Below are positions 1 through 38,968 of a stretch of DNA of 38,968 nucleotides, one piece after another. Location of the stretch: the sequence record DRR723986_9070. One strand, given 5' to 3'. Position numbers and translations under genes: made by a program. Under the pieces are notes generated by a model. The model did not search any database, was not told the origin of the DNA, and was given only the letters and a program-made list of their open reading frames with translations. The stretch's first letter is position 1. Every line of letters begins with the position of its first letter.

Positions 1-30
1 CAACATCCCAATGATCTGTTCTTCGCTAAA
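1..30 (-). pseudogene. IS3-family OrfA N-terminal fragment running off the window edge
   Basis: Reverse complement translates to FSEEQIIGML, matching the (R)F(S/T)EEQII.IL N-terminus of IS3/IS407-group OrfA. The expected start codons upstream are missing. Only 10 codons are visible. Confidence 0.45.
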
Positions 31-147
31 CTGGGAGCCGGTTTTGACACATGCGGGGGTTAGGTCAGACGCGTAAATGTCACCAAACCAGCCAGTCGAA
101 CGGGTAACCTACAAAACTGGAATAGAAGTACACCATCTCACGATGGA

Positions 148-507
148 TCAGTTCGACGCGCTCAACGGACAGGCCTGTGAATGTAAAGTCTCCAAGAGCT
201 GTCTAAGCTCCAGAAGCTCGGCAATCTTTTGATCCACTTCCGACAATTTACCTTGCAGCAATTCAGCCATATTATCTGCAGGCAAGTCGCCTTGTGACAT
301 GGCGCTGGAAATCTCCGCCATGTCCTTGAGGGTAAAGCCAAGTCGTTGCCCTTGTTTTATTAAGCTCACAACGCGTTCCATGCTAGGGTCGAAGACGCGG
401 TATCCGTTGGCCATCCGTTCTGATTTTATGAGCCCACGTCTTTCATAAAGGCGCAATGTATCGACGCTTACATTCAACTGTTTCGCCAGCTTCCCAATTT
501 TCAACAT
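148..507 (-). CDS. MerR-family transcriptional regulator
   Basis: N-terminal MerR HTH (KIGKLAKQLNVSVDTLRLYERRGLI...NGYRVF), LGFTL motif, coiled-coil dimerisation helix, single C-terminal Cys (ACPL). Confidence 0.95.
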   Translation of the reverse strand: MLKIGKLAKQLNVSVDTLRLYERRGLIKSERMANGYRVFDPSMERVVSLIKQGQRLGFTLKDMAEISSAMSQGDLPADNMAELLQGKLSEVDQKIAELLELRQLLETLHSQACPLSASN

Positions 508-513
508 TACTGC

Positions 514-545
514 TTGACCCTAGACCAAAGTCCACAGTTTATACG
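514..545 (+). promoter_or_regulatory. MerR-type extended-spacer promoter with operator dyad
   Basis: TTGACC (514-519), 20-bp spacer, TATACG (540-545). Imperfect dyad ACCCTAGAC-CAAA-GTCCACAGT spans the spacer. The layout resembles ZntR/CueR-type promoters and lies between merR and the divergent gene. Confidence 0.8.
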
Positions 546-589
546 TGCCCTCGATCGCATTGAAAGGGTCATCTGTGTTTTGCAATGAA

Positions 590-1015
590 ATGAATCGAAA
601 AGTCTTTTTGACATCATCTTGGTATGATCTTTTTGTATCGGCACCCTTTGCGTTGCCGATAACGCTGGCGCTTGTTTGGGGCGGAGTTATGACCCCACTG
701 CACGTGCTACTTGGTTTGGAACCTCTTGAGCCGCTGGGACCGTATGCGACTCTATTTGGCAACTTCTTCGGGTCGGTTGTTACGATTTGGGCAATCGTGC
801 GCATCAAACTCGCGGATGTTCGACTAGCTCTGTATGATGGTATTGGACGCGGATTATTTTGCATTGCGATGTTGAATGCGATGATGATGGGGGCCAGCCC
901 ATTGCTATGGGCGTTTTTTATCCCTGAGCTGGCGTTTTGCGTTCTTCAACTAGCTGGTGCTTTCGTTCATCGTCGCCGATCGTCGCCGATCGTCGCCGAC
1001 CGTCGTCGCCCTTAG
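590..1015 (+). CDS. Small integral membrane protein (about 4 TM), probable MerR target
   Basis: Hydrophobic ORF with SSWYDLFVSAPFALP motif. The ORF-track GTG start at 545 overlaps the -10 box, so in-frame ATG 590 is preferred. Confidence 0.8.
   Translation: MNRKVFLTSSWYDLFVSAPFALPITLALVWGGVMTPLHVLLGLEPLEPLGPYATLFGNFFGSVVTIWAIVRIKLADVRLALYDGIGRGLFCIAMLNAMMMGASPLLWAFFIPELAFCVLQLAGAFVHRRRSSPIVADRRRP
969..998 (+). repeat. 10-bp tandem repeat (ATCGTCGCCG)x3
   Basis: Three exact units followed by a degenerate fourth (ACCGTCGTCG), inside the 3' end of the membrane-protein gene. Confidence 0.95.
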
Positions 1016-1020
1016 GCTGC

Positions 1021-1345
1021 TGTAATCCCTAAAAACGTCCTCGTTTTTGGTTAGAGTTTTTCGTTAGATTTTGCTGAGCTGGGGAGGAACGGAAAGGCAT
1101 GAAAGCATCAAAGTTCACGGACGCGCCGAAGGTATTCATCATCGAGCAGGCGAGGAAGGCACGACCGTTGTTGAGATTTGCCGATAGGCTGGGATCAGCC
1201 AGGCAACGTAATTCAATTGGAAGAAAAAATACTCCGGGATGCTGCCAACAGACATGAAGCGATTGCGCGAGTTAGAGGACGAGAATTCTCGGCTGAAAAG
1301 ATCGTGGCTGATTTGGCGTTGGACAAAGAAATGCTGCAAGACGTC
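1021..1345 (+). mobile_element. Degraded IS3-family (IS407-group-like) left end and orfA pseudogene
   Basis: Begins TGTAATCCC (TG terminus). From ATG 1099 it reads MKASKFTDAPKVFIIEQ/EEGTTVVEICR*AGISQAT*FNWKKKYSGMLPTDMKRLRELEDENSRLK/IVADLALDKEMLQDV, with two stops and two frameshifts. No orfB. Confidence 0.88.
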
Positions 1346-1459
1346 CTCACGGCAGCTTTTTCCGGAAATCACGGCTGGTTCTGGCGCAACCCGGCTCGTC
1401 AAGACGTGACACTGACGCTTTATGTCCGTGGCGAATATAGCGAAATGAAGCGTCGATAG
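1346..1459 (+). pseudogene. 3' remnant of a GNHGWFWRN-motif ('transmembrane anchor') protein gene
   Basis: Translates LTAAFSGNHGWFWRNPARQDVTLTLYVRGEYSEMKRR*. I recall this C-terminal motif from a hypothetical family often encoded beside HupE/UreJ genes. It is joined directly to the IS3 remnant. Confidence 0.6.
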
Positions 1460-1617
1460 TTCGGGCAGCGGCGCAACAGAGAAATTATGACATCACCGAG
1501 CAACTGTCGCAGTGGATACAAGTGTTTTCTGTTTAGTAGTATTCGCAGGAGCAAAAGGTTGCATTGTCCGCGTTTTAGACCTCTGGTTAGTCTATGGTTG
1601 ATAGTGTGTCAGAAGAG

Positions 1618-1640
1618 GATAATTACATAATAACCATTAT
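1618..1640. promoter_or_regulatory. Putative Zur box
   Basis: Core ATTACATAATAAC (1622-1634). The minus strand GTTATTATGTAAT matches 10/13 of the Zur core GTTATAATATAAC, about 180 bp upstream of a Zrg-like operon. Confidence 0.6.
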
Positions 1641-1817
1641 GAGATTTGTGTGGCTCACTGAGGCACATTCTATAATCCACCGTGGCGGTATTCATCCCTT
1701 GGCATTCGAGGGAAAGGCCGCCTAAATGAGTTGAGACACCGGAACTTTTGCGTGACACAACCACTAGTCGTGTTTTTTCGACCCGCACACTCGACACTCT
1801 GACAAAACGCTATAACT

Positions 1818-2513
1818 ATGACGCCGATGACACCTATTTTGCTCAATTCATTACAATATCGCTGGCCGGGTGATCCGAAGCTGATACTCGATATCAGTAA
1901 TTTTGAACTCCGTTCCAACGAGAAAGTCATGTTGCGCGGCCCCAGTGGTAGCGGTAAGTCGACGTTGCTCTCGGCGATTGCCGGGGTCATTGATGTTCCC
2001 AAGTCTTCAGTTCTCGTTGCTGGGGTTGATATTGGGGGCCTTTCAAACCGTGACCGTGACCGTTTTCGCGTCGATCACCTGGGAATACTTTTCCAAGTGT
2101 TCAATCTGTTGCCCTGGCTTAGCGCAATTGACAATGTTCTGCTGCCCTGCCGTTTTTCAGCCCGCCGGCGGGAAAACGTAAACCCCGATCCCAAAAAAAT
2201 AGCGATCCGGCTGTTGGGTGAATTGGGGCTGACTGACTCCAAAATGCTAAATGGCCCGGCCAGTGCGCTGAGCATTGGTCAGCAACAAAGGGTTGCGGCC
2301 GCCAGAGCTTTGATTGGGTCACCAGAAGTCATTTTAGCTGATGAACCCACATCAGCACTAGATGAAGAGGCAAAGGATGCGTTTGTCGAACTGCTGTTAA
2401 AGGAATGCAATCAGGCCGGATCAAGTCTGCTGTTCGTCAGTCATGACAGAACCCTTGAAAAGCATTTCGACCGAACGGTGGAATTGGGCGCCCTAAATGG
2501 CGGAGCAACCTGA
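1818..2513 (+). CDS. ABC transporter ATP-binding protein (LolD/MacB-type; ZrgB/PA4064-like)
   Basis: Walker A GPSGSGKS, signature LSIGQQQRV, Walker B ILADEPT, H-loop VSHD. Its TGA overlaps the next ATG. Confidence 0.95.
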   Translation: MTPMTPILLNSLQYRWPGDPKLILDISNFELRSNEKVMLRGPSGSGKSTLLSAIAGVIDVPKSSVLVAGVDIGGLSNRDRDRFRVDHLGILFQVFNLLPWLSAIDNVLLPCRFSARRRENVNPDPKKIAIRLLGELGLTDSKMLNGPASALSIGQQQRVAAARALIGSPEVILADEPTSALDEEAKDAFVELLLKECNQAGSSLLFVSHDRTLEKHFDRTVELGALNGGAT

Positions 2514-4036
2514 TGTTTGATCTCTGTCTGAAAAGCTTGCTTAACCGTCGGTTTGTCGCCGCTTTAACTGTTCTTAGCATTGCACTTAGCGTTGCGCTGA
2601 TCCTTGGTGTTGAACGATTGAGAACAGAGGCCCGCGCAGGCTTTGCAAACTCGGCTTCAGGCGTGGACCTGATCGTGGCCGCACGCGGCAATGATGTTCA
2701 AATTCTGATGGCGACCGTTTTTGGCGTTGGCTCGACGGGAACCGGCATCAGCTGGGAAAGCTACGAGATGGTCGAGGATATGCCCGGGATCGACTGGACG
2801 GTGCCGCTCATGATGGGCGACTCCCACCGCGGGTATCCGGTCATCGGCACCTCAGAAGCTTATTTTGAACGCTTTCGCCACAGTGGAGGCCAATCTTTAG
2901 CCTTTGCGAAAGGCGCGGTCTTTGACACGTCGATGGGCGCCGTGGTTGGGGCAGAAGTCGCGCAGGTTTTCGATTATGGGCCTGGTACTGAAATCGTGAA
3001 TGCGCACGGGTCCGGCGAGGTTTCATTCGACGTTCACGACGAAGCGCCGTTCACGATCAGTGGCGTCCTTGCACCAACTGGAACTGCCGTGGATCGCATG
3101 GTTTTTGTGTCTCTCGAAGGCTTTGATACTTTGCACCAGGATGCAAAGCCTGCAAACGCCGATCCCTTCTCGCAAGCTGGGGACACGCACGCGGACGAAG
3201 AGCAGACGCCGCACGAAGAACATGAAGAAGACGGTCACGAAACCAGCCACGACACAGAACACGAAACGCATGAAGATCACGTGGCTGAGGAAGACCACGA
3301 TGAACATGAAGACCATGCGGACGAGGATGCCCACCATGATCACGGGCACGATGCTGAACATGCGCAGGCTGCAGACGAAGGTCATGAAGATGAAATAGGC
3401 CACGGAGAACATGCCCACCCCGCGGACGAAGACAATCATGATGAACACGCGCATGACTCCCATGAGGGTCACGGGCATGAGCCCGGAACAATCAATGCGA
3501 TCTTTGCGGGACTCAAGAACAAGTCGGCTGTCCTTTCAGTGCAGCGTCAACTTGCAGAATATCGCGGTGATGCGCTGACTGCGGTCCTGCCCAATGTCGC
3601 GCTGCTCCAACTTTGGTCGATCACGGGCACAGCCGAAACTGCATTGCGTCTGATGGCCGGTGCGGTGGCGCTGGCGGGCGTGATCGGCATGGTGGTGATG
3701 TTGTCGGCAGCACTTGACGCGCGACGGCGCGAATTCGCCATTCTGCGCTCGGTTGGGGCGACACCCCGCAACATCTTTGCATTGATCCTTTTCGAGGCGG
3801 TGTTGCTGCTGCTAACGGGAGTTATCCTTGGCTATATCGTACTGACTGCAGTCACGATGGCAGCCAATCCTGTTCTCGCAGCCAATTTCGGGCTTCGGGT
3901 CAGCGTTGGATTGCCAACTGCTCGTGAAGTCCTTCTCATTGCATTTGTTTTCTGTTCTGGTCTGGTTGCTGGGGCTATTCCGGCATTGCGGGTTTATCGA
4001 ATGACTTTGGCCGACGGGCTGTCATTGCGACTTTGA
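2513..4036 (+). CDS. MacB/FtsX-type ABC permease (ZrgC/PA4065-like) with a large His/Asp/Glu-rich periplasmic insert
   Basis: N-terminal KSLLNRR plus TM, MGDSHRGYPVIGT, C-terminal RRREFAILRSVGA FtsX motif with 3 TMs. His-rich insert at aa 226-322. Confidence 0.93.
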   Translation: MFDLCLKSLLNRRFVAALTVLSIALSVALILGVERLRTEARAGFANSASGVDLIVAARGNDVQILMATVFGVGSTGTGISWESYEMVEDMPGIDWTVPLMMGDSHRGYPVIGTSEAYFERFRHSGGQSLAFAKGAVFDTSMGAVVGAEVAQVFDYGPGTEIVNAHGSGEVSFDVHDEAPFTISGVLAPTGTAVDRMVFVSLEGFDTLHQDAKPANADPFSQAGDTHADEEQTPHEEHEEDGHETSHDTEHETHEDHVAEEDHDEHEDHADEDAHHDHGHDAEHAQAADEGHEDEIGHGEHAHPADEDNHDEHAHDSHEGHGHEPGTINAIFAGLKNKSAVLSVQRQLAEYRGDALTAVLPNVALLQLWSITGTAETALRLMAGAVALAGVIGMVVMLSAALDARRREFAILRSVGATPRNIFALILFEAVLLLLTGVILGYIVLTAVTMAANPVLAANFGLRVSVGLPTAREVLLIAFVFCSGLVAGAIPALRVYRMTLADGLSLRL

Positions 4037-4042
4037 GGAGAG

Positions 4043-4705
4043 ATGGAAGCCATGAAGACATTGGTCATTGCTGTTACCGCTGCTCTTGCATTTGCTTTTG
4101 GGCCTCCTGCCTTCGCGTCGGAACCGCTTGAAATCACCTGGGTGGATTTACTGCCAGAAAAGCGCCCCTATCATGATCCTTTTGCCGAACTGGAATACAG
4201 CCAGATCAGCGATCTTGCCGAGCTGTACCGCACTGAGACTTTGAAAACCGCTGAAGGAAATGACTCCTCGAGAGCTCGGGCGCAGGAGATCCGGGAAAGG
4301 CTCGTGTCCCAAGGGCTGGACCCAGACCAGCTGTTCAAACAGCGTAAAATTGTCATGAATCAGCGTAAATTGGCCGCGACCGAGCCCAACCTTGATCTTG
4401 TTGGAAAAGTCGTGCGCCTGCCGGGATATCTGCTGCCTCTGGAAATGGTCGAACAGAGAGCCGTGGAATTTCTGCTCGTTCCGACGGTCGGCGCTTGTAT
4501 CCACACACCTCCCCCCCCTGCAAATCAGATGGTTTTTGTTCGCTATGACGACGGTTTTGACGTTGATGAGCTTTACAAGCCGGTTTGGATCAGCGGCGAG
4601 ATGCGTGCCCAAAGCCAGTCAAATGCGCTCCATCTGGTGGATGGGCAAGCCGACATTGAAACGACTTATTTCGTAAAAGCCATTTCAGTGGATATCTACG
4701 ATTAA
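4043..4705 (+). CDS. DUF3299 periplasmic protein (ZrgD/E, PA4066-like)
   Basis: Signal peptide, ITWVDLLP, RLPGYLLPLE, EFLLVPTVGACIHTPPPPANQMV. GAGGAG RBS. Alternative start at ATG 4052. Confidence 0.9.
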   Translation: MEAMKTLVIAVTAALAFAFGPPAFASEPLEITWVDLLPEKRPYHDPFAELEYSQISDLAELYRTETLKTAEGNDSSRARAQEIRERLVSQGLDPDQLFKQRKIVMNQRKLAATEPNLDLVGKVVRLPGYLLPLEMVEQRAVEFLLVPTVGACIHTPPPPANQMVFVRYDDGFDVDELYKPVWISGEMRAQSQSNALHLVDGQADIETTYFVKAISVDIYD

Positions 4706-4871
4706 GGATCGACCAAAACCCCGCTGACCAGCGGCGAAAGACCGCTGCGCAGGGTATGTCGAAAGCAGGATTTTGCCTCTTTTTGAACGGGCGGCGGGGC
4801 GAACCGCCACTTAAACCTGAAACAAGAAATATGGAGTTCAAATGCTCCCGGTCTTCACGCATAATTCTCTT

Positions 4872-5915
4872 ATGAACAAAATTACGGTTTCATTTCTATT
4901 GGCCGCTGGCCTGATCGGCCCGACATCTGCCATCTCCTGCGGGTTTCACAACTATGCCCCGCAGCCGACATTGGTTGATCGGTTGCTAGGAAGCGAAGAA
5001 ATCGTTCTTGCCCGTTCTGCGCCGCACAACCCTTTTCGGTTCGAGGCCATTGAGGCCTTGGAAGGTCACCTTGAATCGGCAGAGATCCCCTTCCTTGTTG
5101 ACAGCGTAACCCGCCGGCGCTTCGCGACGGATGCCAATACTGCAGTTCTTTTCGCACGGGACGGAGCCTATGGGCCCTGGCAGCGTCTTGCCCTTGTGGA
5201 TGCCACGATGGACCCTGTCCTGAGGGCCATTATGGAACAGATCCCCGCATGGGAAATCGGCAGCGAAATAGATCGGTTCCGCTATTTTGCGCCGCTTCTC
5301 AACCACCCGGATGATCGCATTCACAAGATGGCACTGCGCGAAATGGATCAGGCCGATTATAGCATTTTGCACAACCTTGATCTTAGGATTGAACCTTGGC
5401 GTTTGCTGGAGCGATTGAATGAACCGAACGAGTCTGAGTATAGGGCAATACGCATCCTGCTGCTTGGTCTGAGCAGCGACGCCCAATTGCGCGATCGGTT
5501 GGAACAGGGTGTCGAAACCAGCTTCAGATCCGAGGGCGTCCATCTGGGGGCCTACGCCACTGCGTTGATCGAACTTGTGGGCCCCGACGCTGTTGGGTTT
5601 CTTGCGGCCAACTACCTGACGAACCCAACTCATTCGCTGCTGTCGCGCGAATTGCTGATCGAAGCTGTCTCGCTTCATGGGGGCACTGACAACGCTGAGC
5701 TGGAAACGTCTATTTTACAGGCGATCAACAGCTCTCTCTGGCTTGACCCAAGACTTGCCGGAGCGGCGGCACGCCAATTCGGCGCGAGAGGGAACTGGTC
5801 GCTTGAGCCCGCGCTGAAAACTTTGCTTGAAGAAGGGACCGTGCTTGAGATGGCTGACAGGCAGGATGCATCTCAATACGTGGCGTTCGCGCAGGAAGCC
5901 GCAACGCAGCCATGA
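4872..5915 (+). CDS. Secreted hypothetical protein with an N-terminal CGFH motif and helical C-terminal region
   Basis: Long ORF. MNKITVSFLLAAGLIGPTSAIS resembles a signal peptide and is followed by CGFH. ATG 4872 is preferred over 4842, but the start is uncertain. Confidence 0.75.
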   Translation: MNKITVSFLLAAGLIGPTSAISCGFHNYAPQPTLVDRLLGSEEIVLARSAPHNPFRFEAIEALEGHLESAEIPFLVDSVTRRRFATDANTAVLFARDGAYGPWQRLALVDATMDPVLRAIMEQIPAWEIGSEIDRFRYFAPLLNHPDDRIHKMALREMDQADYSILHNLDLRIEPWRLLERLNEPNESEYRAIRILLLGLSSDAQLRDRLEQGVETSFRSEGVHLGAYATALIELVGPDAVGFLAANYLTNPTHSLLSRELLIEAVSLHGGTDNAELETSILQAINSSLWLDPRLAGAAARQFGARGNWSLEPALKTLLEEGTVLEMADRQDASQYVAFAQEAATQP

Positions 5916-6335
5916 AATCGAAAACACTTGCTCTTAGCCGGTAACGACGTGTGGCCAGAACGGTCTGAGAGCCATCTCAGATCAGGAAACCACTTTCCTG
6001 CACAAGGCCTGGGTGACGGAACTGACATTTCCGACAATTGCGTCCGCGAGATCTGCCCGGGAACACATCGGCTCGCCAGTTGACGGGGTCATAGCCGACC
6101 GCCCTCGCAACACCAAGTAGGCAGCGTTTAACTCGATAATGTAATTATTTGTTTTCAAAGGCATAGGTTAGTGTGCACCGAAAAGGTGTACCGCTGAACC
6201 CTTAGGGAACCAACCCAGGGATGGAACACCAATATTGAAAAATGCCAGGATCTATCGTGCTGAATTCCCGTCAAATTCTACCAAACGATGCACGCTCAAA
6301 ATTTTCTAACTACAGAGCTTTGGAATTGACGGATT

Positions 6336-6784
6336 TGGCCAATTGAGGTCGGGTCGGCTTGTCTGAATGGGAAGAGCGTCATGACGCACAATCGACTTAT
6401 CCATCCCCGCGCGAAGTATTTTGAAAACGATTGGCATGCTAAGAGTGAAGCGGTCCACAAGATTCCACGGCACGCGTTGGACAATGCCGATCCTGCTGAT
6501 GTCGTCGCGGCGTGGCTTCTGGAGATCGTTGGTCAAAGAATGCTTGTGTCCGATGCGCCCATCTTTGGCCAGAAATGGCTCGACCTTTTGTTGGGTCGAT
6601 CTGGGCCGAAATCGAGGACTTCGATAGCATTCTGTGGCAGGCATTCTCACGTCAAGAAGGGGTGATCGCGCCCGGCCGCCTACACGTTGCATACCGAAAC
6701 AGGATGAACAGGCCCGTTCTTCATCGTGCCGGCGACGATGCTGCCGGGCTTTGCTATGCTTGGCGCGCTGGGGTTGGGAAATAA
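6336..6784 (+). pseudogene. DEDDh 3'-5' exonuclease-like pseudogene
   Basis: One frame reads WPIEVG...RLIHP...SEAVHKI...LVSDAP.F...WLDLL. After a frameshift near 6605 it continues ...HRAGDDAAGL (ExoIII H-x-A-x-x-D-A). The ExoI D-x-E N-terminus is missing (in-frame TGA upstream). Confidence 0.7.
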
Positions 6785-6844
6785 ACTGGACCAAAACCAC
6801 ATCGTTCACAAATACCAAGCGTGATGAATTTTGTTGGTAATAGA

Positions 6845-6981
6845 GGGGCGGGAAGCGGTCCTTCGCTGCATTTACGAAGATCGCAACTCGAGCAGGTGAA
6901 AGCGGCCATTCATTCGGAAATGACTATGCTTCGATGCTGCGATCCGCTTCAAAGGTCAGCACAGCGCAGGTAGCTACCTTT
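6845..6981. repeat. Intergenic degenerate repeat cluster 1
   Basis: GAAGCGGTCCTTCGCTGC; GAAAGCGGCCATTCA (6898-6912); dyad AAGGTCAGC-ACA-GCGCAG-GTA-GCTACCTTT (6952-6981). Confidence 0.65.
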
Positions 6982-7142
6982 CCCAACTCGTCCAAACGGC
7001 CCGAACCGAACATAGGAGCAATGTTGAGACAAGCGCGTAGTATGACTTCAAAGGCGATTACGACCGAAAATTGCATTCAACACCTAGGCTCAAAAATGGC
7101 TGTTTGCCGCGATCTGGAATGACTTTAAGGCTGGCCGGAAAG

Positions 7143-8804
7143 TCAGCTGCCGATCGCTGCGCCGTCTCCTCGTGGGTCTGCACCGCCTTCCAAGAATCCA
7201 GTCTTGTAGTTTATTCTGATCGCTTGGGCATGACCAAGGTTATCGTTGAAGTCGTATTGTACTTTCACTGGCTGACCTCTGTGCAGAAGCTCTCGGGCGA
7301 CTTGTGCGCCGACACGGGCTTCGATGGACAAGTCACTTACCGACGTGCCCCATGTTCGCCCCATAAGCCAACGTGGAGATTCGATGGCTTGCTGCACGTC
7401 GTACCCAAAATCGACGATCCGGCTTACGATTGCCGCATGAGTTTGAGGCTGTCCCTCGCCCCCCATAGACCCATACACGAGATACGGTGCATCGCCCTTG
7501 AACAACATGGCGGGGATGAGCGTATGAAATGTCTTCTTCATTGGCTCAAGCCGGTTGACGTGAGTGTCGTCCAACGAGAAGAACGATCCCCGGTTCTGCA
7601 TTATGATGCCAGTATCTCCAGCGACAAATCCGCTGCCAAAGTCGTGATAGATCGATTCAATAATTGAAACAGCCAGCCCGTCACTGTCCACAGCACAAAA
7701 ATAGCAGGTATCGCCCGCTGCGCCTTCTGTCGCTGTCGTGGCATCGTGTTTGATCCCCGCAGAAACCTCTCCCATGACCGCGGCCTTTTCCGGGTCGATC
7801 AATGAGCGACGCTCGGCGGCATAGGTTTTGCTTAGAAGTTTCTCCAGTGGAATGTCGACATGATTGGGATCGCTCAACCATTCATTACGGTCAGCCAGAG
7901 CCAGCTTGGTCGCTTCGGCCATAAAGTGGAAGTAATCAGCCGTGTTATCGCCCCAAGATTTCACATCATAGCCTTCGATAATGTTCAAAAGCTGAAGGGC
8001 CGCAAACCCTTGTGTGTTTGGCGGGAATTCATAGGCCGTATAGCCGCGATAGTCGACTGAAATGGGGTCAACCCATTCGGCGTGATAACTGGCAAGATCT
8101 TCGGCCCGCAATGGTGACCCTGCAACGGCCAGCGCTTCACACATGACTTGGGCCGTTTCGCCTTCGTAAAACCCTTTGCGGGCGCCCTCTCGTGCTAGGC
8201 GCTCAAATGTATTGGCCAGATCCGGTAGGACCATACGGTCGCCGTCTTTGGGGGGCGCACCGTTGGGCAGAAAGGTCTGAGCAGACAGGGGATACTGCGT
8301 CAGGACAGGAACATCAGTATGCGACCAGTCGGAAAGAGAGCGGCTAACTGGAAACCCGTTTCGGGCATAGTGGATGGCATCTTCAAACAGCTCGGCCCAC
8401 TCTAGTTTCCCGTGCCTTTCATGCGCTTCTCGCCACCCGTCCACGGCACCTGGCACAGTAAGCGCCGCCAACGGACCACGAGCAGGGATAACGTCGGTAT
8501 GCCCACGCTCGCGGTAATAGTCGCGCGTCGCCAGCTTGGCAGCAGGGCCGCTGGCGTTCAGAGCCTGCACTCCGCCAACTGCCGGATCGTGGATCAACAT
8601 AAAACTGTCGCCACCTAAACCAGCCATGTGAGGATAGACGACACAAAGCACAGCATTTGCAGCGATTACGGCATCAACTGCACTTCCACCCTGGCGCAAG
8701 ATTCTTTCACCCGCACTCGATGCCAATACATGTGAAGTAGAAACCATTCCCCGTGTTCCGTAGGTCGGCGGGCGGCCAGTTCTGGGACCATTGGGGTGGC
8801 TCAT
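7143..8804 (-). CDS. Gamma-glutamyltransferase-family Ntn-hydrolase, cytoplasmic, HpxW/YwrD-like
   Basis: VVYPHMAGLGGD, TVPGAVDGW, PPNTQG, autocleavage site GD|TCYF, SIYHDFGSG, QNRG, FHTLIP, GSMGGEGQPQ, GADPRGDG. No signal peptide. Confidence 0.93.
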   Translation of the reverse strand: MSHPNGPRTGRPPTYGTRGMVSTSHVLASSAGERILRQGGSAVDAVIAANAVLCVVYPHMAGLGGDSFMLIHDPAVGGVQALNASGPAAKLATRDYYRERGHTDVIPARGPLAALTVPGAVDGWREAHERHGKLEWAELFEDAIHYARNGFPVSRSLSDWSHTDVPVLTQYPLSAQTFLPNGAPPKDGDRMVLPDLANTFERLAREGARKGFYEGETAQVMCEALAVAGSPLRAEDLASYHAEWVDPISVDYRGYTAYEFPPNTQGFAALQLLNIIEGYDVKSWGDNTADYFHFMAEATKLALADRNEWLSDPNHVDIPLEKLLSKTYAAERRSLIDPEKAAVMGEVSAGIKHDATTATEGAAGDTCYFCAVDSDGLAVSIIESIYHDFGSGFVAGDTGIIMQNRGSFFSLDDTHVNRLEPMKKTFHTLIPAMLFKGDAPYLVYGSMGGEGQPQTHAAIVSRIVDFGYDVQQAIESPRWLMGRTWGTSVSDLSIEARVGAQVARELLHRGQPVKVQYDFNDNLGHAQAIRINYKTGFLEGGADPRGDGAAIGS

Positions 8805-9004
8805 TTTTCATCTCCTTCAGGGTGGTCGTTTTGCGTGGAGCGGACGGCGTCCCGCAAACGCAAGGCCGGCGTGATTAGGCTTGCACACAAAATGCACAGA
8901 AATCCGATCCATGTCAGAGCAGCCTGATCTGATGTGGTCCCCGAACTGACAAGTGGGATAGACAAAAGATAGAGAAACAACGGCAAATTCGATAGCCTGA
9001 TCAT
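8801..9004 (-). CDS. Small 2-TM membrane protein
   Basis: 67 aa with two hydrophobic helices. GGAG RBS. Lies 11 bp after the permease stop, and its stop overlaps the GGT start (ATGA). Confidence 0.7.
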   Translation of the reverse strand: MIRLSNLPLFLYLLSIPLVSSGTTSDQAALTWIGFLCILCASLITPALRLRDAVRSTQNDHPEGDEK

Positions 9005-9015
9005 CTACTTACTCC

Positions 9016-10653
9016 TTATGTAACGCTGACAAGCACAACAGTCAGGGCGCCGGTGATAAGTGCAATGGCAAGGGTCCAAGGCAGGGTTAGTCGCAGAATG
9101 TCGCCTTCCTTGCCAACGATTCCGGTTGTGCTTGTCCCAAGGACCGCGTTCGCCGGTGCGATGGCGTTCCCGATTGCGCCACCCGCGCTTTGCGCAGCAA
9201 TAATCGGTGACTGGGGTAGGTTTTCCAGACCGGCAATTGTGCTTTGGAGCGGCGAGAAGAGAACGTTCGACGCAGTATTGCTCGACGTCATGAACGCCCC
9301 GAAAATCCCAATTCCATTAGCTAAAAAGGCGAACACCAATGGGGGTGTAAACGCTTGGATACCAAATGCGAGCACAGACGTCTGACCACTATGATCCAAA
9401 ACCCGGCTCATGATCAGGTAACTGACAACCGCCATCGATGTCGGAACGGCTGCAGAGACCAGCTCTGGTCCGAACTTTGGAACTTCGACCCGTTTGGCCC
9501 ACGCTGCAAAATAGCCTTTTGAAGTGAAAACAATCCAAGTGACCAACGAGGTGATCAAAAGGAAGAATCCGGGGTGATTAAAGGGGCGCACAGGCGAGTA
9601 TGCCTCTTCCGCGGATCGCACGATGCCGTAACCGGTTTCCACCTGTGGAAACGGCAAACCAAAGCTGTAGGCCGAGATGAAATTGGTTAACGGCGTGATC
9701 GTAAGCATCGGAATGGCGATTGCAGCCAACAGGACATAGGGGAACAGCGCCATTGCAAGGCTCATCACCGGCGCATCTGCTTTGCCGGGTTTGGCGCTGA
9801 AAATACTGCTAGAGCTGTCCATCGCCGGGCTATTGGCGAGGGTCTCGGGGATGGGGTTTTGATATCTCTGCCATTTGGACAGGGGGTAGAGCGCCAAAAG
9901 CGCCAGAGTTCCGGGAACAAAGTTGCTTAGAACGGGGTTAACACCACTAAGCAACATCTGACCACCGCCGTGGATGGTTGCGATAGTCAATATCATTGGC
10001 AAACCGTGTCGAATTGCGGGGCCCTTGCCATAAAGCCATGCGAGCATCATGCCACCAGACACGTTTACAAACCCAAGGAGAAGGGCCGTCTGAAACGCCG
10101 CGAGTTGCGGATCTTGGATATCTATAACTTGGCTGGTCGCGATCCAACTGACACCCAACGTCCCGAACATGTTTGCCCAAGCGTGACCAATCAGCGTCAT
10201 CGCCACCGCATAAACGGGCCGAACACCGATCGCGACAAGAATAGGCGCGGCCACGGCAACAGGTGTTCCAAATCCTGAAATACCTTGGAAAAAGGACGCA
10301 AAAACCCAACCAAATCCAAGAACTAGGAACATTTCGTTTTTGCTGAAATGAACGATCTCTTTTCCCAGTGCATCAAAGGCACCTGACGTTTTTCCCAATA
10401 AGTACAAAATCATCGCGGGCCAAATAACATACAGGATGTAAATCGAATCCCAAGCCCCCTTGGCACCTGCGACGGCTATGTCATTGATCGGCGCCTTGAA
10501 AACCAAAGCGGCAGTCAAGAGGGTACATAATACACCCATTGCGCCTGCCTCGGCTGCTTTCCATCGGTAAAAAACCAGCAAGACAAGCAGCAGAATCATT
10601 GGAAAGATCGCAAGCGACCAATGAAGAAGATCAACAGGTAGATTGGAAATCAC
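9016..10653 (-). CDS. lctP: L-lactate permease (LctP/GlcA family)
   Basis: FFQGISGFGTPVAVAAPILV.IG, FMTSSNTASNVLF..LQ, AAQSAGGAIGNAIAP, many TMs. GTG 10653 follows a GAGG RBS, so it is preferred to the ORF-track start at 10809. Confidence 0.9.
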   Translation of the reverse strand: MISNLPVDLLHWSLAIFPMILLLVLLVFYRWKAAEAGAMGVLCTLLTAALVFKAPINDIAVAGAKGAWDSIYILYVIWPAMILYLLGKTSGAFDALGKEIVHFSKNEMFLVLGFGWVFASFFQGISGFGTPVAVAAPILVAIGVRPVYAVAMTLIGHAWANMFGTLGVSWIATSQVIDIQDPQLAAFQTALLLGFVNVSGGMMLAWLYGKGPAIRHGLPMILTIATIHGGGQMLLSGVNPVLSNFVPGTLALLALYPLSKWQRYQNPIPETLANSPAMDSSSSIFSAKPGKADAPVMSLAMALFPYVLLAAIAIPMLTITPLTNFISAYSFGLPFPQVETGYGIVRSAEEAYSPVRPFNHPGFFLLITSLVTWIVFTSKGYFAAWAKRVEVPKFGPELVSAAVPTSMAVVSYLIMSRVLDHSGQTSVLAFGIQAFTPPLVFAFLANGIGIFGAFMTSSNTASNVLFSPLQSTIAGLENLPQSPIIAAQSAGGAIGNAIAPANAVLGTSTTGIVGKEGDILRLTLPWTLAIALITGALTVVLVSVT

Positions 10654-10812
10654 AGCGTTTTTCCTCGTGGTGGGTGAATGCGCCTGATGGGGCAAAAAAT
10701 TCTTTACTAAATGGTAAACGAAACCAAATTGTTGGCAAAGATCAATCTGAAAGCCACCCTGCACTGGTGCACTCCAAGGTGAGGTCGTAGCAACAGCGAT
10801 CCCACCCAAAGT

Positions 10813-11067
10813 TTAGCGCATTTGCTCCATGTCACGCCGTAACAACCGCTCTTCGTTTAAGATTCTATCGAGCTTTTTTTCGATCTCCCTAGAGGTCACT
10901 GTATTCTTGTAACCCATGATTATCAATTTCACAGAAACCAGAAATACACCGGCTTCCAGCAACAGATCTTGTGTCCATCCTTTCATAAACAAAGCGACGA
11001 TGAAGAGAACGAAAGTTAAAGCAATCACTATCGCTGAAGTGAGCCCTATTGGGTATTTGAAATACAT
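10813..11067 (-). CDS. Small 2-TM membrane protein with a charged coiled-coil tail
   Basis: 84 aa, strong AGGAGG RBS, two TMs, then SREIEKKLDRIL. Confidence 0.75.
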   Translation of the reverse strand: MYFKYPIGLTSAIVIALTFVLFIVALFMKGWTQDLLLEAGVFLVSVKLIIMGYKNTVTSREIEKKLDRILNEERLLRRDMEQMR

Positions 11068-11688
11068 TTATGCCTCCTGGCTCTTGGTCTGAATGGTGCC
11101 GTTCCGAACCGCAGTCGAACACGGTGGTATGTGCTGTACCGGGCTGAAGGTCGGTCTATGAATGCCCAGGAAAAGAGTTGCACTAACGGTGGTGTGACTA
11201 AATCAAAAAGTGCAAAAAGAGCAACGTTATTAGAGAATATCAGTGCAGCTAGAACTCGCCGCCAATTCCAAGCACCCAATTTCAACAGAGTAACTTCTGG
11301 CGCAGCTGGCGCCATCGACATCAGCCCAAACGTTTCAAACACGATGGGCGAAAAATCATTAGAGTCAGGATCCGTTGATTTTCGAGTGCTGGCATGGTTC
11401 ACTGTTCAAAAACACGCGATAAACATGTCCGCTCTATGTTGAATAGTCGCCGCCCAGATAGCGTGTCTTAAGCCTTTTTTGTCCAAGTAGAGCGGCAAAC
11501 CATGCGTTGATGATCGACGTGTGTAAAGTGCCGTGACTTATGGTCTGGTGACACGTGGCAAACCGATAGGAAAGCTGCCCGAAGGCCTTCCTCTCAGCCA
11601 TCGCATTCGCAGTCTAAGTGTCCTGACCCAAGGAATTTTGTGCTTCAATTGGAATCGGAAGATAGTGGTCATTGGGTGAAGACAAATT

Positions 11689-11894
11689 GAGGTCGGGAGA
11701 GTCCGCACAGCCGACTTCGGCATTACATCAGCTTCGCATGCGCAGCGAATGGCCGGTTCCGTTGGGCTGCACTAAAGCGTAAGGTTACACGGTGAATGGC
11801 TGATAAGGGCTGTCCGCGTGACTTTGCAAAGGTCACTAACTGCGCAAAGCGGCCATCTCCAGCGGATGGCTGCTGCCAGCGCAAAGCGGTCGTT
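11689..11894. repeat. Intergenic degenerate repeat cluster 2
   Basis: Dyads at 11689-11718, 11829-11857 and 11865-11894, and a full 67-bp unit at 11746-11812. Confidence 0.75.
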
Positions 11895-11975
11895 TGCCTA
11901 TCATCTAAGATGTTGCCTGACCTAGGCCTAAAGGAACTTAATCCGAGAGCTTTGCGAAGTCTGATGACAGCTCTA

Positions 11976-12167
11976 TTACAGCTTAGGTGGTGTTTGGATC
12001 ATTTTAGTCATGCGACGATTCAGTTCCTTCTCAATGATATTCGACTCGTAAGGTTTCATTTTTTTCCACCTTAGGCATTCCTCCCGTGTGCGGGCACAGC
12101 CAAGACACCAGCCACTCGGGCCAGTAAACTCACAAACATCGATGCAGGGGCTTTTGCGTTTTTTCAT
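11976..12167 (-). CDS. DUF1289-family small Cys-rich protein
   Basis: SPCIDVC...GWCLGCARTREE..RW motif. Start placed at ATG 12167 (MKKRKSPC). Confidence 0.88.
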   Translation of the reverse strand: MKKRKSPCIDVCEFTGPSGWCLGCARTREECLRWKKMKPYESNIIEKELNRRMTKMIQTPPKL

Positions 12168-12328
12168 AGGCGTGAATTTATCGTAAAGGATCGGAGGGTC
12201 AATCAATTGCATTGACAGCTGTTGCTTCAAGAGGTGGCATTGGTTTGAACTTAAGTAGTTGGATGACCACCCTTACGCCCTTCTTACTTCGGAGTATGGA
12301 CAGGCGCAGCCGGACCTACGGACTAACA

Positions 12329-12450
12329 GCAGTCAGCCCAAAGCAAACCCAACCCGCCCTAAGTTAGGCTGGACGCCCTGATGCAGAGAGAGCGGCTTCA
12401 GGCCAATCGCTGCGCCTCGCACTGAGGGCTGCTTAGTGGTGATTGCTGCG
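12329..12450. repeat. Intergenic degenerate repeat cluster 3
   Basis: 12329-12344 is the exact reverse complement of 15722-15737 (GCTTTGGGCTGACTGC). Further GCTGC-containing degenerate units extend to about 12450. Confidence 0.6.
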
Positions 12451-12534
12451 GCACCAAAGGCAACCTTGTGGTTTAGCTTGTCACTTATCGCCAATCGCCT
12501 AGTGTTAAAGGAAGCACAACTGGAAAGGCTTCGT

Positions 12535-13950
12535 ATGCTGCGTCATGCTCTATGTATTTTCCTTCTAGTCCTGAGCGGCTTGATGGTCCTCATTGTGCCG
12601 TCCGCCTATGCACAAACGATTGATGACTCCGGCCAAACACAGCTCCCGTCCGAAGACCCCACGCCCATGCTGACTGAAGCTGGCGAAATCGATATCGACA
12701 AGTTGGCCAAGGAATTCAATCTGCCTTCACGTATCCTGGATCCTCGGATCGAAAGCCAGCGTTTGGAGCTTTTGTTATTGCCGCTGACTGAGAAGCAGCT
12801 CGCCGCGGCATCCGAGGCCTGGCAGCGCATTGTTCAGGAACAAACTCAAGACGTGGTCGATGCCACGTTGCGGGTCAGTGAAATGGACGGGGAAACCGCT
12901 GATCTATTTCGAGGGCGCGTCACCGAACTTGCCGAAAAACGTCGGCACCTATTCGACAATTTTGTTCTCGTCTTGAACGACTGGCAGAAAAAAGGCGGTG
13001 ACGCGGATGAAATCGCCAAATACCGGGCCTACCGCAGCTCCATTATCATCGACGAAATCCGCAACGCGGATGTTGAAACTTTGCGCCAGCGCACGGTGAA
13101 GTGGCTCGCAGCGCGTGACGGCGGCATCGAAGTCGCAATTGATGGGGCAGTCGTTGTGGTGTCCCTACTCGGGTTGCTATTTGTAGCTAGGATAATCCGC
13201 GCCGTGACCCGACGTGGGATGAGTCGAGTAAAAGGCATGTCGTTTCTAATGGCTGCCTTTTTGGGTGGGCTCTTTTATTGGCTGACCCTGGTCATCGGGT
13301 TGATACTAGTTCTGTCGCTTCTGGGCATGGACGTTACACCGCTGTTCGCCGTGGTTGGTGGAGCCAGTTTTATTTTGGCCTTTGCTATGCAGGAAACTAT
13401 CGCCAACTTTTTCAGCGGACTTATGATCATGATGAATAAACCATTCGACGAAGGTGACTATGTCGACCTTGAAGGTTTTGCCGCGGGCACCGTCCAACAG
13501 ACCAACTTGATTTCAACGACCATTGCCACGGTCGACAACAAGATCATCGCTGTCCCGAATAACAGGGTCTGGAACAGCGTGATTACCAATGTCACGGCCA
13601 GCTCAACACGACGCGTCGATATGGTCTTCGGCATCAGTTATTCTGACAGCATAGGACATGCGATCAATCTGCTCGAAGAGCTGATCGAGGCCCACCCGCT
13701 TGCGCTGGAGACGCCTAAACCGGTGATCTGCGTCGGAGAGTTGGCAGATTCTTCAGTCAACCTACTGTGTCGTCCTTGGTCGAAGACAGAGGACTACTGG
13801 GAGCTATACTGGGGTATGCAACAGCTGGTGAAAGAACGTTTTGACGCAGAAGGTATCTCGATCCCATTCCCGCAACGTAGCGTGCATTTGGAAAAGGCTA
13901 GCCCCGATCTTGAAACACAAAAAGCGGCATCGGTTATAGACACGGCCTGA
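12535..13950 (+). CDS. MscS-family small-conductance mechanosensitive channel with a periplasmic helical N-terminal domain
   Basis: Signal peptide ending SAYA. FAMQETIANFFSGLMIMMNKPFDEGDYV, VPNNRVWNSVITN, RRVDMVFGISY, ELADSSVN, GISIPFPQRSVH. ATG 12535 follows GGAAAGG. Confidence 0.93.
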   Translation: MLRHALCIFLLVLSGLMVLIVPSAYAQTIDDSGQTQLPSEDPTPMLTEAGEIDIDKLAKEFNLPSRILDPRIESQRLELLLLPLTEKQLAAASEAWQRIVQEQTQDVVDATLRVSEMDGETADLFRGRVTELAEKRRHLFDNFVLVLNDWQKKGGDADEIAKYRAYRSSIIIDEIRNADVETLRQRTVKWLAARDGGIEVAIDGAVVVVSLLGLLFVARIIRAVTRRGMSRVKGMSFLMAAFLGGLFYWLTLVIGLILVLSLLGMDVTPLFAVVGGASFILAFAMQETIANFFSGLMIMMNKPFDEGDYVDLEGFAAGTVQQTNLISTTIATVDNKIIAVPNNRVWNSVITNVTASSTRRVDMVFGISYSDSIGHAINLLEELIEAHPLALETPKPVICVGELADSSVNLLCRPWSKTEDYWELYWGMQQLVKERFDAEGISIPFPQRSVHLEKASPDLETQKAASVIDTA

Positions 13951-13991
13951 GTACATACGCTTGCTGATTGTATGCCATGTGCGCCAAGGTA

Positions 13992-14762
13992 TCAGTTGCA
14001 TTGGTCGTATCGATAATCGCCGAACTCCAGCCAGTTTTCACCACCATCCTGAAAGACCAGAAACTCCGATCTGTCTTCTCCCAGCAGAGCGACCACGAAA
14101 CTCTTCGGGGGCTCTGAGTTTCCAAAATAGCTATAGGCGGTCATAGCCCTAGTTGCCTCACCGTTAACAGTAACCCGCGCATCCCATTCCCCCTCTGGAT
14201 TATCGAGGATCAGATATTCGATCTGGCGCTTCACACCGCCACCGCCGCAATAGACCACGCCTTCGGGTGCCTCGTACTGCGCGGCACTCTGCGTGCCACC
14301 ACTGCATGCAGACCGTAGCGAGTTGATCATTGCACCTGACCCTTTCAAATCAAATATTCCATAGGTGATATCCTGATCGATCATAGACAGGCTGACTGAT
14401 GCGTTCGCCGCTATCTGATCCAGCACATAGCTGTAGTCCGCTCCGTTCCGGAACACGACTTCTACAGGAAAATTGTCAACGATCTGAATATCCGCATTTT
14501 CCTGACCAGCCTGAAAGGCCCCCACTTCAGTTGTTCCGTTTTTCATGAACCGAATGGACAAACCCTGTTTGGCGACAATGTCCTGGCTATCTTCGTACCC
14601 CTCCGGTGCGAAACGGATGCGGTCGCATTGCAGTTCCAACGTTGAATTGTTGGTCTGAATAAATGCATTCGGGGTGGTACCTGAACTGAAAGCCCAATCC
14701 GCAAAGGCAGGGGATGACACCGTCAGCACCAGTGCAACGCTTCCAAGAATGCGGTTTTTCAT
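13992..14762 (-). CDS. Secreted hypothetical protein (two putative domains, 4 Cys)
   Basis: Signal peptide ending PAFA, GGAG RBS, 256 aa, Ser/Gly/Ala linker near aa 153-162. Confidence 0.85.
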   Translation of the reverse strand: MKNRILGSVALVLTVSSPAFADWAFSSGTTPNAFIQTNNSTLELQCDRIRFAPEGYEDSQDIVAKQGLSIRFMKNGTTEVGAFQAGQENADIQIVDNFPVEVVFRNGADYSYVLDQIAANASVSLSMIDQDITYGIFDLKGSGAMINSLRSACSGGTQSAAQYEAPEGVVYCGGGGVKRQIEYLILDNPEGEWDARVTVNGEATRAMTAYSYFGNSEPPKSFVVALLGEDRSEFLVFQDGGENWLEFGDYRYDQCN

Positions 14763-14840
14763 AAGATTTCTCCGGAGTGTATCAGTAGTTTATTGAGAGG
14801 CGTACAAGATGAATTTCCTCATTCGCCATATGGCTTTGGC

Positions 14841-15356
14841 TCAAATCACTGGAGAACCATATTCATTGTTTCCATCCTGTAACGGTCGGGTCAGCCACCA
14901 GATCATCAGAACAGAGAGAATGAGTTGCAGAGCCAAGACAACGGCCAATCCAGTGATCCCAAGGATGGCCGCTGGCTCCCTCAGGGCTTCGGGATCACGC
15001 CCACCTTGCTCAAGAACTGAAAAGATGGCCACGTCGCTAAACAGCATGATCATCGTAACGACGCCGAGTGCCGTCGGCAGTAGCAAATACCATCCGGGTC
15101 TCCCGGTGTCATGCAGTCGCCGCCACCCAGCAGCAAGCATAGGAACGACAACGGCGAGTTGGAAAACTGGGGTCAAGACCTGCGCGCCTTCGCCGGTCTT
15201 AGGATCGACGCCAAAAAATAATGTATCGAGCACAGCCAAAACAACACTCAGCAGAACCATGAACAAGACAAACCACCAGTATTCGGAACGCGCCGCGCGT
15301 CCCGCAAAAACAAAATATTTACTGAGGCATGTTTTGATTGCTTCAATGAAACCCAT
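14841..15356 (-). CDS. DUF805 (YhaH/YhaI-like) membrane protein
   Basis: KYFVFAGRAARSEYWWF, RRLHDTGRPGWYLL, GNNEYG. Confidence 0.93.
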   Translation of the reverse strand: MGFIEAIKTCLSKYFVFAGRAARSEYWWFVLFMVLLSVVLAVLDTLFFGVDPKTGEGAQVLTPVFQLAVVVPMLAAGWRRLHDTGRPGWYLLLPTALGVVTMIMLFSDVAIFSVLEQGGRDPEALREPAAILGITGLAVVLALQLILSVLMIWWLTRPLQDGNNEYGSPVI

Positions 15357-15489
15357 TTTCCTTACCCCCTGAAACTTTGACTTACACTTTTGACTGTAAG
15401 CAAATTAATGCAAGGAGAAGATTACCGCGCTGCAGGTGCGTCAGTTGGCTTTGGCTGCGCTGCCGTTATCCCCTGTTCGGAAATGCTGC

Positions 15490-15921
15490 GCGATGCACGA
15501 ATGACCGCAACGCGAAGGCTGCAACCCTGCATAGGAAACACCGGTGAAGGTCGGCAGTGGGCCGGACACGCTCCGAAAGGAGCCGACAGTTTGCAGTTTT
15601 GAAGGGGCAGCTTGCGATACCAGCGAAATCGCTCGTGCTTGGTTGAATGGCCGCTTTCGGTGAAATGTTTCGCAAATCTCGCGAATGCAGTATCCGGAGC
15701 CTCGCGCCAGATCTGATGACCGCTTTGGGCTGACTGCAGCCAATCCGTACCTGGTGCAGCGAACGGCAGTAGGGAGCCCATTTTGGCCGAATTTCTGTGC
15801 CGTAGCTAAAGTCCGTTCTAGGGTGACAATAAAAATCAGCCTCGAAATTCGGCCCATTGGAGACCTTCATTTTGTCAAACCACGCCGCAGCGCAGCGCTT
15901 GCGTTGCGGTCATTCGCTGCG
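15490..15921. repeat. Intergenic degenerate repeat cluster 4 (two inverted 67-bp units with internal dyads)
   Basis: 67-bp units at 15498-15564 (+) and 15850-15916 (-) share a perfect 16-mer. TGAATGGCCGCTTTC at 15644-15658. Dyads at 15715-15744 and 15762-15791. Confidence 0.8.
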
Positions 15922-16137
15922 CCTGAGAGATTTATGCGTTGTTCAAGGACGGCAGAGCGGACTAAATTGACGTCGTATCCAGCCGAGGGAAACCGCATCG
16001 GTTGGTGTATTCAGCCAATATTGTCATGCCATATCTCGTGTCTTAGCGCCTCTTTAATGGGGTAATCCGCGAAAAATTCTGCCTTGCTTTGATATCACAG
16101 GATAGTGCTGAGAATGAAATGCAGCTGGGGCAAATGT

Positions 16138-16650
16138 TCAGGGCGGCGCAATCAAGGTTGCTGTGACTTCGATGAGGACTGGCGCGTTTCTGGGCAGGCT
16201 TTTCACGCCAATCACGGCACGGACATGTCGCCCTTGGTCCCCCAATGTTTCGTTAAAGTAGTGTGACGCGCCGTCGGCTACAGCCGAAATATCCTCAAAT
16301 GTATCGTCATGTGCCACGTAACAGGTCAGGCGAAGTATTCGGTCAAGATTGCTAAGCCCGCCGGCGGAATGATTTAGCCATGCAAGAGCTTGTTGGGCAC
16401 AAATCCGAGCAGATTGCGCCGCTTCTTTCGCAGAAACATCGAGGCCAACTTTTCCGGTGTGGGACAGTTCTCCGTTTTGTTTAGAGATTTGCCCCGCCAC
16501 AAAAGCCACCTTGTCGGTAAAAGTCACCAGTTCATAAGGGTATCTTGTTCCCTCTGGCGCAGGAAGGCTGCGCACGATTTCTGCGAGGCGCAAAGCAACC
16601 ACTCGATCAGTTTCATGTGAATTATTAGTGACGCTACTCATGTTATGCAT
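16138..16650 (-). CDS. Rid (YjgF/YER057c/UK114)-family protein
   Basis: FVAGQI, GKVG.DVS, VADGAS, GRHVRAVIGVKSLPRNAPVLIE (conserved Arg and Glu). Start overlaps the TRAP permease stop. Confidence 0.9.
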   Translation of the reverse strand: MHNMSSVTNNSHETDRVVALRLAEIVRSLPAPEGTRYPYELVTFTDKVAFVAGQISKQNGELSHTGKVGLDVSAKEAAQSARICAQQALAWLNHSAGGLSNLDRILRLTCYVAHDDTFEDISAVADGASHYFNETLGDQGRHVRAVIGVKSLPRNAPVLIEVTATLIAPP

Positions 16651-18520
16651 CTTTTGGATTTGAGGATTTCAGGTTGTATCTTTGCGCCATCCACACACCA
16701 ATGATGCCGACTAAGCCGATTGCATTCAGCACGAGGGTTGGTGTGATCAATAGCGCTGCGCCAATGAGAAGCACGCCGCGACCGATCCAGTTCAATGATC
16801 GGCCCCCAAGCCAGCCTGTCAGCGCGATAGATAGACAGACAATCGCAACACCGGAACGCGCCAATACGGTGATGAGGTCGGGCCAATTCCCCTGACCAAG
16901 CAATTCTGAATTGGCGACAAACAGGAAGGGAATCACATATGCGGGCATCCCTAGCAAGAATGCACGCCATCCGACGGCGTTGGAGCTTGTGTCCGCTATC
17001 GGGGCCGCCGCAAATGCGGCCACAGCGACAGGTGGCGTGATTTGCCCAAGTACCGCGTAGTAAAACACAAACAAATGCGCTGCGAGCGGATCCGCTCCCA
17101 GCTCTACCAGAGCCGGGGCAACGAGCGTGGCTTGAATGATATATGCGGGTGTTGTTGGCATTCCCATGCCGAAAATAAACGCAGCAATCATCGCGAGGAA
17201 TAGAGCCACGTAAAGGTTACCGTCTGCGAATGCGATGACCAAGCTGCTGAATCGAAATCCAAGTCCAGAAATCTGAACAATTCCAACAATGATACCGGCA
17301 GAGGCACAGGCGATTGCGACCGTTACAGCGGCGCGGGCGCCCAGTTCTAGCCCTTTGGCCAACACTGCAGGTGAAACCCAAGTTGACCGGCGCAAAAACG
17401 GCGTGGCAAGCGTTGCGACGACCCCATAGAAGGCACATAAGCTTGGGGTATATCCTTGGACGAGGAAGGTCATGATCGCGACAAGGGGAAACAGGAAAGT
17501 CCAGCCTGCCTTAAACTCGCGCCAAGTTGTTCCTTTTTCGCTGCGCGCAAGTGGCTGCAGCCCATGCTTCAGCGCTTCCCAGTGCACGGCCACAAACAAG
17601 GATGCGAAAAACAGAAAAGCTGGGAGTGCGGCAGCGGTTATGACGTCCTGGTAACTGATCCCAAGGATGGCCGCCATGAGGAACGCGGCGGCGCCCATAA
17701 TCGGGGGGGTGATCTGCCCGCCAGTCGAAGCTACGGCTTCAACAGCTCCCGCGAAGGCCCTCGGGTAGCCCAGTTTTTTCATCATTGGAATGGTGATCGC
17801 ACCCGTCGTCGCCACATTGGCAACGGAACTGCCAGACATAGTCCCCATCAGAGCGCTGGCGACGACCGCCATTTTGGCTGGGCCACCACGTGTGGATCCA
17901 GTTGCGGCTTTGGTGACATTTACGAAAAAATCCCCTCCACCGATGACTTGCAGTAGCGACCCGAAGACCACAAACAAGAAGATAAAGTTTGTAGACACGC
18001 CGAGGGCAACACCAAAAATGCCCTCAAAGCTGAAATACATTTGATCAACGAATTCATTGATGCCGACGCCTTTATGGGCAAGTGGCCGCAAGAAATCGAC
18101 ATGGCGCAGATAGGGGCCGACAAAACCGTAGGCGATGAAAAACAGACACAGCCCGGTGATCGCTTTGCCCAAAGATCGGCGTGTGAGTTCCAGAACAACA
18201 AGGATCGTTCCAAAGGCGACAAACAATTCTATCGGGGTCGCCACTTGTGTCCAGGGCGGGCGGATGACGATGTACTGATGGAATACGATGAGGTACCCAA
18301 CACAGACGCAAGACAGGGCAATCAAAGCAGCATCAATTGATTTTCCAAGTCGAGTGTCTGACCAGCGATAAATCAAAAATCCGATAACCAGCGAGAATAG
18401 AAGGTGGGCGCCCCGCACAATGAGGTCGGGTAAAATTAAGAACGGTGAGGCAACCAGCAGGTGAAACAGAGCCATTGTAACCGCTAACGCGGCAACGGTT
18501 TTTTCAACATTTCCAGTCAT
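16643..18520 (-). CDS. TRAP transporter fused 4TM/12TM permease (TAXI-associated)
   Basis: RGGPAKMAVVASALMGTMSGSSVANV, EAVASTGGQITPPIMGAAAF, GMGMPTTPAY, ITPPVA. Confidence 0.95.
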   Translation of the reverse strand: MTGNVEKTVAALAVTMALFHLLVASPFLILPDLIVRGAHLLFSLVIGFLIYRWSDTRLGKSIDAALIALSCVCVGYLIVFHQYIVIRPPWTQVATPIELFVAFGTILVVLELTRRSLGKAITGLCLFFIAYGFVGPYLRHVDFLRPLAHKGVGINEFVDQMYFSFEGIFGVALGVSTNFIFLFVVFGSLLQVIGGGDFFVNVTKAATGSTRGGPAKMAVVASALMGTMSGSSVANVATTGAITIPMMKKLGYPRAFAGAVEAVASTGGQITPPIMGAAAFLMAAILGISYQDVITAAALPAFLFFASLFVAVHWEALKHGLQPLARSEKGTTWREFKAGWTFLFPLVAIMTFLVQGYTPSLCAFYGVVATLATPFLRRSTWVSPAVLAKGLELGARAAVTVAIACASAGIIVGIVQISGLGFRFSSLVIAFADGNLYVALFLAMIAAFIFGMGMPTTPAYIIQATLVAPALVELGADPLAAHLFVFYYAVLGQITPPVAVAAFAAAPIADTSSNAVGWRAFLLGMPAYVIPFLFVANSELLGQGNWPDLITVLARSGVAIVCLSIALTGWLGGRSLNWIGRGVLLIGAALLITPTLVLNAIGLVGIIGVWMAQRYNLKSSNPKDA

Positions 18521-18598
18521 GAGGGAGACCCTTCCAGAGCGCGCGCCTGAGGCACACTCGATTTCTCAGTGTTGTTTATTGAAGGTAAAGGTGGTCGA

Positions 18599-18631
18599 GG
18601 CTCACGTGAAACGTATATTTCCACGTGAGCC
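18599..18631 (-). terminator. Stem-loop after the TAXI gene (mRNA stabiliser or partial terminator)
   Basis: Perfect 10-bp stem GGCTCACGTG/CACGTGAGCC, 7 bp past the SBP stop. No strong U-tract. Confidence 0.6.
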
Positions 18632-18638
18632 GGTATTG

Positions 18639-19652
18639 TTAATTCAATGCGGCGTCATCCATCGGGATGCTTTGCTCTTCATAGAATTTCGCTGCACCCG
18701 GATGTATCGGGGCCAGCATGCCCCGACCTGCGGTTTCAGCTTCGATATACTGAAGCAGCGCGTGTGTTTTCTGGAAGCGTTCAAGGTTGTTCCAGATTGT
18801 AGATGTGACTTTGTAAGCTGTCTCATCAGACATGCTGTCAGAGGCAAACAAGAATGTTTTTGTCCCGACAGAGGTCGCCGTTGCATCCTGACCTTGGTAA
18901 AGGCCAACCGGCAAAGTAACCTTTTTAAAGCCTCCGCCATATTCTGCGAGGTACTGGTCAACCTTTGCCTCATCAAGAGATAATACGCGGATCTCACGCG
19001 CCGTTTCTGTCGCCAGAACGGTTGAGTGTGGGTAAAGCGCGACCCACATCACGGCGTCAAGTTGACCGTCGCGTAGGCCAGATTGCGACTCGCTCCAGCT
19101 CAGGTGATGGACTTTGCCCCCCTCCGCTTCCAGATCTTCAATGGTCATACCGTGGACCGCCAGCAGGTTGCTGAACGCATTCCAAGACGTTTGCCCCGGC
19201 TGGCCAGCGCTGATCTGTTTGCCCACAAGATCTTCGATCGAGTGGATGTCAGAGCTGGCATCAACCCAGATCTGAATGGCGCTGGGGAAAAAGGTCATCA
19301 AACCGCGAATGTTTTGGATTGGGTTTTCAGGTGTTGCCGGGTCACGACCAGCCCAAGCATCAGATGCGTTGCTGGCAGAAGTGATGCCCAAATCTGCGTC
19401 GCCAGAAGCAACACGCAGCAAGTTTGGCCCAGATCCACCAGGCTGAACACCAATAATGCTATCTGGGAACGCTGTTCGCATCAGGTCGCCAAGGCCAGTC
19501 GCGACAACGTTAAACGTTCCACCGCTGGGGCCACCCCCAATATTCAGAAAGTCTGGATCATCCGCCAAAGACGCAGTCGCAAGTGAAATGGAAGCGGCAG
19601 AAAGCACTCCGGCGGCGACGCGCATGAGGCGACGATTGAAACTATAGGTCAT
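18639..19652 (-). CDS. TAXI-family TRAP solute-binding protein
   Basis: Signal peptide, IGGGPSGGTF, GGSGPNL, SIEDLVGKQIS.GQPG, PIHPGAAKFYEE. ATG 19652 follows GGGAGG. Confidence 0.93.
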   Translation of the reverse strand: MTYSFNRRLMRVAAGVLSAASISLATASLADDPDFLNIGGGPSGGTFNVVATGLGDLMRTAFPDSIIGVQPGGSGPNLLRVASGDADLGITSASNASDAWAGRDPATPENPIQNIRGLMTFFPSAIQIWVDASSDIHSIEDLVGKQISAGQPGQTSWNAFSNLLAVHGMTIEDLEAEGGKVHHLSWSESQSGLRDGQLDAVMWVALYPHSTVLATETAREIRVLSLDEAKVDQYLAEYGGGFKKVTLPVGLYQGQDATATSVGTKTFLFASDSMSDETAYKVTSTIWNNLERFQKTHALLQYIEAETAGRGMLAPIHPGAAKFYEEQSIPMDDAALN

Positions 19653-19746
19653 TTTAACCCTCCCGATTTTTGATAGGTGAAATAGGGATCTAAATTTGCT
19701 TTCGTGCAATTGCTTTTATCAGATTTTTGAGCAAAAAGGTTCATCT

Positions 19747-19763
19747 TATAGTTTTTAGCTATA
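19747..19763. promoter_or_regulatory. LysR T-N11-A recognition box
   Basis: TATAG-N7-CTATA dyad about 95 bp upstream of the TAXI start, just downstream of the LysR gene. Confidence 0.65.
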
Positions 19764-19794
19764 GGTAAATAGGCGCCACGTTACCGCAAACCTC

Positions 19795-20703
19795 TTACCG
19801 TTCCCACTGGGGCCGCAGGGCAGATTTGATATGGTCAATAAATTTTTCAGCAGCAGGAGCAAGCGTTCTTCCTTTGCGTGTGATCAGCCCTAATTCGCGA
19901 AACAAAGGCGGGTTCAGTAACGTGCGAAACACAACATCATTCTCGATAGTGTTCACCGACATTTGTGGCAGCGCAGCAATACCTAGATTGGTTTTAAGAA
20001 GGGATAGAACGGTTGCAATGTTTGAAACCTCGACCCAGGGCGCTCTTAAATTTTCCGGAACATCCGTGAGGGTGTCAAGAATGGGCCTCAGGCCGGTATC
20101 CGAGGCAAATGAAATATAGGGATAACCAGCAAGTTCATCCCAACCAATAGGTCCTTTGCCCTTGGCCAACGGATGTGTCTTATGCACAACCGCACCAAAT
20201 GGGTCCCGGAGCAGAGGTTCAAAATGCAGCCCATCAGAGTTCTCAGTTCGCCCAGCAATGCCAATATCCACTTCACCGCTCAACACTCTTTCACGCACAC
20301 CTGAGGAATTGTCGTCGCGTAGCGAAATTCGAATATTGGGAAAGGCCGTGGAAAAACTCTTAACAGCTTCGGGTAATACATTCGTTGCAATGGATGGCAG
20401 AACAGCAGCAGCAATCGAGCCCTGTGTTCCATCTGAGACCGATTGAAAGTCGGCAAGCGTCGCGTCCAACTCGCCCAGGATCCTTTCGATCCCCGGCAAA
20501 AAAACCTTGCTCGCCTTTGTGAGTTTAAGTGTCTTTGTCGTGCGGTCAAACACCCGCAATCCAAGAGCATCTTCAAACTGTTTGATGGCCGCTGTCACCG
20601 ATGGTTGAGACATTTCCAACTGCTCAGCCGCACGTGTAAATGACCCGACGCGAGAGACGGTAACAAACGCACGGAGCTGAGCCAGGGTAACTTTCACATT
20701 CAA
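19795..20703 (-). CDS. LysR-family transcriptional regulator
   Basis: LAQLRAFVTVSRVGSFTRAAEQLEMSQPSVTAAIKQFE..LG..VFDRTT HTH plus substrate-binding domain. TTG start after AAGGA. Confidence 0.95.
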   Translation of the reverse strand: MNVKVTLAQLRAFVTVSRVGSFTRAAEQLEMSQPSVTAAIKQFEDALGLRVFDRTTKTLKLTKASKVFLPGIERILGELDATLADFQSVSDGTQGSIAAAVLPSIATNVLPEAVKSFSTAFPNIRISLRDDNSSGVRERVLSGEVDIGIAGRTENSDGLHFEPLLRDPFGAVVHKTHPLAKGKGPIGWDELAGYPYISFASDTGLRPILDTLTDVPENLRAPWVEVSNIATVLSLLKTNLGIAALPQMSVNTIENDVVFRTLLNPPLFRELGLITRKGRTLAPAAEKFIDHIKSALRPQWER

Positions 20704-20993
20704 TCCTTTTTACGATGGTGACATGTCGGTTGGATTTCGCTTCTGAACTGCTATTAGCGTTTTCGCCAACAAAAAAAGAAAAATCCGATCCTATTGGTAG
20801 ATCCATACGTCAGGTCCATCATGTAAAATCCGCCTTTGATCCGCATGCGGTAAACTGCGGGATCGTCTGTATTGCCCCCCCTTCTGACAAGAACGATGTT
20901 GAGCTAAGCACCTGTGGTTGGTCTAGGGAAGACTAATTGCTGTACATAACGATATAGGCAATCGTTGATTTGGACGGTTCACTGGGTTTCGCA

Positions 20994-21203
20994 AAGGTCC
21001 CTATCTGACCATTGCAGGTCTTGGTGTTGTTTGCAGTATTTGCGACGGCGCTTGCCAGCCTTAGAATGACCGCCTTTCGCTCATCTTAAGCAATGCATGT
21101 GCCAAAGCGGCTAACGGCAACTCTCCGCCGTCGCTGCATTGCATTCGTTTAAGGTCGGTTTTGTCCGCAGTGCTGCCCTCTGACCAACGGCAGGTGTGGG
21201 CCG
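20994..21203. repeat. Intergenic degenerate repeat cluster 5
   Basis: GAATGACCGC (near 21064), dyad AAGGTCGGT-TTT-GTCCGC-AGT-GCTGCCCTC (21151-21180), terminal box AACGGCAGGTGTGGGCCG (21186-21203). Confidence 0.65.
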
Positions 21204-21334
21204 TCATTTACTGCACATGCTCGGCTACATGCAAATCTACCTTCAAAGACTGTGGATGCCCGCTGAATGTCGAGCAAGACAGGTCAACCAGCTAACCCTA
21301 CAGAGAAAACAGGCTTAAAGCTTCTATTGAAAGG

Positions 21335-21946
21335 TCAAAAATGCTTTGGAAAGAATGCCCTGACCATATAAATACAGGCGTCTTCTGCTCTGGAACGTTT
21401 AAAATCGTCAGAATGAAGATGAAAATCTGTCCACATTCCCTCAAGTAAAGCAATCAAGCAGTTTGCAGCTAGAACTGGGTCAGCTTGCGGGTATGCGCCA
21501 TCGTCATTCAGCGCTGCGCAGATTTCGATCAAAGATGCTCGAAATGATGCATCGCGCGAGTCGATATATTTCTTATATTCAGGCCTTGCGGATACTTCGG
21601 ATCGGAAGGCAAACCAGATCGCAACATCCCGTTCATTGAGAACTTTAGGGGACAGGTCTGCTTTGAACAAACCACGCAGTTTTTCCGCAGGGGATGTGGC
21701 TTTGTTGAGCAAAATACTTTGCCAGTTTTCCTCATACCGCGCCGCCAAATCCTCTGCCAATGCCAGCAGCAAGTTTTCCTTGGATTTAAAGTGCAAGTTG
21801 ATCATACCGCGTGACAGACCGGAAAGCTGTTGAATATTAGCAGTCGTTGTACCGCGATAGCCAAATTGGTGGATCGCCTGAGCAGCACAGTCCAACAGAT
21901 GGGTTCTGTTCTTTGACTTACTGACCTCACGCGCATTGGAAGGCAT
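21335..21946 (-). CDS. TetR-family regulator with a BetI-like C-terminal domain
   Basis: GYRGTTTANIQQLSGLSRGMINLHFKSKENLL HTH, WFAF, LIALLEGMW. Start moved to ATG 21946 because the ORF-track start overlaps the divergent gene. Confidence 0.92.
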   Translation of the reverse strand: MPSNAREVSKSKNRTHLLDCAAQAIHQFGYRGTTTANIQQLSGLSRGMINLHFKSKENLLLALAEDLAARYEENWQSILLNKATSPAEKLRGLFKADLSPKVLNERDVAIWFAFRSEVSARPEYKKYIDSRDASFRASLIEICAALNDDGAYPQADPVLAANCLIALLEGMWTDFHLHSDDFKRSRAEDACIYMVRAFFPKHF

Positions 21947-22045
21947 CGTTTTTCGGTTCTCGTTCTCAGTCAATACAGGCCTCAATTCGTTTCCAGTGAT
22001 ACCTAACAAATGGCTTGGGTCATTACTAACGCATATTTGTTTTCG

Positions 22046-22075
22046 TTGACAGCTGAATAAACGTATGTTCATTTC
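22046..22075 (+). promoter_or_regulatory. Sigma70 -35 box with a palindromic TetR operator in the spacer
   Basis: Perfect TTGACA (22046-22051), then TGAATAAACGTATGTTCA (22054-22071; 14/18 self-complementary), upstream of the aminotransferase. Confidence 0.72.
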
Positions 22076-22102
22076 GTGAAGAATGTTACGACAGGACGAA
22101 TC

Positions 22103-23494
22103 ATGACACTGACGAACTCTGACTTCCAAAAAGTCCGTGAATGGGACAACAAAAACTTCATTCACCCGTGGGAAGGCATGCCCTATCTAGGTGAAAATGA
22201 GCGCACCTTCGCAGAGGGTGGCGAGGGCATCTATGTAACCACGGAAACGGGCGATCGTTTGATTGACGGACCGGCCGGCATGTGGTGCGTGCAGGTGGGT
22301 TATGGCAATACTGAAATCGCAGATGCTATGGCGCAACAAGCTCGCGAAATGGCGTATTTCTCACCGTTCAATAACGCGAACTCGGCCCCGGCGCGGTTGG
22401 CGCATGAGATTGCAGAACGCACTCCTGGTGATCTGAACCATGTATTTTTCACCACGGGTGGGTCGACAGCAGTAGACAGTGCGCTGCGCTTTATCCAGTT
22501 CCGCAACAATATTATGGGTCGCCCCGAAAAGAAGATCGTGATTTCACGGCAAAAGGCCTATCACGGATCGACTTATCTGGCTGCATCTCTGTCGGGTAAG
22601 GAACGTGACAAAGGGTGGCTGGACCAGGCGACCCATCTGACCCATTTTCTACCAGACGTGAACCCGTACCTGCGCCCAGACACACAAAAAATCGACGCTT
22701 TTCTAGATGAAAAAGTTGCGGACCTCGAGAATGCAATTCTTGAAATCGGGCCCGATAAGGTCGCAGCGTTTATCGCCGAACCAATCCTGTGTTCTGGCGG
22801 CGTGATTGTTCCGCCAAAAGGCTATCACAAGCGCTGTCTCGAGATCTGTCACAAACATGATGTTCTGTATATTTCCGACGAGGTCGTGACCGGGTTTGGT
22901 CGCCTTGGCCATTGGTTCGCCTCTGAAGAGGTGTTTGAAATCGTTCCTGACATCATCACCTGTGCCAAGGGTATGACCTCTGGATATGTGCCCATGGGGG
23001 CATGCATTATTTCAGATCGTTTGGTTGCTGATATCTCTGGTGAAAATTCCAAGGGTGCGACGTTCTCCAATGGGTTTACCTACTCTGGCCATCCTGTAAG
23101 TGCGGCCGCAGCCCTGAAGAATATAGAGATTTTTGAACGCGACGGCCTGTTGGAACATGTTCGTGAAATGACGCCTATCTTTGAAAAACGGCTTCAGAAA
23201 CTTGGCGATTTACCCTTGGTTGGCGATGCACGCGGTCAGGGGCTGCTGGGCTGTGTTGACTGCGTCGTGGATGCATCCGTGGATGATCTGGAGCAAGATA
23301 AAAACATTGGCGTTATGATTGATGCACATTGTCAGGCTCAAGGTCTGATTCTGCGGCCAATCATCAATATGTGCGTGTTCTCGCCGCCTTTGATTATCTC
23401 TGAACCGCAGATCCACGATATGTTTGACATCATCGACAAAAGCATCCGGATGACCACAGATGATTTGGTACGCCAGGGCGTTAAACTGGCATGA
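22103..23494 (+). CDS. Class III PLP aminotransferase (omega-amine/putrescine transaminase-like)
   Basis: DGPAGMWCVQVGYG, GGSTAVD, AYHGST, AFIAEPI, SDEVVTGFGRLG, DIITCAKG (PLP Lys), GFTYSGHP. ATG 22103 follows AGGA. Confidence 0.95.
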   Translation: MTLTNSDFQKVREWDNKNFIHPWEGMPYLGENERTFAEGGEGIYVTTETGDRLIDGPAGMWCVQVGYGNTEIADAMAQQAREMAYFSPFNNANSAPARLAHEIAERTPGDLNHVFFTTGGSTAVDSALRFIQFRNNIMGRPEKKIVISRQKAYHGSTYLAASLSGKERDKGWLDQATHLTHFLPDVNPYLRPDTQKIDAFLDEKVADLENAILEIGPDKVAAFIAEPILCSGGVIVPPKGYHKRCLEICHKHDVLYISDEVVTGFGRLGHWFASEEVFEIVPDIITCAKGMTSGYVPMGACIISDRLVADISGENSKGATFSNGFTYSGHPVSAAAALKNIEIFERDGLLEHVREMTPIFEKRLQKLGDLPLVGDARGQGLLGCVDCVVDASVDDLEQDKNIGVMIDAHCQAQGLILRPIINMCVFSPPLIISEPQIHDMFDIIDKSIRMTTDDLVRQGVKLA

Positions 23495-24513
23495 GCTCTT
23501 CGTATCAAATGCCAGCGGAATGGGCGCCGCATGAACGTTGCTGGATGGCCTGGCCATTATCAGAGCGGACTTTTGGGGCACAACTTGACGCCGCGCGCAA
23601 TGAGTATGCTGCCGTGGCGCAAGCCATTGCAGAATTTGAGCCGGTCACGATGCTTTACGATCCGGACAATTGCGCAGGGGTTCGTGAACTGGCGCAGGTC
23701 GCGAACATCACCCTCATGGAATGCCCATTAAACGACAGCTGGCTTCGCGACACAGGGCCAACATTTGTACTTGATGCAAACGGCACACTTGCAGGTGTCG
23801 ATTGGGCATTTGATGGCTGGGGTACCGACTGGCCCACTGAAAAAGATGCGAGGATTGCGAAGCATGTGATCACATTAAGTGGCGTGCAATATGTTCAATC
23901 TTCGATGATTTTTGAAGGCGGCGCGCTAAATATAGATGACCATGCCACCATCGTCACCACACGTCAGTGTTTTGAACATCGTACCCGTAATGGTGGCCCT
24001 ACGATGTCAGAAGTCGAAGCTGAGCTTAGCAATCGCCTTGGGGTATCCAAGGTCATCTGGCTGAATGAAACCCTGGAGAATGACAGCACGAATGGTCACG
24101 TCGACGTGGTCGCAGCCTTTGCACCAAATGGCACTGTCTTGTGCCAAGTTAGCAGTGATCTCGATGACCCTGATTATGATAATCTTCAGGCCAATTTGAA
24201 AATATTGAAAAGTGAAACGGACGCCGCGGGCAAGCCAATGAACGTGGTTGAACTGATTTCTCCACCCGTTTCGCGTCACTCTGACGGCAGCCGCAGAATG
24301 CTGTCATATGCCAACTTTTATGTCGCCAATGGCGGCGTGATTGTTCCGCAATACGGGTTCCCAGACGCAGACGCACGCGCCATGAAAACGATTGCTGATG
24401 TCTTCCCCGATCACAAGGTGATTGGCGTGATGACAAATGCAATTGCCGATGGCGGTGGAAATATTCACTGCATCACACAACAACAACCCAAGACTGGAAG
24501 CCATCATGCGTAA
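23491..24513 (+). CDS. aguA: Agmatine deiminase
   Basis: MPAEWAPH, DSWLRDTGP, EGG, TNGHVD, SYANFY, GGGNIHCITQQQP (catalytic Cys). Confidence 0.95.
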   Translation: MSSSYQMPAEWAPHERCWMAWPLSERTFGAQLDAARNEYAAVAQAIAEFEPVTMLYDPDNCAGVRELAQVANITLMECPLNDSWLRDTGPTFVLDANGTLAGVDWAFDGWGTDWPTEKDARIAKHVITLSGVQYVQSSMIFEGGALNIDDHATIVTTRQCFEHRTRNGGPTMSEVEAELSNRLGVSKVIWLNETLENDSTNGHVDVVAAFAPNGTVLCQVSSDLDDPDYDNLQANLKILKSETDAAGKPMNVVELISPPVSRHSDGSRRMLSYANFYVANGGVIVPQYGFPDADARAMKTIADVFPDHKVIGVMTNAIADGGGNIHCITQQQPKTGSHHA

Positions 24514-25387
24514 AGTCACGCTCGCCGCCACCCAAATGAGCTGTAGTTGGGACAAAGATGACAACATAGCGCGCGCCGAAAAGATGGTTCGCGAGGCCGC
24601 CGGGAAAGGTGCGAATGTTATCCTGATTCAGGAACTATTTGAAACACCTTACTTTTGCATCGAACAAGATCCGAAACATTTAGAACTGGCAACCACCCCC
24701 CACGACAACACCGCTATCCGCCATTTTTCAAAACTGGCCAAAGAGCTTGGCGTAGTCTTGCCCATTTCATTCTTTGAACGTGCTGGTCAGAGTTTCTTTA
24801 ACTCGCTCGCAATGATCGATGCGGACGGGTCAGTCTTGGGCGTGTATCGAAAGTCGCATATTCCAAACGATAAGCTGTATCAGGAAAAGACCTATTTTTC
24901 CCCCGGCGATACGGGTTTCAAAGTTTGGGACACGGCCTTTGGTCGCGTAGGCGCCGCGATTTGTTGGGATCAATGGTTCCCGGAAACCGCGCGTTGTCTG
25001 GCCTTACAGGGAGCAGAAATGCTGCTTTACCCTACTGCGATTGGGTCCGAAGCTGGCCGACCAGATGCAGATTGCATCCCTCACTGGCAAACAGTCATGC
25101 GTGGCCATGCGGGGGCAAATATCATGCCCGTCGTCGCCAGTAATCGTGTCGGACGCGAGGTCGCTACAGGGGATGAAACCCAATCAATGGAGTTTTTTGG
25201 CGGGTCATTCATCTCGGACCATCTGGGGCAAAAAACTGCCGAAGCAGGACGCGAAGAAGGAATGATCCTGACCTCAGAATTTGATCTGGATGAGATCGCA
25301 GAGATGCGCCGCTACTGGGGAGTATTCCGTGACAGACGACCGGATTTATACAAGCCCATTTGCACCTATGACGGACGCATTACCTAA
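24506..25387 (+). CDS. aguB: N-carbamoylputrescine amidase (nitrilase superfamily)
   Basis: QELFETPYFC, YRKSHIP, YQEK.YFSPGD, ICWDQWFPE, YPTAIGSE, FRDRRP. ATG 24506 overlaps the aguA end. Confidence 0.95.
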   Translation: MRKVTLAATQMSCSWDKDDNIARAEKMVREAAGKGANVILIQELFETPYFCIEQDPKHLELATTPHDNTAIRHFSKLAKELGVVLPISFFERAGQSFFNSLAMIDADGSVLGVYRKSHIPNDKLYQEKTYFSPGDTGFKVWDTAFGRVGAAICWDQWFPETARCLALQGAEMLLYPTAIGSEAGRPDADCIPHWQTVMRGHAGANIMPVVASNRVGREVATGDETQSMEFFGGSFISDHLGQKTAEAGREEGMILTSEFDLDEIAEMRRYWGVFRDRRPDLYKPICTYDGRIT

Positions 25388-25413
25388 GTGTTAACTTTGG
25401 GAGGAGAAAACGC

Positions 25414-26271
25414 GTGACAATTGACAGGGAGGCCCGGTCTGGCCTCATACTAGCATCTCCGGCGACATTTTATGTCCTTGCCCTCATCGCGGCACCGATT
25501 GCGTTGACCATCGCTTATTCGTTCTGGACACAAGATTTCGTCTCAATCAAACGCGACTTCACTTTCGCCAACTATAAAGAAGTCTTCACAGATCCACTAT
25601 ACCGGGTGCTTATCCTGCGATCTGTGAAAATTGCCACTTTGGTGACCTTGTTCACGCTCTTGTTAGCCTACCCCCTCGCTTATCACATTGCCTTCAACGT
25701 CCGCCACAAAGCGCTGTGGTTGTTTTTGGTGACCATTCCCTTTTGGACCAGCTACCTTCTGCGGGTGTTTTCATGGAAGGTCATTCTGGCTCAAAATGGC
25801 GTGGTGAATTCCACCCTGCTTTGGTTGGGAATAATCGACAGCCCAATTGATGCATTATTGTATTCCGAAGGGTCCGTCATCGTGACGTTGACCCATGCAT
25901 GGGCTCCCTTTGCGATCCTGCCGATTTTTGTGTCACTCGACAAATTAGACCGCAGCTTGCTTGAAGCCGCCAAAGACCTTGGCGAAGGCCCAATACGTAG
26001 CTTTTTGCGGGTCACCCTGCCCTTGTCGATCCCCGGCCTAATCGGCGCAAGCATGATTGTCTTCATTCCTACGGTCGGCGATTTTGTAACGCCTGCTCTC
26101 GTGGGCGGATCTGACGGCGCGATGATTGCCAATATGATCCAAGTGCAATTTGGCAGCGCAAATAATTGGCCGCTTGGGGCTGCGCTTGCGATCAGCGCCG
26201 TCATCGCGGTGACCTTCGCTGCAAGCCTCTGGGTCCTGGCACTGAAACTCTTAGAACGGAGCCTAAAATGA
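25414..26271 (+). CDS. Polyamine ABC transporter permease (PotB/PotH-like)
   Basis: IPFWTSYLLR, EAA loop (LLEAAKDLG), TPALVGG. GTG start after GGAGG. Confidence 0.93.
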   Translation: MTIDREARSGLILASPATFYVLALIAAPIALTIAYSFWTQDFVSIKRDFTFANYKEVFTDPLYRVLILRSVKIATLVTLFTLLLAYPLAYHIAFNVRHKALWLFLVTIPFWTSYLLRVFSWKVILAQNGVVNSTLLWLGIIDSPIDALLYSEGSVIVTLTHAWAPFAILPIFVSLDKLDRSLLEAAKDLGEGPIRSFLRVTLPLSIPGLIGASMIVFIPTVGDFVTPALVGGSDGAMIANMIQVQFGSANNWPLGAALAISAVIAVTFAASLWVLALKLLERSLK

Positions 26272-27086
26272 CCGTTTTGCAAAAACTGGTGTCGCGCATT
26301 GGCCGTCTTCTGCCAGTCTATGCGGTGTTGTATATGATCTTTCTATACTTACCAATCCTGCTGATCCCTCTATTTTCATTCAATGATTCCAAAGTTTTGG
26401 GCTTCCCACTGTCGGGTTTCACCACTCAATGGTACATCAATCTAAGCGGGGAAACCGCTTTGTTTGGCGCGCTAAAAAACAGCCTACTTGTGGCTTTTAT
26501 CTCTGCTGGATTAGCAACTTCCCTTGGTACGTTGATCGCGCGCGCACTCGCAAAATACCGATATCCGTTCCGCAAAACCACCCAAACCATCGTCATGATC
26601 CCTTTGGTTATGCCCGAAATCATCATCGCGATTTCATTGTTAATCTTGTTCTTAGGCGCGGGACTGGGCACATCCTTATTCACAGTTGTTCTTGGGCATG
26701 TGTTGCTGACCATCCCATTTTGCGTGTCGATCATGACATCCGCATTTGGACAGTTTGACGATTCACTCGAAGAAGCGGCAGTCGACCTTGGCGAAAACAG
26801 TTGGGGGGCGTTGCGCCGCGTCACGCTGCCGGTGGTTGCACCGGGGACTATTTCAAGTTTTCTGATCAGCTTCACTGTCAGTTTCGATGAATTCATCCTA
26901 GCGTTTTTCCTGTCAGGTAACAGCCCCACACTGCCCGTCTATATCTGGAGCCAAGTTCGCTTTCCGGCAAAATTGCCAAACGTGATCGCCCTAGGCTCCC
27001 TGCTTATTCTTGTTTCCTTGCTCTTTTTGTTTGTGGCCGAACACTTCCGCCGCCGCAGCGAAAAATTCAGCTCAGCCCATAAATAG
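26268..27086 (+). CDS. Polyamine ABC transporter permease (PotC/PotI-like)
   Basis: FLYLPI..IPLFSFN, GFTTQWY, LEEAAVDLG, SFDEF, TLPVYIWS. ATGA coupling at 26268. Confidence 0.93.
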   Translation: MTVLQKLVSRIGRLLPVYAVLYMIFLYLPILLIPLFSFNDSKVLGFPLSGFTTQWYINLSGETALFGALKNSLLVAFISAGLATSLGTLIARALAKYRYPFRKTTQTIVMIPLVMPEIIIAISLLILFLGAGLGTSLFTVVLGHVLLTIPFCVSIMTSAFGQFDDSLEEAAVDLGENSWGALRRVTLPVVAPGTISSFLISFTVSFDEFILAFFLSGNSPTLPVYIWSQVRFPAKLPNVIALGSLLILVSLLFLFVAEHFRRRSEKFSSAHK

Positions 27087-27098
27087 GAGATCCCCAAA

Positions 27099-28193
27099 AT
27101 GGACAAAACAATTGCGGTAGATCTCAGCAATGTCTGCAAATCTTTTGGCACATTCCAAGCGGTCAACGATGTCACGCTTGAACTGAAACAAGGTGAGTTC
27201 TTTTCGCTTTTGGGGCCGTCGGGCTGTGGGAAATCAACGTTGTTGCGCATGATTGCGGGCTTTGAAGACCCCACCAGCGGCAATATCACAATCGACGGAA
27301 ACGATATGTCGGGCATCGAGGCAAATCACCGCCCAACCAATATGGTGTTCCAGAGTTACGCTATTTTTCCTCATCTTTCGGTGGCTGATAACATTGTGTT
27401 TGGCCTGGCCAAATCTGGCCTTAGTAAATCACAGAAACGGGACAAAGCCGAAGAAATGCTTGGCAAAGTCGGCTTATCGGGCCTGGGCCAACGCGGAGCG
27501 CATGAGTTGTCCGGCGGTCAGCGGCAACGTGTTGCTTTGGCGCGCGCTTTGGTGATGGAACCCAAGGTTTTACTGCTGGATGAACCGATGTCTGCGTTGG
27601 ACAAACAGCTTCGTGAACAAATGCAGATGGAGCTTCGATCCCTGCAGCGATCTGTCGGCATCACCTTTTTGATGGTGACCCATGACCAGCATGAGGCAAT
27701 GACAATTTCTGATCGCTGCGGCGTAATGTTTGGTGGTCACCTTGCACAAGTGGACGAGCCGCACCTGTTATACCAATCGCCAAAATCCAAACAAGTTGCT
27801 GATTTTATCGGCGGTATGAACTTTTTGGATGGGACTATCTCAGACCGTGAGGGCGACACGCTTCATGTGGACCTTCCAGACTTTGGGCGTCTGTCATGTG
27901 AGGCCCATGGCGTACAAAGTGGCACCGGTTCAGGTGTCACGCTGGGACTGCGGCCAGAGCGCATCCATGTAGGGAAATCGCCCCCCGAAGCCGCCGACGT
28001 GACGGTGCAAGCCCGCGTAAAAGATCGCGCATTTTACGGTGAAACCATCCACTATTTTCTAACCATAGAAGGCTGCGACACAGATCTAACTGCATCTGTA
28101 ACCAACTTCGAACGTGCCGAGCATTTTGAAATTGGCGCCCAGGTTTTTCTCGGTTTCCGTGGAGGTGCCGTGGTCGCACTTCCCCCAGAATAA
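27099..28193 (+). CDS. Polyamine ABC transporter ATPase (PotA/PotG-like)
   Basis: GPSGCGKST, MVFQSYAIFPHL, LSGGQRQRVALARAL, LLLDEP, VTHDQ, C-terminal TOBE-like region. Confidence 0.95.
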   Translation: MDKTIAVDLSNVCKSFGTFQAVNDVTLELKQGEFFSLLGPSGCGKSTLLRMIAGFEDPTSGNITIDGNDMSGIEANHRPTNMVFQSYAIFPHLSVADNIVFGLAKSGLSKSQKRDKAEEMLGKVGLSGLGQRGAHELSGGQRQRVALARALVMEPKVLLLDEPMSALDKQLREQMQMELRSLQRSVGITFLMVTHDQHEAMTISDRCGVMFGGHLAQVDEPHLLYQSPKSKQVADFIGGMNFLDGTISDREGDTLHVDLPDFGRLSCEAHGVQSGTGSGVTLGLRPERIHVGKSPPEAADVTVQARVKDRAFYGETIHYFLTIEGCDTDLTASVTNFERAEHFEIGAQVFLGFRGGAVVALPPE

Positions 28194-28222
28194 TCAGAAC
28201 AATCGACCAACAGGAGATCTCT

Positions 28223-29275
28223 ATGACACTAAAAACGCTTACATTCGCAACAGCCTTGACCGCTGTTTCTGCCACCGCTGGATGGGCTGACAAAATCACG
28301 GTTTTTGATTGGTCCGGCTATGATGACCCTGGCTTCTTTGGTGCCTATTTAGAAACCCACGGCGCGGCCCCAAATTTCTCTTTCTTTGCCAGTGAGGAGG
28401 AAGGCTTTAACAAACTGCGCACCGGCTTCTCTGCTGATCTTGCGCATCCTTGTCTGGGCGCCCTGCCAAAGTTCAAAGCGGCAGGTTTAACGCAACCCAT
28501 TGATACAAGCCGCCTAGACAATTGGGACAAAATCCTACCGGCTCTCACCGGATTGTCGGATTTTGTGGATGCGGATGGCACTGTTTGGGCTGTGCCTTTT
28601 GATTGGGGCAACACCGGCATCGTGTATCGCACAGACCGAATTGACGCCACCGCGGCCACGGTTCAATCCTTTGCTAATCCAGAGTATGCGGGCCGTGTTT
28701 CCATGCCTGACAATGTGTATGACGCCTATGCTCTCGCATCCCTCGCGATCGGGTTGAAAACCTGGGAAGACGTCTCCATGAATCACGTGGATCAAATGTC
28801 TGAATTCTTGCGTTCGGTGCATGGCAATGTGCGGTTCTATTGGGCCGACCAGGGGCAGTTGGACAGCGCAATTAAAACCGGTGAAATTGATCTGGCCTTT
28901 GCTTGGAATGCAACAGAGCTGGCGCTGCAAGCGGATAGCATTCCTGTCACAATGGTACGGGATGCCGAAATTGGTGTGTCCAGCTGGGCCTGCGGGTATG
29001 TGCATCTAAAGGGTGGCTCAGGGAATGATGACGCCGTTTATGATTATCTGAACGCGATTACCGATGTGGCGACCGGTCAATATATCGTCGAATCCTGGGG
29101 CTATGCTCATGCTAATGCGGATACATACGCGGCCGTGCCGCAAGAGACATTGGCAAGCTATGGCTATGATGATGTCGAAAACTTCCTAGAAGACAGCCTG
29201 TTCACAGTCTCATTGCCACAAGATATTTCTGCGGCAATGGTGAAAGAGTTCGAACGCATCAAGGCTGGATTCTAA
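28223..29275 (+). CDS. Polyamine ABC transporter substrate-binding protein (PotD/PotF-like)
   Basis: Signal peptide ending AGWA, FDWSGY, VPFDWGNTGIVYRTD, C-terminal FERIKAGF. AGGAG RBS. Confidence 0.92.
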   Translation: MTLKTLTFATALTAVSATAGWADKITVFDWSGYDDPGFFGAYLETHGAAPNFSFFASEEEGFNKLRTGFSADLAHPCLGALPKFKAAGLTQPIDTSRLDNWDKILPALTGLSDFVDADGTVWAVPFDWGNTGIVYRTDRIDATAATVQSFANPEYAGRVSMPDNVYDAYALASLAIGLKTWEDVSMNHVDQMSEFLRSVHGNVRFYWADQGQLDSAIKTGEIDLAFAWNATELALQADSIPVTMVRDAEIGVSSWACGYVHLKGGSGNDDAVYDYLNAITDVATGQYIVESWGYAHANADTYAAVPQETLASYGYDDVENFLEDSLFTVSLPQDISAAMVKEFERIKAGF

Positions 29276-29280
29276 ACAAA

Positions 29281-29347
29281 CAAATGGCTGGCCTGGCGAT
29301 GCTGCAATGCAACCCCAGGCCGCTACACAAACGGCAGCAATGGGCCG
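29281..29347 (+). repeat. 67-bp boundary unit directly after the SBP stop codon
   Basis: CAAATGGCTG-N10-GCTGC-N7-C-N16-AACGGC-N6-GGGCCG, aligning without gaps to the copies at 11746, 15498 and 15850. Confidence 0.72.
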
Positions 29348-29595
29348 TTCGTGATATCTGCCATGATTGCAGCTCCTGGAGGTTGGGACCCAGTCGAACC
29401 CGGATCCCAACCTGCGGAACGGCGTCTGCTCCTTTCAGAGTTTATCCTGATTGGGCATTGTCAGGTTGTTTTCGCTGCCTAAGAAGTAGTCGAACCATGC
29501 GGTTTCTAGCTGCCATTTCGATGGTACATTCATTTCATTTACGAAATGCGGATGCTCGTTGTTGGCGGTAGGTTGAGCGGTCATCTTGTGGCGAC

Positions 29596-29674
29596 GGGGA
29601 CGGAACAGAACGCGGGAAACGGTAGCCCTTAAGACGGGGTCGGGAAAACTGGTTCATCATTGCCACGCGCTAAG
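29596..29674 (+). mobile_element. Two tandem Tn3-family terminal inverted-repeat-like sequences
   Basis: GGGGACGGAACAGAACGCGGGAAACGGTAGCCCTTAAG (38 bp, 29596-29633) and GGGGTCGGGAAAACTGGTTCATCATTGCCACGCGCTAAG (39 bp, 29636-29674). Both have the GGGG...TAAG frame of Tn21-type IRs. Confidence 0.62.
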
Positions 29675-29712
29675 CTCGATCCGGAACATAGTCAACAACT
29701 TGACGATGCCCG

Positions 29713-29910
29713 AAATACGGGTCCGAACCGGGGCTGAAAGCCTATACCCACGTATCTGACCAGTTCGGCCCGCTTGCCACCCAGAACATTCCGACCACGG
29801 TCAATGAAGCACCCTACATCCTTGATGGATTGCTGATCAAAGATCTGCCGGCCCATTACAACCTCTCAAAGGCCACCATCTACCGCTATCTTAGCACGAA
29901 CGCGACGTGA
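29713..29910 (+). pseudogene. Tn3-family transposase internal fragment fused in frame to a resolvase C-terminal HTH fragment
   Basis: KYGSEPGLKAYTHVSDQFGPLATQNIPTTVNEAPYILDGLL (Tn3 TnpA catalytic region) followed by KDLPAHYNLSKATIYRYL (Hin/resolvase-type HTH). Confidence 0.82.
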
Positions 29911-29994
29911 GTGCCGATCTCCGGCCTGAACTACCCGCCCAAACTCTCAAAGGGGTTCTTTGCACTGAGCCTCACTCAACCCCAAGCAGGGCAA

Positions 29995-30855
29995 TCAGAA
30001 GTTAAAGCCCACAAAGAGCGAGGCCGAAAGGCTGTTATCGGATTTGACGAGTGGGCTGTCTGCGACGTCGCCCAACAATCTGGAATAGGTGATACCGCCG
30101 GTCAGGCCCCAGTTTTTGCCAAGCGGTTTGGCAAAGCCCAGATCCAGATTGACCGATTTGGCCCCTGAACCAGCGGAATATTGGGTCAGGCCCGAGCTGG
30201 CAGATTGCGCGGCGCTGACTCCAAAGAAGGATTGGTTGTATTTGTCATCGCCCCAATCGACCGACATCCCTCCGGTCAGGATCAGGCCGCGTTCGTTGCC
30301 GGCTTCGGAAATGTTTGTCCCGGTGGGCAGCAACGCACCACGCACCACCCCAAAGGGCACTTCGCTTTGCAGACCGAGTGAGACCAACGTCCCTTCGGAG
30401 CCGCTGGTGAATTTGCGCACATCTGCGGTGGCCACCAGCCCGCCCAGATCATATTGCGCCCCCAACGAGATCACCGCCCCAGCGTCGATATCCCCTAGCC
30501 CGCGCAGATAGTCACTGTCGCTTTCTTTGCGCCCGCCACCATAACCGACAGCGGCTGACAGACGGAAATTTTCCTCATTGATGATAAAGGCGCCCAAACC
30601 CATTGGGGAAATCATGAACCGGTCCCGCCACACTGCCTGAAATCCAGGTATTGCAGAGGTTTTATAGACGTCAGAGCCTTCGTATTCGGGGGCATATTCA
30701 GCCCCTGCGCCGATGAAAAAACTCCAATCGCCCCCATCAGCCTCGGCATCATCTGATCCGGGACCATCGAAATCCTGTGCCATTGCAGCACTGGTGATGG
30801 CGCAGGTGACAATCCAGGCGGATACGCTGATCCGCATCATTTGCGCTAAGTTCAT
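29995..30855 (-). CDS. MipA/OmpV-family outer-membrane beta-barrel protein
   Basis: Signal peptide ending AAMA, PEYEGSD, YNQSFFGVSAAQS, RLLGDVADSPLV, terminal aromatic residue (VGFNF). GAGG RBS. Confidence 0.92.
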   Translation of the reverse strand: MNLAQMMRISVSAWIVTCAITSAAMAQDFDGPGSDDAEADGGDWSFFIGAGAEYAPEYEGSDVYKTSAIPGFQAVWRDRFMISPMGLGAFIINEENFRLSAAVGYGGGRKESDSDYLRGLGDIDAGAVISLGAQYDLGGLVATADVRKFTSGSEGTLVSLGLQSEVPFGVVRGALLPTGTNISEAGNERGLILTGGMSVDWGDDKYNQSFFGVSAAQSASSGLTQYSAGSGAKSVNLDLGFAKPLGKNWGLTGGITYSRLLGDVADSPLVKSDNSLSASLFVGFNF

Positions 30856-30901
30856 AATCTTCCTCAGTTTATTAGGTGTCAGGGTCGGGGCACCTTACCG
30901 C

Positions 30902-30956
30902 GCAGGTATCTGCGAAGTTTGTCGGCAAGACGCAAAATTGTAATTGTTTGTCACAG
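30902..30956 (-). promoter_or_regulatory. Internal mipA upstream element homologous to the OMF promoter region
   Basis: GCAG-N11-GTTTGTC-N10-AAAATTGTA-N6-TGT-N2-CAG, with the same spacing as 36619-36673. Confidence 0.65.
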
Positions 30957-33900
30957 GATCTCGGGGGCCACATTGGGTTCAAGGGTCGGTGTGGATGCAG
31001 CAGCCTGTGGAACCAGACGATCCCTGACCCCCAGTAAAACGGGCACAATCAACAGGGTGATCACGGTTGCAAACAGCAGGCCAAAGGCCAGCGACACCGC
31101 CATCGGGATCAGGATCTGCGCCTGTTCCGAGGTTTCCCAGACCAACGAAGCCAACCCAGCAAAAGTCGTGACCGAGGTCAGCAGGATGGCTCGGAACCGC
31201 GCCGGTCCGGCCTCTAGAATGGCGGCTTGGAAATCCATCCCTTGATCGCGGCGGGCACGATAGCAGCTAACCAGAACCAATGCGTCATTCACCACCACTC
31301 CGCTGAGCGCGAGAATACCAAAGAACGATAGCAACGACACCGGAATGCCAATGATCAGATGACCCAGAATGGCTCCCACCACACCAAAGGGAATGGCGCA
31401 CATGATCACCAGCGGATCCAGATAGGACCGCAGCGGGATCGCCAGCAGGGCATAGATCGCAATCAGCGCCAGCCCAAACCCGGTGGCCAGCTGCGAGGTG
31501 GCATCGCCCTCTTGCTCGGCCTCGCCACCAATGGTGATGCTCAGGCCGGGAAACTGGCGGTGCAGGGCTGGAAACAGGTCTTGCTCCAGTATCGTCAGCA
31601 CCTGTTGCGGGGTGGTGATGGCGCGGTCCACCTTGGCGCTGAGGGTCAGAACACGTTGCCCGTCAATGCGAGTGTATTCCTGTTGGGTTTCGCGGGCCGA
31701 CACGCGGGCCAGGCTGGTCAGGGGAACGTCGCCGCCCTGGGGCGTGGTGATGCGGATACGATCCAGATCGTCGCGACTGTTGCGCGCCTCGCGGGGGAAC
31801 CGCACCCGCAGGCTGATCTCGTCTTCGCCACGCTGAATTTTCTGCGCTTCGAAGCCATAGACGCTGTTGCGCAATTGGGTGATCAGATCAAGATTGGTCA
31901 CCCCCAATCGCTCCCCCAGAGGCAGCACATCAAAGGTCAGTTCGATGATGCTGTTGTCGAGGTTGGTTTTGATGTCATTGATGCCGCCGATCTGGTTCAG
32001 CGTGTCAACCATGCGGGCCATGGCCTGTGTATTGGTGGCGTCGTCCGCATGGCTGAGATCAATGCGCAGGTCTTCGATATCGCCAAAATCCGTGTAAAAA
32101 TTCAACTGTTTGACCGCCGGGGTCGGTCCCGAGGCGGCGCGCCAGTCATCGACAAACGCGGCGGCAGAAAAATTACGTTCGGTGCCGCTGAGCAGCTCAA
32201 CTGTAATCACCACACGTTCAGCACGGGTAGACGAAATATAGCTGTTGCGGATCGGGCTTTTGTCCAACCCATAGCGGGTTTGATACAGCGCGGCGGTGGC
32301 GGCAAGACTGTTGTTGAACTGTTGCGCGACGGCGCGGGTTTGGGCCGCGGGCACTCCGCTGTCCAGCGTGATGTCAACAAACACTTCCGAAGCATCCTGT
32401 TCGGGGAAAAAGGCGACGGGAACAATGCCGCGTGTCAACAGACCAATCGCGCCCACCAGCAACGCCAGAAACAAGAGCACCGAGGCCAACAGATTGCGGA
32501 TCGAAAGACGCAAAACCGGCAGGTAAACCCGCTGGATACAAGCGTTCAGCATCCAGTCGATCCCTGTTTGCAGCGCCAGCCAATCGCGCGCCACTCGCGA
32601 GGGCCTGCGAGGTGTGCTTAGGCGCAAATGGGCCAGATGGGCGGGCAGGATCAGTTTGGATTCCACCAGTGAGAACAGCAGACAGATAATCACCACAATG
32701 GCGATGACTTTGAACGGGCCGCCAAAATCTCCGCTGATCAGGGTCAGGGGGGAAAACGCCGCCACCGTGGTCAGCACGCCAAAGGTGGCGGGGGTTGCGA
32801 CCTCTTGTGCGCCGCGCACTGCGGTTTCAATCCCGGCACCATCCCGCTGGGTATGGGTATAGATGTTCTCACCGATGACGATGGCGTCATCCACCACAAT
32901 GCCCAGCACGATGATAAAGCCAAATGTGGTCAGATCATTCAGAGAATAATCAAACCCAATCGGCCCCATGACATAGAGCGTGCCCGCAAAGGAGATCGGG
33001 ATGCCAACCGCGACCCACATCGCCACCCGCAGGTTCAAGAACAGAGCCAGCATGACAAACACCAACACCATTCCGATCAGCGCATTTGTCGACATCAACG
33101 CCAGCCGGTCGCGAATTTCCTGAGCCTCGTCTGACCAGGTGGCGAGCGTAAGGCTGTCTGGTAGCTGTCCTTCGGCGCGGATCTCGTCGATGCGGGTGGT
33201 CACTGCATCCGAGGCCGCAGTAATGCTGTCCTTGCCGGTCAGCTGTACATCCAACCGGATCGAGGGCTGGCCATTGTACACTGAAACGACTGGATCTTCG
33301 GCAAAGCCATCCACCACATGTGCAATATCACCCAACCGCACAACCCCGCCTTGCGGAGACGACCGGATCACAGTCTGCGCCAGTTCAGCGCCGAAATAGG
33401 CCTGATTTCGGCTTTGCAAGGTAAAGGTGCCGCGATCGGTTTCCAAAGTCCCCGCCGAAAGGCTGACGGATCGACCTTGGACCGCGCGGGCGACCTCGTC
33501 AAAGCGCAGACCATAGGCGCGCAGTTTGTCTTCGCTCAGCTCGACCGTGACCTCGTAGCCCATCGCGCCTTCGGTGGTGACTTTGCTGATTGTGGGCAGC
33601 GACAACAGATCATTGCGGATGCGGCGCGCGGCCTCTTTCAGGGTGCGATGGGCCGTGTCGCCCGAAACCTGCAAATGGATCACATGGCGGTCTTCCTGTT
33701 CGGCGGTGACGGTGGTGGTGTCGACCTGTGCTGGAAAGGTGGTGATGGCATTGACGCGCGATTGGATGTCGTCGTTGAGCCGGTCCAGCGCATAGCCATC
33801 GATACTTTGCACTGTGATTGTGGCGCTGCTGGCCGTGACGGTCGAGGTGATCTTTTTGATGCCCTCAACCCCATTTAAGGCCTGTTCGACCTTGATGGCG

Positions 33901-34106
33901 GCGCCTTCTTCGACGTCACGCGGCGAGGCCCCGTCAAAGCCGACGGTCACGGTAACAGTGCGTGGAGCCGAGGCTGGGAAGCCTTCGGTGCGCATGGTCA
34001 GCCCGGTTGTCAGACCCATGACCAGCAGGGTGACCATCAACAGATTGGCCGCCACGGGGTTGTGGGCAAACCAAGCAATCCAGCCTTTGGTGGTTGGTGT
34101 GCTCAT
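30951..34106 (-). CDS. RND efflux permease (AcrB/AcrD/AcrF superfamily)
   Basis: WFAHNPVAANLLM, GIVVDDAIVIGEN (TM4 Asp pair), GVVVNDALVL, RFRAILLTSVTT, PMAVSLAFGLLFAT. Start at ATG 34106 (ATGA overlap with the MFP stop). Confidence 0.95.
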   Translation of the reverse strand: MSTPTTKGWIAWFAHNPVAANLLMVTLLVMGLTTGLTMRTEGFPASAPRTVTVTVGFDGASPRDVEEGAAIKVEQALNGVEGIKKITSTVTASSATITVQSIDGYALDRLNDDIQSRVNAITTFPAQVDTTTVTAEQEDRHVIHLQVSGDTAHRTLKEAARRIRNDLLSLPTISKVTTEGAMGYEVTVELSEDKLRAYGLRFDEVARAVQGRSVSLSAGTLETDRGTFTLQSRNQAYFGAELAQTVIRSSPQGGVVRLGDIAHVVDGFAEDPVVSVYNGQPSIRLDVQLTGKDSITAASDAVTTRIDEIRAEGQLPDSLTLATWSDEAQEIRDRLALMSTNALIGMVLVFVMLALFLNLRVAMWVAVGIPISFAGTLYVMGPIGFDYSLNDLTTFGFIIVLGIVVDDAIVIGENIYTHTQRDGAGIETAVRGAQEVATPATFGVLTTVAAFSPLTLISGDFGGPFKVIAIVVIICLLFSLVESKLILPAHLAHLRLSTPRRPSRVARDWLALQTGIDWMLNACIQRVYLPVLRLSIRNLLASVLLFLALLVGAIGLLTRGIVPVAFFPEQDASEVFVDITLDSGVPAAQTRAVAQQFNNSLAATAALYQTRYGLDKSPIRNSYISSTRAERVVITVELLSGTERNFSAAAFVDDWRAASGPTPAVKQLNFYTDFGDIEDLRIDLSHADDATNTQAMARMVDTLNQIGGINDIKTNLDNSIIELTFDVLPLGERLGVTNLDLITQLRNSVYGFEAQKIQRGEDEISLRVRFPREARNSRDDLDRIRITTPQGGDVPLTSLARVSARETQQEYTRIDGQRVLTLSAKVDRAITTPQQVLTILEQDLFPALHRQFPGLSITIGGEAEQEGDATSQLATGFGLALIAIYALLAIPLRSYLDPLVIMCAIPFGVVGAILGHLIIGIPVSLLSFFGILALSGVVVNDALVLVSCYRARRDQGMDFQAAILEAGPARFRAILLTSVTTFAGLASLVWETSEQAQILIPMAVSLAFGLLFATVITLLIVPVLLGVRDRLVPQAAASTPTLEPNVAPEIL

Positions 34107-35242
34107 TGGGTGATCTCGCTTTTGGCCAGGCTGACGCCATCGGTTTCCCCGATCAAAACAGGTGTGACCGCAAGCCCATCCAGAAATATGCTGTTGGGGG
34201 CGGTCAGACGCAGCGCATTCGGCCAATCCGGTTCCGGTGCGACAAAGGTCAGATCCCCACGGCTAAATACCGGGGTGATCAACACCCGTCGTAAATGGTT
34301 TTCTGGGTCAACCATCCAGATGGCCCCATCCCGTCCAATCAGCGATTGCGGAATGGCAAACAGCGCCGGATAGCTGCGCCCGTCCAGACTGGCGCGCAGG
34401 AATTGCCCCGGCAGCAAACCGTTTGGGTCTGTGACCGAAACGATGACAGTCACCCAGCGATTGGTGCTGTCCACCTGCTGACCGACGCGCGCGACCTGAC
34501 CGGCCCATTGTTGTCCCGTCTGATCCGAGATTAACCGGACCGCCGTCCCCGTCGCACGCGGCAGCCGCGCCTGTTCGGCTTCGGTCAGGGGCAGAGTAAC
34601 CTCCATCTGACTGGTGTCATAGATCTGGATGATTTCGCTACCCGGTTGCAGCAGATCGCCGGGGCTGACCGAGCGTTGGGTTACGGCCCCTGAAAACGGC
34701 GCACCGATGCGGGTCTGGGCCAGCATATAACGGGCGCGTGTCACCGCCAGCTGCGCCGAATCGAGCTGGGCTTGGGCTTCGGTCAATTGCGGCTGGCGCA
34801 GCACCAGCGGATCTGGGGCCTCTTTGTACCCAGCGATGCGCCAATTGTCTTCGGCGATGCGGGCGCGTTGTTGTTCTTCTGCCAAGGCGCGTTGTGCCGC
34901 CGCCAGTGCCGCCGTGCGGTTGGCCAGCTCCAATCGCTGGGCGGTGTCCTCGATCGTGGCCAGCGTATCGCCCTTTTGGACCACAGCCCCCACCAGTGCG
35001 GCGTCCGCCACATCGAGCACCCTGCCCGTGACTTCGGCTTGCAGGCTGACCTGCCATCGGGCCTGCACCTGACCAAAGGTTTCGATCACGTCCCGTTGAG
35101 CGGTTGCATGCAGGACCTGCACATCAACTGGGATGGCGGCCTGATCACGGGGTGCTTTTGTAGGCGGGGCCTCGGGGGCGGGGCCTGTCAGAACAAACCC
35201 GATAGCAGCCACCAAGGCGACCCCGGCAAGAATACGTTTCAT
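34103..35242 (-). CDS. RND periplasmic adaptor (membrane fusion protein)
   Basis: N-terminal TM, AEVTGRV, VQKGDTL, helical hairpin, TRIGAPFSGAV, LLPGQF. Start at ATG 35242. Confidence 0.93.
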   Translation of the reverse strand: MKRILAGVALVAAIGFVLTGPAPEAPPTKAPRDQAAIPVDVQVLHATAQRDVIETFGQVQARWQVSLQAEVTGRVLDVADAALVGAVVQKGDTLATIEDTAQRLELANRTAALAAAQRALAEEQQRARIAEDNWRIAGYKEAPDPLVLRQPQLTEAQAQLDSAQLAVTRARYMLAQTRIGAPFSGAVTQRSVSPGDLLQPGSEIIQIYDTSQMEVTLPLTEAEQARLPRATGTAVRLISDQTGQQWAGQVARVGQQVDSTNRWVTVIVSVTDPNGLLPGQFLRASLDGRSYPALFAIPQSLIGRDGAIWMVDPENHLRRVLITPVFSRGDLTFVAPEPDWPNALRLTAPNSIFLDGLAVTPVLIGETDGVSLAKSEITQ

Positions 35243-35243
35243 G

Positions 35244-36602
35244 TCAGACCTCTTTTCCCAATGCCAATGCCAGAGCGACACGGTTGTTCAGGCGCGCACT
35301 GCGCACCGCCAGTAATTGCGCGCGGATGCTGAACACCGAATTTTGCGCCCCAAGCAGTTCCAGAATACTGGCCAGCCCAGCCTGATAGCGTGTGTCGAAC
35401 AGATCAGCGGTGCGCTCCGCGTGCTGCACAGCAGCGCGCAGATCGGCCTCGCGGGCACGCAGCAAGCGTTCTTGATCCAAGGCGCGCTCGACCTCGGAAA
35501 AGGCGCGTAGGGCGGTTTGCAGATAGGTGATCCATGCCTGATCAGCACGGTTGCGCGAGGCGAGAATTTCGGTGCGCCGCCGGGTGCCGTCAAAGATCGG
35601 CGCCGTCAAATTACCGGCCAGTGACCAGACGGTTGCTCCGGCCAGCAGATTGGAGAAATCAGCCGAGGTAGCGCCAAGCGACCCGGTCAGGTTGATGCGC
35701 GGCAACAGATCCTTTTGGGCCACAGCAATGCGTCGGTCTGCGGCCTCGACCCCGGCCCATGCGGCGCGCAGATCGGGACGCTCGGTCAGGATATCCGCCG
35801 GAATTCCGGCGCGGGGGGCAGCGTTCAATCTGGGCAGACGCGGCTGGCCCGAGATCACGCCATCGGGGTATTCCCCGAGCAGCAATTCCAGTCCACGCGC
35901 GGCATCATTGCGCGCACCACGATGGGTCAGAACCACCTCTTGAGACAGTGCAACATCGCGTTCAATGGCGGCCAGATCATCCAGATTGCCAACCCCGCCG
36001 CGATAGTTCTGGCGCACCAGATCTTCGCGGCGTTTCAGCCCGTTGAGCCGCTGATTTTCCAGCGCTATCGCTTGTGTGGCGCGGGCGTATTCAAACCAGC
36101 CTTGCATCACCTGCGCCGCGACCGAGGCCCTCACAGCGCGCAGGTTGTCGCCCTGCGCGCGGGCGTCGGTGCGCGCGGCGGTTCGGGTGTCGCGCAGGCG
36201 ACCCCACAGGTCGACCTCCCAGCTGACATCCAACGCCGGGCGTTGGGTGCCTGCGGTCACGCCACTGCCACCGGTTCGGGTGGTGATGAATGTGCCGTTC
36301 ACCTGTGGGACGAGTGCCGCGCTGCTGGTTTGAACCGAATATCCAGCCAGCTGCATTTGTAGCGCAGCGGTGTGTATATCGGGGTTGTTTTCAAGCGCCC
36401 GGGCCACCACGGCATTCAGGGCGGTGTCGTCAAACAGATCGAGCAGCCCTGTGACCAAAGTAGTTGGTCCGCTCTGCCCGGCCGCAAATTGCGCAGGGGG
36501 GGCAAGGGTTTCAGCCGCATTGCGCGCAGGGGGCGGATCAAAGTTGGCACACCCAGCCAAGGCAAGGGTGAGGCTCAGAAAGAAAGGGATTGGCTGCGTC
36601 AT
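35244..36602 (-). CDS. Outer-membrane factor lipoprotein (OprM/NodT-type)
   Basis: Lipobox LAGC, ALENNPD, SWEVDLWGRL, ERPDLRAA, AFSEVERAL, LALALG. Confidence 0.94.
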   Translation of the reverse strand: MTQPIPFFLSLTLALAGCANFDPPPARNAAETLAPPAQFAAGQSGPTTLVTGLLDLFDDTALNAVVARALENNPDIHTAALQMQLAGYSVQTSSAALVPQVNGTFITTRTGGSGVTAGTQRPALDVSWEVDLWGRLRDTRTAARTDARAQGDNLRAVRASVAAQVMQGWFEYARATQAIALENQRLNGLKRREDLVRQNYRGGVGNLDDLAAIERDVALSQEVVLTHRGARNDAARGLELLLGEYPDGVISGQPRLPRLNAAPRAGIPADILTERPDLRAAWAGVEAADRRIAVAQKDLLPRINLTGSLGATSADFSNLLAGATVWSLAGNLTAPIFDGTRRRTEILASRNRADQAWITYLQTALRAFSEVERALDQERLLRAREADLRAAVQHAERTADLFDTRYQAGLASILELLGAQNSVFSIRAQLLAVRSARLNNRVALALALGKEV

Positions 36603-36618
36603 GCCACCTTACTAGGGG

Positions 36619-36700
36619 GCAGTTGTCGCCGCTGTTTGTCACGGAACAGGAAAATTGTATCAAAGTGTATCAGGTGCCGGCGATGAGGCATCTTGATACA
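36619..36700. promoter_or_regulatory. Divergent promoter region with OmpR-type direct repeats
   Basis: TGTATCA at 36656-36662 and 36666-36672 (10-bp period), plus an inverted copy TGATACA at 36694-36700. Confidence 0.7.
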
Positions 36701-36770
36701 CAGTGTGCATTTTCCTGCTGTCCGCTTTGGGGTAAGCCTGAAGAAACCTCTCAGGCAGAAATGACACCGC

Positions 36771-37493
36771 ATGTCCAACCAGCATCTCCTTATTGTTGAC
36801 GACCACCGCAACATCCGCGAGCCGCTGGCGGACTTTCTGTGTAAGCACGGGTTTCGGGTCAGCCAGGCAGCGAGTGGTCAAGAGGCGCTGTCTATTCTGG
36901 ATCGCGAAGACATCGACCTGGTGGTGCTGGATATCCTGATGCCCGGCGAAAGCGGTCTGGACGTGTGTCGCCGCATTCGCGAAACCAAAGGCACCGCTGT
37001 GATCCTGCTGACCGCAGTGGCGGATGATATGGATAAGATCATCGGCCTTGAGATGGGCGCGGATGATTATGTCACCAAACCGTTTAATCCGCGCGAGCTG
37101 GTTGCCCGGGTCAAAGGCGTCTTGCGGCGGACAAATGCGCTGCCCAAATCTTATACCAATCTGGATGCCGGATCGATCCTGTTTGGCGATTGGACGCTGA
37201 ACACCAACACGCAGATTCTGCACCACGCCGCGCGGCCCGAGGAACCGATCGAGCTGAGCAGTATCGAGTTTCGTCTGCTGACCACTTTTCTGCGCCATCC
37301 GCGCATTCTGATGACACGGGATCAATTGCTGGATCATGTCAGCAACCGCACGGCCTCGGTATTTGACCGCAGTATCGACAATCAGGTCAGCCGCCTGCGT
37401 CGCAAGATCGAAGTTGATCCGAAAAGACCGTTGTATATCAAAACAATTTGGGGCGGTGGGTATCTATTCTCAAGTGACGTGACAAAACTATGA
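36771..37493 (+). CDS. OmpR-family response regulator
   Basis: LIVDD, VLDILMPGESG (phospho-Asp), GADDYVTKPFNPRELVAR, winged helix DRSIDNQVSRLRRKIE...IKTIWGGGY. Confidence 0.96.
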   Translation: MSNQHLLIVDDHRNIREPLADFLCKHGFRVSQAASGQEALSILDREDIDLVVLDILMPGESGLDVCRRIRETKGTAVILLTAVADDMDKIIGLEMGADDYVTKPFNPRELVARVKGVLRRTNALPKSYTNLDAGSILFGDWTLNTNTQILHHAARPEEPIELSSIEFRLLTTFLRHPRILMTRDQLLDHVSNRTASVFDRSIDNQVSRLRRKIEVDPKRPLYIKTIWGGGYLFSSDVTKL

Positions 37494-38842
37494 GGTGGTT
37501 GCCACAGACGTTGGCCGGACAATTTATGGCGGTGATCATTGTCTCGGTGTTTGTCTCACAGGTGTTGGTGTTTGTGATGCTAATCATCAAGACTGACGAC
37601 AAGCTCGAGCAATATGAACAATTGATTGTCTATGATCAGATCGTGACAATCTATAACTATGGCCAATCGCTTTCGGTTTTCGAGCGCGAGCGTTTCTTTG
37701 AAGCCGCCTCGAACCCCGAAATTGCGTATTATCGCACCACACAGCCGCGCGGGAAACCCGTTGACGCCTCAGGCACCTATGGGCGCGTTCTGCACAAGTC
37801 AGGCACCACAGTATTGATCTTTGGGCGTGAGCTGGAGCTTCGGGACGTGTTGGAGTTTTGGTTCGGCGATCTGGACCAAAACTGTTTCGTGACCACTGGA
37901 ACACAACTGGCGGAAACAAATTGTCCTTATTGGGAGCTATCACTACAATTCTCCGAAGGCGACTGGATGGTGGCCACCGGATTGCCTTCGCCCGATACGC
38001 ATTTCCTGTTGGCGCCGTTGTTTGTGTCGGTTTTACTGTCCTTGATCGGCATTACAATTGTCGTGGCGCTCTTGACGCGCGGCTTGACCGCGCCGCTCAG
38101 ACAGCTATCTCAAACGGCTGAGCAAATGGGTCGAGGTGAAGAGCTGCCACCTTTACCAGTATCTGGTCCACGGGAATTGTCGTCTGTGATGTTGGCTTTC
38201 AACGGCATGCAGGAACGGATCACAAGGTTCATACATGATCGCACGACGATGCTGGCTGCGATCAGCCATGATTTGCGTACGCCGATCACCTCGTTGCGCC
38301 TGCGAACAGAATTTGTCGAAGACGAGACTTTAAGGGCGCACATGATAGAAACGCTAAATGACATGCAAACCATGACTGACAGTTTTCTGACCTTTGCCCG
38401 GCAGGACAACTCGCAGGAACCGTTACAGGATTTTGATCTGGTGCAGCTGTGCCAACGCATGGCGCAGGAAACCTCGGGGATGCAGGTCACCGCTGCGGCG
38501 CAATCCTGCCCGTTCCGGGGGCGCAAGGTGGGGATTGGCCGGGCTTTGGCCAATCTGGTTGATAATGCGATCAAATATGGCGGCGCGGCGCATGTGTATG
38601 TCGACCACAGCGACCACCACATCGTGATCCGTGTCGAAGACCCCGGTACAGGCGTGCCCGAGGCCATGCTGAATCACATCTTTTCGCCCTTTACCCGGCT
38701 CGATCAGGCGCGCTCGGTGGTTGAGGGGTCGGTGGGGTTGGGCTTGTCGATTTCCCGGTCCATCATCCGCAAGCACGGTGGCGACATTCGCCCCAAGAAT
38801 GTGCCCGGTGGGTTTCGAATGCAGGTGACATTGCCCAAATAG
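37490..38842 (+). CDS. Sensor histidine kinase (EnvZ-like; 2 TM, HAMP, HisKA, HATPase)
   Basis: AISHDLRTPITSLRL H-box, NLVDNAIKYG N-box, DPGTGVP, GLGLSI. ATGA overlap with the response regulator. Confidence 0.96.
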   Translation: MRWLPQTLAGQFMAVIIVSVFVSQVLVFVMLIIKTDDKLEQYEQLIVYDQIVTIYNYGQSLSVFERERFFEAASNPEIAYYRTTQPRGKPVDASGTYGRVLHKSGTTVLIFGRELELRDVLEFWFGDLDQNCFVTTGTQLAETNCPYWELSLQFSEGDWMVATGLPSPDTHFLLAPLFVSVLLSLIGITIVVALLTRGLTAPLRQLSQTAEQMGRGEELPPLPVSGPRELSSVMLAFNGMQERITRFIHDRTTMLAAISHDLRTPITSLRLRTEFVEDETLRAHMIETLNDMQTMTDSFLTFARQDNSQEPLQDFDLVQLCQRMAQETSGMQVTAAAQSCPFRGRKVGIGRALANLVDNAIKYGGAAHVYVDHSDHHIVIRVEDPGTGVPEAMLNHIFSPFTRLDQARSVVEGSVGLGLSISRSIIRKHGGDIRPKNVPGGFRMQVTLPK

Positions 38843-38968
38843 GTGTGGTTATGTCGCCAACTTGCCCAGCGGGTAATAGAGGCCCCCGGGTGTGCGTCGG
38901 CAGAGGTTTTCGGTCCAACGGTGGCGTAAACTAAGAGCGATTTTGGCTCATCTGGTTTGTTTGATTAT

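Follow-up and report, generated by a model that had tools for sequence, protein, structure and literature searches.

Why does a 67-bp sequence of nearly constant length recur between unrelated groups of genes? The question is raised by a stretch of 38,968 nucleotides from sequence record DRR723986_9070, hereafter the window. A preliminary description of the window had reported four intergenic copies of this sequence with invariant box spacing, and had read them as ends or attachment sites of a gene-capture or cassette system acting in trans. Members of the Roseobacter group serve as models of marine heterotrophy, and their accessory genes vary greatly among genomes and plasmids. To our knowledge, the exchange of small gene sets is poorly understood beyond plasmids, gene transfer agents and insertion sequences. 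We therefore followed the sequence from the window into other genomes.

Copies of the element in the window

The four 67-mers were verified letter for letter at 11746-11812 (+), 15498-15564 (+), 15850-15916 (-) and 29281-29347 (+), and the partial fifth box is indeed present at 21186-21203 (+). Pairwise, the 67-mers have 33-44 identical positions of 67. Leave-one-out HMMs built from the window copies recovered three of them (E 1e-5 to 9e-4) and missed the 29281 copy (E 5.6). A model built from 45 copies of other genomes only, with zero window sequence (R1), detects all four (E 3.6e-19 to 3.9e-12) together with the partial fifth (E 7.9e-4).

With R1, the copies extend beyond the 67-mer. The first element, E1, is full-length from 11691 to 11818 (+; 54.6 bits, E 2.1e-16, model positions 8-135), and the core motif scan places its 3' core (AATGGCTG, spacer ATAA, GGGCTG) at 11795-11812 (+). 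E2, also full-length, occupies 15440..15570 (+; 63.5 bits, E 3.6e-19, model positions 5-135), with its core at 15547-15564. E3 lies inverted with respect to E2 at 15847..15972 (-; 52.0 bits, E 1.4e-15, model positions 8-132), and the two form an inverted element pair around 276 bp, the inverted-repeat arms of which are 88% complementary (pair I8). E4 is a short form without the 5' ~60 nt (29278..29354, +; 40.9 bits, E 3.9e-12, model positions 60-136); as reported previously, its 67-mer begins 5 bp past a stop codon, that of a solute-binding-protein gene ending at 29275. The partial element at 21166..21208 (+; R1 14.3 bits, E 7.9e-4; core scan) has the 3' core only (AACGGCAG, spacer GTGT, GGGCCG), with a GTCCGC-type start before it. 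Four of the five window elements found by R1 are on the plus strand.

Two weaker matches were recorded. A degenerate copy at 15713..15780 (+) has a core ending in GAGCCC instead of GGGCCG and scores weakly (nhmmer E 0.15-0.46, R1 E 0.094). A candidate decayed copy, also weak and uncertain, was found at 6855..6982 (-) in the intergenic gap 6819-7142 (R1 9.5 bits, E 0.024, several insertions); a 15-nt exact match to 15644-15658 was noted for it.

Extent and anatomy of the element

The full 67-bp consensus has at least 121 exact matches in contigs of other genomes, nearly all from Rhodobacterales, against a chance expectation of ~0.002 (a hand estimate from 22 fixed and 5 two-fold positions over ~1.2e12 positions). 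Many of the matches lie at contig ends. When R1 was run on related genomes (E<=1e-6), elements were found in 91 of the 151 Rhodobacterales genomes sampled. Five complete genomes have at least 8-25 matches each; the per-genome counts are lower bounds because 21-150 candidates were scored per genome. The elements are short, intergenic and multicopy, and often stand directly 3' of a gene. No description of them was found in the literature.

In the 45-sequence alignments A1 and A2, from which the element consensus was taken, conservation extends over positions of about -60 to +73, counted from the first base of the 67-mer. The 67-bp unit is thus a real conserved block, but only the 3' half of an element of ~128-135 nt. 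Similarly, the spacing is nearly fixed rather than invariant: in 28 model matches picked without a fixed pattern, the span is exactly 67 nt in 22 (79%), 66 nt in four, 68 nt in one and 58 nt in one.

The element contains three directly repeated arm motifs of ~9 nt, GAAnGKCnG. The 5' motif is followed by a 4-nt spacer and GTCCGC, the middle motif is the box first described as CRAATGRCYG, and the 3' motif forms the 3' core together with a 4-nt spacer and GGGCCG. In many copies, though in part of them only, TTCGCG comes next after GGGCCG. With it, the two 3' arms make an inverted repeat with an 8-nt centre, like that of loxP-type and dif-type cores.

A linked tyrosine recombinase

Among the matches listed, 8 of the 121 consensus-pattern loci have a common downstream gene on the opposite strand. 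Its product, of 210 aa and with little N-terminal extension, matches PF00589 only in Pfam (E 1e-15). In a set of 20 diverse homologues, every residue of its catalytic R..HxxR..H..Y signature (R61, H158, R161, H184 and Y193) is retained in 90% or more of the sequences. The AlphaFold2 model (pLDDT 84.9) has the tyrosine-recombinase catalytic fold, with no predicted helix or strand in the first ~28 residues, and Foldseek returned XerA, XerH, Cre, Tn1549 Int and IntI with probability 1.00 and TM 0.6-0.7. The linked protein is a member of the tyrosine recombinase superfamily. It scores 47 bits with the XerC model (cut-off 335) and 30 bits with the XerD model (cut-off 330), and one of two copies scanned gave 20 bits (E 3e-4) on NF007371 'tyrosine-type DNA invertase' (NCBIfam), the cut-off of which is 222.

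For 8 of the 11 recombinase copies examined in detail, the gene end lies 18-30 nt past the element, and six further adjacent recombinase/element pairs are 19-23 nt apart. The three other copies have no R1-detectable element at their 3' end: that of locus L129 (75-77% identity), that of genome G270 (67%) and that of genome G003, whose last 17 codons are unmatched. The recombinase unit, of ~0.85 kb, has the element core as one boundary and a GAGCCC-ending core as the other, the latter of the type seen also in the window copy at 15713..15780.

Of the 47 recombinase-positive genomes, 41 carry elements; of the 104 recombinase-negative ones, 50 do (odds ratio 7.4 and p 4e-6 by Fisher's test, phylogeny uncorrected). 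This co-occurrence may come partly from shared ancestry. The association with a specific recombinase family, which had been raised as a check on the preliminary description, is thus found both in gene position and across genomes. Individual genomes vary in this respect: G005 has at least 25 element matches and only a recombinase fragment, and G002 and G004 are without the recombinase. In the window, there is no PF00589 protein among the 37 ORFs and tblastn with the recombinase gave nothing, so that any action of the elements there would be in trans.

At 50% clustering, the recombinase family comprises 817 representatives (E<=1e-30). Plasmids of Loktanella, Phaeobacter, Sulfitobacter and Ruegeria carry the recombinase with an adjoining part of the element. 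Enterobacterial plasmids carry 58%-identical relatives; no element was detected beside the one relative examined.

Loss of synteny at the 3' core

Similarity between related loci is lost in or beside the 3'-core spacer in all seven informative groups. In four of four groups (L002/L094, L019/L119, L058/L120 and L068/L107/L109), the loci share upstream DNA and element body, and their downstream sequences are unrelated as soon as the spacer or GGGCCG is reached, which agrees with the junctions in the GGGCYG box anticipated earlier. Three of three groups with the same downstream DNA (L071/L108, L016/L024 and the 8 recombinase loci) have differing element bodies. In one MAG, six near-identical element bodies have both flanks unrelated, and genome G005 has one 115-nt body in two contexts without a single difference, the shared block running from GTCCCG to GGGCCG. 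The break points are not at one nucleotide, some being before the spacer and others after it; they are concentrated in a stretch of ~10 nt at the 3' end of the 130-nt repeat.

This distribution bears on the possibility that the elements are enzyme-less dispersed repeats, the breaks resulting from homologous recombination between copies and the recombinase unit merely landing there preferentially. Breaks of this origin would be spread along the 130 nt. Moreover, the bodies of exchange partners are often only ~55-65% identical (L071/L108, L016/L024 and the window copies), too divergent for efficient homologous exchange, and the recombinase gene is at a fixed 18-30 nt from the core. We therefore consider dispersed repeats unlikely, even though the near-identical copies within a genome (115 nt at 100%, six in one MAG) would support RecA-driven exchange, and even though elements persist in 50 of the 104 recombinase-negative genomes and 3 of the 11 recombinase copies have no adjoining element.

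In the window, a gene module of 3.2 kb (12389..15565) is bounded by cores. It is 93% identical over 3186 nt to G270:C10:230396-233581, and its flanks in the window and in G270 are unrelated on both sides. The module comprises an MscS-type channel gene (12436-13950, Pfam), two ORFs without Pfam match (13992-14762, -; 14809-15372, +) and E2 itself. At one end, the block shared with G270 stops one base past the GGGCCG of the 15498 copy. At the other, it stops inside a minus-strand core-only junction at 12391..12410 (left arm GCGATTGGCC, then a CCGC-type right arm), where the BLAST block ends at 12389 and the window and G270 diverge after the left arm. The two flanking cores are inversely oriented.

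Metagenome contigs were also compared with the window. Two contigs of run X1 match it from 11807 onward, behind a different element tail. In four of four runs a contig match starts at 15743, and in three of the four, contigs are unlike the window after 15778-15782. Two contigs from two studies (X1 record 4 and X2 record 12) are window-like up to 21188, with 16-17 differing letters over about 940-990, and continue with unlike sequence; this break is the start of the left arm of the partial element. Among the contigs matching the window, no usable excision joint was found, and no excised circle and no empty-versus-filled allele pair were observed.

Elsewhere, the elements form arrays. At loci L122, L123 and L124, 17 of 18 matches of at least 20 bits are on the majority strand of their own array and are separated by 1-3 genes in either orientation, the element strand being uniform within arrays regardless of gene orientation. 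Sites lying on one strand between unrelated gene units are what characterizes a cassette array, the likeness being one of function only. IS transposases are also seen inside some arrays. With the core-bounded module shared with G270 and these one-strand arrays, the earlier proposal that the copies mark boundaries between unrelated modules is supported by comparison.

Modules bounded by cores are also known from Acinetobacter plasmids, where discrete gene modules are flanked by short pdif core sites, some of them inverse. A pdif is a 28-bp dif-like site with two 11-bp arms around a 6-bp centre, used by the host XerC/XerD. By analogy, a host enzyme, either XerC/XerD or another chromosomal tyrosine recombinase, could use the cores described here, the 210-aa recombinase being a passenger. 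The inversely oriented cores around the window module resemble those of pdif modules, and the recombinase gene, missing from many element-bearing genomes, has a core on either side as other modules do. However, neither the fixed convergent linkage of gene and full element (8/11) nor the odds ratio of 7.4 is expected for a passenger, the 3' core has no evident likeness to the dif consensus, and a single arm motif repeated three times over ~130 nt speaks for a dedicated protein. Use by a host recombinase is thus quite improbable.

Known site and repeat classes

The preliminary description had separated the element from integron attC sites and from CRISPR, and this distinction holds. The boxes are CRAATGRCYG, GCTGC, AANGKC and GGGCYG, without RYYYAAC/GTTRRRY cores, and at the 3' end the commonest sequence after GGGCCG is TTCGYG, unlike GTTRRRY. 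An attC folding as a single-strand hairpin is also ruled out: the RNAalifold consensus has -1.9 kcal/mol and 8 pairs with 0 compensatory, and single-strand DNA folds of 10 copies have z values of -2.1 to +1.6, 8 of the 10 being no better than shuffles. An IntI with attI at the head of an array was rejected on the score of the linked recombinase on TIGR02249 (22 bits, cut-off 265). As for known RNA families, a search against Rfam 15 matched nothing at gathering score in the window, and nothing at E<=1 in the 12 intact-copy loci that were scanned.

REP/BIME sequences are GC-rich palindromes of 20-40 nt, usually in more than 100 copies per genome and linked to a RAYT transposase. They were excluded, the unit here being ~130 nt without palindromic fold and present in at least 8-25 matches in each of the five complete genomes. 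MITEs are recognized by terminal inverted repeats and a target-site duplication. The A2 consensus shows no inverted repeat joining the element ends other than the arm motif, and no target duplications were seen at the junctions compared among locus groups. It is very unlikely that the element is a non-autonomous MITE-like transposon, a transposase-mobilized repeat of REP type, a 3'-UTR element or a small RNA: a short, intergenic, multicopy sequence often directly after a gene, with many matches at contig ends and IS transposases within some arrays, could be any of these, but no unit-spanning terminal inverted repeats in the alignments, target duplications at the compared junctions, common transposase adjoining the at least 121 loci listed, conserved fold or Rfam match were seen, and strand is uniform within arrays whatever the gene orientation.

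A putative recombination site and its possible role

Overall, we find it reasonably likely that a ~130-bp double-stranded DNA site, of which the 67-bp motif forms the 3' half, serves site-specific recombination by the family of ~210-aa tyrosine recombinases; gene modules are probably joined and swapped at this site by the small recombinase. The comparative evidence (breaks, arrays, a linked recombinase, and none in the window) supports the view that the copies are ends or attachment sites of a cassette system acting in trans.

In the mechanism that we propose from sequence comparison, the ~210-aa recombinases, made of the catalytic domain and a short disordered N-terminal stretch, would bind the arm motifs, and strands would be exchanged at predicted cleavage positions within the 3'-core spacer and, in some cases, the 5'-core spacer. 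The upstream direct repeats may serve as accessory sites that set the synapse geometry, and this would account for a spacing that is nearly fixed. Modules of 0.1-8 kb ending in a site could be excised, inserted beside other sites and inverted, possibly to this day, leading to arrays of unrelated modules with sites on one strand between them. The recombinase gene would itself be such a module, of ~0.85 kb. In the window, with its four sites and several core remnants, movement would depend on an enzyme encoded elsewhere.

More tentatively, marine Rhodobacterales might possess a second, integron-independent gene-cassette system, with double-stranded ~130-bp sites bearing accessory repeats and with a 210-aa tyrosine recombinase that is itself a cassette. 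Found also on plasmids, it would put together multi-gene modules in chromosomal arrays, reshuffle them and could act as a main engine of the group's well-known genome plasticity. A system of site and recombinase bounding modules would offer a concrete mechanism for the variation of accessory genes in the Roseobacter group. R1 and the recombinase family together would make a practical marker with which mobile modules could be mapped across hundreds of genomes and metagenomes. At ~210 aa, the recombinase is also a possible compact recombination tool, and the simple repeated arm motif makes the site attractive for studying how a short recombinase chooses its site and direction.

Relation to known systems

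Like integrons, the arrays consist of unrelated gene units with 60-140-bp sites on one strand between them; the sites have conserved boxes, free spacers and a nearly fixed length, the enzyme is a tyrosine recombinase, and units without it would move in trans. The site also appears to travel with its upstream unit and to be crossed over at its 3' end. Unlike attC, the element has neither the RYYYAAC/GTTRRRY boxes nor single-strand hairpin potential. The linked recombinase is not IntI and, with only 210 aa, has no room for the IntI insertion. Its gene is convergent to the site as a unit of its own, whereas the IntI gene is divergent beside attI, and the units here have 1-8 genes in either orientation.

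The site of the Tn4430 recombinase TnpI, the IRS, is described as an inverted-repeat core with direct copies of the binding motif, accessory copies that control synapsis and directionality (PMC2847244). The element would share this pattern, judging by the GAAnGKC motif, present in three direct copies, and by the inverted arm of some elements; there is no sequence likeness between the two. In contrast with the arrays reported here, TnpI resolves Tn3-family cointegrates, with one site per element. TnpI is not known to build module arrays.

With pdif modules, the resemblance is in gene modules bounded by tyrosine-recombinase-type cores in varied contexts, on plasmids and chromosomes, and in the inverse flanking cores of the module at 12389-15565. 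The element differs in its ~130 bp with putative accessory repeats and in its linkage to a small recombinase gene of its own. The DNA invertases FimB and FimE are, like the linked recombinase, of ~200 aa with little N-terminal extension, there is the weak match to NF007371, and the inverted E2/E3 pair around 276 bp could be compared to an invertible segment; the NF007371 score is however far under the 222-bit cut-off, and sites and genomic arrangement differ. Finally, in tycheposons and similar islands built by tandem integration, tyrosine-recombinase units of marine bacteria are stacked at copies of one attachment sequence, giving rise to variable islands. Their repeats are tRNA gene fragments at few fixed loci, whereas the ~130-bp element is autonomous and occurs at numerous loci as well as on plasmids.

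A widespread intergenic element

On re-reading of the window, each of the four 67-mers, like the partial box, has exactly the sequence and coordinates quoted in the preliminary description. The 67-mers occupy the four largest intergenic gaps of the window, and their pairwise identity is 33-44 of 67. The window has a G+C content of 49-63%, and its genes are of ordinary chromosomal kinds: ABC and TRAP transporters, gamma-glutamyltranspeptidase, an MscS channel, LysR and TetR regulators, polyamine genes and an RND efflux pump. Leave-one-out HMMs built from the window alone find three copies (E 1e-5 to 9e-4) and miss the one at 29281 (E 5.6). Taken by itself, the window makes only a moderate case for the element.

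The decisive test of the observation is the search of other genomes. In a species-representative genome collection, at least 121 exact matches to the full consensus of the preliminary description were found, as compared to about 0.002 expected by chance (hand estimate). Among the matches listed, only four records lack a name that is Rhodobacterales-type or unspecific alphaproteobacterial; these are metagenome bins labelled Azotimanducaceae, Hyphomicrobiales, Alteromonadaceae and Verrucomicrobiales. The profile-model scan that had been suggested was done with R1, a sequence-only model made from 45 non-redundant foreign copies and containing no window sequence. R1 recovers the four window copies and the partial fifth. 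Three are full length: E1 (11691-11818, plus strand; E 2.1e-16), E2 (15440-15570, plus; E 3.6e-19) and E3 (15847-15972, minus; E 1.4e-15). E4 (29278-29354, plus; E 3.9e-12) is a short form that lacks the 5′ ~60 nt, and the partial copy lies at 21166-21208 (plus; E 7.9e-4). The observation of a repeated intergenic element is confirmed, and it extends beyond the 67-mer.

Anatomy of the element

At the pattern loci, the conserved stretch starts ~60 nt ahead of the 67-mer and continues ~6 nt past it. Alignment of the 45 non-redundant copies gives a ~130-nt consensus that holds the arm motif GAAnGKCnG three times, in direct orientation. At the 5′ end, the motif is followed by 4 nt and GTCCGC. The middle motif corresponds to the first box of the preliminary description. 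At the 3′ end, the motif is followed by 4 nt and GGGCCG; we call this unit the core. In copies with TTCGCG after GGGCCG, the 3′ arm pair forms a 9-bp inverted repeat around 8 nt. The spacing, first described as invariant, proves nearly fixed rather than absolute: among 28 matches from 175 kb, chosen by model and not by a fixed pattern, the span is exactly 67 nt in 22, 66 nt in four, 68 in one and 58 in one.

A palindromic GAsTTTGCAAAG is located ~8-45 nt past GGGCCG of several elements (window 11820-11831 and loci L002, L028, L049, L138 and L139). Metagenome contigs show it behind many different upstream sequences, with loose ends at 11820; a conserved module start or an operator are possible readings.

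Known classes of repeats were compared with the element. An RNA element was rejected: Rfam gave no match to the window at gathering score and none to 12 intact loci at E<=1, and RNAalifold returned no consensus structure (-1.9 kcal/mol, 0 compensatory pairs). An attC-like or REP-like hairpin was rejected as well, since single-strand DNA of 8/10 copies folds no better than shuffles. The absence of an upstream ORF common to the 121 listed loci excludes the end of a transposase-bearing element; TnpB guide RNA, IS end and group II intron end were dropped. As for a coding reading, an open frame runs through many copies, no three-base rhythm in column conservation was visible by eye, and conservation ends at GGGCCG.

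Arrays and distribution

In five complete genomes, R1 finds at least 8-25 matches per genome (lower bounds, with 150 candidates scored in each), strongly clustered on one strand. In three 20-kb stretches, the element is present in nearly every intergenic gap, and 17 of 18 matches of at least 20 bits lie on the majority strand of their array. Between array elements are 1-3 genes in either orientation and of unrelated functions, including glyoxalases, LysR regulators, hydrolases, MFS transporters, unknowns and insertion sequences. In the family sample, 91 of 151 genomes have an R1 match at E<=1e-6, several of them reaching at least 21 matches with 21 candidates scored per genome. The short half-pattern with one mismatch gave genome counts barely above those of a reversed-pattern control and was discarded for mapping genomes.

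On the 4.37-Mb chromosome of one genome (G005:C1), the two largest arrays, at 381950-397477 (minus) and 3930203-3941203 (plus), occupy mirror-like positions. This hints that orientation is tied to replication direction.

Synteny breaks at the cores

In 4/4 groups of pattern loci, the upstream flank and the element body are common (91-100% identity) while the downstream DNA is unrelated. Divergence begins in the 4-nt spacer for L002/L094, L019/L119 and L068/L107/L109, and right after GGGCCG for L058/L120. Conversely, in 3/3 groups the downstream DNA is common and the bodies belong to different subtypes. In a single metagenome bin, six bodies are near-identical from GTCCGC onward, and the DNA on either side of them is unrelated. 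Two contexts within G005 share a 115-nt body at 100% identity, from GTCCCG to GGGCCG.

The window itself shows such breaks. Among 401 family genomes searched, the segment 12389-15565 (MscS gene, two ORFs and E2) recurs in G270 with 93% identity between unrelated flanks. One end of the block is one base past GGGCCG of E2, and the other is inside a minus-strand core (12391-12410). In addition, the assembled contigs of four metagenome studies contain close relatives, most pieces being at least 95% alike. These contigs switch partner at 11807, 15743, 15778-15782 and 21188, all at cores or within a few nucleotides of them. Among the assembled contigs, one from run X4 links 11846 with 15741, one side measuring 27 letters, and another links 11820 with 15743 across opposite strands. 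The two joints fall in repeated pieces and are not assignable to the window's organism; they speak neither for nor against excision or inversion.

A tyrosine recombinase linked to the element

Eight of the 121 listed loci share a downstream flank, whose opposite strand encodes a tyrosine recombinase. At these loci the stop codon is ~22 nt beyond GGGCCG, and a hairpin partly made of GGGCCG lies between the two. Of 11 copies examined in detail, 8 are convergent with an element, full or partial, and end 18-30 nt beyond it. The other three have no adjoining element: two are divergent (67-77% identity), and the third is the copy in G003, whose 3′ end (last 17 codons) is unmatched. Six more adjoining pairs were found in sampled genomes. 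In the upstream direction, nucleotide similarity among recombinase loci reaches as far as a second core, which ends in GAGCCC and lies ~100 nt ahead of the start codon. Hence, the recombinase gene too forms a unit, of ~0.85 kb, flanked by two cores in direct orientation. This unit is also carried by Loktanella, Phaeobacter, Sulfitobacter and Ruegeria plasmids; the window has no recombinase homologue. Elements are present in 41/47 recombinase-positive vs 50/104 recombinase-negative genomes (odds ratio 7.4, p 4e-6, phylogeny ignored).

The protein has ~210 residues, with PF00589 as its sole Pfam match, and scores far under the NCBIfam cut-offs for XerC, XerD and IntI. Residues R61, H158, R161, H184 and Y193 are conserved. 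The structure model (pLDDT 84.9) predicts a generic tyrosine-recombinase catalytic fold, with no predicted helix or strand from residue 1 to ~28. In a structure search it was about as close to XerA as to XerH, Cre, Tn1549 Int or IntI, which places it in no named subfamily. The family comprises 817 representatives at 50% clustering (E<=1e-30), annotated at source only as integrase or XerC-like.

Homologues of 58% identity reside on Escherichia, Klebsiella, Shigella and Enterobacter plasmids, annotated only 'site-specific integrase'. R1 found no element alongside the one on E. coli plasmid pZPK-H29 (L140; NZ_LR999865.1 31334-31936). Truncation or internal stop codons affect many of the copies from the sampled genomes, and protein libraries contain many homologues that are fragments from very short contigs; decay appears to be frequent in the family.

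Proposed mechanism and relation to known systems

Site anatomy, arrays, break positions, and recombinase linkage and co-occurrence are directly supported. The recombinase would bind the arm motifs and exchange strands across the central 4-8 nt of the 3′ core and, in some cases, of the 5′ core; this would account for a spacer that can stay with either partner. Both upstream direct repeats may act as accessory sites that set synapse geometry and hence the fixed spacing, on the model of TnpI at the Tn4430 resolution site (PMC2847244). Modules, the gene units between cores, would travel as circles and accrete beside existing sites. Against this mechanism, many element-bearing genomes have no recombinase gene, breaks spread over more than one nucleotide, and no reaction product was seen in assembled contigs of public runs.

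The element is functionally like an integron, yet three of the four defining integron features tested are lacking. In architecture it resembles the TnpI site, and its modules, like pdif modules, are bounded by recombinase cores. A search of the full-text literature outside subscription journals returned no description of the element/recombinase system, and it goes unmentioned in passages of PMC8138268, which classifies tyrosine recombinases, and of PMC13386836, a 2026 survey of mobile elements in Sulfitobacter. Comparative evidence supports the initial reading of the repeats as putative sites of a gene-capture or cassette system, and we rate the element as probably belonging with site-specific recombination cassette systems.

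Other pieces of the window

E2 (plus) and E3 (minus) form an inverted pair (15440-15972) enclosing 276 bp with a degenerate copy. Given a recombinase of invertase-like size, this segment could be invertible. Beside E1, the intergenic stretch 11967-12244 has short counterparts of 82-86% identity in two other family genomes (G190 and G084), and its summed contig depth is raised in run X4. A further multicopy piece would fit, as would a small gene or RNA that is conserved. In the gap after E4, a 133-nt piece (29711-29843) is 84% identical to G348:C5:34616-34748. Finally, the 10-nt unit ATCGTCGCCG is present in three to four tandem copies at 969-1008, inside overlapping ORFs without Pfam match.
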